From Phallusia mammillata (Eukaryota), in the NCBI GenBank assembly GCA_965637545.1, contig OZ281501.1, positions 1,116,001 through 1,180,000 of the forward strand: a stretch of 64,000 bases of DNA. Reading direction: 5' to 3'. The number at the start of each line of letters is the position of its first letter. Within the stretch, counting starts at the first letter, position 1. The notes beneath the pieces were generated by a model. That model ran no database searches, was not told the DNA's origin, and worked only from the letters and a program-made list of their open reading frames with translations. This document shows positions 1-64,000 of the stretch, piece by piece. The position numbers and the translations under genes are program-made.

Positions 1-237
1 GGCTTGGCGGTTTTGAAATACAGAAAATTCGAATAAAAATGTTTTGTGTGTCTTTGTGATGTAGGTTTGCATAGAAAACCAAACCTGGCCCGGACTTACG
101 AGGAAAAGACCTAGGGTAGGCTCTCTGTATTCCTAAAAGAATAAGCTATTTCTTTAGCATCTTTAGTCGGTTCTGTACATTAATACGGTAAAGTAATCAA
201 ATAAATCTACAGTGTGATAGTATTATTGTGTCAGTGA

Positions 238-1721
238 CAGACATGGGGTCGAATACAGGCGTCCTGTATTCGAATACTTTACGAATACTTGCATCATTGT
301 ATTCGAATTCATGAATACTTTGGTAATTTTTGAGTGACAGCAATTCGAATGGTATTCGAATAAAACGAGTCAAGTATTTGTATTCATGAATTGTTGACCA
401 AACTACAATGACAAGTAATTCGAATACTATTCGAATAAACCAAGGCATGTATTCGTATTCATGAATTCTACGCACTTTTTGACGTTCGGCAATTCGAATT
501 GTATTCGAATAATGCGAGTCAAATATTCGTATTCACGAATTGTTTCGTAATGTTAAGGTGGCAGCAATTCGAATTGTATTCGAATAAAGCGTGTCAAGTA
601 TTAGTATTTATGAATAGTTGACCAACAAACAACAACGTGTAATTCGAATACTATTCGAATAAACCCCAAGCGTGTATTCGTATTCATGAATACTTCGTCC
701 TTTGTAAGATGTAGTGCTAGTTATTTGTATTCACGAATTGTTCAGTTGTTGTAAGAACCAAACAATTCGAATAGCATTCGAATGCACCGATTCGGATATT
801 TGTAGTTGCGGAAAATAAAAGAAATAAAAGCGCCCCGAAACTTAAAATGTATTCGATCAAAAAGTAACATGGGTTTATGAATTGCAAATTTATTGGTAAA
901 AATGTAAACCAACGAGCTGTTTGTTGCCACATTAGCTTGACTGATTTAAGTCTCCGTTATATAAATTTCACCAAATTTCATGAGATGTTTGCTTCATGAA
1001 CACGTTACGCCTGTCATGTGCTGAGAACAACCCAGTATTGCAAGCTTTGTAACACAATTCCATTTATGTAACGTCACAATTAAACTTCTATGTGTCATTG
1101 TTTCGTAACATTAACAAAAACTTGTCAAAACAGGTCACTGCCAATTTGAATTGTATTCGAATCTATTTGGCAAAAATATGTAGCAAAATATTCTCGACTA
1201 CTCCTAGTCTGGAGGTAATCGACAATTCGAATTGTATTCGTAAAAATGTAGTCATGTATTCGAATTTATGCATCTTACGTTGCCAAAAGCTGACAACAAT
1301 TCGAATTGAATTCGTAAAAATGTAGTCATGTATTCGATTTTGCAAATTCTTACGTAACCACGGGCTGACAACAATTCGAATTGTATTCGTACAAATGTAG
1401 TCATGTATTCGATTTTACGAATTGTTACCTTGTCAAAGGCCGACAACAATTCGAATTGTATTCGTAAAAAATATCGTGTATTCGAATTTGCAAATTCTTA
1501 GGTTGGCAAAAACCTACAACAATTCGAATTGTATTGGAACAAATTTACCCAAGCTTTTGTATTCATGAATTGTTGGTTCAAAAGATAACATCAACTATTC
1601 GAATTGTATTCATGCACCATCGAACGAAAGCCAAAATCATTCGAATACAGCACGAAGGTGGCAAAACCTGTATTCGAATGCATTCGAATACGAATGACGA
1701 ATACGAATTGCCCCATGTCTG
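238..1721. mobile_element. Non-autonomous hAT-type DNA transposon with internal tandem arrays
   Basis: 11-bp TIR CAGACATGGGG (238-248) / CCCCATGTCTG (1711-1721). Perfect 8-bp TSD GTCAGTGA at 230-237 and 1722-1729. No transposase ORF. Confidence 0.85.
260..1710. repeat. Two diverged ~60-65 bp minisatellite arrays (about 260-790 and 1140-1710) inside the hAT element
   Basis: Recurring CAATTCGAATTGTATTCG(A/T)A...GTATTCG(T/A)ATT cores separated by variable sequence. These explain the spurious IRIxFE ORFs. Confidence 0.85.
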
Positions 1722-1754
1722 GTCAGTGATACATATTAAAAGTTTATACAGCTC

Positions 1755-1875
1755 TTCTAGCAATTGTAGGACCTGCATAGGACGTCAAAACGTCGGAATA
1801 AAACAATACAATGGCCAGAAGAGCTCTATAAACGTGATATTATGCCTGGTAGCAATAGCTTATTTATACATATTG
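1755..1875. repeat. Short interspersed repeat; other copies at ~38840-38945 and ~51755-51855
   Basis: Shared GACCTGCATAGGACGTCAAA(A)CGTCGGAAT...CTCTATAAAC..ATATTATGCCTGG. Confidence 0.7.
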
Positions 1876-3081
1876 TACTTATCATGTTATTCGTTGTTAA
1901 CCAAACAATTTCTATTGTTTCTATAATCCGACCAATCAGAGACGACTAACTTTCGGTAAAATACCTCCTCTCATTGGATGCAGAGTTTTTCCCGCCTTAT
2001 TCTTTGAGGTTTGTTCTTTTCTTTGTTAAGCCTTCGTCTTGTTTTCTGTATCGGATTCAGGTAAGCAAAAAACTCTTTATAGTTGTTTTTTGACTATTAG
2101 TTACTGGAAAGCAAAGCAAAATTTCTTTTTGCAAATTAGTAAGAAGCGGACGTGTCACAAATTGTGGGATTTTTGTAGTAAAAAAGTGATTGAAAAAAAG
2201 CAATGTTTGAGTCTGTCTGTGATAGCAAACAAGCTCTTCAAGTGCATGTAGGACCACTGTGAGCAACTTTATGGGTCCAATTATTGTGGTTTGCCGGATT
2301 TTAGTTTATGTGCTGCGTACATTTTTTGTGTGACATTATTTCCTGCCATTTGTGTTTTAATGTGCAGATCAGTTTTACAACAAGCTTTCTGATTTTTTTT
2401 GTGTACGAACATGTTACTCAACTGGCTCACCAAAATTTCAATTTGAAATGCAAAGAAAAAGGATTTGGCAAAAAATGTACAAAACATTTTTGAAACAACT
2501 TATACTTGGAATTTTTATGAAGCAAATGTTAAGAACTGAACAAAAGGTATTGGTGCTTTCATTTGTTTTGTCTGCAAAAACAAACACTTTAAACATAATG
2601 AAAAGAAAACAGGCGCCTTAATCCATTTGGCTTGTTTAAGTTTCTGGGTTTTAAGAAAAACGACAATTAACTTTAGACTTAACACCTTGTACATTTGTTT
2701 CAGGTTCAATTGAGGAATTTAATTGTGTTTGCTGGAAACTTGTACACTGCCAATTAACTTAAAATGAAAACAAGAAAATCATTGTGGATTTTTCTATTTT
2801 ATCAATCCAATCTTTATTTCAGTCTTGGTAACTAAGGATTCAACTTATGTGTCTCTTTATGGTAAACGACTAGAAACGTAAGTTTTATTTGAAAAACATA
2901 TCATTTTTAATATATTTATATATATAGGCTAAATTTTGTTTGCTAAAATTTAATATGCTGTACAAACATGATTACTGACCAGAATTTGTATAATAACAAG
3001 CTTCAGGTAAATCACATAGCAAAACTGGCAAATGTTATTTTGCCAATTGTTGTGCAAACTGTTTAAACTGGCAACACAGTA

Positions 3082-5719
<2,638 letters not shown>

Positions 5720-6137
5720 TTTTATTTACTCTGATACCAAAGTTTCTGCGATTTATAATGACAGCAAATGATGGTAGCTCAGGTTTGGGCTAATTTATCT
5801 TTATTCATTTTCTCTGAATCATCTGGTTTGTCGCAAGCTGTTTAACCAGTCGTAAGTGCTTGTTAGTTATCAAAAGAATGTTAAGCTGATATATTGGGCA
5901 GTTTTCGGGAATCCAAAAAGCTTACGACCCCAAGCAAAATTTGAACTTGGCGTGGTTGCCGTCAAAACACAAATGAATATTGGGGAAATCCCTGTTTGAA
6001 ACCTGCCAGAAAATCGTCGAAGCGTGTATTATTTCTTCACGAAGTACAGTTAATTAGTTGGATATCTTAGTAATTTTATTAGAACACATGGTTCTGTATA
6101 TTTAAAAAATCATTACTATATTTTATTTCTTAGAAAG

Positions 6138-7737
6138 TTATAAGAATTGGTTTCGTGAAATCAATTTGTAAGCCGTGAAGGCAGTTCCAAGCAGCAGTAA
6201 GCTCCCATACAGAATTGCTTCTCGTTTGAAACCAACAAACATTGGATGCTGAGAAAATAGGTCATCCAGAATATTGCCCTTCACGTTTTTGTGTGGAAAC
6301 GGTATTGATGGAATTTCTTTGCCGAGAAACTTGCACAATGGCTCCCAACCGTCTTTTACTGAGAAGAACAACGTTTGGTCTTTGGGCGCTTTCTTCAAAA
6401 AAAGGCTCCGTTAAAATGTCATTCGTATCATTAAACACACAAGAGATACGAACATTAATAAAAATCTGGTGTTTTATTCCCTAAACTAGCTGATACTTTC
6501 AATGTCAAAACATTAAGCTCTAAACATTGGATTTACTTTGTTGCATGCAAAAACATTTTACCTGCTTGAGATACGTGTAATGTCTTCTATATGTCATTTT
6601 CAAAAGGGTCTCGTTGAGAAAAGGCTTTCCATACGGTTTAGCCATTCTTGTGTTGCATCGCAACGTAGTTCCAACTGAACAGATAAGGTTACTTTGCTCA
6701 GTTTAGAAAGGAAACAATTTAGCGACAAGACTTCACCCAACTTCTACTCGAATAGCTGCACAAGCTGGTTATGAACGTAAAAAGTTAGTTGCAAACATTC
6801 TCTTCAAACGCACTACAGTAACACTCTCGTTACAAGGTGATATTGAGGCGGGACTGGGTAAACACTTTGAACGAAATCCAGTCACTGTGTTGTTTGTTTT
6901 CTGGCTGCAATGTCCTTGTCCCGAACTTACATGTTGATTTGTACTTACTCAGTGGTGGGATTCAAATTTTTGTCAGCTGGTTCTATCACAAAAGTCCTAT
7001 TTTTCAGCTGGTTTTGTTACAGAAAGTCAATTGACAGTAACCAGTAATGCTAACCGGTTCGCTGATCTCATAAAATTTCGTGAGAAGGTTCTATGGAACT
7101 GGTGCAAACCGGCTGAATCCCACCACAGTACTCACTTATTCTTTTCTCGTACGCCCCTAATCGTCGCAAACCAGGTGAAAGTATCCAGATAAGTCTGATC
7201 CACCACGAGTTCCAGGCGACCCCTTGTTGTTCGATGCTTTTCCACCAAGCGTCTAAATCGTCCCGGGTGGTTACGATGATCTACAGGAAAATAAATCTCA
7301 AAACACTTCGATCAAAAAGTGAATTTTGTTATTACACGAATCATACAGTAGGTTACTCTGTGGCAACAAATAACAAATTTCCCTTTAGATGAACTATGTG
7401 GCAACAAATACAGGTGTTGTCTGGCCTATGTGTTACAATAGACATGGTAGTACTCAGTTTTTGTAGATAACAATTGACAGCTTACCTTAGCATCGGGAAA
7501 GGCTTCAAGCAGTTCTTCCCAGAAATAATAGGTCGGGATATCAGTTACAGCATCAACGTTTTCATACATGGGCTGCAAATCAGCAGGACTGCCACCGTAC
7601 GTACATATCTTTTCCCATTCAGCACCCAAATACTGGTAGTGGTCTGGATAATCGTACACATTATAACCCAGCACTTGTAAAGCCTCTGCCATTGACTTTG
7701 TGCCGGTTTTCGGCATTCCAGCTATTATAACCTTCAT
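6138..7737 (-). CDS. Sulfotransferase-family protein (Sulfotransfer_4-like P-loop fold) with C-terminal hydrophobic anchor
   Basis: Exons 7737-7486, 7280-7136, 6674-6562, ~6392-6138. Motifs MKVIIAGMPKTGTKSMAEAL (PAPS P-loop), DAVTDIP, FPDAKIIVTTRD, FSVKDGWEPLCKFLGKEIPSIPFPHKN. The frame stays open upstream to 7950, so the start is uncertain. Confidence 0.88.
6950..7128. mobile_element. hAT MITE (CAGTGGTGGGATTCA family), copy 1
   Basis: TIR CAGTGGTGGGATTCA / TGAATCCCACCACAG. 8-bp TSD TACTTACT/TACTCACT. Near-identical copies at 18116 and 19843. Confidence 0.9.
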
Positions 7738-8340
7738 GTTTGCAACAAGTCTGTGATGTTGGTGCTTTGACTGGTGGCCTTTCTGTGGGTAATGATTTAC
7801 TAAGCAATAATCAATTGCTTGCAAAACCGGTTTGTAGGGTATAGCGCTGCGATCCTGCACTGCCATGCAGTGGTGACATGGTGATTTAAAAAGAACTTGT
7901 TTTTTCATAGTTTGGTTAACACATTTTTCAGTGTTGTTATTATCTCCCACCGTGGCTAAACAAAATGCTGTGTTGAAAATTAATTCAGCGTATAGAATTC
8001 GCCTGTTAAATTTCGTTTCAATATTGTTTTAATTATTGGCATAACCAAGGAAATTAGAGCATGTGTTCCACATTCAGTACAGATTAATATCCTGTGCTGT
8101 GCATTGTAATTATCAGACATTGTGTTGCTCGCCCTGTTTATGTAAATTCATGCAGGCAGCGTTACAAACAACCAGTCACATTGCTAATTGGGCAGTTAAG
8201 GGATATCCTGATATTAAGGAAAGTCTTGGAATTTGAGAGTGGACGAGCATTTTAAGTTGTAGCAAACTCAGAAAAGATCGTTTTTGTACAGGTTAACGCT
8301 ACTAAAAGATCTAACTGGCGATTAGAAGAACCATCGAGCA

Positions 8341-11300
8341 ATGTTTGCAACACTGAAGTTGCTGTCGTTTCTGTTTTTAAACCATCTTGCTTTAGGTAAG
8401 TTGAACCACAGTGTCAAATAAACAAGGTTTCTAAGTTTGAACATGTTTTTGCTCAGCTAATAGAAGGTTTACAGTAAAAAGACATCGATTGCTAAAGGCC
8501 CTGTCAGAACTGAACAAAAGTTTATCGTAGTATCAAACATAATCTTGTAATATCATGTTGGACGTATGCTATACCTAAACATTTAGTCATGTTTCTAAAA
8601 AATAATTGCAATATCATCCATTGCCTTAACATTACTATGTATAGACATTGTTGCTAAGCGGAGTTTGTTTAAGACGTGCTTCGGTATTTTTGCTTTCTTA
8701 GGTTACCTTTTGCATTCTGATTACTTCCTTGAGAACGACTTGTCGCAGTGGGTCATAGAGATTGTGGAAAACCCTCACAACAATGAGAAGCAATATTACA
8801 CGAATCGGTCTGTCAATCTAAATGTAACAGATGGAAAATTGGTCATTACACCGCACAAAGAAACGTATGTTACTGTTTGTGAAAAACCTACTTTGTTTCC
8901 AGCAGTTGCGTACAGTAATGTTGACTAACATTCTTCAGTTTAATAAAAAGCAACTTAGTCCTAAAATGACTAACGCTTAAATCTTGTTCTAAAAGATTTG
9001 ATTTGCCCTGCGTTTTTCAAGCTTGGCCCCATACCCCCCCTTCAGAGATAGACAGGTTGTTTGTGAGGGGTATAACACCTAAGTAAACCAACAGGCACAA
9101 GGCAAAATTTACTTGCAAACTTCACAATAACCACATTAGGCATTGCATATCGTGTTATGTGAGCAATTTTTTTTGTGACCCACCTGTTTTGTCCTTTGTG
9201 GTCCACAGAATTTAGCATTTACATTGGTTAGCGGGCGTCACTGACGTTCCGGAAATAAAATATAAAGTGTCAATTATTGTTTTACTGTGAAAAGATTTGA
9301 CTATTTAACTTGTGTGTGTTGGTGTAAAAGTTTGACTTCGCTTGTCCCTCAATTTAAACTGCTTGACCAGATCTTAGTGTATTTTTCTCTTTAACTATAT
9401 CGACCACGATTTTCCAGGTTTGGATCGAAGCAATACACATCCGGCAGATTGTACAGCAAATTCAGCTGGTTGTATGGAAGAGTCCAAGTTCGTGCAAAGC
9501 TCCCTGAAGGATATGGACTGTGGCCTGCAATATGGATGCTTCCCACGTGAGAACACAATTATATTGAAGCAGAGTTGTAAGCGGGAACAAAATGAGGACA
9601 CGAACTGATAAGAAAAATCCCGAATTTTTTTTTTAAAGCAAAGCCTGAAATTTAAGTAAAACTGCGGCATGAATCAGGCTGCGTATTTAGTCAGACCAGT
9701 TTGTGCAAACTTAAGGCGGTAGAAATAAAATTTGTTTGTTTGTTTGTTGGATTATACACTATTTACGGCAAATTCTACGCTGAATAATATAGCATGTCGT
9801 TTGTAAAATGCCTCGTGGGCAATTCTAATCACACCAGGATTAGAATCTAATGCAGTGGCTCTGAAACAGTGGTATGTACCCCCATTAGAATAAATTGTCA
9901 TTTTACAAGGGTGCTTATTTTATCATTGTTTAGCTCCGTGACATAAGTGATGACAGTTTAGTTTTTTTTTGAAAAGGGTTGAACAAAATACATCTACTGG
10001 TTCTCAGGGGTAACAATAATAGAAAGGTAAAGAACCATTGAACCAATGTAAGCTTCAATTTAAAGAAATATATATCTAATCACCTTTAACCATTTTCAGT
10101 GATGAAATTTTCGGTGGTTGGCCGCAAAGTGGTGAGATTGACATCGTTGAGGCGAGAGGTCAAGAAATTCAACAAGTACAATCTGCAATTCATTTTGGTG
10201 GTCCATGTTGTTCTGATACGGCAAGCGAGTCATCTGGCCCACTGGAGACTCAATGCAGCATCAACGAATTCCACGTGTACGAACTTGATTGGACGCCATC
10301 TGAATTGGTGAATATTTTAAGGGTTCATATATCTTGACATAATTATTCTTTCGGCTCTCTCCATCTGTACTAAACATAGTAGAAATCCGAATTAGGTGAA
10401 ATTCCAGCCGTGTGTGAAATTAGGTTTAAATCAAGCCCTTACCTGGTCTGAAAAGCCCCCTTTAAGTTGGTAAACACTTTAGCTTTGATACAATTTGTTT
10501 CTCATCGAAATCATTTGCGCCCGGCTTCCGTCGTTAAGAACGATTTCTGTACGAGGTTATGTTTTAAAGTTTGTGTTTTAACTTGTGCGTTTTTTAGGTT
10601 TTCCGTTTCGACGGCATTGCATTCCACAGAAGCAGCTTGGATAGGATTCTTAAAAATGTTTATGCTGAAGAAGGTAAATAAAAGCATAAAGTGCCTACGG
10701 ATAAAATTTTATGGGGGTAATGATATAACCCAGTGGTTCTTAAACTTTTTTTGTTGCGACGCCCCTGGAAAAGTTTTCTGGACTTGCGACGCACCAGCAA
10801 ATAAAAGTTAATGAGGAAACTTATTATTAAAGTTATGTTTATTGATACAACAACAAAAAGCCACGAAACGCAACTATTCTGCGACGCCCTTGGAAAACTA
10901 AAACGACGCACAGTTTGAGAACTACTGATATAAGCTATAAAATATTCCTTTGATTTTGTTGCTTTCACCCCCGCTAGTTATTTCCCCCAATTGTTACAAT
11001 ATTTAATACGCTAAACTCTTACTAGGACTATATAGCGGTTTTGTCTTCAAAAAATCGTTCTTACTATCTTTAGGTGTAAGTGGGCCTAAACCTGTTTTTT
11101 AACACAAACCTCGAATTATGCCCCATTGTTTGTGAAATTGCGGTACTAATAAGAATGTATGTGAAGTCAGGCCCTAATTTAAAGCCCGTTTTATTTAAAC
11201 TTTAACCCGTATTGTTCTACCATACTAATTTGCACAGACAACGTGTAACTGAATCATAAACAAACTCTTGGAGAACTTATACGCGTTGGATGCAACCGTC

Positions 11301-13715
11301 TCCACAATCAAATCGTATTGTTTCTAATCACTACATGTACGGTACCAGGGCAACCGTTTGACCAGCGTTTCCACCTCGTATTAAATGTAGCGGTAGGAGG
11401 ACATTTCCTTTCCGGTCCTGATCCCGATACAGTTTGGGAATATCCCCAAGCACAGATGGAAGTCGATTATGTAAAAGTTTACCCACTGACAGTGAGTTGA
11501 TGATATAACATCAGATAACTAAAACTGGTTCATTATAACGTGGACCGTGTGGTTCAATAAACAAAACTAAAAGTGCTTCATATAAGCCAGCATATTAACC
11601 TCGATAAAATGCCTTTACCTCATTCAACAACCAATTGGCACTAAAATTTGTTGTCACAACGTTTCAAACGTTATTTAGGCGAGAAATTTATTAGTGTAGG
11701 TTCTTTGTTGCGGTCCTATCTCATTTTTCTATTGTGCTTCACATTTTTTACTTTGGCATTTTTCACGTGGCATATTTGCAGCTGCGTTTGTGGTTTTAAT
11801 GCCAGTCCGAATGCAACGTTTCTCCATTAGGATTATCTCTTCGTGTACCAAAGCCAAACACACAACGGCAGTATTTTACAGGACATAGCCACAACTTCAT
11901 GTCGTGCTAAAACCGGGATTACCAAATCCGAACTGTGCACCGGAATTTCCATCGCCTGTCACTATCCATGCCAGGCAAACCTCTACGATTTGTGTGGAGG
12001 TTTATTCGATTGCTGCCATGATCCGACTTCATGCGACGATTCACTTTATGGTAAAAGAAACCTGACCATTGCAGCAGTGTTTTTAACATGCTTTTCGAAA
12101 ATGGACCTCTAAACTATAAAAAAATTAGGTCAAAATAGGCTACTCGTAAATGAGAATGTGTAAAAAGCGTGTAAATATGCTGGAACTAAAATGCTTAAAC
12201 GGCGAACACATTTTACTGCAGGCCCATGCAGCTTTATTTGGCTTTATTCAACAATTGTACTTTCTTTTTAAACTTGAATCCCCCAGCTCGTTGCTTGGTG
12301 GATAAAGTAACTTTAAAACAACATCAGTACCTTATTTTATTACAAACTTTGAATAAGTTACTGACGATGCTATAAAGGCTATATATATATATGTATTAAA
12401 ATCTGAATTATTCTTTCTCTAGAACTTTGCTTAATTCGGTATAATACCCCTTGAAAGCAAGCCTGCTTTACTGCGATTACGTGAAACTCATAATTTATAC
12501 AGACGATGCCAGTGCCCTGTACAAGGAATATCACAAACAAGTTGGTGGAAGCAATTCCTGTGACTTTGAAGGCACCGCTGAATATTACGACGTTCAACTC
12601 AACGATGAAGGTCCAGAAAAACCGCAATGTTTAGTGACGGAGTCTGCAGACAACAGTGGACTTTGTGGCTCCATAAGCTGGGCTTGTGGTGGCCAAACTT
12701 TTTCCAATGTAAGTCTTGCTTAATGAAACCAGCATCACCGTAACCCATTGCACACCAACTGGTATGCAATGTCAAAATTAGTTGCCCCCTGTTTTGGCCT
12801 ATACAACCATGTCTTGTCACCTGCCAGCTGCACTGATAAAACAGAGTCGAAAGAGCCCGAATCCGAAAGTACAAGCCCGAATCCCGAACCCTGGCCCGAA
12901 CCTAAATCGTTTTTGAGAAGTCCGTTTAAACCCGAAAGTGTGATTGACAGGCCTACATGTAAAAAAGACATACACAATAGACAATGGCCTAAGCAACACG
13001 TTTTAGAGCTGTTGGCGATTAGGTTATATCGCAGCAACAAGCTACTTAGCTGAGTAATTCATGTTAGACAAAATTACGGACACATAACCTAGGGAGGTCT
13101 GAATCAAGTTTGTAAAACTGAAGCCCGAATCCGACACGAAAACCCTGGCCCAAATTGCAACTCTGGTTTTCACTGTCGACAACATGATTGTTTTTCTTGT
13201 TTGTTCAGTATTTGGAAAAAAAGACTCAGATTGGTGACCGCTGCCCAATCTGACATCACTTTTTAACGCGTCCCACCCAGAATTGTAAGTTAAGTTTCTC
13301 CAAATATCGGCCTAAATTGGGCCTGAATTTACACTATCTTTTAAGACAAAATTAACTAGCCAGTAGCCATTGCTGGACCTGACCTAATGCCCAACTTTGT
13401 CTTCCGGAGTTTCCTTGTATAGGCCTGTAAATCAGACTTTCGGACCTAAACGGGCTGCTCAGGTCGTTTGCAACTCTGGTTTCACCTTTATTACAGGTGA
13501 CACTTTCATGCGATGCTGGAGCTGACATGTTATCGTGTTGTTCGGGCGACCCACAAACTTGTCCTGATGCAAGACTGAGGGAAGCGTCTCAACAAATATT
13601 CCAGGAATATTACGACAACAATCCCAGATCTACGTCATGTGATTTCGGTGGAAAAGCATACTTGGTCAATCCTATCGTTCCACTCGATTGTGACAGCACA
13701 TATGGACGTATTTGA
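8341..13715 (+). CDS. Secreted GH16 beta-1,3-glucanase/glucan-binding protein with two C-terminal X8 (CBM43)-like modules, ~472 aa
   Basis: Exons 8341-8395, 8702-8864, 9418-9546, 10100-10307, 10598-10673, 11349-11491, 11831-12050, 12503-12708, 13497-13715 sum to 1419 nt in frame. Signal peptide MFATLKLLSFLFLNHLALG. GH16 motifs NNEKQYYT, YTSGRL, YGRVQVRAKLP, LWPAIWMLP, WPQSGEIDIVE, FHVYELDWTP, PFDQRFHLVLNVAVGG, MEVDYVKVY. Two Cys-rich modules end SCDFEGTA and SCDFGGKA. Confidence 0.9.
10731..10927. mobile_element. hAT MITE (CAGTGGTTCT family)
   Basis: CAGTGGTTCTTAAAC ... TTTGAGAACTACTG. TSD ATATAACC/ATATAAGC. Confidence 0.8.
12845..13485. repeat. Fragments of an interspersed element with CCCGAA subterminal repeats and a TGCAACTCTGGT end; more copies at ~16395-16450, ~17375-17440 and ~45040-45148
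   Basis: Recurring (A)GCCCGAA(T/C)CCG motifs and the terminus ACCAGAGTTGCA / TGCAACTCTGGT. Confidence 0.65.
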
Positions 13716-14552
13716 GTCACCAACAAAATACAAAAATACAATATCCAGTGATCTTAAAAATGTGTATTCAATTTTTTTTATCTGTTTGTGGTGTTTGTTT
13801 AAATGTAATTGAAAAAAAATGGACGCGCTGGTTCAAAGTAAGCTGATCGAAGAAACGTTTACGAAAGCTTCATCAAACCAGTTTACTAAAAAGAGCTTTT
13901 TGCAGTCGCTCAATCATTACCATCAGTAGCAAACGAAGTCTCTAAACGGATTCTTTGTGAAAGAAACAACATTTCTATTCTAATTTTTCAGTGTTTTTTT
14001 CTCTTAAGATGTTTTTAACTGCTTGGTAAGCATATAGAAGCATGGCGTGTTTACGTTGGTTCGTAAGCTTTTTAGTTGGTGACTTTGGAGTAGTTGACCA
14101 CTTCTTGACCCCTTCTTTGTTTTCCGAAAAGTGATCATTATTCCCAAATCCAATGATTGGGCATCCTGGCACAAGTGGCACCCCTTAGGAACAGACCTGT
14201 ACCCCCTTAAAGGCGCTGGCACCCCTGGCTAAGAACCCCTGCAACTAGGGTACATGAAATATCTGGTAATAGCGAACTCGCTTGTAAAAAACCTTGAATA
14301 TCTGATCGGTCCATTGGGGCAGAGTATAAAAACGAGAAAACGTGATTTCCACAAGTACCTGGAACATCTTACTAGTCTCTACTGCCTCTAGTTATGCCGA
14401 TGTATTTGCTTTAAAATAACGCTAACACAGCTTGTCCAATAAATATGCGTAACACATCCAAAATGAACCAACTGAAGCCAATGATGTGTCAAAATTCTTG
14501 TAGGTTATTTGGTGGGCATGTAAGAAATAAAAAGACCTCTTAATTGTAACTT

Positions 14553-14700
14553 TTCAATTCAATTCAATTCATTTATTTCGTTTGCGCGCAGTAACCAGCT
14601 TACTCTGGTGGTAAACAATCCTTGGTAAGCTGTGATATTTCTGTCAGTTTGACAGCCCTTTACCGGTGCATTGTTAGACGTTGTTGAGCATTTCCATTGT
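14553..14700 (-). repeat. Probable 3' tail of a non-LTR retroposon (AATAAA + (TGAAT)n on the minus strand)
   Basis: TTCAATTCAATTCAATTCATTTATTTCG on +, followed by a GC-richer segment. Confidence 0.4.
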
Positions 14701-15049
14701 ACGTAGGCTACGTGTATATGGTACGATATTGATTAAGCCAGGTAATGCATAGTACTGCTAATTTATTTACCAGTAACTTTATCTTATGCAGTAGGCCTAC
14801 AAGATCTTATAGAACAGAAGCTTCCAGCCGGGGTAGATTTATTTTTATTGACGTTTAGTGTAAGCAGGGGGGAAATTTATAAAAATTCACGATTAGGTTG
14901 TTAAAAGAAACTGTGATTTTCAGTGTAGAAGTATTTTAAACGGTAAAAATTGCCAAAAAGCTTTAATACTGTACAAATTTTCTGCAGAATGTTGAAAAAG
15001 TAGAAAAAGTGTCGTAAATTCTGAACACTTGATTTACAAACGTTTCATC

Positions 15050-18000
15050 ATGTTGAAACAACTGTTACTGGTTTTGTGTTTGGGCACCTTGAAAGCTCAA
15101 GGCTTCTTCTATTTCAAAAGTAAGTATTAAAGCTCTGCGTTGGTGTCTGTGTTAAAAATAATTTACAAACCGCTATGTAAGTTTGTTTTAATGCAAAAAA
15201 CGTATATCAGGCTATATCTCACGGTACTTAACCGAGCAGAGTGAAATATATGAATATAAACTACTTGGGATTCCATTAAAACTAACAAGAGTTACCAAAA
15301 TAACTGCTGCTGAATAGGCTTTGCGTTAGTGTTTGCTTTAAAAACGTGTGTAAGTTTGTTTTAAAGCATGCTCTGAATATTACAACAACAAGATAAAAAT
15401 GCCAGTTGAGATAACTACAAACATTCACTAATTGGGATGCCACTAAATAACCCAAAACAGAGTCACTAAAACACTTTTTGCAAAACGCAAATATTAAATG
15501 CTTAACTTGCTTTTAGGCAACTGTGATAAGTGGTGCTTTACGGACACATCTTGTCAAGTACCTGGCAACGACACGTGTACAAGATGTCTCCAAGATGCAT
15601 GTGGTAAGTTTGCAATCACTTTTGTGGCTTCTATCCCTAATTTAAACCAAGAGTTCAAAAACGGGCCGCTAATTTGAATTTTTGGGATAGTGTAAGAGAC
15701 TTTTCTTCACATGTACGTGGTTAAACAAACGCACACTTTCTAGAAACAAGACTAGAAATTCTAGAAGCCTACATTAAAGTGAAAGTACCAGTGATGTACA
15801 AAATTCTAGCACAAAAAAGTTATTTCTGATTACCAACGATCGGCTAAAATATTGTTTTACGCGACAGGAAAAGACTTTAACGATCCTTTCGACTCCTATT
15901 TCGGATACAACTGCATCCAATACGCATCCCGGTCAAGCTGGAAGTAAATGTCTGTCTGATTGAGTTGCCAAAACTTCTTTTTTCTAGCTTTGTTTGCAAC
16001 ATAAAATGTTTAGTCTTGCGAAAAAAGTAAGAAAAAGTTTCTAATGTCTTAAATTGTTGGTTTTTGTCACGTCAGGTGTAAAACCAAAAAAAGTTGCCAC
16101 AAACTAATAACCACATGCTTAGCAAAGCCGATACCAAAACGTTTTTCGTTATTTCAACTATCACAGTGCGCTAGTACTCAACCTTTCTATCCATAGACCC
16201 CTTTCCCTCTTAATATAATCTTAAATTGTAACTGAACTTCAACTGATTGTTTCAGGGGAAACGGTGAATGTTACGAGCAATGTGGATCCCAGTCTTACTG
16301 GACAGCTAGATCCCGCAGTCGCAGTTGCAGAAAGTGCCTCAGATCCTGTATTGGTGAGTGGGATTCAAATAATGGTTGTAAGCAAACATGAAATCGGGTC
16401 TAAACCCCAAACACAGTCCGAAACCCGACCCGAACCCGATTTTATTTTCACAACCTCGAGGCCTGAAGGTTGAGTTGAGTTTATTTTGCTTGGTGAAAAC
16501 ACATGGCGTCACATTTGCACTAAAACAATCACCAAGTCGGAAATAGCTACCCAACGTTGAAGCGTTATGTCACTGGGGCTCACAAGTTGGTTAAATTGCG
16601 GAGAAAATGGGGCCGTGTGTGTAGTTAAACCCGAACCATGGCCCTTTTCATTCAAACTCAATCCCTGCGCCAATCTCACTCTCTGGTGAGCTACCGCCAC
16701 ATAATGCTTTGTAACACGGGTAGCTGCAGCGCGTTTAGTTACGAGCCACCAATTGTGATCTTCATTGTTTTGCGCTCCACAACGTTTTAACATTGCGCAG
16801 CTATTTACAGCTTAGTGATTGTTCAGTGCAATTTTGTCGCTGTGTGTTCTTTCACCAAGCGAAATAAACTCAACTCAACTAATGGTTAATCCAGCCTTCA
16901 CAGTACCTTCCACCTTAGAGTGGAATAGTTGACCTTCACACTGGTTCAAAACCTAACGTGCTAACAAACGCTTGTAATACACCTTTGGGATCTGTGATCA
17001 GGTGAAGCTGAGGACACTGGTACATTCTGCAACGCTGAGGACGAGACGGCAAGACGCAAACGCAGCCACGACCGTTTCGAGCCCGAATACAAATCAGGTC
17101 CCAGCTACTGTAAGGGTTGTGTCAATAACCAAACCTGCCCAACTTTGGAGGAACTGTTCGATTCTGCGCCCAAGTTCTGTCGTGATTATGTGGAGATTTC
17201 TTGTGGCAAGATCCCCGAGCAGTTGATGGGTAAATGTTTTTATTTTTTAGGTATAAGTGTTTTAACCAGTTATAATCGAAACCGGACGCCTTTCCTCGTT
17301 GTACACTAAAACCCTATTTAGGCTTGAAAGTTAGATTTACAAGGTCAAATTACGACGCAATTGTGAGCAAGTGTAAAGTCAGGCCCGAATCAAGCCAATT
17401 AATTTTATTCAAGCTTCAGCCCGTAGCCGACTTAAAGCGCCTGGCTCTGCATTTAACTTTAACGTGGAAATAAATAATTGAACATTACACATTTAATTTA
17501 TTTTTAGTATCCCGTTCAAATGTGTAACAACCTTTGCACAGTTCAAAATCATTCGCAATAAGCGGGAATATTTGAAAGCTTTGCAAAATAAAGGCAGTGC
17601 GCTTGCCCGGTGGACAGTTAAAACTTTTTTGCGTTATCAAAATGGGAATGAACGCAACTATTGACCCAATTGATTTATTGTCAAGAGCAGTAGTAATACT
17701 AATTCAAAAACATCCCTAAAATGACCCACCCGTGTGTATAAATTTGTAAACTATCGTTAGAAAGACGATTTTGTACCAGGCTTCACATTAATGCATACAC
17801 ACGGTTCCCTAATGCGCAGTGACGACACAAAGCTTAATACACAAACCGACAATAGCGTTTCCGATTTATTTCCGTACACATCAGGTGCGCACAATGTGCC
17901 ATTGTATGTGTGTGCGGCACGCTAATGCAGCATAAGGGGAGTTCGAATTCGTGTTTTGCCGGAAATATTTTTTCCGTTCCCACTGATGACAGTTTGGTAA

Positions 18001-21000
18001 CAACACCTGTACTGTACACTGCTGTTGTTGATTTTCTAAATGCCTTAGTGTTATTAGTATAGATTTACCCTATAAGTGAAGCAATTTTTCTTATTTTTAC
18101 CACGACCCCTATAAACAGTGGTGGGATTCAGCCGGTTCGCACCGGTTCTATGGTACCGTCTCACTACATTTTATGAGATCGGCGAACCGGTTAGCATAAC
18201 TGGTTACTGTCAATGAACTTTTTGTAACAGAGCCGACTGAAAAATATGACTTTTGTGATAGAACCAGCTGACAAAAATTTGAATCCCACCACTGCCTATA
18301 CATATATAAAACATAAGTGTAAACTCACTCTAGCTATCAGACATAATTTAAACCTAATACAGCGTTTGAATATGTTCAAACTGCGATCAGCTCTGTACGT
18401 TCCTGTAGACTAGCGATCACGACATATTGCTTGGTGGACCGGTTTGATTCGGTTTTTAAGGATAAAGGAAGACAGATGTCAGATGAGCTATAGTTGGTTT
18501 AGATTTAAAACATGACTAGAAAAAGCAATATTTCCAATACAGTCACCAGAAATGGCGTTGTGCGCATAATATATTATTGCCACAAGTGGCGCCAAAGAGT
18601 CTTTGTCGCTCTAAAACTTAAATGAAGCTGTTGTATCTACATGACTGGAATGCTTGCTCTAAATCAGGGGTGTGCAACCTGCGGGTCAAACGTGGCCTAT
18701 TGGTTAAAGTTTGTGCGGCCCGCAGAGACGCTCAGATTTCAAATATACTGGAAAACAAGTCCAATTATTACGTATTAAATTAACGCGTTTCTTTCGCGTG
18801 TCCCCCTTTCACGAAAGCGTTACACAAAGTGGCTCAATAAAAAACGCGGACACCAAATCAACGACAATTCGCTTTAATGGTATGGTCAATTCCGCTTTTC
18901 TTCTGCGGAAAAACGGAAGTATATAAAGCGTCAATCGCACTACAACACGCAGTATAGTGAACATACCGACAGTTTGGCTACAGGGGTTTTGACATTGATG
19001 GTTTGAAAGGCTCTTGCCCCTATGTGCCGGCGCCCATGCCACGAGGCAAGTTGCAAAATAATTGCAACATGCACGGTAAGCAGGCAATTGACCTCACGCA
19101 ATGGAACACTAACTGTTGCGTCACACGGTTATACGTTTTGCCGGACAAAGTTATATTCACAACTGTTGACAAAAATGACGTAACATTTACGTTCGTTTAT
19201 TAAAATTAAAAATCAATTCGTGTTCGAAGTTCTTAACCATGCAGGTTAAATCGACCTCTAAATTTTAATTTGATATGCTTAGAGGTCAAATACAAGTAGA
19301 CAGTTTTTTTTATGTATGCGGGTTTAGTGTGTGAAACAACTTAAAGTTGTCTTCTGTCAAATTTATCTTCAAAAAAATCGGGAAAACGAGGGATTTTTTC
19401 GGTTATCGTGGGCACCCCATAGTTGTGCAGGATGAATTTTTACTATTTTGTTTCAACAGACGAAGACATGAACACTTGGAATATCAGCTGCATCAGAACT
19501 GCGTGGAGCGATTCTTGCTCTCGTTGCCCAGATTTTAACGAAACTCGATGGGACAACTGCGAAAATTGCTTGGATGCTTGCAAACGTAAGATAAAGAACG
19601 GAAAGCGTAGCTTAGGTTTCGCACATACCTTAAATTCGCAATGATGAATGCTTTCGATCTATATTTCATCCATTTAATATGAGGGTAATGCAAAAAGAAA
19701 ATGGATTCTAAGCAAAGAGGTTTTTGTAGACAAAACATAAACCGTAAAAACATAAAAGAAGCAAATAACCTTATGTATGTTAATTCTCATGAATTAAAAT
19801 ACAGTTGCGGCACAAACTGGGAACAAATACAATACTTTCTACGAGTGGTGGGATTCAAATTTTTTGTCAGCCGGTTCTATCACAAAAGCCATATTTTTCA
19901 GCCGGTTCTGTTACAGAAAGTCCATTGACAGTAACCAGTAATGCAAACCGGTTCGCTGATCTCATAAAATTTTATGAGACGGTTCTACAGAACCGGTGCG
20001 TACCGGCTGAATCCCACCACTGCTTTCTACTAATACTAAGAATTATTCCTAATATATTACCTATGTTGTAACGATTCCAACCTAACTGAAGATGCTTAAT
20101 TGCATAAGCGAAATATATTTGTTTTTTAAACTAAAGCCAAACTGATTTCAACCTTGAAATAAACGTTTCAACCTGTGTGAGACTTTTCACCATGTTATTT
20201 TGTTGTGCAGCCAAGGTGGAATGCGCATTGGAATGCCCAAAAACTGGCCAATACCCGATGACCATCCCTTGTGGCTACTGCTTGGCGCTGTGTGAAGGTA
20301 AATGCGTCGTCTGATTACATTGAACATGTTAGGAAACCAACTTTAGCAACGTGCCTCTATACTTGTTCATTTTTTTGGGTAAACAACACAGAAATTTACT
20401 CGCTGAAACTAGTTACCATGAAAGCAGTTTAGAGAAGCTTTATAACAAAAAATAAACGTTAGTATATTGATTCCAGTTGTGAATTTATGTTCTTCTTAAC
20501 TGTATTACAACAGTTTACAACTTTGTTTCACGACATGAGTCTTTCCGGGACTCGCGCTCTACCCACTGAGCTACACAGGCTCAGTAGTGAAAGTCGAATC
20601 ACAAGCACCGTTGTCTTCCATGTCTGTACGCTGCACATGTCAGTTTCGTTGCACGGGATAGCCAGTTCGACCATTGATTACCTAAAGATGAATACATTTT
20701 TACTGGGAACATGACCCATGCAAGTTTGAATCCCACCACAGGCTTGATTTTTCTAGTCGTTTTGCCTTAATTATCATGTCTGGGAATGCCTAGTAGACCG
20801 GCTGATTCAGTATGATGCCTTTAATGGGTCTGGCTTACTACGGTTCCATTTCGTTGGAAAATTTCCAAAATGCCTTACACTAGTAAAAAAATGTACAAGC
20901 CTAAATTTTGTAAAGAAATATTAAACCTTTTTGCCTTCGCAAAAACATTTGCTTGTTGGAGTGAATTGTTGCTATTACTTTATGTAACCACTGTATTAAC

Positions 21001-21300
21001 CCACTCCAGTGTACACTAATGTTTTTGTCTATTACAGCATCAGGCATAGCAGACTGCAACACAACCTACTGCCAAGCAGAATGTACACGCTGTAATAGTT
21101 GTTACATTGCATGTGAAGCTGGTGAGTGCTTACTCCCTTGTAAAGTTGCATAACTTTAGTTATTTAGTTAAGTCAATGCTCGTCAAACCATACAAACATT
21201 TGCGTTTCTTGCTCTTTAAATGAGTCGATTTTTTGCAGATGACTTTATTGAGAATGAATGCACCTGCATACCAGAAAAGAAGGGTTACTGGTGGTATTGA
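15050..21300 (+). CDS. Secreted Cys-rich protein, copy A (305 aa, 37 Cys in the mature part, furin-type RRKR site); family not recognised
   Basis: Exons 15050-15119, 15517-15603, 15868-15943, 16256-16353, 17002-17229, 19460-19585, 20211-20297, 21038-21121, 21239-21300 total 918 nt in frame, all GT-AG. Signal peptide MLKQLLLVLCLGTLKAQG. Ends ECTCIPEKKGYWWY*. Exon-by-exon homology to B, C, D, E and G. Confidence 0.88.
16469..16879. repeat. ~410-bp element with ~40-bp terminal inverted repeats
   Basis: GTTGAGTTGAGTTTATTTTGCTTGGTGAAAACACA at the left end; TGTGTTCTTTCACCAAGCGAAATAAACTCAACTCAAC at the right end. Confidence 0.75.
18116..18294. mobile_element. hAT MITE (CAGTGGTGGGATTCA family), copy 2, inverted
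   Basis: Same TIRs. TSD CCTATAAA/CCTATACA. Confidence 0.9.
19843..20022. mobile_element. hAT MITE (CAGTGGTGGGATTCA family), copy 3
   Basis: Perfect TSD CTTTCTAC at 19835-19842 and 20023-20030. Absent from the paralogous A' start region. Confidence 0.9.
20527..20746. pseudogene. tRNA-like element split by a local inversion (paralog at ~57690-57910)
   Basis: The minus strand at ~20527-20580 reads GCCTGTGTAGCTCAGTGGGTAGAGCGCGAGTCCCGGAAAGACTCATGTCGTG. The plus strand at ~20725-20746 reads GTTTGAATCCCACCACAGGC. Joined, they give complementary acceptor, D, anticodon and T stems. Confidence 0.6.
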
Positions 21301-22204
21301 ATTGCAATTTCTTAGAACTGCATCGTATGTACCATAACATTCTTGTACACAGAATAATACAACTAATTAAAACCAATTTTACTCGCGTCTTCACGTCAGA
21401 GGCAAGCTTATGGAGCCGCTAACAAACGAAAACAGCTATAAAAAAAGTTCAAATGTATTTTAAAACGAGCAACTTAAGTGATTTGGGTAAATGTTTCAAT
21501 TATGTTGTTGTTTTAAGTCATAAATCAAGTTTTGTTAATTGAAGAAGCGTTTTTAAAATGCCTGGTGAACCTTTTTCGACATAGTATCAGAACCACGGGC
21601 AAACAAGCTGGATTTCTATGGCACAAACAAATAAATAATGCACCATATAGGGAATTACCCGTAAAAAGAAAAAGCGGGCCAAAACAAAAAATGCAGAAAT
21701 TTCTTAGCAGCTATGTTCGGATTATTCATCTGCACATTTTGTTTAATTTATTCATAAAGAAGCGATATAAAAGTTTCATTTCTGTCAAACTTGATTTGAT
21801 TATGAACCTAACTTGATTGGGATGCCATGAAAAAATGGATGTAGTTGTTGTGCATAAAGATTGTGTGCAGTGTGTTTAGCAATAAATACCACCAAGTGTT
21901 GATGTTTGGTTGTGCCTGTGAGACATATTGGTCCTGCACGCCCAAGATCTCGTAGGGAACAGCCATGCTCTGCAGACAGGCAAAAAAGTGTTCTATTTAG
22001 CAGTTCCAACCCAAACGTTTCAGCTAATTCAGATGCGAATATATCATGGTTACATGACTCATGCAAGAAGAAGTACCACTTGGTTCTTATCATCCCTTCA
22101 AGAGGCTGGCAATAAAGTGACAACAATATCCCATTTTTAAAAATATACACCAGTGACTGGGACGTCCAATAAGTTTAAAATCACTGCCTTTGAACACCTT
22201 AAAA

Positions 22205-22953
22205 CAGTGGTTCTCAAACTGTGGTACGCGTACCACTAGTGGTACGCCAGAACTTTTCAGGTGGTACGCGAGTACTTTCTGTGTTACCTAATTTGAGTCC
22301 GATCTAAAATTGGAACTCAAATGACCTAACTGATTAGCCCTGGTTTGGGCTAAATTCGTGTTTTGGACATTCTTTTAAAATTGCTAAATAGGCTGGCCAA
22401 GTTGAGAAAACAGGCCTGTTTCTTGGTCTATCCATCCAAACAGGGTTTGGGTAACTGGTTCCCAACCTGAAGTCAGTGCGATGGTTTCAGGGGGTCCATG
22501 AAGGCAAATACGTGTAGTATCATTGACCAACAGCAAAACATTTTTAGTTTCTCAACCGTTTTTACAATCCTAATACAAGTGCAAACTGGTTATCACACCT
22601 TAATCGGGCCAAGAACAATTACGTTTTATGATTGTTTTCCCTATAGTTACATCATAACACACATAAACAATAAAGTTTTTGGGGCAAGCGTTGTGTCAAG
22701 TTACATGCACCAGAAAATTTATCGATTTGTTTTGTTGAACCTTCATTGAAATTAAAGGACTGTAAAAGTGAATTAAAATGATTTATTAAAGGCATAATAA
22801 CGCATAATGCAAGAAACATAAACAGATTTTTTTTAGGTTGGGGGTCCGCAGACATTTTTTAAAAGGGCCCGCAAAAAAAGGTTTCGAACCTCTGGTTTAG
22901 GTGGTATGCAACGATAGAAAAGTTGTCAGGTGGTACGCGTTTGAGAACCACTG
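22205..22953. mobile_element. hAT MITE with further MITE fragments nested inside
   Basis: CAGTGGTTCTCAAAC ... TTTGAGAACCACTG. Perfect TSD CCTTAAAA. The internal ~22455-22897 resembles the 32350 element. Confidence 0.85.
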
Positions 22954-23329
22954 CCTTAAAAGAACAAAAAAACTGTCACTTTAAACTGATTTGATTGTAT
23001 TCTTTGTAAGCTGTTTTTTGTTCTGTTTTGTATTGTTATTCCCAAAACATGAATTTGTAGCATCAAATATTAAATATATTTAATTGCAATTTTCCCAGAC
23101 TTCACATCTTTTTAGAAACTGTTTTTATCCTGCATGCACCATAAATTTGCAAGCAAATGACACATGGGTTGCTACTGGATAAAAGTGCTTCAACCAGAAA
23201 ATTAGTGTTTATTTTTACCAACAATTAAACATGTGTACTTGATTTGCCAAAAAGCAAAGCTTCGGAACAGGCTTGTTTTGATCTACACTGTAGATTCTAC
23301 AGTGACACCCCAAATGAATTAGGTGTTTA

Positions 23330-23660
23330 CTTCAATGCATCTGTTCTTGTTGATTGCAACATTGCTGGTTGATTAAATGCAAAAGAAACAATGCAGGGCT
23401 CTGCACAACACACAAAGGGTGAAAAGAGGATGTTGATTGCTTATCAGAAATGTGATTAATACATTTTCGAAGAAAAAGGCCTGGTAACAGCAACAGAACA
23501 AACCACACAAACATGTGAGAATAATTCATCTTCCGCTTCATCCTGGCAAGAGAAAAAAGGTAAAGCTCTAACCTCACGCCATGTACTGAGGTAACAAAGG
23601 TGCAGGATTGCATAATGGTTGGCTGCCTGTGCAATGTGTCTTTCTGTGATTGGTTCCTTT
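23330..23660. repeat. Conserved ~350-bp non-coding block upstream of array genes (copies ~28955-29290, ~35815-36200, ~48300-48700, ~60870-61210)
   Basis: Shared GATTGCTTATCAGAAATGTGATTAATACATTT...AACATGTGAGAATAAGTCATCTTCCGCT in all copies. Confidence 0.8.
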
Positions 23661-24515
23661 TTTATCATGTGACACTGTGGATTAATTTGAGGTCATAGAC
23701 CTTTTTATGTTGATACTTCAACAATAAATTGCAAAAGTTTACGACACAAAATACAACTATCATTAACTGGCCGATATGCCTTGATGCTCATTACAAAAAT
23801 TGTATGCTTGTTTATGTTTATCGTATGTTCCCTGGCATTATTTTTACAAAATATAAGGTTATTTGTTTGGCCCACCTCTTAAAAACCTCTGTTTGACCCA
23901 CCTTTTAAAACCTGTTCAGGTCTTTTTATCTGGCTTTTTATAAAGCTGTTGACTCTGCCTGAGCCAATTTGTCTTTTATGCCAAATTTGTCTTATTTTAA
24001 CTCCAGGAAGGAGGCATCAGTCACACTTTCAAACCCACATAATGAATCATACGGGGTTGGGAAATTTAGATAGAGAAGAGAGTTTAAGAAATAAAAATGT
24101 GGCTGGGTTTAATGTCATGGGTGTTTGTTTGCATAATGTAGGGCCTCTTGCTCAGCTTAACCTCTGAGAGAAGGATGTTTGTGCAACCATACAATTTCCA
24201 GTAACAATGATGTGGTAATGTAACAAGAACCTGCAACATTATTGAAACAATTACACAAAGAACAATAGATAAGTCAGCATCCTCTTTTGGAGCGTGGAGC
24301 TGTTTTTCACAACCTCCTCCACAAGGTTGCAAAAAAAAGAAAGATGATATAAAAGGAGGAAACAGTTTACTGGGTTTACCATTGTTTAGGTGGTGTCATT
24401 GCTGTGACAATGTAACTGAAAAAATTTTGCTTGCCAAAGTGTTAAATTACTTTAAACAGCATAAAGGGTTTGTTAAACTATTTCATTTTTTCAGGTGAAA
24501 TCAAACAATCACACA

Positions 24516-26490
24516 ATAAAGTTTGCATTTGTGTTTTTTATGTTGGTCATTATTCTACAAAGTGAAATTGCAAATTGTTAGTAAATGTTTTGTTTTTGTA
24601 ATTTACATTATTCAGCTTCATTTTTTGTTACAGCTTGCTCAAAATGGTGTTTTCACAAGAAGCGATGTTACCCACCAGTTGACGATGATTGCTCAATGTG
24701 TCTCAAAAACTTTTGTGGTATGTTACTAAATGTCGACAGTTTGCTTCTCACTTTAAACTTATTTTTGTTTATAACAGGAGAAGAGTTTGAGCATTCATTC
24801 GAGACAAACTTTGGAAATAAGTGCATATTCAGAGCGATGAAAGATAAGAACAAATGCAAAAATCGATGTGCAAAAATGACGAACAAACAACTGAAACGAA
24901 AGAGGGATGCCTGTGATGACTGCCTTGACATGTGCATTTGTGGGTTTTTTATTATTTTTTGTTAAACATTTATAACAACCCAATTTCTAAAGTGCACAAA
25001 TAAATGCACTAAGTATGCCCCTTGAACTTGAATAGTTGCGAAATTCTTTTTATCATAATTCGTCAGAAAAAATAGGACACATTTAAACAGATCTTACCAA
25101 AATTTTTTTATTTTAGCTGAGGCCAAAGACAATCCCGAAAATTATTGTAATGGCCATGTTCCACACAAAAACATGTCAGAAGATGCTTCTTCTCCCAAGC
25201 CAACCAATCCCATCAAAATGGCATTCAAGAAAAAGAAGAATGGTGATCGTGGTGATGATGAACATGGAATTGTGCATGGTTGCGACATATGCTATAATGA
25301 TACATATTGCCCTACTCTTGAAGAATTTTATGAAAATATTTCTATAGATTGCCTTGGATATATTGCGCTGAAATGTGAACGTAAGTATAAATGTGTTTGT
25401 TATGTTTACTTGTTTGCAATGTAAAGCATGCATAAAGCGTTTAGTGTTTTTCATGTCATTATTTCAAACTTAGAAAATGCATCTGCACTTCCTCATTTAT
25501 GAACTGCCAAACATCTTTTGGGCATTGTTACAAAACTTTAACTTTTTTCAGTTCTTGCTGACTATAATCAAACGGAGGAGGAATACTTGGCATGTCTTAT
25601 TATAAATTGGGCTGATATTTGCTCAGGATGCCCTCTTGATTGGTTGGAAAGGTTAGCGGCTTGTGGTGATTGTCTACTGACTTGCGAAGGTATATGTCAA
25701 GCAAACTTGTTTTTTGTTGTTGATACTTATGACATCATTAATTACTTAAAGAAACCATCTTGAAAATAGATGACAGCTGAGTTAAGATCTTAAACTCATT
25801 ATTGTATAACTTTGGTTTTAATAACAGTTAACACAGGTTTTACTATAGTAAACATTTTACATTGCAGAGAAGATTGAGTGTGCAAAAAATTGTACCCATA
25901 AACAAGCATGTTATCCAAAGGGCTTGCGATGTGATAAATGTGCAGCCATGTGTAGAGGTTAGTAATATATTACTGGTGTAATTGTCCAATCACTTTTGCA
26001 TCACAAAAACCAATCAATGTACCAGAATAAAAACTTGCTTTTAATATGAACATCAGTAAATTTAAAGGTTATCTTAACTATCTTCAATAGCATTTATCAT
26101 ACCACATGTCTAATTAAAGTCTTGCCAAACTCACTCATGTTTTACGATTTTTGGGGAAAAACAAAATAATGTTGTGTTTTTTATTGCTCTGCAGCTTTGG
26201 GAGGTGATTATGATAGCTGTATAGAAAACAGATGTCCTGAATGTATAACATGCAATGAATGTTATGTTCAATGTGAAGCCGGTGAGTAACATGAATCAAT
26301 TTCCATTTCTAGAATGACAGATAATCACAAAAAGAATTATGAAAATTTAAGTTGTATCCCTAAATAATTCTGCTAACTGTAAAACTGGTAGCCTCTGTAG
26401 TAAACCTGTAGTAATAGTATCTTGTCTTTTTCAGAAAAATATACAAATAATCGCTGTGGCTGCTTTGATGGCTATTATTATCCATGGTGA
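24516..26490 (+). CDS. Secreted Cys-rich protein, copy B (38 Cys); start codon uncertain (ATA at 24516 or ATG at 24540)
   Basis: Exons ~24495-24576, 24634-24717, 24778-24939, 25117-25380, 25552-25689, 25868-25957, 26195-26281, 26435-26490, all phase-1 GT-AG and in frame. Includes SCSKWCFHKKRC. Ends RCGCFDGYYYPW*. Confidence 0.82.
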
Positions 26491-29400
26491 ACATAAAAAG
26501 TTCCATTCTGTTGACCACAAACTATCCTTACTTTACATCCAAATTCATTTTGCATCAATTTAGTATTTGTTAGTGTAAAATACTTATCACCAAACGGGCT
26601 CTGAAGTATAGAATTTAACCATCAGTTATCTATGATTTACCAGTCGCATTTAAACTTTTGCACAAACAATGTCGTAAACTTGTAACTAAAAAATGCCGGT
26701 GTAATTATTGTGTCCATTGCTGTTGTCTCACCCAGTGTCTCATCATAATAAACAAGAAACAAAAAACTGATTCCCTGGAGTAAGTGGTTCTGCCTATTGC
26801 AGTTGTTTTTTAAGTGTTTTCTTCAAAAATGGAGTTAACACAGATTCTACATAATTAACATTGCATCAAAATTGAATAAATTCTGAAGTTATACTTGAAG
26901 TATTGCACCAGGGTGTGCTGACAAACTGTATATTTATTTTAAATAAAGTAACCAGTGGTTTTTGAAACAATGTACTTCTATAGGCAACATTAGCCAAAAA
27001 AAACTCTAGTGGTCCATGTAAAAGTGTCTTAGTGTGCAACCAAATATACAAACTACAAAATCATATTTTTACTATGGTTATATTCTTTGTGTTTTGTATC
27101 TGTGCTTTAAAAACCTATGAAAATCAATTCACCAAAATTTTATGATTCTTAACATGCAAGATAAGTTAACATGTGCACTTGATAAAGTCTCTATATGTAA
27201 AGACATGAAAAGTTTGAAAAAGAAAAACTTTTTCAGTAAACATTTGGAGAAGGATGTTAAAGTCCAAGTTTGAAACGTTTTAAGTGGTACTTGCTGAGTG
27301 AAAATATGTTGCAAAATTATTAACTGCCGAACAGAGCCCAGCATAAAACCAGGCAACAATTGCAGTATCTCTGAAACGAAAATGGATACAAAAATAAAAT
27401 TTTGACACAATATTCTATGCTCTGTAAGCTGTTCAGCACACAAACCTTTTTTTTAGATTTTTTGTGCAGTTTAGTCAGTTGTTAATACAACAACATATCA
27501 CATAATATAAAAACTGTATTTGAATGACATGCTAACTTCATATTTTTTTTTATATATATTTAATGTTACAGCTAAACATAGTTTTTTGTCATCTTATTCA
27601 ATCAACAAAAGTTTGTATGACTGCAGATTACATATTTTTATTAAAATTGAAATGTGGAGTAGGTTGTTTGTGCAGGAAATGGAAATTATCATTACTGTCA
27701 TGTGTTAATTAACTTTGATTTGAAGATTTAAATAGGCTTTCTTAATCTTACTTTATGGCAAATTCTTATTTTGCTTCAAAAACAGGCTTTTAAAACTATC
27801 AAAAACATTTTAGAAGGGTTAAGATGTTTTTCTCTTTCCTTTTGTTCAACATCAGTCAAAACACTGACGATCTAAGCTTTTGTCTAAAAACTTGAAGGTA
27901 ATGTTGACATAAACCAAAGTAAGTGTATGCAATACACAATTCATTTAGAAAGCATAATATTTTGTCCATAATTTTAAACATATTTTAAACATGTGGTCAT
28001 CACCATCCAGGCTAATATTGTGTTTGTTTGTTTAACCTTTGCTTCACACAAAATATTTAATGATAATGCAACAGACATACTACTGCTGCATGACCCAGTA
28101 TAGATACAAAGTTTTAGATTCATGTGTTTTACTCATTTGTCATTGTATGTGTAAAATAGGAAGAGCCCTTAGCATTTGCATTTAAAACCACACTGTAGGG
28201 CTTTGACATCTTTTTACAGCTTGCAACCACTGGGTATAAATAGAACTCGTTTGCCAATTTCAAGCATTTAATGTTATTAAGAGACATATGTTTAATTATC
28301 GGTCTCCTGAAGGGAACACATATGTGGAAGTTTGTCAATGCACTTTTGGCATTAATTGTTTAAAAGATTTGGATGAAACTTTTACAGATATGGTCATGTA
28401 GATTTTATTTACCCCACTAGCCCCCTAGAATGGGTGAATTTTCAACCAATGTTTGAATTGAATAAATTTTGACATGTTGTTCATTTTGCCATAGTTAGGT
28501 GTCAATTGTTGTTTCACCCTATAACCCCAGTTTGTGCACATTTTTAGATCTCAATTGTCAAGTTTTCTCATGCAGTCAAATCAGTTGCTCCATTTGCCCA
28601 CTAAAAAGGGTAAACTTTTTTAACATTGCATTTTATAAAATTCGGACAGTTTTGTAGAATAAGCCATTTTGACCTGTTAATTGTTATGTTTTATCATGTA
28701 GCCCCACCATTTAGCGCAGTAACCTCTAAAATGAGTAAATTTTGCAAACAATAGCTGAATTGAATGCGACTTGTATAGTTTGCAAGTCCAATAGCATGAA
28801 TATTTCAGCACATTATTATAACCAAGCTTTAAATCATAGCACCACAATTTGTGGTAGTTATTTCATGAAATACATTGTTTAAGAAACAACTAAGGTTATA
28901 AAAGAAAGTGGCTTATATGGGACTGTTATCAAAAAAAGTTTAGGATATATGCATATGTTCTTGTTGATTGCAGTTGCAGCATTGCTGGTTGATATAATGC
29001 AATAGAACAATACACAGCTCTGCACAACACACTAAGGATGGAAAGAAAATGTGGATTGCTTATCAGAAATGTGATTAATACATTTTCCAAGAAACAGGCT
29101 CGGTAACAGCAACAGAACAAAGCACCACAAACATGTGAGAATAAGTCATCTTCCGCTCTATCCTGGCAAAGGAAAAAAGGTAAATCTGCAAGCTTGCATG
29201 GTGTTTAGATGTTGAAAACAAACTATGAGTAGCTAGCTGTGCAATGTGTCCTTTGTGATTCGCCCCTTCCAATCACATGACAATAAGCATGCCACAAGAC
29301 TGCAAGAGTCAATTGGTATTTGCAGGCTTTGCATTTTATTGCTGCAGTATTCGCCCAACAATACATTTCAGTTGTTCCAAACATTAACAAATTCACAGAC

Positions 29401-29666
29401 ACTCTCCCTTAGCATAAAATTAACTATATACTGAATTTAAAATATTCAAAGAAATTTATTTTGTCAATCATGTGATACATTAGCTAATTTGTTGCAACAC
29501 TGCAAACCAAACCGTGCTGCCGTTGCAGTGATATCGCCTGCCAATTCAACCGGATAAATATGGGTTTGGGTTGTGATTAAGAAGCTATTAAAGACCTGGA
29601 ACAGTTTAACTTTGTGAAGACGCATTCTTCGAATTGGCAACTTGGATGCAGCACGTTGTAAATGTT

Positions 29667-29778
29667 TTTTTGTTTTTTTTTTCTTCACGGGGTTCGAACC
29701 CAGGAACCTCCCGGGGACGAATCCCGATCAGGTTTTTTATGTCTGTATATGGGTCAGGCGCGCCAGGCCATTCGGCCA
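29667..29778 (-). mobile_element. tRNA-derived short retroposon (SINE-like) with poly-A tail
   Basis: A-box TGGCCGAATGG, B-box GGGTTCGAACCC, A-rich tail, 17-bp TSD AGCACGTTGTAAATGTT (29650-29666, 29779-29795). The empty site is visible upstream of D, E and G. Confidence 0.8.
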
Positions 29779-30434
29779 AGCACGTTGTAAATGTTCACAT
29801 CCATATAGCGGAGGTGTGGGGTGAAACGCCGTCTAGCGGGCATATTTTTTTGACCTACTAGGAGCATGTTTACCGATCACGCCAGCCCTGCGTGATACGT
29901 TGATTAATCTGCGTTTTTGGAACGGGCCTTAGAAGACAATCGAATATAAAATACTAAAGCTAAGTCATCTTCCGCAGCCGAACGCATGAAAACCTCTCTG
30001 GCGGGCACCGCTCATTTACACGAAAAAGGCAGGACTGTTACACAAATTGAAAAAAATTTAACTGATATATTCAATAGCATTAACATGTTATTATCTGGCA
30101 GCATGGGCAAGTGGTTTGGTGTGCTGGGGCGGTTTAAAAATGCTATGTTTATTTGCCACTTTGAGTGGTAATGACCATTAAAAACGTTACCTTGCTTTGA
30201 TTTGGTAAAGCAAGTAACTCAGAACCATAAGCAAAGTTTTGAAAAGAGGTTTATTTGAAGTTAAAACTGCTAGAGAAAAACTAATAAATACAACCTACTG
30301 TGCGCGGCTATAAAAGTGTACGATGTTTAAACGAAATCTGTCGGACCTTTATTTTACGTTTATGGTGACCTGCTGTTTATTTTCGGTGTTTCTAAAATAG
30401 TAATTATTTTTAGGTTAAACTGACTTCGGAAAAA

Positions 30435-33400
30435 ATGTTTAAAGTTTTGTTTGGATTGTTCCTTTTTGCTCTTGTCCTAGAGTACCAGCAGACAAACGGT
30501 AAGATACATTTCTGGGGTTGATATTATTGCTACCCAATACATACGTGTCTTGCTGTTTAGGGCATCTTGGTAAAAGCCCAAATATTTTCCTTTACTTTGT
30601 AGCATATTGTTTTGGTTGAATTCTTCAGTTAACCTTTCTTAGGAATAATTAGCTTTATTGCATCCAGTTAACTCATGAACTTCTATTTCAGCCTGCCCAA
30701 GATGGTGTTTCGCCAAGAACAGGTGTTACTTGCCAGTGAACGACTCATGCACCGATTGTCTCAAAGGCGTTTGTGGTAAGTACAATAGTCAGTTCACCAA
30801 TAACTCAGTTAATGTCATGCTACAACAAAGTAAATATCTCTGTACTGCTTCTGTATTTATGTCTATAGCGTGAAATTCGATACTGATCAACAATAACCAC
30901 AATATGGTTTGTAATCGTCAAGTGTATTGGGACAATAGGTTAAAGATTTTTAATACCGTGTTGTGGACCAAATGTTGCATGTTTTTGCTCATGGCAAATT
31001 ATTGCATTGACTATATAAATAGATGCCGGTAGTGCGTTAGTAGTATCAAGAACGCAACCTTAATACAAATCTGTCTGCTTTCTGATTTCTATTTAAATCA
31101 ATTAACACAAATCTCTTTTACACTCAAACTGTTTTCACGCGAAGTTATTACCAGTTTTGCCGATTCTTGTAGTACTGTTGTTTTCAAACTAAAAAGGAAG
31201 AATTACTATTGTTCTGACAGGCGAAGACTTTCCAAAGCCATTCAAAACTGAGTTTGGAAGAGCCTGTGTCTTTCGCGCCATGAAAAGAAACGCAGATTGC
31301 AAAAAAGAATGTGGATCAATCAGTACGAAGAAATTAAACAACTACAACAAGGCTTGCAAAAAATGCCTTCGCCCATGTATTGGTAAGTTTCAAAGTGGAA
31401 TTTACAAAGTTGGGATTTTGTATTTCTTACTAATTTTTTTGGGTCTTTTATAAGTCGTTGAAAACAAAAACTTTTTAATAGGTGTTCGGCAAACTAACAA
31501 ACTTGATATTGATATTTTTTCCGACTCCTATTCGTAATAAAAAACACAAAATGTCATTCAGCAAACTTCAACGTGATAGATAAGGACAAAAATCAAGAAA
31601 ATAAGGTTTTAACTATGCCTTGTACATTCGCATTTCAATACAAATCCCTGAAACGTGAAATCCTGTCATAACGAGTATTTTCGCTTCATATGCGTGTTGT
31701 AACTTTTCATGCGATTTTGTAAAAACTTCTTGCTTGACTTTGTCCTTGAAAATGAAAAACTCACGTTTGTTTTGTAGAGGAGGCCAAAGAAACGCCAGAA
31801 AATTACTGCGAGGGTACTCTCCCAGAACCACCACCACCTCTCCCAGCAGCAAGTTCCCCATTCGATCCTGTAAAACTGGTGAAGGAAATGATGCAACCAA
31901 GCGCCGACGATAATATGACGATGACTTCTCGACCATGCGGTCCCTGTTACGACGGAACGAGCTGTCTAACTGACATGGAGACGGAACAACTGCCGCCGTT
32001 TTGCCTCACGTACATCTTCACAAAATGCTCAAGCAAGTGCAAAATAATATTCTTTAAAAATATGGTTTAACTTAATGATTTTTTTTTAAATGCAAGCGAT
32101 CCCGATTTTCGGTTTATCGCAAGTTTGTTAAACGTTAATGTCTGCAGTATTTCTAAATTGTGAGCATAACTTGGTCCAAACTCGTCATAAGTTCATTAAC
32201 AAATACGTCAAAGAGCTGAAGCTGGTGGTTGTGGATCGGCCAAATGAGCTGAACGATTTCTCGTCGCCGGCTGCACTGTTGAGACCTTCTAGGTCCAAAC
32301 GGTGTGCACTGTCTGCAGCTTATCATGTGATAGCTCTATGCTTGTAGATCAGTGGTTCCCAACCTGGGGTTCGCGGACCCCCTGGGGGTCCGTGAGATGG
32401 TTTTAGGGGGGTTGGAAACAATTTTTAAGTTGCCAAACCGTTTTTTACAATTCTGCATACAAGTGCTAAATGTTTATCAAACCTTTGGATCAAAAATTTA
32501 ATTTTTTTGATTTTTATGTGATTGCTACCTCCATTGTGACATCACAACACACATGAACAATAGACTTTATAGTGCTTTGTTCAAAGTGTACACCATAAAA
32601 TTTATTTATTTCTTGCAGTGGCTGGTACTAATTCTTTAAGGACTGTGGGGGTTGAATAAAATGCTGCCTCAAAAAGCGAAAGTATAAGAACATGTGATGC
32701 AAGAAACGAAAAACATAACAAGACTAGACTACTTTGGGGGTCCGCTGACCTATAAAATTTATAACAGGGGTTCGTGACTACAAAAAGGTTGGGAACCACT
32801 GTTTTAGATAAATAAGTTTATAGTTTTCGAAAATTTTTGATTTACACAGTTTGGTGACTTATATTATCTTTGTAGTGGACCCAGGCGGCCTAAATGCCTT
32901 CGAGTGCCTCGCCCAGAAATGGGCAGATCCATGCTCTGAGTGTCCCGGCGACTTCGATGTAAGCCGACTTCCGGCCTGTGGAGACTGTCTCCTTAATTGT
33001 TCAGGTAAGAAAATTTGTAATACTACGTCACTACAAATGTCATGCTTGCTAACAAACAGTGATCACAAGCAAATTTGTAAAACAGTCCAAAACGTTTGTA
33101 CGAAAACCTAGCACACGTTGTTCGTAAAAACACAAAACCTGTTTTAAACTTGATTGCAAGACACACAGGATGACGTCACAAATAATGACGTCATACGTTT
33201 GCTCAAAGCTTAGAACATGACTTTAAAGCAGCTACGCCTCTTTTGATAGATCACTCTAATAATGTACAGGTAAATTTTTATTATGAAGTCACGGTCACAT
33301 TACGTCATAGGTTCACTTGTGACGAAAACTTTGTGATGCTTAACACTGCAAATTATTAATCAGAATTTTGTGCGGGCCCTTGAACAAACAATATTGTATT

Positions 33401-34269
33401 GTTGTATTTTTCAGCGAAGACTGTATGTGCATTGCAATGCGAGTTTTCGAGACCAATGTACCCATTGTCCATCCCGTGTTCAAAGTGCGCTGGTCTCTGC
33501 AGAGGTGAATTTACCTTCAATTCAACGTTGTCATTGATGCAGCCCTTCACAAATTGTTGCTTAATGATTTTATTACATAATGCTGGAGATAGCCGGCCGC
33601 GGATAAGCTCCTGTCGTGGGTTTGAATCCCACCGCAGGTTACATTTTTTTAGTTTACATTGAAAAAGGCTCTTGATTAGAGATTTCAGAATCGCAAATTA
33701 ATTACTTTAATATTAAAAAAAGAATATTAGAAATACGAATGACCTAATGTTTTGAACTTACGTTTAATGCCATCAAGGTTTATTATAGTTTTCATCCACC
33801 AAGCAATGATCTGGATGTTTTCAGATTAAAAACTTTTTTTATTGTTGCAGTGACACCTGGTAATTTTGATACGTGCATGCGGAATAAATGTCCGGATTGT
33901 AATGATTGTAACGCGTGTTTCGACGAGTGTGAAGCTGGTGAGTAATTTGATCCGCTCACTTGGTTGCTCACCCCTACAAATCCTTTATGTTAACAGCACG
34001 ACATAAAAACACTTGAGCAGGGAAATTAGGCACTGCCACTGCTTTACTCAAAATCTAGCAATCCAAAATATACATTTTTTATCAACTTAGCAGTTGTCGG
34101 CGTGAAATAAGTAATAATTTAAACCTTTAATTTGCTGTGTAAGGATGAAGCTAACATGCTACACATGAAATTGCCAGGAACGCTTGGTACTAATGACACT
34201 CACTTGTCTATTTCAGAGGGTTACGTGAAGAATCAATGCAGCTGCTTCAGGCCTTTTGAATTTTTGTAA
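30435..34269 (+). CDS. Secreted Cys-rich protein, copy C (37 Cys, poly-Pro linker, one GC-AG intron)
   Basis: Exons 30435-30498, 30692-30775, 31221-31382, 31778-32032 (GC donor), 32876-33004, 33415-33502, 33851-33938, 34217-34269. MFKVLFGLFLFALVLEYQQTNACPRWCF... ends QCSCFRPFEFL*. Confidence 0.87.
32350..32801. mobile_element. hAT MITE (CAGTGGTTCCCAACC family)
   Basis: CAGTGGTTCCCAACCT ... AGGTTGGGAACCACTG. TSD TTGTAGAT/TTTTAGAT. Confidence 0.85.
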
Positions 34270-36951
34270 TGAATATAGAAGACCACTTATAGATAACGAC
34301 AAACAACCAAGCCACCAATATTATTTTTGATTTTTCTCGAATCTTTAAGTAAAACTGTTTTCCAACCTATTTTGCTGTAACCAAACTTTGATGAATGTAT
34401 ACTGTTTCGATGTCAGCATAATAAACCAGATATACTTGATTTATTTAGTTTGTTTTACTTATTTTAGGTGTAATATGATTAATAGCTTGATAGCGTTCAC
34501 TTAAAATGGGGGTTAATATGGTCAAATGCCTAATAAATGTTCACATTAAAATAGTTCCGAACGCGTCCAAACAACACCGTTGATGAAGGGTTGATGTCTT
34601 GATACGTTCGTAATATGTGTAACATTTTAGGGCGTTATATGTGTGTTGTTCCAAACCACTGGACGAAATAGGGGTTTTAAGTAAGAGTAGAATCGTTGTA
34701 TTATCTGGGAAATTGTAAGTATGCGATAAGTGAATGCTAACATTTACCCAAACATTTCTCGACATATCCAACGTATAACTGGAATATACCACAAAATGAA
34801 GACACTTAAGTTTAATTGGAGATTTTATCCAAACCTGTTAATACCATGAGAAAAATAACAAAAACTATCTCGAAATGTTTAAACAGAAATGCTAATAACT
34901 GCGCGTTATGTCATTTTTGTGAAATATCACGTATTGAAGTTAGAAAAAAGTTTCGTAATCTAACCTCAACCAGGGACCGAAATTAGCGACAGGAAATATC
35001 TTGACTTCATTGCAGCTGTCGTGTTGCCCGTCGGACTGTTAAGTAATTTCTCGAAAGGCCTTGAAGCACTGTTTTGATAAAGTTGTTTGCTGTGAGGGAT
35101 ACCAAAGTGCTGGGGTTGCTTGAAATCTTCACTTTAACGCTTACTTGATGTGTTCAGAACAGCTGCAAAATATGATTAGACATTTACTGAATAAAGTACG
35201 TCATGTGCACAAATTTATTTACCTTGAGTGTGTGCCGTTGCGCAAATTGGAAGTGCATGGATACGGCACAACTGGCTGATGGCAGCATGCCTGTGGCTGT
35301 CCGTGTCTTTCCTGAGACGCACGTATTGTTCTGCGCGGCTTGCAGTTTTTTGACTTGTTTTTGTGGCGCCAGTCATTCTATTTTGGAAACTGTACTGTGT
35401 GGACCTTGCTTTAAAAAAGACAATATTTGCTTTGAAACTGACTGACAGCTCCTGGGCATCAGCCGAAAAGCTCAAAAGGTTATTTTTCAAATATTCGCGT
35501 ACAAGACCATATTATAAACGCGACATCATGCATTAAAGATTTTGTTGAGAGATAAAGCTAATAGATTATTCAGTTTTGTGGGTTTGGACAAACTGCTAAG
35601 GTGTTTGTGAGTTGTAGTCAAGATTACGGCAAGATTTTGCTTCTGAAAACTTGTACACAATTGTTTTCTTTTTTTAATACCACATTCAACAATAGGCCTC
35701 CTAGTTAGCGCTATCATTTGCTTATATAAACATACTGTAGGGCTTTGACATATTTTTACCAGCTTGCAAACAATTTGGGTATAGAAATATCTTGTTTGTC
35801 AATCTCCAGCACATTAATGTTATTGAGATATTTTGTTGGAGAAATACTTCCCTGTGTTAAATGGTTTTGTTTTAGTTAAGTGCTGTTCTCTAGTTGATAA
35901 CAAGCTAATAGAACAACACACAGCTCTGCACAACACACAAAGGATGGAAAGAGGATGTGGATTGCTTATCAGAAATGTGATTAATACAATTTCAAAGAAA
36001 CAGGCTTGGTAACAGCAACAGAACAAAGCACCACAAACATGTGAGAATAAGTCATCTTCCGCTCTATCCTGGCAAAGAGAAAAAGGTAAATCTGTAAGCT
36101 TGCATGGTGTTTAGATGTCGAAAACAAACTATGAGCAGCTAGCTGTGCAATGTGTCCTATTGTGATTCGTCCCTTCCAATCACATGAGACTAAGCATGCC
36201 ACAAGGTGGTAATTACAGGCGTTGCATTTTATTGCTGCAGTTTTTGGACAACAATGCATTTCAGTTGTTCCCAACATTAACAAACTCACAGACACCCACC
36301 ATTAGCATAAAATTAACTGTATACTGAATTTAAAATATTCAAAGAAATTTAAGACCTGGAACAGATAAACTTTTCGATGTATAAACAAATTCTTCAAATG
36401 TGCAACTTGGCTGTAGCGCATTGTAAATGTTCACATCCAAATTGCGGTTGTGTTGGGTAAAACGCTACCTAGCGGGAATATTTTTTCGACCTACCAGGAG
36501 CATGTTTACCGATCACGCCAGCCCTGCGTGATACGGTGATTAATCAGTGTTTTTGAAACGGGCTTTCGGAGACAATCGAATATAATATACCAAAGCTAAG
36601 TCATCTTCCGCAAGTGCATGAACGCACGAAACCCTCTTCGACAGGAACTGTTCACATACACGAAAAAGGCAGGCCGGTTATACAAATCGAGATGCAGTTA
36701 ACTGATATGATCAATAGCATTAACATGTTAACAGGTTGTTCAGTGTGTTGGGTCCGTTTGATAAACGCTTAGTTTATTCGCCACCTTAACCGGTTTGCTT
36801 GCTTTGATTTGGTAACAAAATCCATCCTACTGTACCGGGCTATCAACGAACTCTTTTGAAACCCTTATTTTACGTTTATGGTGACCTGTTTTATATTTTT
36901 GGTGTTTCTAAAATAGTAATTATTTTCAGGTTAAAACCGACTTTAGGAAAA

Positions 36952-39900
36952 ATGTTGAAAGTTTTGTTTGAATTGCTCCTTTTTGCTCTTGTACTAGAGT
37001 ACCAGCAGACAAACGGTAAGATGCATTTCAGGGGTTGATATTATTGCTACCCAATATATACGTGACTTGCTGTTTAGGGCGTCTTGGTAAATGTGTAAAC
37101 GTTTTCCTTTACTAGTAGATTTTTTCTGTTGAACTCTACTCAACTTTTTTGCGGATTAATTAGCTTTATTGTATCCAGTTAACTAATGAACTTCTATTTC
37201 AGCCTGCCCAAAAATGGTGTTTCGCCAACAGCAGGTGTTACCGGCCACGAATGAACAGCTGCACCGATTGTCTTAAAGGCGTTTGCGGTAAGTACAATTG
37301 CTAGTTTACCAGCACCGCTGGGAATGTCTTATAACCAGTGTAATCAGTTTTTTTAAGGTTTAGTTTGGGTGACCGCTAAGTAGTTTTAAGAGACCGCAAG
37401 TGTTTCTTTTAAATACCAAAAAATAGCCATATTTGCTTAAACGAATTATTTATTAGGCTACTGGCAAATTTTGGGAAACCGCTGGAGAAATTAAAAAAAA
37501 CGGTCCCCCAAAACCGAAACGGTCCCCCAAAACACCTTAAAAAACACTGAGTGTAATATTTGTACTGCTTCTGTATCTACGTTGTAGAGTAAAATTTGTA
37601 ATAACAATCACCACAGAATTGCAAGTTCATATGGTTTGTGGTTGTCAAGTTTTACTTGATTTTAATATCATGTTGGTGACCAAATGTTGCATGTTTTTGC
37701 TCATGGCAAACTATGGCATTGACCGCAAATCAATACCGGTAGTGCCTTACACTAAAAACTAGAAATATTTAACAGCGTTTTAAATTGGGGATGAATACAA
37801 AATATTTCTGTTGTTTTATTACTATAACCACAGTTGATGTGTTCGATGAACTGTTGAGGAAAAAATTATATTGTTCTGGCAGGCGAAGACTTTATGAACC
37901 CATTCGAAACAGACTTTGGAAGAGTCTGTGTTTTGCGCGCCATGAGATTAAAATCACAATGCAAAGAAATATGTGGATCAGTCAATGTGAACAAATTAAA
38001 GAGACTCAACACGGCTTGCAAACAATGCCTTAAGCCATGTATTGGTAAGTTTCAAACTCGAATTTACAAAGCTGACATACTGTATTTCTTGCTGATTTGT
38101 TTCGTGTCTTTTATAAGTCGCAGTTGTTGTTTGTTTTGTTTTTTTCGGAAAAACAAAAACTTTTTACTGAGAATTCGGCAAACTAACAAACTTGATTTTT
38201 TTCCGGCACCAATTTGGAATAAAATCACAAAATGTTATTCAGCTAAATACAATGTGATGTGTGAGAACAAAAATCAACAAAATAAGGTTTTAATTATGCC
38301 TTGTACATTATCATTTTGTCATAAACCCTGAAACGTGAAATCCTGTCATAACGAGTATTTCACTCCGCGCGTTGTAACTTTTTATGCGATTTTGTAAAAA
38401 CTTCTAGCTTGACTTTGTTGCCTGAAAACGAAAAAACTCGCGTTTGTTTTGTAGAGGAGGCCAAAGAAGCATCAGAGCCCCTGCATCACAACCCTTAGCA
38501 ACAGACTTCCTTATCAATCCTGTAAAACTGGCGATGGAAGTGATGAAACCGAGGGCCGCCGAAAATATGACGATGCCTTCTGAACCATGCGGCTCCTGTT
38601 ACAACGCCCAAACCTGTCCAACTGAAATGGAGATGAATGAACTGCCGCCGTATTGTCTCACATACATCCTCTCAAAATGCTTAACAAGTGCAAATTGTAA
38701 AAACAAGCTGCAATGTTTCACTTAAAGCAGTTTGTTTTTACAAATTTAGGCGATTTCGTTTTACTGCATATCAAATCTTAAAACTTCACTAGTTTCGAAA
38801 ATGTTTCGGTCCTCACTTCGCCGAAATGGAGTTGACATGACAAGGCGACCTGTATAGAACGTCACACGTCGGAATGAAATAACAATTGCCAGAAGAGCTC
38901 TATAAACTTGATATTATGCCTGGCAGAAATAGCTTATATAAATAAGTTTATAAATTTTTTAAAATGTTTTGGCCTACACAGTTCAGTAACCTCTATAATC
39001 TTTGCAGTAAACAACGAAACGGCCAACCAAACGCCATTCGAGTGCTTTGCCGAACATTGGAATGATTCATGTTCTACTTGTCCCGCAGACTTTGATGCAA
39101 CCCGCTTCATACGATGCGAAGACTGTATCACTACTTGTCCAGGTAAGAAACTTTGCAAACCTTCGCCATTACAAATGCTATGCTTGCTAATAAACAGTGA
39201 TCAAATGCGAAGTTGTAAAACAGCGCAAAATGATTGCACGAAAACCTAGCTCTCGTTGTTCAGTAAAACACAAAAAACTTGAATGCAAGACACACAAGAT
39301 GACGTCACAAACAATGAAGTCATACGTTTGCTTAAAACATAAAAATGACTTTGGGGTGACCGCATCCAAATCTGCAAAACGCTCCGGCGTTCGTAAACAC
39401 ATCACAAATAGTTGGCTACACCTTTTTTGATAAACCACTTTAATAATGCACAGATAAAGTTTTTTTAGGACGCCAAGGTCGCATTATGTCATAGGTTCAC
39501 TTGTGACGAAAACCTTGTGATTCTTAAAACTGCAAATTATCAATCTGAATTTTGAGAAAGCCGTTGCAAATTGTTGTTGTTGTAATTTTCAGAAAAGATC
39601 ATATGTGCATTGAACTGCACGTTTGACAGACCAATGTACCCCATGAAGATCCCGTGTGCAAAATGCGCTGGTCTCTGCAGAGGTGAGGTTACCTTAAATT
39701 CAACGTTGTAATTGATACAGCCCTTCACAAATTTTTGCTTAATTATTTCACCACATAATATCAGAGGGTGCCGGCCGCGGATAAGCTCCTACCGTGGGTC
39801 GAATCCCACCACAGGTTGCATTTTTTTAGTTTGCATTGGAAAAGGCTCTTGATTAGAGATTTCAGAAGCGTAAATTCGACAAGTCTGAAGACGTCCTTTG

Positions 39901-42900
39901 TTTTTTTTATTATTATTTTTAGATATACATATATTTCACCCAAGTAATAGGCATCATCAGTATATAAAAGCAAATTGTTATACGCGACTGTTGTCTCCGT
40001 CTGTCGTACTGAGTTTTGGGTGACTCGTGATTTACGATATACTACACACGTAAATTACTTTCATTACTTTAATATTAGAAAAAATATATATTAGTTAGAC
40101 GAATGACTTAGTGTTTTGTTGAACTTACATTTACTGCCGTAATGTTCATTATAGTCTTCATCCACCAAGAAATGAGCTAGATGTTCAACTTTACGTTTGG
40201 AGAATACAATTAGGTGTAGAACACTAAATATTTACTTCATGTATGCACTCTGGCAGTTTTGCTTTAAATTTTTGTTGCAGTGACACCTGGTGATGTAGAT
40301 AAGTGCATTCAGAATAAATGTCCGGACTGTGCCGATTGTGACACGTGTTTCGACGAGTGCGAAGCTGGTGAGTAATTCACTTGGTTGGTCCCTGCGCATT
40401 TTTTTATTTTATAACGACATAAAAACACTCGAGCGGGGAAATTAAGCACTGCCACTGCCTGACTTAAAAACTAAAAATCAAAAATATACAATATTTTTCA
40501 ACTTAGCTTGTCGGCCTGAAAATAGTAATCATTTAAGCTTTTAATTTGCTGAGCAAGAGTGAAGCTAACATGGTACAGTATTTTTAAAGCAGTATTTTAA
40601 AGCTTAGAATTTACTGTGGAGCAAGAAGATGTGTGGAATGTAAACAAAAAAAAATCTCCAACACGAAACTGCTATTTACCCCACAAACCACATTGACAAT
40701 TTATTGCTGCTTTTTAACTATACACTGTAAATTGAAATGGTGGAAAACAAAGGGTGGGGAAAATATAAGGTGGTATGATCCACCTTTTGGGGTGGTACAG
40801 CTTAAAAGGTGTAATTTCACACCATTTTAAGACCAAATTTCCACCCGTCCTATAGTATTGGTGTAAATACCAACCCTCAGTTCTCACGAGTGTGGGTATA
40901 TGCGCAAAGGTATTTTAAAAGACGCGGTAACACATTGCTAATCGTTCGAAACAATTTGGGTACTGCAATAACTTGCAATTAGGCGGTCAATACGGGATTT
41001 AGATCATTTGGTGCTAGGATTTCTCTTCCGTTTTCATTGCGGTTAAGGTTTGGAAATATGTTCAAGCCGTGGAAATACGACATTGGAGGTTTGGAATTGT
41101 ATTTACTCTAGTATAAATGATTACTATACTGACAAATAAACCAGGTAGTATATTTGTATTTAAACAACGCATCTTTTTACAACAAACCTTCCTATAACTG
41201 CAGTCCATGTAACGTAAGTTGAAATATTTTTTCAGAAGTTTAAGGCAGATGTTAGTACCCTACATGTTACTTTTACGTTCTAAGAGCGAAATCCGTAGCA
41301 GCAATGTATGGCAGTCGCGACTTAGAACTGTAACCAAACGAGCCAGTGGCATTTTTTGAAAAAAAAAACATGCACATTTATCACGCTGGATCTCATCAAC
41401 GCGACGTATGCACGATATACAGTATACATCATAATATTAGGGAAGTAGGTAGAAATACGAGTATAATTAAAATGAACAAATTACCGGTGAAAAAGTTTTC
41501 ATTGTTAGTGAAGCTTTAGCAACACAGCAAGATATAGATTGTCGCATAACAATTCCAATTGTTACATCAGACAGAATTCTGGGATCGTCCAAGCTGAGTT
41601 GCAGGGGCATGTTTGTTTTATTATGACGTTTGCGGTTAGCCACACCCAGAGTTCAGCTTGCGCAGACGCCACGTTTTGTGCCGATTTGGAGGATTTGGAG
41701 TTTGGTTGCGGATCGGAAACAGTTTTAAGGTTTGTTGGTTATACTTTTTGTTCACCTTGCAAACTGACCAGTAACTGGATGCATATTAAAGTTTTTAAAA
41801 TGTATGGAGTTGTGTAGTAGACCTGTGCATCTCTAACCTATTTTATTGCGTGACCAAGTCAACGTTTTTTCAGAAAAAAATGGCCCACTTTCTCATCAGT
41901 ATGGCTAGCAGGTCTTGATAATTGGTACATCAGCACTTTACAAACTACTATATGGCCGACAACCTAATTAGTTCAGAAACACTGGTGCAGACAATACTGC
42001 TTGTCCATTAGTTTTTGGATTATTTTATATGCATTTGGTAATTGTTGGTTTTGTGGATTGGTTGTGTTAAGTATAAAAATACCTTTTAAAATTATATGTA
42101 TCAGCAATATAGAGTCAACCTGTAGGTTCATTAAAAGTGAGTTGTGTATGTTGTTTTTCTTGCAACTGATAAAGTATGTACATTTGAAGACAAATCTCAG
42201 ATCAAAATAAAAAAAACAATGTAAGCTGGAATTTTATGTCCACATGAAACTGAAACGTGTGTTTGCCAATGCATTTCTAAAAAAAACTTCTTTAATATTC
42301 AAGAAATGAACATCATCATGTGACTGTGCCGCCATTGTGTTGCACAATAAACTTTTGCTCCAGAAAGTATTCTTCACCAAACCAAAGGGTGTCAAAAATA
42401 TTTTACATTTCGGTTTAAATGGTGGTGTTATAGGGGTTTCGTAAAATATGACATGTTTAATTTCCAAACGAGTCAGTGAGTGCTTATGTAATGTGCAAGA
42501 GCATTCTCTGAAATGTACATATAGATAATAATTTAGGTTGCTTTTTATCTGCTGTATCATCCTTGTTACCGTCATTAAGGTTATTTTTGTTTGCAGATTA
42601 AAAAGTAAATATGGAATATCATGTGACCTGTGGTGAGAGAAAAGTGATATCAAAACTGGATGTGACCAATCAAATTGAGACTACATTCAATATCACCCAT
42701 CCATTCTCAATTCAGCTTTACTCACAAACGTTTAATGACTGGGTGGATGTAGATAATCCAACAGATTTGCCAGAAAGTGGCAAACTTCTTGTCAAAGGTA
42801 TTTGCATGTAATACAATACATCAGTTGCTTAGAAATATGCGATTAAATAATTTTTAGATTGTTTGCCGGAGATACAAAATGATAATGAGACTGCAACACA

Positions 42901-44781
42901 TCTTTCATCCTCATCTTCACTTTCAACTACATCTCCCTCAGTAGAAACTGATGGATGGTTGGTTACATACAAGCTTCCAAAACTCATTGGTGATGCTTTG
43001 GAAGATTGCAACTCTCCAAGCAAACTAACCAACAAAATTAGGAACAAAATTGTTCAACTCATCTGTGATTCAATTTTACCACATAATATGTGAGTGTGAT
43101 ATAGTTTGTTTGAAAATAGCCTGTAATGTACACATTAAATATTACTTACTGTAAAAATTAATTACAGGTACCCATCACCCTTACAAATGAGAACAGTATT
43201 AATGGAATTAGTAAAGGCATATCCAGTATTGCAAGATCAAAACAGTAGCAGTCCAATAGTAAGTAGGTGTGAGATTCTGCCCAGGACAGTACTGATTTTG
43301 GTTTGTTTTGTAGAGCACATGGGTTTGTAGTTTGCGACAAAGATTTAAAGACATAAGAAGACCCCTTCATTCAGATGTGCAAATTGCTGCTATGAAAATA
43401 AAGTATGGCGGTCGAGAAAGGCAGGATTCTTCAAGGAGGTTGTTTAAAGATGTGAGTATGTACATTTATTTATTAAAGGTTTTCTAGGTTTAGCAAGTTA
43501 GATAGGTTTATTTTCAGTTAATCACCAAAAGTGAGGTTATGTTCCAAATTGTGTGTTTGCATACAGAGTTTTGAAGATGAGGAATCCGTTGCACTGCATT
43601 CTAAAATAGCACAATTGGAGCTGGCCAAACCACATCCAAGTCATGATTTAAAAGAAGACTGCCATGTGTACATTCGAGTTTCGAAGAAATATCATTGCAA
43701 GAGGTGCAGCAAGTAATGATATTTTAGACCATGCAGTTTCCAACACTTCATGAAATCAATTTGGTAGGTGGATCTTTTCACATTATATTTAATGTACCCA
43801 TTTTAATGTAATAACCATTTTATTAAAATTGGAATGTCCAGTGATTTGTCTGTTTCAGATATTCTTGGCAACAGAATTGATTTTTAAAGTAGATGTATTG
43901 CAAACATTCATGGAAAAATTTGGTAACCAAAAATGCTGCAGAGACTGGAGAATCTTATTAAACCTAATCATAATCACCAAGTACATTTCACAGGTATATA
44001 TTAATTTAAATTTTATGTTTTAAAATATGTGTACGGTTTAAGCAATGGGTGATGTACCAATAATATTTTTATTGTTAAATTGTAATTGACTTTGAAATGA
44101 TGCTAATTTGCACAAATGCTGTGGGTTATAACTTGTTTTATGATATGCAGGAGGATGAAAGAATACTTGGTGTTTGTTGGTGGAAAGAAGTTATGTGTTG
44201 CACCTAATTTGCCACAAGCCATAGTTGCAATAATCTGCAGCTATTGGGTGTTCGACATTTGCTTTCCGAAACGATTGGTCAAGTCTCTACAACTTTTCTG
44301 CTGTATTCTAAATTTACCACTGAAAAACCGTCACATTGGTGCACAGCGTGTTTCAAACAAGCTGTAAGCGAAGTGCAAAGTAAATTTTGTGAAACCTGTT
44401 TTGCAAATAAATTTTGTGAAACCCTGTTGTACTGGAACACCTTTGCAGGTGGAGATACCGACACCCTATAGTGGTGCAGACAGCTGAGTGGTGGTTGCCA
44501 CCAAGGGGGGTAAATTTACACCTACTATGGTGGAGTTTACGGGTGGAACTTACCACCTTCGTTATCTAAAGGTGGGAAGCAACTCCACCCTAGGTTGGAG
44601 TTTGTGGACCACCAATTTTGGTGTTAGTTTCCACGACTACCATTTACAGTGTAATAACCCTTCCGTTTCTCAACCTTACTTTTTATACACACGTTTTACT
44701 TGCGACGTTCACTTGTCTATTTCAGAGGGTTTCGCGACGAATCAATGCCGTTGCTTTGGACCTTTTGAATTTTTGTTATGA
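36952..44781 (+). CDS. Cys-rich protein copy D: pseudogene or splice-shift-rescued allele
   Basis: Exons 36952-37015, 37203-37286, ~37883-38044, 38455/38457-38687, 39008-39142, 39593-39682, 40281-40367, 44726-44781. Exon 4 carries a frameshifting deletion relative to G and has lost the GC donor. Intron 7 holds a 3.9-kb transposon. Confidence 0.75.
40723..44651. mobile_element. CMC-EnSpm (CACTG-type CACTA) non-autonomous transposon in intron 7 of copy D
   Basis: Termini CACTGTAAAT / ATTTACAGTG, 2-bp TA TSD, many GGTGG/CCACC subterminal repeats. The empty site TTAACTAAAATAACC is seen at ~53470 and inverted at ~54790. Confidence 0.85.
42611..44367 (+). pseudogene. Intron-containing accessory ORF of the EnSpm element (SAMD3-like/TnpA-like second gene), probably decayed
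   Basis: Coding-like segments 42611-42800, ~42860-43090, 43170-43450, 43545-43715, 44150-44367. The C-terminal LPQAIVAIICSYWVFDICFPKRL resembles the YxFnIxYP motif of animal EnSpm accessory proteins (recalled, not searched). Confidence 0.5.
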
Positions 44782-45148
44782 ATATAGAAGATCACCCAGA
44801 TGACGACAAACAACCAAGCCACCAATGTTATTTTTATTGTTCTCACATTTTTAAGTAAAACTGTTTTCTAACCTTTTATGCTGTAACCAAACTTTGATGA
44901 ATGTATACTGTTTCGTTGTCATCATAATAAACCAGATATACATGATTTGTTTAGTTAGTGTTACTTGTTTAAGTGTAATAAGATTAAAAGCGTTGAAGGG
45001 TTCACGTTAAATAAGGAGAAAAGAAATATCAATTGTTTGCACCAGAGTTGCAAGCGGGCCCGAAATCTGAGCCCGAACCCGGCCCGAACGCGAAAGTATA
45101 AGCCCGAAGCCCGGCCCGAACCCGAAACGTTTTTGCAAAGCCCGTTTA

Positions 45149-45307
45149 TGTATTGAATGAAACAGCGACACAACAAGCCCACAGCTACAAGACACTTCGA
45201 ATGACCGTAAAGGTTAAACTCACGCTTTTATATGGGCATGCGGCAAGGTCGTCACAAGGCGGGGCAATATACTTAATGCGTCACAAGGTGGCGCAATATA
45301 CATTACA
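45149..45307 (-). repeat. 3' LTR of the Gypsy element
   Basis: The minus strand reads polypurine tract GAAGGGAAGA then TGTAAT...AATACA. TATAAAA lies inside. Confidence 0.7.
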
Positions 45308-45379
45308 TCTTCCCTTCACGAAAAAGAAGAAACAAAAGGAGAAAACTAACATCAGTATGAAAACGAAAAATACACAAGT

Positions 45380-48278
45380 CTACATTTCTTCAATTAGTCG
45401 TCTCGTCGGTTTACGTTTTCTTTTGGAACGACACGGAACATTAAAGTTGCGAACAATTTCACAATCATCAGAAACATGATGCGGCGATAAAGGTAACGTT
45501 TGCAACAGAGAAGACCTTTGAGATAAGGATTCAATGTTGCGGCGAATATGTATACGATTACGACGATAAAGTACATTGTCAGGAGTACGAACGATATAGG
45601 AGCGCGGTGACAAAACCTTGTCAATAACTCCGTCCTCTGTCCATGTGCGGCGAAGAAAATCAAACAGTTTTACAGGGGTACCAGGCTTTAAAACACTTAA
45701 TGGTTTTGAACCTACATCAAAATAACGTTTTTGTACTGTTTTTTCGGCATAAAAAGGGCGTTTGGGCAAATTATGACACCTAAGCTTTTCTTCACAAATA
45801 GGCAAATTACTTTTGGTTTGCCTTCCCATGAGCAACTGTGACGGCGATAAACCACACTGTAAAGGCGAACTACGATAAATTAACAAATTCAAAGTCCTGG
45901 CCACTGGCAACAGATTTTTTTAACAGATTTTTAACGGTTTGTACCGTCCTTTCCGCAAGTCCATTAGATTGCGGAAAATGGGGACTTGATGTTAAATGAC
46001 AGAAGTCCCAAGATTGCGAAAAACATCTAAATTCACGAGAGGAAAATTGTGGCCCGTTGTCGCTAAATACTTTAAGCGGCACACCAAAGCGAGAAAACGT
46101 TTGCTTAAGACAGGTAATAACTGCATCGCTAGAAGTGTTGTTAATACAATAAACATCGGGTATAATAATCAACAACTACTAAATACGACCGACCATTATA
46201 CGAACATAAATCAACACCTATTTTTTCAAAGGGAAACTTGGGAATTTCATGTGGATTCAAGGGTTCTTTTTGCAAACGCGGTCTGTAACGCATACATGTT
46301 GAACATGCGGACACCAAATTTGATATGTCCTTGTTAATTCCAGGCCAATACACTAATTCGTGGGCACGACCTTTGCATTTAACTTCCCCCATATGACCTT
46401 CATGCAGCTTAGCTAGAATTGACCGTCTCATTTTCCGGGGAATGACTATTTTGCTTCCTTTAAACAGGACACCATCATTTACGGACAGTTCATCACGGAC
46501 TTTCCAAAATACCCGGGAGTCTGGTGTGCAATTTGCGGAACGTTCCGGCCAACCATTGTAAACGTAATGCACGATGTCTATTGACTGGGGATCTCGTTCA
46601 GTTTCTTCACGAAGTTGCGCCATAGCATTGGAGGAGATTGGAAGTGATGACACAACCAAATGAACATAACGTTCCACATCAGCGTGTGATTGCAAATCTT
46701 CGGTTTCTAGGGAAACACTTCTCGACAAAGCATCGGCTGTGTGCATGAACTTTCCTGGAGTATAGATTACATTAAAGTCATACGAATGCAGACGTATCAT
46801 CAGACGTTGTACCCTTATTGGACAATTGTTTAAGTTTTTTTTAAACAACGGAACTAATGGTTTGTGATCAGTTTCTATGCATATGTGTTGACCATATATG
46901 AACTGATGAAACCGCTCACACGCAAATGTTACCGCAAGGAGTTCCTTTTCAATTTGTGCGTAGCGCGTTTCAGCATCAATCATTGCTCTAGAGGCGTAGA
47001 ACACAGGATACCACTCTTTGTCATGCATCTGAAGCAATACCGCACCAAGAGCTTCTTTTGAGGCGTCTGCGGATACCTTTATTGGAAGTACAGGATTAAA
47101 ATGTTTAAGAATGGGTTGGCTAGAAATTACCCTCTTTAATTCTATCCACGCTTTTTCTTCGTTACTGGTCCAGTTCCATTCACTATCTTTATGCACCAGT
47201 GAGCGAAGTTGCGCAGTTTTTTCTGACACATCGGGAATATACCGTGCAAGATAGTTCACCATGCCCAGAAAGCGTTGAACATCACGCTTGTTTGCTGGTC
47301 GAGACATCGTCTCAATGGCTCGAACCTTCTTTGGATCTGGTTGCAAACCACCTGCACTTAAAACATCTCCCATGAACGTTAAACGATTGACACAAAAAAC
47401 GCATTTTTCACGATTCAATCGTAAATTTGACTTCCTAGCTTGTTTCAAAACCATGTGGAGTCGCCTGTCATGTTCTTCTTTGGTACTGCCCCACACAATA
47501 ATATCGTCCATTGACGTGTCAACACCGTCCATGTGCTCAAACAAGGAATGTACAGCACGATGAAATACTTCTGGGGCGGACGAGATACCAAACGGTAAAC
47601 GCAAAAACCTGTACCTTCCGAAGGGAGTATTAAATGTACACAGCTTCGAACTTTCTTCGTCAATTTTTATTTGCCAAAAACCACTCACAGCATCCAACTT
47701 GCTAAAAAACCTTGCATTACTAAATTGTGACATTAATTCCTCCCGAGTAGGTAACATGTAATGTTCACGCATGATTGATTTATTGAGGTCACGGGGATCA
47801 AAACAAACACGAAGTTTTCCGTTCTTTTTGTTCACAATTACTAAGGAGTTTACCCATCTGGTTGGTTCAGTCACTTCTGTTATAACACCTAATCCTTTCA
47901 TTCTCTGAAGTTCTTCTTTCAACTTTGGTTTCAGCAGATACGGAACTTTTCGACTCGGATGGATGACTGGAGTGGCATTGGAGTTCAACCTTATTGAGTA
48001 TGTATCTGGAAGACAACCGAGACCATTAAAAATATCCTCGTATTCGCGGACAAGATTACCACACTGCTGTATAGACTCCACTGCATGTACACGATTGAAA
48101 AGCATTAACGCCTCTGCACCAAAAAGACCGATAAGTGGTTGAGTTTTAGCTTGGACAACAAAGAACTTCATCACGTGCGCATGGTTTCGGAATGTGACAT
48201 TTAAAGTGCAAACACCATACACAAATATCTTGTGATTGGCAAACGCAGTTAGCACAATATTGGTACTTTCGATACGAG
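45380..48278 (-). mobile_element. 5'-truncated Ty3/Gypsy (Mag/K02A2.6-like) retrotransposon pol: protease end, RT, RNase H, integrase, with frameshifts
   Basis: Motifs LDAVSGFWQI, PFGISSAPE, SMDDIIV (RT), ADASKEALGAVL, EKELLAV, TDHKPL, HEGHMG...CSTC, SDNGPQF, SNGLAERTV. Frame breaks near 46150 and 45890. No gag or 5' LTR. Confidence 0.92.
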
Positions 48279-49682
48279 GTGTACTGGGTATAAAAAAAAA
48301 ACTTGTTTGCCAATCTCCAGCATATAAGTGTTATTGAGAGATATTTTGTTGGACAAATACTTAATACCCTCTGTTAAGTAGATCTGGTTTTGTTTAGTGC
48401 TGTCTCTGGTTAACAACAAAAACAAAAACAATACATGACTCTTCACAACACACAAAGGACAAAAAAGGATGTTGATTGCTTATCAGAAATGTGATTAATA
48501 CATTTTCCAAGAAACAGTCTCGAAAACAACAACAGAACAAAGCACCGTAAACATGTGGGAATAAGTCATCTTCCGCTTCATCATGGTAAAGGTAAATGTG
48601 TAAGCTTGCATGATTTTAGATGTCGAAAACAAACTATGAGTTGCTAGCTGTGCAACGTGTCCTATTGTGATTCGTCTCTTCCAAGCACATGACAATAAGG
48701 ATGTAGGATAAGGGCAATTGTTAATTGCAGGCATTGCATTTTATTGCTGCAGTTTTCGGCCAACAATACTTTCCCAACATTATCGAAATCAGAGACACTC
48801 AGCCTTAGCATAATATTAACGTGAAATTAAAATACTCAAGAGAAATTTATTTTGACAATTGTTGCAAAACAAACCAAAGCGTGCTATTGTTGCAGTGATA
48901 TTGCTTGCCAATTAAACCTGATAAAAATGTGGCTGGGTTCTGATTAAAAAGAATTTTTTAAAAGACCTGGAACAGTTAGTCCCATATTTTTAAAGGAAAA
49001 CAAATTCTTTCAATGTGCAACTTGGCTGAAGCACGTTGTAAATGTTCACATCCATATAGCGATTGTTTTGGGTGGAATGCCGTCTAGCGGACATATTTTT
49101 GACTTATTAGGAGCGTGTTTACCGATCACGCCAGTACTGCGTGATACAGTGATTAATCTGCGTTGCAGGAACGGGCTTTAGGAGACATTTAAATACAATA
49201 TACAAAAGCTAAGTCATCTTCCGCAACTGAACACTGCTCATACACAAGAAAAAGGCAGGACTGTTATAAAAACCGGGGGAAATGTGACTGATACGGTCAA
49301 TAGCAATAACATGTTGTTATCTGGTAGCATGGGAAAATTGTTCGATGTGTTGGGGACGTTTCACAAACGCTTAGTTTAATCGCCACCTTAACTGGTAGTG
49401 ACCGATTGCTTGTAACCATTAAAAATCTTTGCTTGCTTTGATTTGGTAAAGCAAGTAACTAAGAACAATAAGCAAGGTTTTGATAAGGGCTTTGTTCGAA
49501 AGTAAAACTCCCAGAAAAAAATACATCCTCCTGTATGGGGCTGTAAACGTGCACGATGTTTAACCGAATTCTATTAAACCCCTATTTTACGTTTATGGCA
49601 TACTTACGGTGTTTCTAAAATAGTAATTATTTTCTGGTTAAAACTAACTTTGAAAAAAATTGTTCCTTTTTGCAAAAAAAAA

Positions 49683-52600
49683 ATGTTTGGATTGTTCCTT
49701 TTTGCTCTTGTACTAGAGTACCAGCAGACAAACGGTAAGATGCATTTCAGGGGTTGATATTATTGCTACCCAATATATACGTGACTTGCTGTTTAGGGCG
49801 TCTTGGTAAATATGTAAACGTTTTCCTTTACTAGTAGATTTTTTCTGTTGAACTCTACTCAACTTTTTTGCGGATTAATTAGCTTTATTGCATCCAGTTA
49901 ACTAATGAACTTCTATTTCAGCCTGCCCAAAATGGTGTTTTGCCAAGAACAGGTGTTACTTGCCAGTGAACGACTCATGCACCGATTGCCTTAAAGGCGT
50001 TTGCGGTAAGTACAATAGTCAGTTCACCAATACCTTAGGTCCAGGGTCGGTAACCGAGGAGTTCGTTACCTTTTCAGGTTAAATGCTGCATTTTGCCCAT
50101 GTATCCCGGTGATGATAAACTAATTTAAGCGTTTTATTGCAAAATACTTGTTGTTTTTTTAAGACCTGTACGCAATAAAATTTTACTGTTAAAAAAGGTC
50201 CGCAGTGCAAAAAAGGTTACCGACCCTTGTAATAGGTCATATGTTTTCAATATCATTTTATTCACCAAATGTTGCATGTTTTTGCTTATGGCAAACCATT
50301 GCATTGGCTGTAAATAGATACCGGTAGTGCCTAGTAATATCAAGAACACAACCTTAATACAAATCTGTCTGCTTTCTATTTAAATCAATTAGCTCAAATA
50401 TTTTTTACACTCAAACTGTTTTCACGCGAAGTCATTACCAGTTTTGCCGATTCTTGTAGTACTGTTGTTTTCAAACTAAAGAGGAAAAATTACTATTGTT
50501 CCAACAGGCGAAGACTTTCTGAATCCATTCGAAACACAATTTGGAAGAGCCTGTGTCTTTCGCGCCATGAGAAGAAATCCAGACTGCAGACAAGAATGTG
50601 GATCAGTCAACAAGAAGAAATTAAACAACTACAACAAGGCTTGCAAACAATGCCTTCGCCCATGTATTGGTAAGTTTCAAAGTCGAATTTACAAAGCTGA
50701 GATTTTGTATTTCTTGCTGATTTGTTTTCGATCTTTATCAAGGCGTTGTTATTGTTTGTTTTTTCGGAAAAACATAAGCTTTTTACTAGGTGTTCGGCAA
50801 ACTAACAAACCTGATTTGTTTCCGGCTTCCATTTGTAATAAAAACACAAATTGTTATTCCGCTAAAATCATATTAACGATATACTAATACATAAATCGTC
50901 CTGATCCACGCATGCTGAACAGACGATTTCAGTCACATATATTGACATTTATTAGCTGACTAATTCAGCACACTTTAATCAGTCTGTATATTTATTATTG
51001 CAAAACCTTTGGCGATCGATTTCGCCCAAATATATGGCATCGTCAGTCCTTATTCAAATAGAATACCTAAAATCAATGTGATGTGTAAGAACAAAAATCA
51101 ACAAAATAAGGTTTCAACTTTGCCTTGTACAATCGCATTTGATCATAAAGCCCTGAAACGTGAGATCCTGTCATGACGAGTATTTCGCTTTATATGCGTG
51201 TGGTAACTTTCCACGCAAATTTGTAAAAACTTACTGCTTGACTTTGTTGCCTGAAAACGAAAAACTCGCGTTTGTTTTTTAGAGGAGGCCAAAAATGCAT
51301 CAGCGAACTACTGTGAGGCCCCCCCAGGTCCCCCAGGCCCCCCAGGCCCCCCAGGCCCCCCAGGCCCTCAAGCCCCTGCATCACAACCCTTAGCAACAGA
51401 CTTTCTAATCAATCCTGTAAAACTGGCGATGGAAGTGATGAAACCGAGCGCCGCCGAAAATGTGACGATGCCTCCCCAGCCATGCGCTCCCTGTTACGAC
51501 GGAACGAGCTGTCTAACTGAAATGGAAATGATTGAAGTGCCACCGTTTTGTCTTACATATCTCCTTTTAAAATGCTTATGCAAGTGAAAATTGATATTCT
51601 TTAAAAACAAGCTGCAATGTTTACCTTGGAGCAGTTTGTTTTTTTGCAGATTTAGGCGATTTTGTTTTACTGCATATCAAGTTTAAAAGCTTTAGCCAAT
51701 CATTAGTTACGAAAATGTTTCGGTCCTCACTTCGCAAAAATGGATTTGACTTGACAACGCGACCTGCATAGGACGTCAAACGTCGGAATGAAACAACAAT
51801 TGCTAAAAAACTCTATAAACTAAATGTTATGCCTGGCAGCAATATCTTATTTAAATAAGTTGATAGTTTTTTAAAAGAAATTTTGGCCTACACAGTTCAG
51901 TGACCTCTATAATCTGTGTAGTCAACAACGAAACCGACACCAACCAAACGACCTTGGAATGCTTTGCCGAGCATTGGAATGATTCATGCTCTACTTGTCC
52001 CGTAGACTTTGATCGTACGCTGCGAAGAGTGTATCACTACTTGTCCAGGTAAGAAACTTTGTAAACCTTCGCCATTACAAATGCCATGCTTGCTAATAAA
52101 CAGTGATCACAAGCAAATTTGTAAAACAGCCCAAAATGCTTGTACGGAAACCTAGCACACGTTGTTCGTTAATAACACAAAACTCGTTTTAAACTTGATT
52201 GCATGACCCAGAGGAAGACGTCACTAACAATGAAGTCATATGTTTGCTCAAAACTAAAAAAATGGCTTTGAGGTGACCGCATCCAAATTTGCAAAACGGT
52301 CATGCGTTCGTAAACACATAAATAGCTAGCTACGACTCTTTTGATAAATTACTCAAATATATGCAGACAAGGTATTTTGTGACGTCACGGTCGCATTACG
52401 TCATTGGTTCACTTGTGACGAGCACCTTGTGAAATCTGCAATATATCAATCTGACTTTTTGTGCAAGCCGTTGTATGTTGTTGTTGTTTGTTTCAGAAAG
52501 GATCACATGTGGATTGAGCTGCCCGTTTAACAGAACAATGTACCCAATGAAGATGCCATGTGCAGAATGCGCTAGTCTCTGCAGAGGTGAGTTTACCTTA

Positions 52601-53514
52601 AATATTAATACAGCCCTTCACAAATTGTTGCCTAATTATTTCATCACATAATATCAGAGGTCGCCGGCCGCGGATAAACTGCTACCATGAGTTCAAATCC
52701 CACCGCAGGTTGCATTTTTTAGTTTTCATTGGAAAAGGCCCTCGATTAGATATTTCACAAGCGTAAAATAGCTACAGGCTGAAAACGTTGGCAAGTCTGA
52801 AGTTGTCCATCGTGTTTTGGGATTATATATAACTTATATATAGTTTTGTTGGACTTACATTTACTGCCATAAGGTTCGTTATGGTCTTCATCCACCAAGC
52901 AATCAACTGGATGTTTAACTTTACGTTTCGAGAATACAATTAGGTGTAGAACGCTAATTATTCACTTCATTTTATCACTCTGGTAGTTTTGCTTTAAATC
53001 AAGCCGCTTTTGTTGCAGTTACACCTGGTGATGTAGATGAGTGCATTCAGAAAAAATGTCCGGATTGTGCCGATTGTGACACGTGTTTTGACGATTGTGG
53101 AGCTGGTGAGTACTTGGTCCGCTCATTTGGTTGGTCATACCCTGCGAATTTATTGGCGTGCTTGAGTGAAGCTAACATGGTACACATGAAATCGTCAGGA
53201 ACGCTTGGTACTGATGGGTTTGCACGGTTCATGGCGCGACCTAAAAATTTCTAAACGCATTTGGCCAAAAGACGTAAATCAGTTAAAACAACGTCATAAA
53301 CGAGACGGGTTAATCAAATACGTGTTTGGAAAATCTTTCAAAGCAGTATTTTAAAGCTTAGAATTTACTGTGGTGCAAGATGTGTGGAATGTAAACAATA
53401 ACAAACCAAGCCTAACACAAAAGTGCTTATTTTTACCCCACATAACACTTTCACAATTTATTGCTGCTTTTTAACTAAAATAACCTCGTTTCCCGACCTT
53501 ATAAATTTTTGTAA
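49683..53514 (+). pseudogene. Cys-rich protein copy E (frameshift in exon 5, last exon broken)
   Basis: Exons 49683-49734, 49922-50005, ~50508-50669, 51283-51579 (GC donor), 51922-52048 (11-nt deletion vs D), ~52497-52586, ~53020-53106. The exon-8 acceptor is deleted at ~53485. Confidence 0.82.
50041..50229. mobile_element. MITE in intron 2 of copy E
   Basis: TIR C(C/A)AGGGTCGGTAACC / GGTTACCGACCCTTG. Absent from the C paralog intron. TSD only partly conserved. Confidence 0.65.
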
Positions 53515-53929
53515 TGAATATAGAAGACCACCTGTTGCAGATAACGACAAACAACCAAACCACCAATGCTACTTTTTATTCGTATTAAATATTTAAGTTA
53601 AACTGTTTTCAAGCTTTTATGCTGTACCCAAATTTTGCTGAATGAATACCGTTTCGATTTTATCCTAATAAACCATATATTCGTTATTTGTTCAGTTACT
53701 TTTATTTGTTTTAAGTGTAACAGAATTAGAAGCGTTGTAAGGTTCACGCAAAAAGAGGAGTACAAGTATCAAATGTTCGCACTAAATCGTTCTAAATCCG
53801 TCAAAAACACTGTTGCAGGGTCTTTGTCTTGATACGTTGATGTGTAACATTTTAGGGCGTTCTATGTGTGTTGTACCAAACTACTAAAAGAAATAAGGTC
53901 CCATAAAAGGATAGTGCCGAAGTCACAAG

Positions 53930-54172
53930 GTGACAGTTAAGAACAAAAATCAACAAACAAGGTTTTTACTTTGCCTTTTTACATCCACATATTATCATAA
54001 ATCCCTGAAACGTGAGATCATGTCATGACGAGTATTTCGCTTCATATGCGTGTTGTAAATTTTTCACGCAAATTTGAGAAAACTTACTGCTTGACTTGTT
54101 GCCTGAAAACGAAAAACTCGCGTTTGTTTTGTAGTGGAGGCCAAGGAGCAGAAGAGAATTACTGTGAGGGTA
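53930..54172 (+). pseudogene. Orphan fragment: end of intron 3 plus start of exon 4 (xEAKEQKRITVR / ENYCEG-like) of a C-type copy
   Basis: TTTTGTAG|TGGAGGCCAAGGAGCAGAAGAGAATTACTGTGAGGGTA matches the exon-4 starts of C, E and G, then ends abruptly. Confidence 0.75.
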
Positions 54173-54870
54173 AACAAAAACAGATACATTTAACACAGGG
54201 AATTAGGTATTTGTCCAACAAAATATCTCTCAATAACATTAAAAACGAGTTATTTCTATACCGAGTGTTTGCAAGCTGGTAAAAAGGTGCCAAAGGCCTA
54301 CAGTGTGTTGTTAAAAGCAAATGATAGCGCAAAATAGGAGGCTTTTACTGTCATCAACGTTGTTTTTTGAAAGGTTTGAAACGATTTAAATGCGAACATT
54401 TAGTTGTTAAAAAGGCGTTTGTCCTCATTAGCCCCTCATTTTAAGTGAACCCTATAAAGCTTTTAATCTGATTACACTTAAAAAAAAACTAAACAAATCA
54501 CGTATATCTGGTTTATTATGATGACATCGAAACGGTATTCATTCAGCAAAGTTTAGTTAGAGCATAAAAGGTTGGAAAACAGTTTTACTTAAATATTTGA
54601 TAACAATAAAAAAGAAGATTGGTGACGTGGTTGTTTGTCGACATCTAGGTAGTCTTCTATATTCATAGCAAAAATTCATAAGGTCCGAAGCAACGGCATT
54701 GATTCGTCGCGAAACCCTCTGAAATAGAAAAGTGAACGACATGAGTAACACGTGTTGATAAAAAGTAAGGTTGAGAAGCGGAAGGGTTATTTTAGTTAAA
54801 AAGCAGCAATAAATTGTGCAAGTGGTTTGTGGGGTAAATAAATTAAAAACGCAAAATTTTAGTTTTCGTA
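54171..54870 (-). pseudogene. Inverted fragment of a C-type unit: intron 7 end, exon 8 (54718-54663, EGFATNQCRCFGPYEFLL*), 3'UTR and spacer
   Basis: The reverse complement matches 44655-44990 and the 35700-35880 spacer. Confidence 0.82.
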
Positions 54871-54914
54871 TTGTTTTGTTTTTCAAAAAGTTAGTTTAGT
54901 TTAAAAGTATACCA

Positions 54915-57290
54915 TTAAACATGTACCTTGGAATAAAGATTTCTTTTGAGTAGAGGACCATCCTTGTTTAAAATACACCCGACAACGAATGTATCCAACA
55001 CGAAAACAGTGCTGTCGTTTTGAATAAACATTCGTAAAGCGAACTCAAGAACCTGAAAATAATCATCAATTATAATTTTTGCAGTAATTCTCTTGCAACA
55101 TAAACATTTATCACTGCACAAAAATGAAAGTTACCTCGCTGTCCAACCAGGTGTTGCCTTGCAACGTTTTAAACGAACATAAACGAAGCAAATGTTGTCC
55201 ATTTTGAAGGGACGCCACCACAACATTCGAATCCTTTGACTGCCATAGATCTCGAACCTAAAAAAACAGTTTGTTAAATTTCATCAATTACAGTTCTGAC
55301 ATTACCAAAACTTACCTCCTGGGATCCTGTAACTTTCACCTCACCAGTTTTCTGTCAACATGGGAAAAAGTGTTAATAATAAAAGTGTTAAATAAAAAAA
55401 TAATGGCAAATCAAACACTTGACTAACTTTTGATTCAAACTGAAGAAGTTTTTTGGGAGGTTGAAAATATACTCCCTGGTTTGTTGGACCCGTCTTTGAT
55501 TTTTTTGCCCAAGTTTCCTCCGCGAGATCATGGCATACATTAAGCTTGAAAACGAACAGATAAAATTTAGAGAATGGTTATTTTAAAGACCCCTAAATTG
55601 CCTTATTTAATAATACCTTTTTCCGTTTTACTGGTTTGGTCCTGTAGCCGTCATGAAACTCCCTAAGAACCGGCAGGTTAGTTTCGTCGTAAACCTGTAA
55701 CTCCGCTAAATTTTTAAATTTGCGCCCGCGAAGTCGCGTCCTCTTCAACTCTTGTTGCGATTTTTCCATTATTCCCTGAGTCCGGTTGTTTTTGGCGATT
55801 GTCCAGGAAAATGTTAGATCAGCTAATAGGAGCAAAAAATCAATAATCAACAGTAATCACAGTTAGCAATGTACTATATGTTAAATACCTGAGTTGTTTT
55901 GGAAGACAGATTTTTATAAAATTTCGAGTATTCTTTGTAGCTGGGCAAGGTTCCATGGCGACCCAAGTCTCCTAAATAAATATACAAAAAATGTTGTTGT
56001 ATTTTGTCATTACGTTACAAGGTTTATGAAAGCTTACCTAGCATAATGCCTGACCACAGCAAAAACCATGGCAGAACATGAGTTTGAATGGCATCTATGA
56101 ACTTTGGTGCATGATAAGGGTTGTTGTTAGTTTTTTGGTGCGAGTGTCCGCTGTCTTTTGCTTTTGAAATTATCTCCGCAAAGTACTGTTTGTTTTTTTC
56201 TGATTGGTGGCCGTCGGTGTTTGATAGAAACTCCCCCGAATCCTGCTAAAAGAACAAATATCACGATATTGTTATGGTGAAAAATTCGATGCCAACTTAC
56301 ATCACTTGTCTCCACTTGCATGCAGCTTGGATTTGATTCTATTAGGTCTTTAAGTTCCGCGAAGCTTGCTTCAGCTATTTCTTTACACTTTGTTGTGCAC
56401 ACCACGGCCAGATGGTGAACTACAAAGGAAAGATCAGCCAGCGAGGTTGATAAGACCATCATACCAAAGGTGTGCATCCCGAATTTGTAATGCCGGGGAA
56501 AGCTGAAAAAAGAAATGAAAAAAGGGTTAGTTTTGCAACATTTACTATAACTTAAAAAGGAGTTTTTACAACATTCACTTACTTTTGTTTTGTCATTCGT
56601 TTAGCATTCTTCATTATGTGACTTGCACAAAGATGAAGAAATGGTTGATCAACAAAGGTTTCTTCATGTTTCCCCGTAGCGATTTGCCAGCAAGTCGTCA
56701 AATATAAGTCAATTTGTGTTTGAAACACAAATGAAATAATGGCGTTTATAAGCGCCATACTTCCGTCGCAAATCATCATTCGTGGAAAACTTCTTTTTCT
56801 GTAAACTTTTGCTACTGCATGGCAAAAAGTGTTAAAAAAATTAGAAAGAGCCGGGATGTTGTGCCGAAAGGAAACAAATGTTGCAACGGCGAGTGGTGGC
56901 TTTCCGGGTATTGGGTGGCGCACAACAATTTCATAAACGTAACAGTGTGTTTCGCCGAGGATGATGCTGCCAGTAGCATCAGCATACACAATGTCATCCC
57001 GTGAAATGTTGTGATAAAGTTTAATAAGTTCCTCATTGTACAAAATGATACCTTTGGGTTCCATAAAAGGTGTTGATAGGTCGTTATGACGGGCAGCGGC
57101 TCGTGGCTTTGGAGATAGCCGTCGATAAGGTGTGAAGTTTGAACTTCCATAACTTTTGTTGTACAAATAGGTAGGTAATGAAATTTTGCACAAACATAGT
57201 TGTATACCTCATTAATAAATGCTGTAAATTTCATAAAAATCGATTGGCCGTAACAGTGTTTTATTTAACATTTTAAACAGGTCAATTGTT
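54915..57290 (-). mobile_element. MULE/Foldback-NOF-like transposase remnant with introns and a Ulp1-like C-terminal segment
   Basis: YADATG (D1), MICDGSMALINAI (D2), LHLCASHIMKNAK (CxxH), NPYHAPKF...LPWFLLWSGIML, NNRTQGIMEKSQ (E). One acceptor appears mutated (CCTGG). No TIRs seen. Confidence 0.75.
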
Positions 57291-57344
57291 CATATTTTTC
57301 TGCCTTCTCTGAGATTTTCGAACCAATATGAATTGCTTTTTAGT

Positions 57345-58459
57345 ATTAGTAAGAATCATTCCCTATTCTGTGACCTATCGATTTCCACCTTACTGAAGAT
57401 GCTTGTAATAGCGGAATATATTTGCTCCTTATACTAATAACTAAGCTAACTATAGCTAACTCAGCCTTGAAATAAACGTTTCCAACCGTGTGATACTTTT
57501 CACAATGTCATTTGTTGTGCAGCCAAGGTGGAATGTGCATTGGAATGTCCCAAAACTGACCAGTACCCGATGACCATCCCTTGTGGCTACTGCTTGGCGC
57601 TTTGTGAAGGTAAATACGACAACTTCATCTGATTGCATTGGAACATGTTAGGAAACCCACTTCAATGCGTCTCTACTTGTTGAAATTTACGACAGGAGTC
57701 TTTCCGGTACTCGCGCTCAACACACGAGCTACACAGGCTCGGTGGTAAGCCCGTCGAAATTCGAATCACAAACACCGTTGCCTCCCCTGTACGCTGCACA
57801 TGTCAGTTTCGTAGCACAGGATTTAGCCAGTTCGACCATTGATTACCTAAGATGAATACATTTTTACTGGGAACGTGACCCATGCTAGTTTGAATCCCGC
57901 CACATGCTTGATTTTTCTAGTCTTTACCTTAATTATCATGCCTGGGAATGCCTAGTAGGCCGGCTGATTCGGTATGGCGTCTTTAATGGGTCTGGCTTAC
58001 TACAGTTCCATGTCGAATGGAAATTTCCAAAATGCCTAACACAAGAAAAAATTATAAACTTGAATTTTGCAAAGAAAGAGAGAAACCTTTTTGCCTTCGC
58101 TAACACATTTGCATGTTGGAGCGAATTGTTGCTATTACTTTATGTAACCACTGTATTAACCCACTCCAGTATACACTAATGTTTTGTCTATTACAGCATC
58201 AGGCATAGCAGACTGCAACACAACCTACTGCCAAGCAGAATGTACACGCTGTAATAGTTGTTACATTACATGTGAAGCTGGTGAGTGCTTACGCCCTTGT
58301 AAAGTTGCATAACTTTAGTTGTTTGGTTAAGTCAATGTCCGTCAAACCATACAAACTTTTACGTTTCTTGCTCTTTAAATGAGTCCATTTTTTGCAGATG
58401 ACTTTATTGAGAATGAGTGCGCCTGCATACCAGAAAAGAAGGATTACTGGTGGTATTGA
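57345..58459 (+). pseudogene. A': 3' half duplicate of copy A (last three exons 57523-57609, 58197-58280, 58398-58459)
   Basis: PKVECALECPKTDQYPMTIPCGYCLALCE / ASGIADCNTTYC... / DDFIENECACIPEKKDYWWY*. Upstream exons are replaced by the MULE remnant. Confidence 0.85.
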
Positions 58460-61215
58460 AATGCTTTTTCTTAGTGCTGCATCGTATGTACCATAACATT
58501 CTTGTACACAGAATAAAACAACCTTTTAAACCAATTTTATTCGCGTCTTTACGTCAGAGGCAAGCCTCCTGGGCAGCTAACAAACGAAAAGAGCCAGAAG
58601 GCAAAGATCAAATGTCTTTTAAAACAAACAAATATGTAATTTGGGTGAAAGTTTCCATGATGTTGCTGTTTTAAGCCTTAAGATAAAGTTCTGTAAATTA
58701 AAAAAGCGTTTTTAAAATACCCAGTGGACCTCTTTTGGCGCAGTACAAGAAGATTAGGCAAATATGCTGGATTTCTATGGCACAAACAAATAAATAATGC
58801 ATCATATAGGGAATTACCCGTAAAAAGAAAAAGCGGGCCAAAACAAAAAACGCAAAAATTTGCTTGGCAAAAATATTCGCATTATTTCTCTGCATGTTAT
58901 GTTCAATTCAATCATAACAAACTGAAAAGAAGCGATTTAAAAGTTTCATTTCTGTCAAACTTGATTTGAATATGAACCCAACTTGATTGGGATGCCATAA
59001 AAAATAGTACTATGGATGTAGTTGTTGTGCATAAAGATTGTGTGCAGTGTGTTTAGCAATAAATAACCACCAAGTGTTGATGTTTGGTTGTGCCTGTGGG
59101 ACATGTTGGTCCTGCATGCCCGAGATCTCGTAGGGAACTGCCATGTTCTGCAGACAGGCAAAAAGTGTTCTATTTAGCAGTTCGCAAACAAAGGACACAT
59201 GGGTTGCTACTGGAGTACTGGGTATAAGTGCTTCAACCAGAAAATAACAGTGCATCAAAGTTGAATAAAATCTGAAGTTATACTTGAAGTATTGCACCAG
59301 GGTGTGCTGACAAACTGTATATTTATTTTAAATAAAGTAACCAGTGGTTTTCAAAACAATGTACTTCTATAGGCAACTTTAGCCAAAAAAAATCAATTGT
59401 TTGGGGGGAAAATACATTTAATGTTACAGCGAAACATACTTCATCTTATTCAATCAACAAAAGTTTGTTTGACTGCAGATTACATATTTTCAATAAAATT
59501 CAAAAGTGGAGTAGGTTGTTTGTGCAGGATATGGAAATTATTATTACTGTCATGTGTTAATTCACTTTGATTTGAAGATTTAAATCAGCCTTGTCAGTCT
59601 TACTTTATGGCAAATTCTTATTTTGCTTCAAAAACAGACTTTTAAAGCTATCAAAACATCTTGGAAGGGTTAAGATGTTTTTCTCTTTACTTCTGTTCAA
59701 CATCAGTCACAACACTGACGACGTAAGCTTTTGTCAAAAAACTTAAAGTTAATGTTGACATAAACCAAAGTAAGTGTATGCAGTACAAAATTCATGGTAG
59801 AAAGCATAATATTTTGTCCTTAATTTTAACCATTTTTTAAACATGTTGTCATCACCATCTGGGCTAATATTGTTTGTCTGTTTTACCTTTGCATCATACA
59901 AAATATTTAATGATGATGCAACAGATACTTATGCTGCATGACCCAGTATAGATACAAAGTTTTAGATTCATGTGTTTTACTCATTTGTCATAGTATATGT
60001 AAAATAGGAAAAGCCCTTAGCATTTGCATTTAAAACCACACTGTAGGGCTTTGGCATCTTTTTACCAGCATGCAACCACTGGGTATAAATAGGACTTGTT
60101 TGCCAATTTCAAGCATTTAATGTTATTGAGAGACATCTGTTTAATTATGGATCTCCTGAAGGGGACACATATGTGGAAGTTTGTCAATGCACTTTTGGCA
60201 TTAATTGTTTGAAAGATTTGGATGAAACGTTTACAGATAATGGATATGGCCATGTAGATTTGCCATCTGTTTTGTTTGAATCGATAGCATCAGTATTTAC
60301 CCCACTAGCTGCCAGAATGGGTAAATTTTTAAACAGTATCTGAATTGGATAAAATTTTGATATGTTGTTTATTTTGCCATAGTTGGGTGCCAATTGTTAT
60401 GTTTCACCCTATAGCCCCAGTTTGTACATAATGTTATTTTTAGGTCTCAGTTGTCACATCTTGTCTTGCAGTCAAATCAGCTGCTCCAATTGCCCACTAA
60501 AAAGAGTAAATTTTTTTAACATTGCATTTTATAAAATTTAGACAGTTATGTAGAATAAGCTATTTTGACATGTTAATTGTTATATTTTACCATGTAGCCC
60601 CACCATTTACCTCAGTAACCTCGAAAATTCTTTTATGACCTTATTTATATTCACAGCACTACAATTTATAATAGTTATTTCATGAAATGCATTGTTTAAG
60701 TTGGCGTGTGTGGACCAATGAGTTTCTGACTGCAGAAACAACAAAGGTTATGAAAGAAAGTGGCTAATATGGGACTGATTATTAAAAAAGTTTAGGATAT
60801 ATGCATGTGTTAAGAAATAGGTCCCAGTATGTGTGCAATGACAATATGTACTAAGCCACCCTTGTTATGTTTTTACTTTGATGCATCTGTTCTTGTTGAT
60901 TACAGCATTGCTGGTTGATATAATGCAATAGAACAATACACAGCTCTACACAACACACAAAGGATGGAAAGAGGATGTTGATTGCTTATCACAAATATGA
61001 ATAATAGATTTTCAAAGAAACAAGCTCGGTACCAGCAACAGAACAAAGCACCACAAACATGTGAGAATAAGTCATCTTCCGCCTCATCCTGGCAAAGAGA
61101 AAAAGGTAAACCTGTAAGCTTGCATGGTGTTTAGATGTCGAAAACAAACTATGAGTTGCCAACAGTGCAATGTGTCCTATTGTGATTCGTCCCTTCCAAT
61201 CACATGACACTAAGC

Positions 61216-61571
61216 CTGGGGTGGCCAAACTCTTTTACCAGAGGGCCAAATTTGCAACTGTCTTGCCACTGTAGGGCCGGATTTAATGAGATTTACGAAA
61301 AAAATTGTCGTAACTGGTTGCCATCTTTATTAAAATATATATTATTGTAGTAGAATAACAATAAATAACACCATCTTGGACATTTATTCTAAAAACAACA
61401 AACAACAACGCTTGCCACAAGCTACTGCTAATAGCAGCCAGCGCTGTTGCACTGCTTGTTCACAGTGGTAAATATGGTGCTTGGAAAAAAACAGTCAAGT
61501 TGTTTGGCGGGCCGGATGAAACAGGACTGGGGGCCGGATGCGGCCCGCGGGCCGTAGTTTGGCCACCACTG
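61216..61571. mobile_element. hAT MITE in the upstream block of G
   Basis: CTGGGGTGGCCAAAC ... GTTTGGCCACCACTG. Perfect TSD CACTAAGC. Empty sites at ~29280 and ~36190. Confidence 0.88.
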
Positions 61572-62429
61572 CACTAAGCATTCATCAAGAGGCAATTGGT
61601 GGTAATTACAGGCTTTGCATTTTATTGCTACAGTTTTTGGGCAAAAATGCATTTTAATTGTTCCCAACATTAATAAAATTAGAGACACCCTTAGCATAAA
61701 ATTAACTGTACACTCAATTTAAAATATTCAAAGAAATTTGAAGACGTGGAACAGATAAACTTTTCGTTGAGAAAACAAATTCTAAATGTTCAACTTGGCT
61801 GTAGCACTTTGTAAATGTTCACATCCAAAATCCAAATAGCGGCTGTGTTGAATGAAACATCATCTAGTGGGCATATACTTAGTAGGAGCGTGTTTACCGA
61901 TCACGTGTTGTTGGAACGAGCTTTAGGAGACAATCGAATATAATACACCAAAGCTAAGTCATCTTCCGCAACCGAACACACGAAACCCTCTTCGACAGGA
62001 ACTGCTCACGTACACGAAGAAGGCAGGAGTTTTATACAAATCGAGATACACTTAACTGGTGTGATCAATAGCATTAACATGTTATTGCCTGGCAGTGTGG
62101 GCAAGTTGTTCGATGCGTTGGGTCCGGTCCGGTTAATAAAATGCTTAGTTTATTCGCAAGCCTATGACTTGTAACTATTAAAAACGTTTCCTTGTTTAGA
62201 ATTGGTAAGGCAAGTAACTAAGAACAATAAGCAAGGTTTTAAAGGAGTTTATTCGTGAGCAAAACTGTCAAATAACGTATTCATTTAATACCGTACGGAG
62301 CTATAACAGTGGACGATGTTTGAACGAACTCTACAGTAAACTCTTATTTTATGTTTATGGTGACCTGCTGTATATTGTCTGTGTTTTTAAAATTGGAATC
62401 ATTTTCAGGTTTAAACCGACTTCGGAAAA

Positions 62430-64000
62430 ATGTTGAAAGTTTTGTTTGGATTGTTCCTTTTTGCTCTTGTCCTAGAGTACCAGCAGACAAACGGTAAGAT
62501 ACATTTCAGGGGTTGATATTATTGCTACCCAATATATACGTGACTTGCTTTTTAGGGCGTCTGGTAAAAAGTCCAAACATTTTCCTTTACTTTCTAGTCG
62601 ATTGTTTTTGTTGAATTCTACAGTTAACCTATTTTAAGAATAATTAGCTTTATTGTATCCAGTTAACTAATGAACTTCTATTTCAGCCTGCCCAAGATGG
62701 TGTTTCGCCAGGAACAGGTGTTACGTGCCAGAAATGAACGAGTGCACTGATTGTCTCAAAGGCGTTTGCGGTAAATACAATAGTTAGTTCACTAATACCT
62801 CAGTTAATGTCGGGTCACAATCAAGTAAATCATAATTTATAATTTACAGATAATCATCTGTACTGCTTTTGCATTTATGTCTATAGCGTGAATTGGCTGT
62901 GATGTTAATGAGCAACAATAACCACAGTATGACAAGTCAATATTGTTTGTAATCGTCAAGTGCATTAGGACATCAGGTTATAGATTTTTAGTGTCATGTT
63001 ATAGGCCAAATGTTGCGTCATGGCAAACCATTGCATTGACTGTAAATAGATACCGATAGAGCCCTGATAGTATCAAGAACGCAACCTTAATACGAATCTG
63101 TACGCTTTCTGATTTCTATTTAATCAAACACATCTCTTCTCTTTTGCACTTAAACTTTTTCACGCGAAGTCATTACCAGTTTTTCCGAATATTGTAGTAC
63201 TGTTGTTATCAAACTAAAGAGGAAAAATTACTATTGTTCTGACAGGCAACGACTTTCTAAAGCCATTCGATACACAATTTGGAAGAGCATGTGTCGTTCG
63301 TGCCATGAGAAAAAAATCAGAGTGCAGACAAGAATGTGGAGCAATCAACAAGAAGAAATTAAACAACTACAACAGGGCTTGCAAAAATTGCCTTGAGCCA
63401 TGCATTGGTAAGTTTCAAAGTCGAATTTACAAAGTTGGGATTTTGAATTTCTTGCTGATTTGTTTCGTGTCTTTTATAAGTCGTTGAAAACAAAAACCTT
63501 TTCAAAGGTGTTCGGCAAACTAACAAACTTGATATTTATATTTTTCGGCTCCGATTCGTAATAAAAAACAGAAAACGAGTATTTCACTCCATATGCGTGT
63601 TGTAACTTTTTCATGCGATTTTGTGAACTGCGTGACTTGGTTGCCTAAAAACGAAAAACTCGCGTTTGTTTTGTAGAGGAGGCTAAAGAAGCATCAGAGA
63701 ATTACTGTGAAGGCCCAGCCCCTCCATTCCCCTCAGGCCCCCCAGGCCCCCCAGGCCCTCCAGGCCCCCCAGGCCCTCAAGCCCCTGTATCACAAGCCTT
63801 AGCAACAGACTTCCTAATCAATCCTGTAAAACTGGCGATGGAAGTGATGAAACCGAGGGCGGCCGAAAATATGACGATGCCTGCTCAACCTTGCGGTCCC
63901 TGTTACAACCCCCAAAGCTGTCCAACTGAAATGGAGATGAATGAGCTGCCGCCGTTTTGTCTCACATATCTCCTCTCAAAATGCATGAGCAAGTGCAAAT
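62430..64000 (+). CDS. Cys-rich protein copy G (5' part; runs off the window)
   Basis: Exons 62430-62493, 62687-62770, 63246-63407, 63677-63988 (GC donor). Linker NYCEGPAPPFPSGPPGPPGPPGPPGPQ. Confidence 0.85.

What the first reader, a model, noticed from the sequence alone, without database searches (positions are those of the whole stretch)
8341..13715. Animal gene fusing an active-looking GH16 beta-glucanase to two plant/fungal-type X8 (CBM43) modules
Seen: signal peptide, intact EIDIVE catalytic motif, and two ~85-aa Cys-rich repeats (C..K/T.....LC..I..AC...C......CC....C.......Y..Y......SCDFxGxA). Eight spliceosomal introns, including inside both repeats, argue against bacterial contamination. 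Established: X8/CBM43 binds beta-1,3-glucan and is typical of plant GH17/callose-binding proteins and fungal GH72. Animal GH16 glucan-recognition proteins normally lack X8. Inference: horizontally acquired or shuffled architecture, used for digesting algal laminarin, antifungal defence or tunic remodelling.
Basis: partly seen in the sequence, partly recalled or inferred. Interest (0 to 1): 0.75.

Follow-up and report, generated by a model that had tools for sequence, protein, structure and literature searches.

The report
Sea-squirt glucanase with two CBM43 modules
This is a real, expressed sea-squirt gene for a secreted enzyme that cuts beta-1,3-glucan (algal laminarin, fungal walls); it carries two glucan-gripping modules otherwise known from plants, fungi and protists, and while the enzyme part was published in 2026 as a likely horizontally acquired tunicate gene, the two gripping modules are not mentioned in that paper or in any tunicate paper found in the library searched.

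Summary
Window 8341-13715 (+) holds an intact 455-aa ORF in 9 coding exons. All 8 GT-AG introns are joined exactly in transcript contigs from three studies. One correction: exon 7 starts at 11882, not 11831. A non-coding 5' exon also ends at 2877.

The protein has a signal-peptide-like N-terminus and a GH16 laminarinase domain with an intact EIDIVE motif. Two Cys-rich repeats follow.

The repeats are divergent X8/CBM43 modules:
- They stay below Pfam's X8 cut-off.
- An ascidian-repeat profile hits only CBM43 entries in the PDB.
- Profile-profile comparison with bona fide X8 gives 98% probability.
- AlphaFold models of both repeats rank the three solved CBM43 structures 1-3 of 48,161 chains.

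The gene is the ortholog of Ciona KY21.Chr9.350. That gene is a GH16_3 endo-beta-1,3-glucanase published in 2026 as a tunicate HGT candidate, expressed only in stomach. The paper does not mention X8. The architecture and all intron positions are shared with Styela and Clavelina, so it is old and vertically inherited within ascidians.

GH16-X8 fusions also exist in uncultured protists. Their GH16 domains are the sister group of the tunicate clade.

Most likely function: a digestive laminarinase targeted by CBM43. This is moderately interesting: a new variant of a known kind.

The parts
2848..2877 (+). 3' end of a non-coding 5' exon; it holds a short uORF and a GTAAGT donor follows at 2878
   Evidence: The loose 30 letters of the X6 transcript contig lying before 8292 match here exactly and nowhere else in the window. 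Seen in one contig only.
8292..8395 (+). Exon with the 5' UTR and the start codon (ATG 8341); encodes the signal-peptide-like N-terminus (aa 1-18)
   Evidence: X6 contig piece 8292-8391 is joined to 8698. ORF reading. The signal peptide is inferred from the sequence only.
8702..11491 (+). GH16 catalytic domain in five exons: 8702-8864, 9418-9546, 10100-10307, 10598-10673, 11349-11491 (aa about 20-258)
   Evidence: Pfam PF00722 on exon pieces: 29.2 and 30.2 bits against a cut-off of 22. 61% identity to the Ciona GH16 domain. Splice joints confirmed in RNA contigs.
10134..10151 (+). Catalytic motif E-I-D-I-V-E (aa 128-133; the ExDxxE signature of GH16 laminarinases)
   Evidence: Both Glu and the Asp are invariant in all ascidian orthologs.
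10731..10927 (.). High-copy MITE-like element inside intron 5, with imperfect terminal inverted repeats (CAGTGGTTCTTAAACT ... CAGTTTGAGAACTACTG); not part of the gene product
   Evidence: Depth of about 1e6 in DNA run X11 against about 290 beside it, with loose ends at 10731/10746 and 10927. Repeats read.
11882..12597 (+). X8/CBM43-like repeat 1 (aa 259-346; first Cys codon at 11900; CDFEGTA at 12559-12579), split by intron 7 (12051-12502)
   Evidence: RNA joints 11491/11882 and 12050/12503. Local non-tunicate X8 HMM: aa 281-342, 7.7 bits. Pfam X8 on the exon-8 piece: 18.6 bits, E 0.003. Model of the orthologous repeat: pLDDT 91.4, with CBM43 structures at ranks 1-3.
12616..13712 (+). X8/CBM43-like repeat 2 plus C-terminal tail (aa 353-455; first Cys codon at 12628; CDFGGKA at 13638-13658), split by intron 8 (12709-13496); stop codon at 13713-13715
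   Evidence: phmmer with the exon-9 piece against 1.8 billion proteins hits plant X8 proteins at E 3e-4 and 8e-4. Local X8 HMM: aa 362-441, 14.3 bits. Model of the orthologous repeat: pLDDT 86.6, with CBM43 structures at ranks 1-3.

Best explanation
The locus is the ascidian ortholog of Ciona KY21.Chr9.350. It encodes a secreted, catalytically intact endo-beta-1,3-glucanase (laminarinase) of GH16 subfamily 3, followed by two tandem, divergent X8/CBM43 carbohydrate-binding modules. The proposed working is as follows. The protein is secreted, most likely into the stomach lumen. The two CBM43 modules bind beta-1,3-glucan chains, such as laminarin or chrysolaminarin of filtered algae and diatoms, or yeast and fungal wall glucan, and hold the enzyme on its substrate. 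The GH16 cleft then cuts internal beta-1,3 links by the retaining double-displacement mechanism, with Glu128 as nucleophile, Asp130 as helper and Glu133 as acid/base. Shown here: gene structure, transcription and splicing, GH16 membership, the intact motif, homology and fold of both repeats to CBM43, and conservation of architecture and introns across ascidians. Taken from the literature: the GH16_3 assignment, the HGT-candidate status and stomach-only expression of the Ciona ortholog. Inferred: secretion, glucan binding by the repeats, and a digestive role in this species.
For: Gene model and splicing. GH16: Pfam hits on exon pieces. The closest solved structures are bacterial laminarinases, with 3ILN at E 1e-41, then 4CRQ, 4BOW, 2HYK and 3AZX. 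The ExDxxE motif is invariant across orthologs. X8/CBM43: phmmer with exon 9 against 1.8e9 proteins gives only 9 hits. They include the Styela ortholog, the Pfam-verified plant X8 proteins P0007 and P0009, and the Pfam-verified unidentified GH16-X8-X8 protein P0008. The ascidian-repeat profile against the PDB hits only 2JON (Ole e 9 CBM43, E 0.005) and 8PE1/8PE2 (Gel4 GH72-CBM43). hhalign against X8 gives 98% probability and E 1.4e-13. A local HMM built from 61 non-tunicate X8 domains hits both repeats of the window protein and of every ortholog over nearly its whole length. AlphaFold models were built without any plant or fungal X8 in the alignment and reached pLDDT 86.6 and 91.4. For both, 8PE1 (Z 6.7 and 7.2), 2JON (5.3 and 5.3) and 2W61 Gas2 (5.2 and 5.2) are ranks 1-3 of 48,161 chains, aligned to their CBM43 regions. 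Foldseek's top three are the same family. Orthology: 43-50% identity over the full length to Styela, Clavelina and Ciona proteins of the same architecture. All 8 intron positions and phases are shared with Styela, and 7 of 7 with Clavelina. The published RT-PCR primers for KY21.Chr9.350 translate to RVYPLEDI and GTAQRL, both found in Ciona protein P0015. Function: the paper reports GH16_3 by dbCAN, stomach-only expression and a proposed role in digesting plankton glucans.
Against: Pfam's own X8 model stays below its curated cut-off: 18.6 bits on a window piece and 10-12 bits on the Styela repeats, against 25.7. The fold Z-scores of 5-7 are middling in absolute terms. The repeats carry more cysteines than the canonical X8 domains aligned here, with 8-10 against about 5-6, so binding specificity could have shifted. 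No binding or activity data exist for any tunicate member. The tissue of expression in this species is unknown, because the RNA runs are coded and were laid as contigs only. The full spliced window protein could not be given to Pfam or dbCAN, because a spliced sequence has no reference.
Confidence: 0.77

Rival explanations
1. The protein is an immune or antifungal factor. On this reading it is a secreted pattern-recognition or effector protein that binds fungal beta-1,3-glucan through the X8 modules and lyses or opsonises fungi, rather than a digestive enzyme.
For: CBM43 and GH16 both act on fungal wall glucan. Animal GH16 relatives (GNBP/beta-GRP) are immune receptors, which is established knowledge. 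The 2026 paper also mentions protection from pathogens as a possibility.
Against: The catalytic residues are intact, unlike most recognition-only GNBPs. The GH16 is GH16_3, not the animal GH16_4/GNBP lineage: no named animal GH16_4 appears in the top 120 relatives. There is no CBM39 N-terminal domain. The Ciona ortholog is expressed only in stomach, not in blood cells.
Confidence: 0.12
2. The Cys-rich repeats have the CBM43 fold but have been re-purposed. They would bind something other than beta-1,3-glucan, for example tunic cellulose, mucus glycans or another protein, or serve only as stabilising disulfide-rich domains.
For: The repeats are strongly diverged from canonical X8 and sit below the Pfam threshold. 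They have extra cysteines, including a CC pair invariant in all copies. Repeat 1 keeps only one Tyr of the YY pair that is conserved in X8 and in repeat 2.
Against: The catalytic partner is a beta-1,3-glucanase, and CBM43 is always found on beta-1,3-glucan-active enzymes: GH17, GH72, GH5_33 and GH16. The most conserved X8 stretch (A..F..YY......CDFGG.A) is kept in repeat 2.
Confidence: 0.1
3. The feature is an artefact: a microbial contaminant in the assembly, or a dead pseudogene.
For: The closest named relatives of the GH16 domain outside tunicates are bacterial, at about 43% identity.
Against: Eight spliceosomal introns are removed in RNA from three studies. Intron positions are shared with two other ascidian genomes, where the gene is flanked by ordinary animal genes. 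The ORF is intact. An animal MITE and an LTR retrotransposon lie in the same window.
Confidence: 0.01

Closest known systems
Ciona KY21.Chr9.350 / LOC100181198 and its tunicate orthologs (GH16_3 endo-beta-1,3-glucanase; HGT candidate; Genome Biol Evol 2026, PMC13390645)
   Same: It has the same architecture of GH16 plus two Cys-rich repeats. Identity is 49% over the full length and 61% in the GH16 domain. The ExDxxE motif is kept. Styela and Clavelina orthologs share the intron positions.
   Different: It comes from a different ascidian species. The window copy has an extra Cys in repeat 1 and lacks the Cys of the ortholog GGxCYL motif in repeat 2. The paper does not mention the C-terminal X8/CBM43 modules: both terms occur 0 times in it.
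Bacterial GH16_3 laminarinases (for example Rhodothermus marinus 3ILN, Zobellia LamA/LamC 4BOW/4CRQ, Thermotoga 3AZX)
   Same: The catalytic domain is alignable end to end (E 1e-41 to 1e-32, about 43% identity) and carries the same ExDxxE motif.
   Different: Bacterial enzymes carry no CBM at all or CBM4, CBM6 or other bacterial modules, never X8. They also have no introns and no eukaryotic signal peptide.
CBM43 / X8 modules of plant GH17 (Ole e 9, 2JON), plant PDCB-type proteins and fungal GH72 (Gas2 2W61, Gel4 8PE1)
   Same: The fold is the same: two short strands framing a helical core. The framework shared with X8 comprises C..K at the start, the WAC/YAC motif, the helix A..F..YY, and the terminal CDFxGxA.
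   Different: They are attached to GH16 instead of GH17 or GH72. They have extra cysteines (8-10 per repeat, with an invariant CC) and an inserted segment between the second and third helices. They fall below the Pfam PF07983 cut-off.
GH16-X8 fusion proteins of uncultured eukaryotes (metatranscriptome mRNAs P0050, P0088, P0112, P0134, P0147 and others); their X8-bearing relatives include a GH72 of the amoebozoan Planoprotostelium fungivorum
   Same: They combine a GH16_3-type catalytic domain with one to three X8 modules. Their GH16 domains, together with a mite protein, form the sister group of the tunicate clade (98/88 support; the constrained tree is better by 19 lnL, p-AU 0.76).
   Different: Their X8 modules pass Pfam and form a separate clade from the tunicate repeats. 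They have long Pro/Thr linkers and an additional C-terminal Cys-rich module. Their source organisms are not identified.
Animal GNBP / beta-GRP and invertebrate GH16_4 laminarinases
   Same: They share the GH16 fold and a link to beta-1,3-glucan.
   Different: They belong to a different subfamily. None appears among the 120 closest relatives. They use an N-terminal CBM39 rather than a C-terminal CBM43, and many have lost the catalytic Glu residues (PMC6827312).

Membership tests
Glycoside hydrolase family 16 (Pfam PF00722) | Significant match to the family profile | tested here: met
   Exon pieces score 29.2 and 30.2 bits against a cut-off of 22. The orthologs P0003 and P0023 score 76 and 88 bits.
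Glycoside hydrolase family 16 (Pfam PF00722) | Catalytic ExDx(x)E motif with both Glu residues present | tested here: met
   EIDIVE at aa 128-133 (10134-10151). It is invariant as E-I-D-I-x-E in all ascidian orthologs.
GH16 subfamily 3 (laminarinases) | Closest relatives and closest solved structures are GH16_3 laminarinases; dbCAN subfamily call | tested here: inconclusive
   The closest PDB entries are bacterial laminarinases and the closest database relatives are bacterial GH16. The dbCAN GH16_3 call exists only for the Ciona orthologs in PMC13390645. dbCAN was not available here for the window protein.
X8 / CBM43 (Pfam PF07983) | Score above Pfam's curated gathering cut-off (25.7 bits) | tested here: not met
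   The window exon-8 piece scores 18.6 bits (E 0.003) from only 17 residues. The Styela repeats score 10-12 bits but align over profile positions 2-76. The complete spliced window repeats could not be submitted. This is an operational threshold, not a structural feature.
X8 / CBM43 (Pfam PF07983) | Homology to bona fide X8 domains by profile methods | tested here: met
   hhalign gives 98% and E 1.4e-13. The profile against the PDB hits only CBM43 entries. The non-tunicate X8 HMM hits both repeats in all orthologs. phmmer hits plant X8 at E 3e-4 in 1.8e9 proteins.
X8 / CBM43 (Pfam PF07983) | CBM43 fold | tested here: met
   Models of both repeats (pLDDT 86.6 and 91.4) place 8PE1, 2JON and 2W61 at ranks 1-3 of 48,161 chains, with Z 5.2-7.2 and 72-79 residues aligned. 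The models are of the Clavelina ortholog, not the window protein.
X8 / CBM43 (Pfam PF07983) | Binding of beta-1,3-glucan | not testable with these tools
   This needs recombinant protein. The papers naming the ligand-contact residues of Ole e 9 and Gas2 were not held.
GNBP / beta-GRP (animal GH16_4 recognition proteins) | N-terminal CBM39, GH16_4-type domain, and often lost catalytic residues | tested here: not met
   There is no N-terminal domain before the GH16 domain. The catalytic residues are intact. The nearest relatives are GH16_3 from bacteria, protists and a mite, not animal GH16_4.

The most novel reading that the evidence does not exclude
The tunicate ancestor acquired this gene not from a bacterium but from a eukaryotic microbe that already carried a GH16_3-X8 fusion, with the X8 then duplicated. 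That would make it a eukaryote-to-animal transfer of a complete, targeted enzyme. It would name the kind of donor that the 2026 paper left 'unclear'. It would also put CBM43 into animals, where no paper found in the library searched reports it. The X8 modules are the marker: they were seen here only in eukaryotic proteins, and GH16_3-X8 proteins of uncultured protists are the sister group of the tunicate GH16 clade.
Probability: 0.3. Interest if true: 0.65.

Novelty: new variant of a known kind. Interest (0 to 1): 0.45.

Why it matters
Tunicates are the textbook case of horizontal gene transfer shaping an animal body plan, through cellulose synthase. A second imported carbohydrate enzyme family was reported in 2026, with its donor unknown. 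Recognising that this family carries two CBM43/X8 modules adds a testable clue to its origin. It also gives a mechanistic handle, namely substrate targeting to laminarin or fungal glucan in the gut of a filter feeder. Finally, in the literature held here, it would extend the known range of CBM43 to animals and to GH16 partners.

Tried and rejected
1. The first gene model used the 11831 acceptor and gave 472 aa. It was rejected because RNA contigs and orthologs use 11882.

2. Pfam on exon pieces gave only a sub-threshold X8 hit. Pfam on the whole Styela repeats was also sub-threshold. Pfam alone would therefore have missed the domains.

3. Foldseek against the PDB gave no hit with E below 0.001, although the top three were CBM43. 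The exhaustive VIA-align search was needed.

5. No paralog of the gene exists in the window (tblastn).

6. X8 domain tree (77 columns, weakly resolved). The tunicate repeats group with the two X8 modules of P0008, an unidentified eukaryote with a different GH16 type. They do not group with the X8 modules of the protist GH16_3-X8 proteins. Co-inheritance of GH16 and X8 is therefore not supported by the X8 side.

7. The ligand-contact residues of CBM43 could not be checked, because the Ole e 9 and Gas2 structure papers are not held.

8. The source organisms of P0008, P0112 and P0023 could not be named. They are short metatranscriptome or transcriptome contigs with sample numbers only.

9. The complete spliced window protein was never sent to Pfam, the PDB search or structure prediction. 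Exon pieces, orthologs with ids and local HMMER runs were used instead.

10. The contamination and pseudogene readings were rejected.


Full report
**1. What is in the sequence**

Reading 8000-14200 and assembling the open frames gives a nine-exon coding region on the + strand. The exons are 8341-8395, 8702-8864, 9418-9546, 10100-10307, 10598-10673, 11349-11491, 11882-12050, 12503-12708 and 13497-13715. Every intron is GT-AG, and the ORF is uninterrupted.

That adds 17 residues which no ortholog has.

Assembled transcript contigs from three separate studies of the same coded organism (runs X1, X5, X6) were laid on 8200-13950. They join the exons at exactly these eight places and use 11882. The genomic run X11 shows none of the joints. 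The product is therefore 455 aa.

One contig also carries 30 further letters upstream of 8292. These match 2848-2877 uniquely, and a GTAAGT donor follows directly after them. The gene therefore has a non-coding 5' exon and a first intron of about 5.4 kb. That intron contains sulfotransferase-like and LanC-like ORFs on the other strand.

**2. Catalytic half**

- Pfam GH16 (PF00722) hits exon pieces 3 and 4 above the curated cut-off.
- The motif E-I-D-I-V-E lies at aa 128-133 (10134-10151). Its acidic residues are invariant in all orthologs.
- The closest solved structures are bacterial laminarinases: 3ILN at 1e-41, then Zobellia, Nocardiopsis and Thermotoga enzymes.
- The N-terminus looks like a signal peptide, with a Lys, a hydrophobic run and A-L-G. 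This is read by eye only.

**3. The two repeats**

Residues 265-346 and 357-455 each hold nine Cys and end in CDFxGxA.

Pfam's X8 model gives 18.6 bits (E 0.003; cut-off 25.7) on the exon-8 piece, from 17 residues only. On the complete Styela repeats it gives 10-12 bits, though aligned over profile positions 2-76. By Pfam alone the domains would go unrecognised.

Four further tests agree that the repeats are X8/CBM43:

- (a) phmmer with the exon-9 piece against 1.84 billion representatives found nine proteins at E up to 0.001. They include the Styela ortholog, three short exon-like fragments and two plant proteins with Pfam-verified X8 (one of them GH17-X8-X8). They also include P0008, an unidentified eukaryotic GH16 with two Pfam-verified X8 domains.
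- (b) A profile of the ascidian repeats searched against all PDB sequences at E up to 10 hit three sequences only. These were Ole e 9 C-terminal domain 2JON (E 0.005) and the Gel4 GH72-CBM43 entries 8PE1 and 8PE2.
- (c) hhalign of that profile against six bona fide X8 domains gave 98% probability and E 1.4e-13. A local HMM of 61 non-tunicate X8 domains hits both repeats of the window protein (aa 281-342 and 362-441) and of every ortholog.
- (d) AlphaFold2 models of repeat 2 and repeat 1 of the Clavelina ortholog were built from tunicate-type sequences only. They reached pLDDT 86.6 and 91.4. An exhaustive structural comparison with 48,161 PDB representatives put 8PE1 (Z 6.7 and 7.2), 2JON (5.3 and 5.3) and 2W61 Gas2 (5.2 and 5.2) at ranks 1-3 for both models. 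In each case the alignment was to the CBM43 region.

The Z values are modest. Even so, the three solved CBM43 representatives took the first three places twice, in agreement with the sequence tests. I conclude that the repeats are divergent CBM43/X8 modules, with extra disulfides and an inserted segment.

**4. Relatives and history**

The word-index search with the repeat region of the Styela protein found the same architecture in Styela clava, Clavelina lepadiformis, Ciona intestinalis and an unnamed transcriptome. The GH16 search added Ciona savignyi and several marine metatranscriptome proteins. The window protein is 43-50% identical to these over its full length. It is not any of these species.

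I mapped the Styela and Clavelina proteins onto their chromosomes. All eight intron positions and phases are shared with Styela, and seven of seven with Clavelina. The two-repeat gene with its introns therefore predates the split of these ascidian lineages.

The two introns inside the repeats lie at non-equivalent positions within the repeat unit. This suggests the duplication came before the introns.

**5. Literature**

A 2026 paper (PMC13390645) lists Ciona KY21.Chr9.350 and two paralogs as GH16_3 endo-beta-1,3-glucanases. It reports them as absent from other deuterostomes and present in five tunicates and some arthropods. It gives the donor as 'unclear', reports expression only in stomach, and proposes digestion of plankton glucans.

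Its RT-PCR primers translate to RVYPLEDI and GTAQRL, which bracket repeat 1 of the Ciona protein P0015. The window gene is therefore the ortholog of a published gene family.

The paper contains no occurrence of 'X8 domain' or 'CBM43'. The library holds no paper on tunicate biology that mentions CBM43. The two papers containing both 'CBM43' and 'tunicate' concern a marine fungus and seagrass cell walls.

**6. Origin**

Among the 120 closest GH16 relatives, none is a named animal GH16_4. Most are bacterial, at about 43% identity. Three are eukaryotic-looking mRNAs with a Pfam-verified X8.

Relatives of their C-terminal parts are metatranscriptome proteins in which X8 is joined to GH16, GH72 or PF11790 modules. 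One GH16 among them carries three X8 domains. The only named relative is a GH72 of the amoebozoan Planoprotostelium fungivorum.

In a careful ML tree of the GH16 domain, the tunicate-type clade (100/99) is sister (98/88) to a clade made of these GH16-X8 proteins, a mite protein and a further GH16 (P0031). The 38 sampled GH16 proteins from genomes and metagenomes, bacterial where named, lie apart. With more rows, the tree that holds this grouping together is better than the free quick search by 19 log-likelihood units (p-AU 0.76).

A weakly resolved X8 tree points the other way. It groups the tunicate repeats with the X8 modules of P0008 and not with those of the protist GH16_3-X8 proteins. A eukaryotic donor carrying a ready-made cassette is therefore possible but not shown.

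**7. Verdict**

The enzyme family and its probable horizontal origin are already published. What is new here is the identification of the two CBM43/X8 modules and the link to protist GH16-X8 fusions. The most likely function is a secreted digestive laminarinase targeted to its substrate by CBM43. An antifungal role cannot be excluded.

**8. Limits**

- The complete spliced window protein could not be submitted to Pfam, the PDB search or structure prediction, because no reference exists for it.
- The source organisms of the protist sequences are unknown.
- No biochemical data exist.

Noticed in passing
window 10731-10927 (intron 5 of the gene): A MITE-like element of about 200 bp with imperfect terminal inverted repeats. 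It is present at enormous copy number in the genome: contig depth is about 1e6 against about 290 beside it. It also occurs in RNA-run contigs.
   Followed up: partly
window 2848-2877 and 2878-8291: The glucanase gene has a non-coding 5' exon 5.4 kb upstream. That exon holds a short uORF (ATG...TAG). The long first intron contains ORFs on the minus strand with a sulfotransferase domain (7426-7950, PF17784, 84.6 bits) and a weak LanC-like match (5375-5719). This looks like a nested or overlapping gene arrangement. It is seen in one transcript contig only.
   Followed up: partly
window 45380-48255 (minus strand): A 704-aa ORF carries reverse transcriptase, RNase H and integrase zinc-binding domains, as in an LTR retrotransposon pol. 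A further ORF lies just downstream.
   Followed up: partly
window protein aa 288 (repeat 1) and aa 440 (repeat 2): Compared with its orthologs, the window protein has gained a Cys in repeat 1 (HYPC). It has lost the Cys of the GGxCYL motif in repeat 2, while keeping that residue's presumed partner near the C-terminus. This would fit a rewired or inter-repeat disulfide.
   Followed up: no
P0020, P0021, P0022 (ENA contigs of 3-5 kb): These are tunicate-type GH16 genes that appear intronless and in tandem. They have poly-Thr linkers and a more diverged Cys-rich module that ends differently from CDFGG. They may come from a compact-genome tunicate or another marine eukaryote. The organism is not identified.
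   Followed up: no
L008 4307-8192 (ENA ERZ21736675, 988-kb contig): This is the 3' half of a further homologous gene with the same exon layout (equivalents of exons 6-9). Identity to the window protein is 34-79% per exon. It indicates another ascidian-like genome carrying the family.
   Followed up: partly

What the first reader, a model, noticed from the sequence alone, without database searches (positions are those of the whole stretch)
15050..64000. Unrecognised, rapidly evolving tandem family of secreted 37-38-Cys proteins (best candidate for a new system)
Seen: at least six full or near-full copies (A, B, C, D, E, G) plus A' and fragments. All have a signal peptide, an almost invariant Cys skeleton, very divergent inter-Cys residues (A/B/C), several N-glycosylation sequons, and aromatic C-termini (GYWWY, GYYYPW, RPFEFL). 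A and C have an odd Cys count (37), implying a free or inter-chain thiol. I recognise no known domain. Inference: a birth-and-death multigene family typical of antimicrobial, toxin, allorecognition, gamete-recognition or metal-binding proteins.
Basis: partly seen in the sequence, partly recalled or inferred. Interest (0 to 1): 0.85.

Follow-up and report, generated by a model that had tools for sequence, protein, structure and literature searches.

The report
Orphan sea-squirt 37-cysteine secreted protein array
This stretch holds a real, transcribed tandem family of sea-squirt genes for secreted proteins built from six small disulfide-stapled modules, one per exon. No homologue turned up in the exon-by-exon searches that were possible, and its function (defence or metal handling are the best guesses) is untested.

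Summary
On the + strand lie A (15050-21300), B, C, D, E, an A-like 3' fragment F, and G, which runs off the window.

- **Census:** the array continues outside the window with a 98-aa short form (Gs) and H. A lone copy, I, lies 5.6 Mb away, giving 10 loci in the genome.
- **Architecture:** A, C, G, H and I are intact at 305-330 aa. Each has a signal peptide, six 5- or 6-Cys modules (one per phase-1 exon), a Pro-rich hinge and a CxC aromatic tail. The mature proteins have 37 Cys.
- **Damaged copies:** B has lost its start codon. D and E are broken.
- **Transcription:** RNA contigs reproduce five of C's seven introns, including a GC-AG intron. H appears highly expressed.
- **Searches:** Pfam, PDB sequences, an exhaustive HMMER search of 1.84 billion proteins (module 2 only) and the ESM Atlas (two queries) gave nothing.
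- **Evolution:** the Cys spacing is almost invariant, while other residues change at nearly the neutral rate (dN/dS 0.74-0.86).
- **Fold and relatives:** two modules fold as low-confidence helix-loop-helix. Spacing resembles ascidian turgencins and vanabins, but membership of either family was not shown.

I read it as a new lineage-restricted family of secreted disulfide-laddered hairpin repeats. A humoral defence or binding role is the likeliest function. That function is inferred, not shown.

The parts
15050..21300 (+). Gene A, intact, 305 aa, 38 Cys (one in the signal peptide). Exons: 15050-15119, 15517-15603, 15868-15943, 16256-16353, 17002-17229, 19460-19585, 20211-20297, 21038-21121, 21239-21300. 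Module 2 is split by an extra phase-2 intron.
   Evidence: all junctions are AG/GT, the frame is open, and the protein ends ...GYWWY*.
24540..26490 (+). Gene B, 305 aa, 38 Cys, with short introns. Exons: 24540-24576, 24634-24717, 24778-24939, 25117-25380, 25552-25689, 25868-25957, 26195-26281, 26435-26490. The ancestral start codon is ATA. Only a 12-residue leader remains before module 1.
   Evidence: The upstream frame is closed by a TGA and has no earlier ATG (read).
30435..34269 (+). Gene C, intact and transcribed, 307 aa, 37 Cys. Exons: 30435-30498, 30692-30775, 31221-31382, 31778-32032, 32876-33004, 33415-33504, 33851-33937, 34217-34269.
   Evidence: Model. RNA contigs carry joints 30497>30691, 30774>31220, 31381>31777, 32032>32876 and 33936>34216 with 0-1 mismatches.
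32033..32875 (+). GC-AG intron 3 of gene C (donor GCAAGT). The same donor is present in E and G.
   Evidence: The joint 'skips 843, GC..AG' appears in run X18.
36952..44781 (+). Copy D, a probable pseudogene. Exons: 36952-37015, 37203-37287 (+1 nt in the A-run 37210-37214), 37883-38044, 38460-38687, 39008-39142, 39593-39682, 40281-40367, 44726-44781. The last intron is swollen to 4.4 kb.
   Evidence: Translated from the signal exon, the frame breaks in exon 1; the other exons are open.
45380..48255 (-). Ty3/gypsy-type retrotransposon pol (RT, RNase H, integrase zinc domain) inserted between copies D and E.
   Evidence: RVT_1 5e-23, RT_RNaseH_2 8e-30, Integrase_H2C2 3e-14.
49683..53105 (+). Copy E, a pseudogene. 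Exons: 49683-49734 (start region rearranged), 49922-50005, 50508-50669, 51283-51579 (GC donor; contains a GPP repeat), 51922-52048 (11-nt frameshifting deletion near 52010), 52497-52586, 53019-53105.
54669..54719 (-). Inverted last exon of the C/D/E type (EGFATNQCRCFGPYEFL), downstream of E.
57523..58459 (+). Fragment F: A-like exons 5 (57523-57609), 6 (58197-58280) and 7 (58398-58459). It has no signal exon and no modules 1-4.
   Evidence: It is sister to A with support 100/99.
62430..64000 (+). Gene G, 5' part. Exons: 62430-62493, 62687-62770, 63246-63407, 63677-63988. Exons 4-7 lie beyond the window at L001:3308-5232. The whole gene is intact: 330 aa, 37 Cys.
28949..29458 (+). Intergenic block repeated upstream of copies B, C, D, E, G and H. 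It is part of the tandem duplication unit.
   Evidence: A genome-wide DNA search finds it at 8 places, all inside C8:1.139-1.188 Mb.

Best explanation
Shown:
- This is a lineage-restricted tandem gene family of 10 loci in a 240-Mb ascidian genome.
- Its intact members encode secreted proteins of about 32-34 kDa carrying N-glycosylation sequons.
- Each has a signal peptide and six modules, each encoded by one symmetric phase-1 exon. A Pro-rich hypervariable hinge lies between modules 2 and 3, and the protein ends in a short CxC aromatic tail.
- The Cys positions are fixed, while everything between them changes at close to the neutral rate.
- The array gains and loses copies. At least C and H are transcribed and spliced as modelled.

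Inferred:
- Each module is a helix-loop-helix hairpin. Its two helices would be tied by a ladder of up to three disulfides (CX3C on one helix, CX2CX3-4C on the other), as in the ascidian peptides called turgencins.
- The six hairpins form a stiff, protease-resistant rod or bow with alternating charge. Module 2 carries +4 to +10; modules 3, 4 and 6 are acidic.
- The 37th Cys gives a free thiol or a covalent dimer.

Committed reading, about 40% likely: an extracellular humoral binding or defence protein. Its variable surfaces would be displayed on an invariant disulfide scaffold and diversified by duplication.
For: - Anatomy and census.
- Splicing and expression: five joints of C, including GC..AG, in runs X16-X18. 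A contig of depth 505 joins a signal exon to an exact match of H exon 1.
- No homologue in the searches run.
- Helical hairpin: AlphaFold models of module 2 (helices 10-22, 24-30, 35-40, 46-49; pLDDT 65) and module 4 (helices 9-17, 30-42; pLDDT 63).
- Turgencin-type spacing: module 1 is 3-5-7-2-4 and B's module 5 is 3-5-6-2-3, against turgencin A/B at 3-4-8/7-2-3. Turgencins have C1-C6/C2-C5/C3-C4 bonds and a helix-loop-helix shape (PMC7024374).
- Diversification: dN/dS is 0.57-0.63 overall and 0.74-0.86 without conserved Cys codons. Exon divergence equals or exceeds that of several flanking introns.
- Birth and death: pseudogenes D and E, fragment F, short form Gs.
- Different paralogues are seen in different samples of one study.
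Against: - No functional data of any kind, and the tissue of the expressing samples is unknown because the runs are coded.
- The whole mature proteins are acidic (pI 4.7-5.4), unlike cationic antimicrobial peptides.
- There are no dibasic processing sites between modules.
- Profile comparison of module 1 with the turgencins is no better than shuffles (23 of 100 shuffles reach it).
- dN/dS below 1 fits relaxed constraint as well as diversifying selection.
- The module models have low confidence, and disulfide pairing was not determined.
- Full-length spliced proteins could not be given to any external tool, so all searches were made exon by exon and are less sensitive.
Confidence: 0.4

Rival explanations
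1. A vanabin-like extracellular metal carrier or redox protein. The modules would be divergent vanabin units, and the protein would bind or reduce vanadium (or Cu/Fe) in blood plasma or tunic of a vanadium-accumulating ascidian. Lys/Arg-rich module 2 would be the binding face and reversible disulfides the redox centre.
For: - The genome has a true vanabin cluster, so it is a vanabin-bearing ascidian.
- Vanabin units read C-x4/6-C-x3-C-x7/14-C-x2-C-x3/4-C. Module 2 reads C-x10-C-x3-C-x14-C-x2-C-x3-C.
- hhalign of module 5 against vanabin unit 3 scores 20.0 (probability 38%). None of 100 column shuffles reaches that score.
- The vanabin gene also has a phase-1 intron just after a 6-Cys unit.
- Module 2 carries +4 to +10 net charge. 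Vanabins bind V(IV) through Lys/Arg and act as V(V) reductases (PMC9486056).
Against: - Pfam Vanabin-2 finds five genes on another chromosome and nothing in this array.
- The module 5 profile searched over the whole genome does not retrieve the vanabin genes.
- No identity beyond the Cys residues.
- PDB sequence searches do not return vanabin2 even at E up to 10.
- Near-neutral change and copy turnover are unusual for a metal-handling protein.
- The whole protein is acidic.
Confidence: 0.2
2. A structural or cross-linking component of an extracellular matrix (tunic, adhesive or egg coat). It would be a stiff disulfide-rich rod with a Pro-rich or collagen-like hinge, a free thiol for covalent cross-linking, and an aromatic tail for binding cellulose or other polymers.
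For: - Odd Cys count, Pro-rich hinge with GPP repeats in E and G, and aromatic C-termini.
- High transcript depth for H in one sample.
Against: - Matrix proteins seldom show such fast change between paralogues with a fixed scaffold.
- No known matrix domain is present.
- The hinge is short and not conserved. A lacks the Pro-rich stretch altogether.
Confidence: 0.12
3. A gamete-recognition or allorecognition protein, diversified by sexual or self/non-self selection.
For: Tandem birth-and-death evolution, fast change at non-Cys sites and a secreted glycoprotein.
Against: - Earlier notes of this scan name the species as Phallusia mammillata, which a review lists as self-fertile (PMC9265791). That weakens a self-incompatibility role.
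- There is no membrane anchor and no ZP, EGF or other known gamete-coat domain.
- No run from studies P3-P5, whose tissues are unknown, held the sequence.
Confidence: 0.08

Closest known systems
Turgencins A and B (antimicrobial peptides of the ascidian Synoicum turgens; PMC7024374)
   Same: - Six Cys with no adjacent pairs.
- Spacing 3-4-8/7-2-3 against 3-5-7-2-4 in module 1 and 3-5-6-2-3 in B's module 5.
- Helix-loop-helix shape, which the module models also show.
- An ascidian origin.
- The genes for turgencins are unknown.
   Different: - Turgencins are free, cationic, C-terminally amidated peptides of 35-36 residues.
- Here the unit is one of six modules in an acidic 32-34 kDa protein sequence bearing N-glycosylation sequons, with no processing sites.
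- Profile comparison shows no similarity beyond the Cys residues.
- The disulfide connectivity here is unknown.
Vanabins (Pfam PF11437; vanabin2 structure 1VFI; PMC9486056)
   Same: - Ascidian-specific, Cys-rich and helical.
- Units of six Cys with CX3C ... CX2CX3-4C spacing.
- A signal-like N-terminus.
- A phase-1 intron after a 6-Cys unit.
- Tandem gene cluster.
- Weak profile signal to module 5.
   Different: - Vanabins have 18 Cys in a single core of about 90 residues, encoded by two exons.
- They are matched by PF11437 and lie on another chromosome.
- This family has 37 Cys in six one-exon modules and is not matched by PF11437.
- Its module 5 profile does not retrieve vanabins genome-wide.
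Plant alpha-hairpinins and their multi-module precursors (from my own knowledge, not tested here)
   Same: Helix-loop-helix peptides stapled by disulfides between a CX3C on each helix. Several are encoded as tandem modules in one precursor and have a defence role.
   Different: Those come from plants, have two disulfides per hairpin with CX3C on both helices, and have precursors cut into peptides. No sequence relation is expected or was seen.

Membership tests
Vanabin (PF11437) | Match to the Pfam Vanabin-2 profile above its 25-bit cut-off | tested here: not met
   - hmmscan of module exons gave no PF11437 hit at E up to 1 or up to 0.1.
- A genome-wide PF11437 search finds 5 genes at C1:24.53 Mb and none in C8:1.13-1.20 Mb.
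Vanabin (PF11437) | 18 conserved Cys (nine disulfides) in one core of about 90 residues (PMC9486056) | tested here: not met
   37 Cys arranged as six modules plus a hinge Cys and a CxC tail, over about 285 residues.
Vanabin (PF11437) | Repeat-unit Cys spacing C-x(4-6)-C-x3-C-x(7-14)-C-x2-C-x(3-4)-C | tested here: met
   - Module 2 is C-x10-C-x3-C-x14-C-x2-C-x3-C.
- Module 5 is C-x3-C-x12-C-x2-C-x3-C.
- This genome's own vanabins read 6-3-7-2-3 and 4-3-14-2-4.
This is spacing only, not proof of descent.
Vanabin (PF11437) | Profile-profile similarity beyond composition | tested here: inconclusive
   - hhalign of module 5 against vanabin exon 2: probability 38%, score 20.0, reached by 0 of 100 column shuffles.
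- Module 2: score 16.1, reached by 4 of 100 shuffles.
- The reciprocal genome search with the module 5 profile does not hit vanabins.
Vanabin (PF11437) | V(IV) binding and V(V) reductase activity | not testable with these tools
   Needs recombinant protein.
Turgencin-type peptides | Six non-adjacent Cys with spacing 3-4-7/8-2-3 | tested here: inconclusive
   Module 1 is 3-5-7-2-4 and B's module 5 is 3-5-6-2-3, against the sequences in PMC7024374. These are close but not identical.
Turgencin-type peptides | Sequence or profile similarity to turgencin A/B | tested here: not met
   hhalign of module 1 against the turgencins scores 9.8, and 23 of 100 shuffles reach it. The best module (module 6) has probability 11%.
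Turgencin-type peptides | C1-C6, C2-C5, C3-C4 connectivity; free cationic amidated peptide of about 36 residues | not testable with these tools
   Connectivity needs mass spectrometry or NMR. The sequence shows no inter-module processing sites, and the whole protein is acidic.
Any curated Cys-rich domain (EGF, TIL, WAP, Kazal, ShK, granulin, saposin and others in Pfam-A) | Pfam profile match | tested here: not met
   No Cys-rich domain family matched any exon at E up to 1. The only rows were chance-level and far below cut-off.

The most novel reading that the evidence does not exclude
The CX3C...CX2CX3-4C disulfide-laddered hairpin may be one ascidian-specific module that underlies three things so far treated as unrelated: vanabins, turgencin-type antimicrobial peptides and this six-module secreted family. 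This array would then be the first gene-level view of that superfamily. It would give the turgencins, whose genes are unknown, a genomic relative. It would also show how exon duplication of one hairpin built both metal-handling and defence proteins.
Probability: 0.15. Interest if true: 0.7.

Novelty: new variant of a known kind. Interest (0 to 1): 0.55.

Why it matters
Ascidians are the closest invertebrate relatives of vertebrates and rely on innate humoral factors, few of which are known at the gene level. Here is an expressed secreted family with no homologue found, a fixed 37-Cys scaffold, freely changing surfaces, visible copy turnover, and a one-module-per-exon design. That design makes exon shuffling and module loss easy to read; the short form Gs keeps only modules 5 and 6.

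It gives a concrete candidate for a diversifying recognition or defence protein. Alternatively it could be an extracellular partner of the vanadium system in a vanadium-accumulating species. It also offers a testable link between vanabins and turgencins. The odd Cys and the hinge suggest covalent dimers, which can be checked directly.

Tried and rejected
- **Pfam on every exon type:** nothing.
- **Exhaustive HMMER search:** the module 2 profile against 1.84 billion representatives gave 0 hits. A 53-position profile needs about 45 bits there, so distant relatives in other ascidians are not excluded.
- **PDB sequence searches:** modules 1, 2, 4, 5 and B's exon 1+2 read-through gave only chance rows.
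- **ESM Atlas by features:** B's exon 3 and B's exon 1+2 gave no usable hit.
- **Structure searches:** Foldseek against PDB and a shape search of the Atlas with the module 2 model gave only generic helical matches. That is not informative at pLDDT 65 and 53 residues.
- **Two-module alignment for folding:** attempted. MAFFT laid module 2 rows on module 1, which itself shows the shared spacing, so the alignment was not used.
- **Dispersed repeat as cause of the array:** rejected, because the intergenic block is array-specific.
- **Vanabin membership:** rejected on Pfam and on the reciprocal search.
- **The search for homologous proteins:** not used. Its length window cannot reach 305-330 aa proteins from stop-free stretches of at most 157 aa.
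- **Tool limits:** D's frameshift lies in an A-run and could be an assembly error.
Full report
**What is there**

The window is AT-rich eukaryotic DNA. Six-frame ORFs with high Cys density fall in repeated groups on the + strand from 15.5 kb to the window end. Self-BLAST shows tandem units.

I built gene models from three sources: tblastx between divergent copies, the compact copy B read base by base, and splice-site phase.

- The basic gene has eight exons.
- Exon 0 encodes a signal peptide. In C, D (with substitutions) and G it reads M(L/F)KVLFGLFLFALVLEYQQTN. A has a different leader, and E starts three residues in.
- Exons 1-6 each encode one Cys module.
- Exon 7 encodes a short tail: E-G-Y-x-x-N-x-C-x-C followed by aromatic residues.
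- All introns are phase 1. Gene A has one extra phase-2 intron that splits module 2.

The mature Cys spacing is almost identical in all intact genes. Identity between them is 32-65%.

**Census**

A profile of module 2 finds 8 places in the 240-Mb assembly. Profiles of module 5 and module 4 find 10 and 8 places. All lie in C8:1.131-1.196 Mb, except one lone gene, I, at C8:6.79 Mb.

I fetched the flanks, which showed:
- G is complete beyond the window end.
- A short derivative, Gs, follows. It has the signal exon, modules 5 and 6 and the tail, in frame: 98 aa with 13 Cys.
- Then comes an intact gene, H.

Status of each copy:
- Intact: A, C, G, H and I.
- B has an open frame, but its ancestral ATG is now ATA. 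Only a 12-residue leader is left.
- D has a +1 frameshift in an A-run of exon 1 and a 4.4-kb insertion in its last intron.
- E has an 11-nt deletion in exon 4, a rearranged start and an inverted last exon.
- F keeps only A-like exons 5-7.

A Ty3/gypsy pol lies between D and E. The intergenic block is found only within the array, so it belongs to the duplication unit. A tree of modules 5+6 pairs A with F (support 100/99) and groups D, E and G.

**Transcripts**

Runs of one study hold 5-10% of the 31-mers of copies C and E. Two DNA-like runs hold over 80%.

Laying four runs on C gave contigs that skip exactly my introns 0, 1, 2, 3 and 6 with 0-1 mismatches. These include the GC..AG intron 3 (32032>32876), so the runs are RNA and the model is right. 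Introns 4 and 5 were not covered.

A contig of depth 505 runs from the signal exon into 30 bases that match H's exon 1 exactly and match no other copy. H is therefore strongly expressed in that sample, while C is expressed at depth 3-7. Runs that hold E-type words hold no C exons, so paralogue usage differs between samples.

**Is it a known family?**

None of the following found a relative:
- Pfam.
- PDB sequences, at E up to 10.
- An exhaustive HMMER search of 1.84 billion protein representatives with module 2.
- ESM Atlas features.

AlphaFold models of module 2 and module 4 are helix-loop-helix at pLDDT 63-65. Structure searches with so small and uncertain a model gave only generic helices.

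**Resemblances**

Earlier notes of this scan name the species as Phallusia mammillata. I did not verify that. The genome does carry five tandem vanabin genes on another chromosome, which marks it as a vanabin-bearing ascidian.

*Vanabins.*
- Their units read C-x4/6-C-x3-C-x7/14-C-x2-C-x3/4-C, the same layout as module 2. Leaving out the first Cys, it also matches module 5.
- The vanabin intron is also phase 1 and follows a 6-Cys unit.
- hhalign of module 5 against vanabin exon 2 scores above all 100 column shuffles, but reaches only 38% probability.
- PF11437 does not hit the array, and the module 5 profile does not retrieve vanabins genome-wide.
- So membership of the vanabin family is not shown.

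*Turgencins.*
- Turgencin A and B have spacing 3-4-8/7-2-3, ladder disulfides and a helix-loop-helix shape (PMC7024374). This is close to module 1 (3-5-7-2-4) and to B's six-Cys module 5 (3-5-6-2-3).
- Profile comparison is at chance level.
- The family is therefore built like these proteins, without evidence that it belongs to either.

**Evolution**

- Between the intact genes C, G and H, dS is 0.35-0.43 and dN is 0.22-0.25.
- dN/dS is 0.57-0.63 overall, and 0.74-0.86 without conserved Cys codons.
- Several introns diverge by only 0.10-0.19, less than dN in the adjoining exons. This fits diversifying selection on the surface, or gene conversion acting on the introns. I cannot separate the two.

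**Features bearing on mechanism**

- The mature proteins are acidic (pI 4.7-5.4). Charge alternates by module: module 2 carries +4 to +10, and modules 3, 4 and 6 are negative.
- A lone Cys (ENYC) sits just before the Pro-rich hinge. Modules 3 and 5 have five Cys each. So three Cys lack a partner within their module, and one must stay free or bond between chains.

**Verdict**

- Anatomy, census and transcription are shown, with about 90% confidence.
- The helical-hairpin ladder is inferred, about 60%.
- The functional split is: humoral defence or binding about 40%, vanabin-like metal handling about 20%, matrix about 12%, gamete recognition about 8%.

Noticed in passing
G000:C1:24528397-24546053 (L005-L008): The true vanabin cluster: five tandem genes matched by PF11437. 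Each has two exons, with a phase-1 intron after the first 6-Cys unit and a His/Gly-rich stretch after the signal peptide.
   Followed up: partly
L001:7807-9320 (window-equivalent 68807-70320): Short derivative gene Gs. The signal exon is spliceable in frame to modules 5 and 6 and the tail (98 aa, 13 Cys). It is a vanabin-sized mini-version of the family. Whether it is expressed is unknown.
   Followed up: partly
window 32033-32875; 51580; 63989: A GC-AG intron (donor GCAAGT) is conserved in C, E and G. Copy D lost the G and now uses a GT one base away, still in phase 1. H and I use GT.
   Followed up: yes
window 32218-32900 and 33588-33724: Intronic stretches of gene C with very high RNA contig depth and tRNA-like loose ends (for example TCAGTTGGTAGAGCGCGAGTCCCGG). 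They are probably SINE copies expressed from elsewhere in the genome.
   Followed up: no
window 56127-57234 (-): Overlapping ORFs of 116-204 aa just upstream of fragment F that look transposase-like by eye but have no Pfam match. They may mark the rearrangement that truncated F.
   Followed up: partly
window 51310-51375 and 63736-63780: Collagen-like GPP repeats within the hinge of E and G only. The hinge is the most length-variable part of the protein: 42-61 residues between the flanking Cys, and only 26 in A.
   Followed up: partly
I judged this by eye from the ORF translations only.
   Followed up: no
runs X1-X4 versus X16-X19 (study P1): Samples of one study differ in which paralogue's exact words they hold: E-type in one set, C and H in the other. 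This could reflect tissue, developmental stage or individual copy-number differences.
   Followed up: no

What the first reader, a model, noticed from the sequence alone, without database searches (positions are those of the whole stretch)
15517..21300. Roughly one 6-Cys module per exon, mostly phase-1 introns, vanabin/turgencin-like spacing
Seen: internal exons carry 6,6,6,6,5(6 in B),6 Cys. Examples are C-x3-C-x5-C-x7-C-x2-C-x4-C (exon 2) and C-x3-C-x5-C-x6-C-x2-C-x3-C (B exon 6). Every intron in B, C and G is phase 1, so any module can be skipped or duplicated in frame. Recalled, to verify: ascidian vanabins (C-x2-4-C repeats) and turgencin antimicrobial peptides use C-x3-C-x4-C-x6-8-C-x2-C-x3-C disulfide-laddered helical hairpins. 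Inference: a beads-on-a-string polymer of that hairpin, built by exon duplication, with combinatorial splicing potential.
Basis: partly seen in the sequence, partly recalled or inferred. Interest (0 to 1): 0.7.

Follow-up and report, generated by a model that had tools for sequence, protein, structure and literature searches.

The report
Orphan sea-squirt six-module cysteine-rich secreted protein
This is an intact sea-squirt gene for a secreted protein with 37 cysteines, laid out as six different small cysteine modules with about one module per exon; it belongs to a tandem family with no known relatives, and it resembles vanabins and turgencin only in cysteine spacing.

Summary
Gene A (15050-21300, + strand) has nine GT-AG coding exons. 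They encode a signal peptide, six cysteine modules (6, 1+5, 6, 6, 5 and 6 Cys) and a C-x-C tail, giving 306 aa. Seven of its eight introns are phase 1.

The same six modules, in the same order, recur in eight full-length loci and two 3' fragments, all on one contig. Every module cysteine is invariant.

- Spacing: two module types do match turgencin A's spacing and that of this genome's own vanabins.
- Vanabin test: no module matches Pfam Vanabin-2, although equally short pieces of the true vanabins do. Only module 5 gives a marginal profile match, driven by the cysteine framework.
- Fold: models are helical but of low confidence (pLDDT 66 and about 55).
- Repeat origin: the six modules are not detectably related to each other and their number is fixed. 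This is a fixed six-module architecture, not a variable bead polymer.
- Disulfides: cysteine parity (module 5 has 5 Cys; 37 in the mature protein) means some disulfides cross exon borders, or one thiol is free.

Function is unknown. My best guess is an extracellular binding or defence protein. The scan met this family before through its scattered member (s1-392434).

The parts
15050..15119 (+). Gene A exon 1: ATG and signal peptide (MLKQLLLVLCLGTLKAQG...), phase-1 donor gtaagt
   Evidence: paralogues C, D, E, G, H and S have an equivalent hydrophobic first exon with a phase-1 donor
15517..15603 (+). Exon 2 = module M1, 6 Cys, C-x3-C-x5-C-x7-C-x2-C-x4-C; W, F, P and L are invariant
15868..15943 (+). 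Exon 3 = first part of module M2 (DF..PF..FG..C), 1 Cys; ends in phase 2
   Evidence: homologous to the N-terminal third of the single-exon M2 of the paralogues
16256..16353 (+). Exon 4 = rest of module M2, 5 Cys (C-x3-C-x14-C-x2-C-x3-C), Arg-rich, net +4
   Evidence: the intron before it (15944-16255) is single-copy in the genome
17002..17229 (+). Exon 5 = module M3: one Cys, then a variable acidic linker with RRKR (in gene A only), then a 5-Cys core (C-x2-C-x5-C-x13-C-x7-C)
   Evidence: the linker is 26-56 residues long, Pro-rich and hypervariable in the paralogues
19460..19585 (+). Exon 6 = module M4, 6 Cys (C-x8-C-x2-C-x10-C-x2-C-x3-C), acidic, two N-x-S/T sites; modelled as helix-loop-helix
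   Evidence: pLDDT 65.7; helices at residues 8-16 and 29-39
20211..20297 (+). Exon 7 = module M5, 5 Cys (C-x3-C-x11-C-x2-C-x3-C); same framework as the last hairpin of this genome's vanabins (CAxxCP...Y...CxxC)
21038..21121 (+). Exon 8 = module M6, 6 Cys (C-x4-C-x3-C-x2-C-x2-C-x3-C), acidic
21239..21300 (+). Exon 9 = tail: N-E-C-T-C, then an aromatic end (GYWWY) and TGA
   Evidence: a C-x-C plus aromatic tail is conserved in B, C, F, G and S
24634..26490 (+). Paralogue B: compact (introns 60-237 nt), all exons phase 1-1, M5 with 6 Cys; first exon not identified
30435..34269 (+). Paralogue C: full set of signal, M1-M6 and tail; M3 donor is GC-AG (gcaagt after 32032)
36952..40367 (+). Paralogue D: M1 exon 37204-37288 carries one extra A in a homopolymer run, which is either a frameshift or an assembly error
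49683..53105 (+). Paralogue E: an 11-nt deletion in M4 shifts the frame, so it is probably a pseudogene; (GPP)n run in the M3 linker
57334..59183 (+). Fragment F: copy of the 3' end of gene A (M5, M6, tail and flank), 78-87% DNA identity; exons 93-99% identical without indels
62430..64000 (+). Paralogue G: signal, M1, M2 and M3; continues beyond the window (M4-M6 and tail are in L005)

Best explanation
Gene A is an intact member of a tandem family of secreted, probably N-glycosylated proteins of about 300 aa. Outside this genome the family was sought only in prokaryote-and-metagenome-based protein libraries, and none was found. The family has eight full-length loci and two 3' fragments.

Shown: the architecture is fixed. 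It runs signal peptide, M1, M2, a hypervariable Pro-rich linker, the M3 core, M4, M5, M6 and a C-x-C aromatic tail, with each module on its own symmetric phase-1 exon. All cysteines are invariant. Other residues change fast in the young copies (dN/dS 0.5-1.2). The old copies, A included, are held under long-term purifying selection.

Inferred: each module is a small helix-loop-helix stapled by disulfides. M2 and M5 are cationic; M3, M4 and M6 are anionic. The modules pack into two compact disulfide-rich blocks joined by the variable linker. The odd number of cysteines (37) leaves one thiol free for a covalent dimer or for attachment to a partner.

The most likely role is an extracellular binding or defence protein, with a rigid disulfide scaffold displaying fast-evolving surfaces. 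This is inferred from secretion, birth-and-death tandem evolution and scaffold-conserved, surface-variable substitution. The family resembles vanabins and turgencins in design but is not a demonstrable member of either.
For: Gene model and phases. Cysteine excess beyond chance. Same six modules in the same order in A, B, C, D, E, G, H and S, with invariant cysteines. Module profiles hit only the array at C8:1.131-1.195 Mb and one copy at 6.79 Mb. Signal-peptide first exons. Conserved tails. No Pfam family at E<=10. No PDB sequence match. No hit among 1.84 billion protein representatives with the M2 profile. No word-search candidate. No atlas look-alike. dN/dS: young clade 0.5-1.2; B against three of the young copies (C, E, G) at most 0.26, the only deep pairs where a ratio could be computed; for A and S dS is saturated, with dN 0.40-0.69. 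Helical models: M4 at pLDDT 65.7 with two helices; the M2 part has four helices at pLDDT 53-58. Charge pattern and N-x-S/T sites.
Against: The structure models are of low confidence and give no coordinates for disulfide pairs, and M1, M5 and M6 could not be modelled properly. No fold match was found. The function rests on analogy only. High dN/dS in the young clade may partly reflect decay, since D and E carry frame defects and F is a fragment. The protein libraries searched may hold few tunicate proteins, because not even this gene's own product was found, so 'no relatives' is weaker than it looks.
Confidence: 0.55

Rival explanations
1. The family is a distant, secreted, six-module relative of the vanabins and binds or reduces metal ions (vanadium or others) through Lys/Arg-rich faces and reversible disulfides.
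For: The genome has five true vanabin genes. Each is built of three 6-Cys units, with a phase-1 intron after the first unit and spacing of the same type. M5 aligns over its whole length with the last vanabin hairpin (CAxxCP..Y..CxxC): hhalign P = 4e-4 to 9e-5, and 1 of 300 full column shuffles reaches that score. M2 is strongly cationic, net +4 to +10. Vanabins are so far known only from ascidians (PMC9486056).
Against: No module hits Pfam Vanabin-2 at E<=10, whereas 28-35 aa pieces of the true vanabins score 15-27 bits. A genome-wide Vanabin-2 search finds nothing in this window. With the cysteines held fixed, 10 of 300 shuffles reach the M5 score, so the signal is mostly the framework. A local HMM built from the vanabin exon gives only 5-9 bits on the family's exons, and on a different unit. 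The other four modules compared (M1, M2, M4, M6) show nothing; M3 was not compared.
Confidence: 0.14
2. The protein is a polyprotein precursor that is cut into single hairpin peptides of the turgencin type, which act as antimicrobial peptides.
For: Turgencin A's spacing, C-x3-C-x4-C-x8-C-x2-C-x3-C, with a ladder connectivity and helix-loop-helix character, is close to M1 and to M5 of B. M2 and M5 are cationic and Lys/Arg-rich. The genes for the turgencins are unknown (PMC7024374). Gene A has an RRKR site in the M3 linker.
Against: There are no dibasic sites between modules. RRKR is present only in A and is not conserved. The turgencin motifs CxMAC and KKxGG are absent from every module listed. 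Modules abut with 5-9 residues between cysteines, and cysteine parity argues for disulfides between modules. Half of the modules are acidic.
Confidence: 0.07
3. The protein is a structural extracellular protein of the tunic, mucus or egg coat, cross-linked through its odd cysteine, with the Pro-rich (in E and G collagen-like) linker as a spacer.
For: The cysteine count is odd (37) in most members. The linker is Pro-rich and carries GPP repeats in E and G. There are many N-x-S/T sites. Tandem multi-copy families are common for abundant secreted matrix proteins.
Against: Structural proteins are usually repetitive and of low complexity, whereas this one has six distinct, tightly conserved cysteine frameworks and fast-changing surfaces. 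B has an even count (38). There is no expression or localisation evidence.
Confidence: 0.14
4. One reading: a bead polymer made by exon duplication, whose phase-1 exons are mixed by alternative splicing into many isoforms.
For: All internal exons except the split M2 pair are symmetric 1-1, so skipping any of them keeps the frame. A 168-nt inverted MITE-like pair flanks A's M4 exon, a layout that could favour looping out of that exon. This last point is an inference.
Against: The modules are not detectably alike. No locus has more or fewer than six modules apart from the truncated fragments. Skipping M5, or the M3 exon (a 5-Cys core that would take the lone upstream Cys with it), would break the disulfide parity further. 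No RNA data could be obtained.
Confidence: 0.05

Closest known systems
Vanabins (Pfam PF11437 Vanabin-2; Vanabin2 of Ascidia sydneiensis samea)
   Same: Ascidian proteins dense in cysteines, built from 6-Cys units with C-x3-C ... C-x2-C-x3/4-C spacing. They have a signal peptide and a phase-1 intron after a 6-Cys unit in this genome's own copies. The published fold is helical and disulfide-laddered: 18 Cys, nine disulfides, bow shape (PMC9486056). M5 shares the framework of the last vanabin hairpin and a few of its residues.
   Different: There is no significant sequence or profile match. The family has 37 Cys in about 283 mature residues against 18 in about 90. It has six unlike modules on six exons, against three units on two exons. 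Half of its modules are acidic. Its locus lies on another contig.
Turgencins A and B (antimicrobial peptides of the ascidian Synoicum turgens)
   Same: Six cysteines with none adjacent. Turgencin A's spacing, C-x3-C-x4-C-x8-C-x2-C-x3-C, is within one or two residues of M1 and of M5 in B. Turgencin has helix-loop-helix character and is cationic, like M2 and M5.
   Different: Turgencins are free 35-36 aa amidated peptides carrying the CxMAC and KKxGG motifs. Here the modules are embedded in a 306-aa protein without processing sites and lack those motifs. Disulfide connectivity here is unknown.
Plant alpha-hairpinins and vicilin-buried peptides (C-x3-C-xn-C-x3-C helical hairpins, often several per precursor). 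This comparison rests on my own knowledge of the class.
   Different: They have four cysteines per hairpin, come from a different kingdom, and their precursors are processed. The structural match is not significant.
Other orphan cysteine-module families noted by this scan in the same genome (s1-392397, s1-408679)
   Same: Exon-encoded six-cysteine modules in secreted sea-squirt proteins, reported there as helical and as not vanabins.
   Different: Profiles of M1, M2, M4 and M6 find nothing outside contig C8 at E<=0.01. Those families are therefore not detectably the same family.

Membership tests
Vanabin (Pfam PF11437 Vanabin-2) | Match to the Vanabin-2 profile | tested here: not met
   Ten module exons were scanned at E<=10 without a Vanabin-2 hit. 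The genome-wide search at E<=1 finds five genes on contig C1 and none in this window. Control: 28-35 aa pieces of those true vanabins score 15-27 bits.
Vanabin (Pfam PF11437 Vanabin-2) | Core domain with 18 conserved cysteines forming nine disulfides (PMC9486056) | tested here: not met
   The mature protein has 37 Cys in six unlike modules plus a tail. Only M5 repeats a vanabin unit's framework, and it has 5 Cys instead of 6.
Vanabin (Pfam PF11437 Vanabin-2) | Bow-shaped all-helical fold | tested here: inconclusive
   M4 and M2 are modelled as helical at pLDDT 66 and about 55. No match to Vanabin2 or to anything else was found in the PDB. The full-length model was not attempted because the joined step was left out.
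Vanabin (Pfam PF11437 Vanabin-2) | Vanadium binding and V(V) reductase activity | not testable with these tools
   This needs recombinant protein and EPR or reductase assays.
Turgencin | Six non-adjacent Cys with turgencin spacing (Cys 8, 12, 17, 26, 29, 33) | tested here: inconclusive
   M1 (3-5-7-2-4) and M5 of B (3-5-6-2-3) are close to turgencin A (3-4-8-2-3). The other modules are not.
Turgencin | Shared sequence motifs CxMAC and KKxGG (PMC7024374) | tested here: not met
   Neither motif occurs in any module sequence listed.
Turgencin | Free 35-36 aa C-terminally amidated peptide with C1-C6/C2-C5/C3-C4 connectivity | not testable with these tools
   There are no conserved dibasic or Gly-basic processing sites between modules. 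Connectivity needs mass spectrometry or NMR.
EGF-like / knottin / other beta-rich cysteine domains | Profile match or beta-rich fold | tested here: not met
   No Pfam cysteine-domain family hits at E<=10. The M4 model and the M2 part of the read-through model contain only helices; M1, modelled without an alignment at pLDDT 33-40, shows two short strands and is not informative.

The most novel reading that the evidence does not exclude
Vanabins (three units), turgencin-type peptides (one unit) and this six-module secreted family are branches of one ascidian-specific superfamily of disulfide-laddered helical hairpins, assembled from phase-1 exon units. If so, this family would be the first multi-module secreted branch. 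It would also point to the kind of gene to look for as the unknown turgencin precursor.
Probability: 0.12. Interest if true: 0.6.

Novelty: new variant of a known kind. Interest (0 to 1): 0.36.

Why it matters
Ascidians have two well-studied kinds of cysteine-laddered helical mini-proteins. Vanabins act in vanadium accumulation, and turgencins are antimicrobial peptides whose genes are unknown. This family shares their design and is also built of exon-sized units, but it is secreted, much larger and evolving fast at its surface. It is a concrete candidate for testing whether these ascidian proteins share an origin. It also adds an undescribed family to the list of secreted tunicate proteins that might act in defence or recognition. 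On present evidence it remains an orphan of unknown function, so its weight is moderate.

Tried and rejected
- Relatives elsewhere: the M2 profile against 1.84 billion representatives gave 0 hits. The word search with A's M3 exon gave no candidate. Two ESM atlas queries gave nothing at or above 0.9. PDB sequence searches with M1, M2 and M4 gave nothing.
- B read-through of M1, its 60-nt open intron and M2, tried as a way to model two modules by reference: pLDDT 47.5. The M1 part had no alignment and is unreliable. The 20 intron-encoded residues are not part of the protein. MAFFT misaligned the M2 pieces onto M1 when both were supplied.
- Inter-module homology: hhalign gave probabilities of 1-19% and only the terminal C-x2-C-x3-C motif in common. 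This rejects demonstrable exon duplication.
- Intron 15944-16255 as a mobile 'introner': rejected, because it is single-copy in the genome.
- A frame defect in C, E and G at the M3 donor: rejected in favour of GC-AG donors (gcaagt) that restore phase 1.
- M6's C-x2-C-x2-C-x3-C as an iron-sulfur motif (Fer4_4, E = 0.045, below cut-off): regarded as a composition artefact in a secreted protein.
Full report
**What is there.** The window comes from a sea-squirt genome of 240 Mb (contig C8:1116001-1180000).

Reading 15000-21800 and joining candidate exons in a local script gives one open frame of 306 codons on the + strand. It has nine exons, each with an AG acceptor and a GT donor:
- 15050-15119: start codon and a hydrophobic signal peptide.
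- 15517-15603: M1, 6 Cys.
- 15868-15943 plus 16256-16353: M2, 1 + 5 Cys.
- 17002-17229: M3, 6 Cys.
- 19460-19585: M4, 6 Cys.
- 20211-20297: M5, 5 Cys.
- 21038-21121: M6, 6 Cys.
- 21239-21300: tail with C-x-C, then the stop.

Seven of the eight introns are phase 1. The exception, 15944-16255, is phase 2. It splits a module that is one exon in every paralogue and is single-copy DNA.

The cysteine density is far beyond chance. None of 296 open AG..GT segments of like size elsewhere in the window reaches 6 Cys, and P is 1.3e-3 per exon.

**How the spliced model was searched.** The joined protein was not sent to any database, family, fold or structure tool. The joined translation was used only inside local scripts, to check the frame and, to lay it on the window itself to find paralogues.

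**The family.** The window holds seven loci, labelled A to G by me:
- A.
- B at 24.6-26.5 kb: compact, with M5 carrying 6 Cys.
- C at 30.4-34.3 kb.
- D at 37.0-40.4 kb.
- E at 49.7-53.1 kb.
- F at 57.3-59.2 kb: a copy of A's last three exons at 78-87% DNA identity.
- G from 62.4 kb: runs off the window.

Fetching the neighbouring DNA shows the rest of G, a further M5-M6-tail fragment, and an eighth gene H (L005, L007). One scattered member, S, lies 5.6 Mb away (L006).

Profiles of M1, M2, M4 and M6 hit only these places in the whole genome. The family therefore has eight full-length loci and two 3' fragments.

All loci have the same six modules in the same order, a signal-peptide first exon (not found for B) and a tail of N-x-C-x-C plus aromatic residues. 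Every module cysteine is invariant.

Several copies show features of decay or unusual splicing:
- C, E and G use GC-AG donors (gcaagt) after M3, which keeps the intron in phase 1.
- D has one extra A in a homopolymer run at the start of M1.
- E has an 11-nt deletion in M4.

The array therefore evolves by birth and death.

**Selection.** Among the young copies (C, D, E, G, H), dS is 0.15-0.37 and dN/dS is 0.5-1.2, while the cysteines never change. For the old copies, a ratio could be computed only for B against C, E and G, where dN/dS is at most about 0.26. For A and S, dS is saturated and dN is 0.40-0.69. The scaffold is conserved and the surface changes fast. Part of that signal may come from decaying copies.

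**What the modules are.** No Pfam family matches any of ten module exons at E<=10. Further searches also came back empty:
- No PDB chain matches by sequence.
- The M2 profile finds nothing among 1.84 billion protein representatives.
- The word search with A's largest exon finds no candidate.
- The ESM atlas gives no look-alike.

These libraries did not even return this gene's own product. They evidently hold little from this animal or its kin, so absence there is weak evidence.

AlphaFold2 on the M4 alignment (A first, 7 rows) gives two helices joined by a loop at mean pLDDT 65.7. The second model was a read-through of B's M1, its open 60-nt intron and M2. It has pLDDT 47.5. Its M2 part is four helices at pLDDT 53-58, and its M1 part, which had no alignment, is unreliable.

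The support for helical hairpins is nevertheless weak. Fold searches find only generic helix-loop-helix neighbours.

**Are the modules copies of one another?** Profile-profile comparison of M1, M2, M4, M5 and M6 gives probabilities of 1-19%. Alignments cover only the shared end motif C-x2-C-[L/A/I]-x2-3-C.

A common origin by exon duplication is plausible from the shared phase and motif, but it cannot be shown. No recent duplication or loss of a module is seen in any locus.

Spacing between modules is short in the second half of the protein: 5, 7 and 9 residues between the last Cys of one module and the first Cys of the next for M4-M5, M5-M6 and M6-tail. The only long, variable stretch lies inside exon M3. 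It is 26-56 residues long, Pro-rich, and has GPP repeats in E and G. The picture is two compact cysteine blocks joined by one variable linker, not beads on a string.

Parity also argues against self-contained beads. M3 has a 5-Cys core plus one Cys on the far side of the linker, M5 has 5 Cys in all members but B, and the tail has 2. The mature protein therefore has 37 cysteines. Some disulfides must cross exon borders, or one thiol is free. This is inference from counts.

**Vanabins.** The genome has five true vanabin genes in tandem on contig C1, all above the Pfam Vanabin-2 cut-off. Read directly, each has two coding exons:
- A first exon with the signal peptide and a 6-Cys unit (C-x3-C-x2/3-C-x5/6-C-x3-C-x3/4-C).
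- A phase-1 intron.
- A second exon with two more 6-Cys units (C-x3-C-x6-C-x4-C-x2-C-x3-C and C-x4-C-x3-C-x12/13-C-x2-C-x4-C).

Membership nevertheless fails:
- No module hits Vanabin-2, while pieces of the true vanabins no longer than a module score 15-27 bits.
- Only M5 aligns with a vanabin unit over its full length (CAxxCP..Y..CxxC; hhalign P 4e-4 to 9e-5).
- Column shuffles show this is mostly the cysteine framework: 1 of 300 shuffles reaches the score when all columns move, but 10 of 300 do when the cysteines stay fixed.
- A local HMM of the vanabin exon gives the family's exons only 5-9 bits.

**Turgencins.** Turgencin A has Cys at 8, 12, 17, 26, 29 and 33, a C1-C6/C2-C5/C3-C4 ladder and partial helix-loop-helix character. 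Its gene is unknown (PMC7432809, PMC7024374).

M1 (3-5-7-2-4) and M5 of B (3-5-6-2-3) come close to its 3-4-8-2-3 spacing, and M2 and M5 are cationic. But the turgencin motifs CxMAC and KKxGG are absent. There are no conserved processing sites between modules, and the RRKR in A's linker is not conserved. The resemblance is one of design.

**Most likely function.** The protein is secreted, rigidly cross-linked and probably glycosylated, with a conserved scaffold and fast-changing surfaces. It is encoded in a tandem array that gains and loses copies.

That profile fits extracellular binding or defence proteins best. Metal handling in the vanabin manner, a cross-linked matrix role, and processing into peptides are the rivals. 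None could be tested here.

**Novelty.** I found no paper describing such a family: 'vanabin-like' gives no hits, and the one paper listed for ascidian plus cysteine-rich plus helical hairpin is a plant-peptide review. The scan itself met the family before. Note s1-392434 describes the scattered member S, which I confirmed to be the same family, and it also judged that gene not to be a vanabin. Two other cysteine-module families noted in this genome (s1-392397, s1-408679) are not detected by my module profiles.

**Verdict.** The gene family is real and undescribed, and the exon-module observation is correct. The family shares its design with vanabins and turgencins, but kinship is unproven, and the polymer and splicing ideas are unsupported.

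Noticed in passing
window 18113-18280 and 19858-20025: Two copies of a MITE-like element of about 170-185 nt (ends GGTGGGATTCA...TGAATCCCACC) lie in opposite orientation in the introns on either side of A's M4 exon. The arms are 168 nt long and 89% complementary. Such pairs can favour exon looping or circular RNA; this was not tested.
   Followed up: partly
G000:C1:24529897-24544553 (L001-L004): A tandem cluster of five true vanabin genes (Pfam Vanabin-2, 28-38 bits). Each has a first exon with the signal peptide and a 6-Cys unit, a phase-1 intron, and a second exon with 11-14 Cys in the matched stretch (12 once the two upstream Cys of L002 are set aside; one position is not Cys in L001 and L004).
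   Followed up: partly
window 32027-32040, 51570-51585, 63985-64000: The M3 donors of paralogues C, E and G are GC-AG (gcaagt) instead of GT. H has gtaagt at the same place, and D has lost one base and uses a GT three bases downstream.
   Followed up: yes
window 37204-37288: Paralogue D's M1 exon has CCCAAAAATGG where E has CCCAAAATGG. The extra A shifts the frame and removes the first Cys. It could be a homopolymer assembly error or a real defect.
   Followed up: partly
window 51922-52050: Paralogue E's M4 exon lacks 11 nt that are present in D and G, which shifts the frame. E is probably a pseudogene, unless the exon is skipped, which would keep the frame.
   Followed up: partly
window 51310-51375 and 63700-63780: (GPP)n collagen-like runs sit inside the hypervariable M3 linker of E and G. 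They are absent from A, B, C, D, H and S.
   Followed up: no
window 24718-24777: B's intron between M1 and M2 is only 60 nt and is open in frame, so retaining it would add 20 hydrophobic residues without a stop. All of B's introns are short (60-237 nt), against 117-2230 nt in A.
   Followed up: partly
L005:5286-6326 (G000:C8:1185286-1186326): A further fragment holding only M5, M6 and the tail lies between G and H. It is a second 3' partial copy, like F.
   Followed up: no
window 15944-16255: This phase-2 intron is specific to gene A, single-copy in the genome, and comes with four extra residues in M2. It is an apparent intron gain inside a module.
   Followed up: partly
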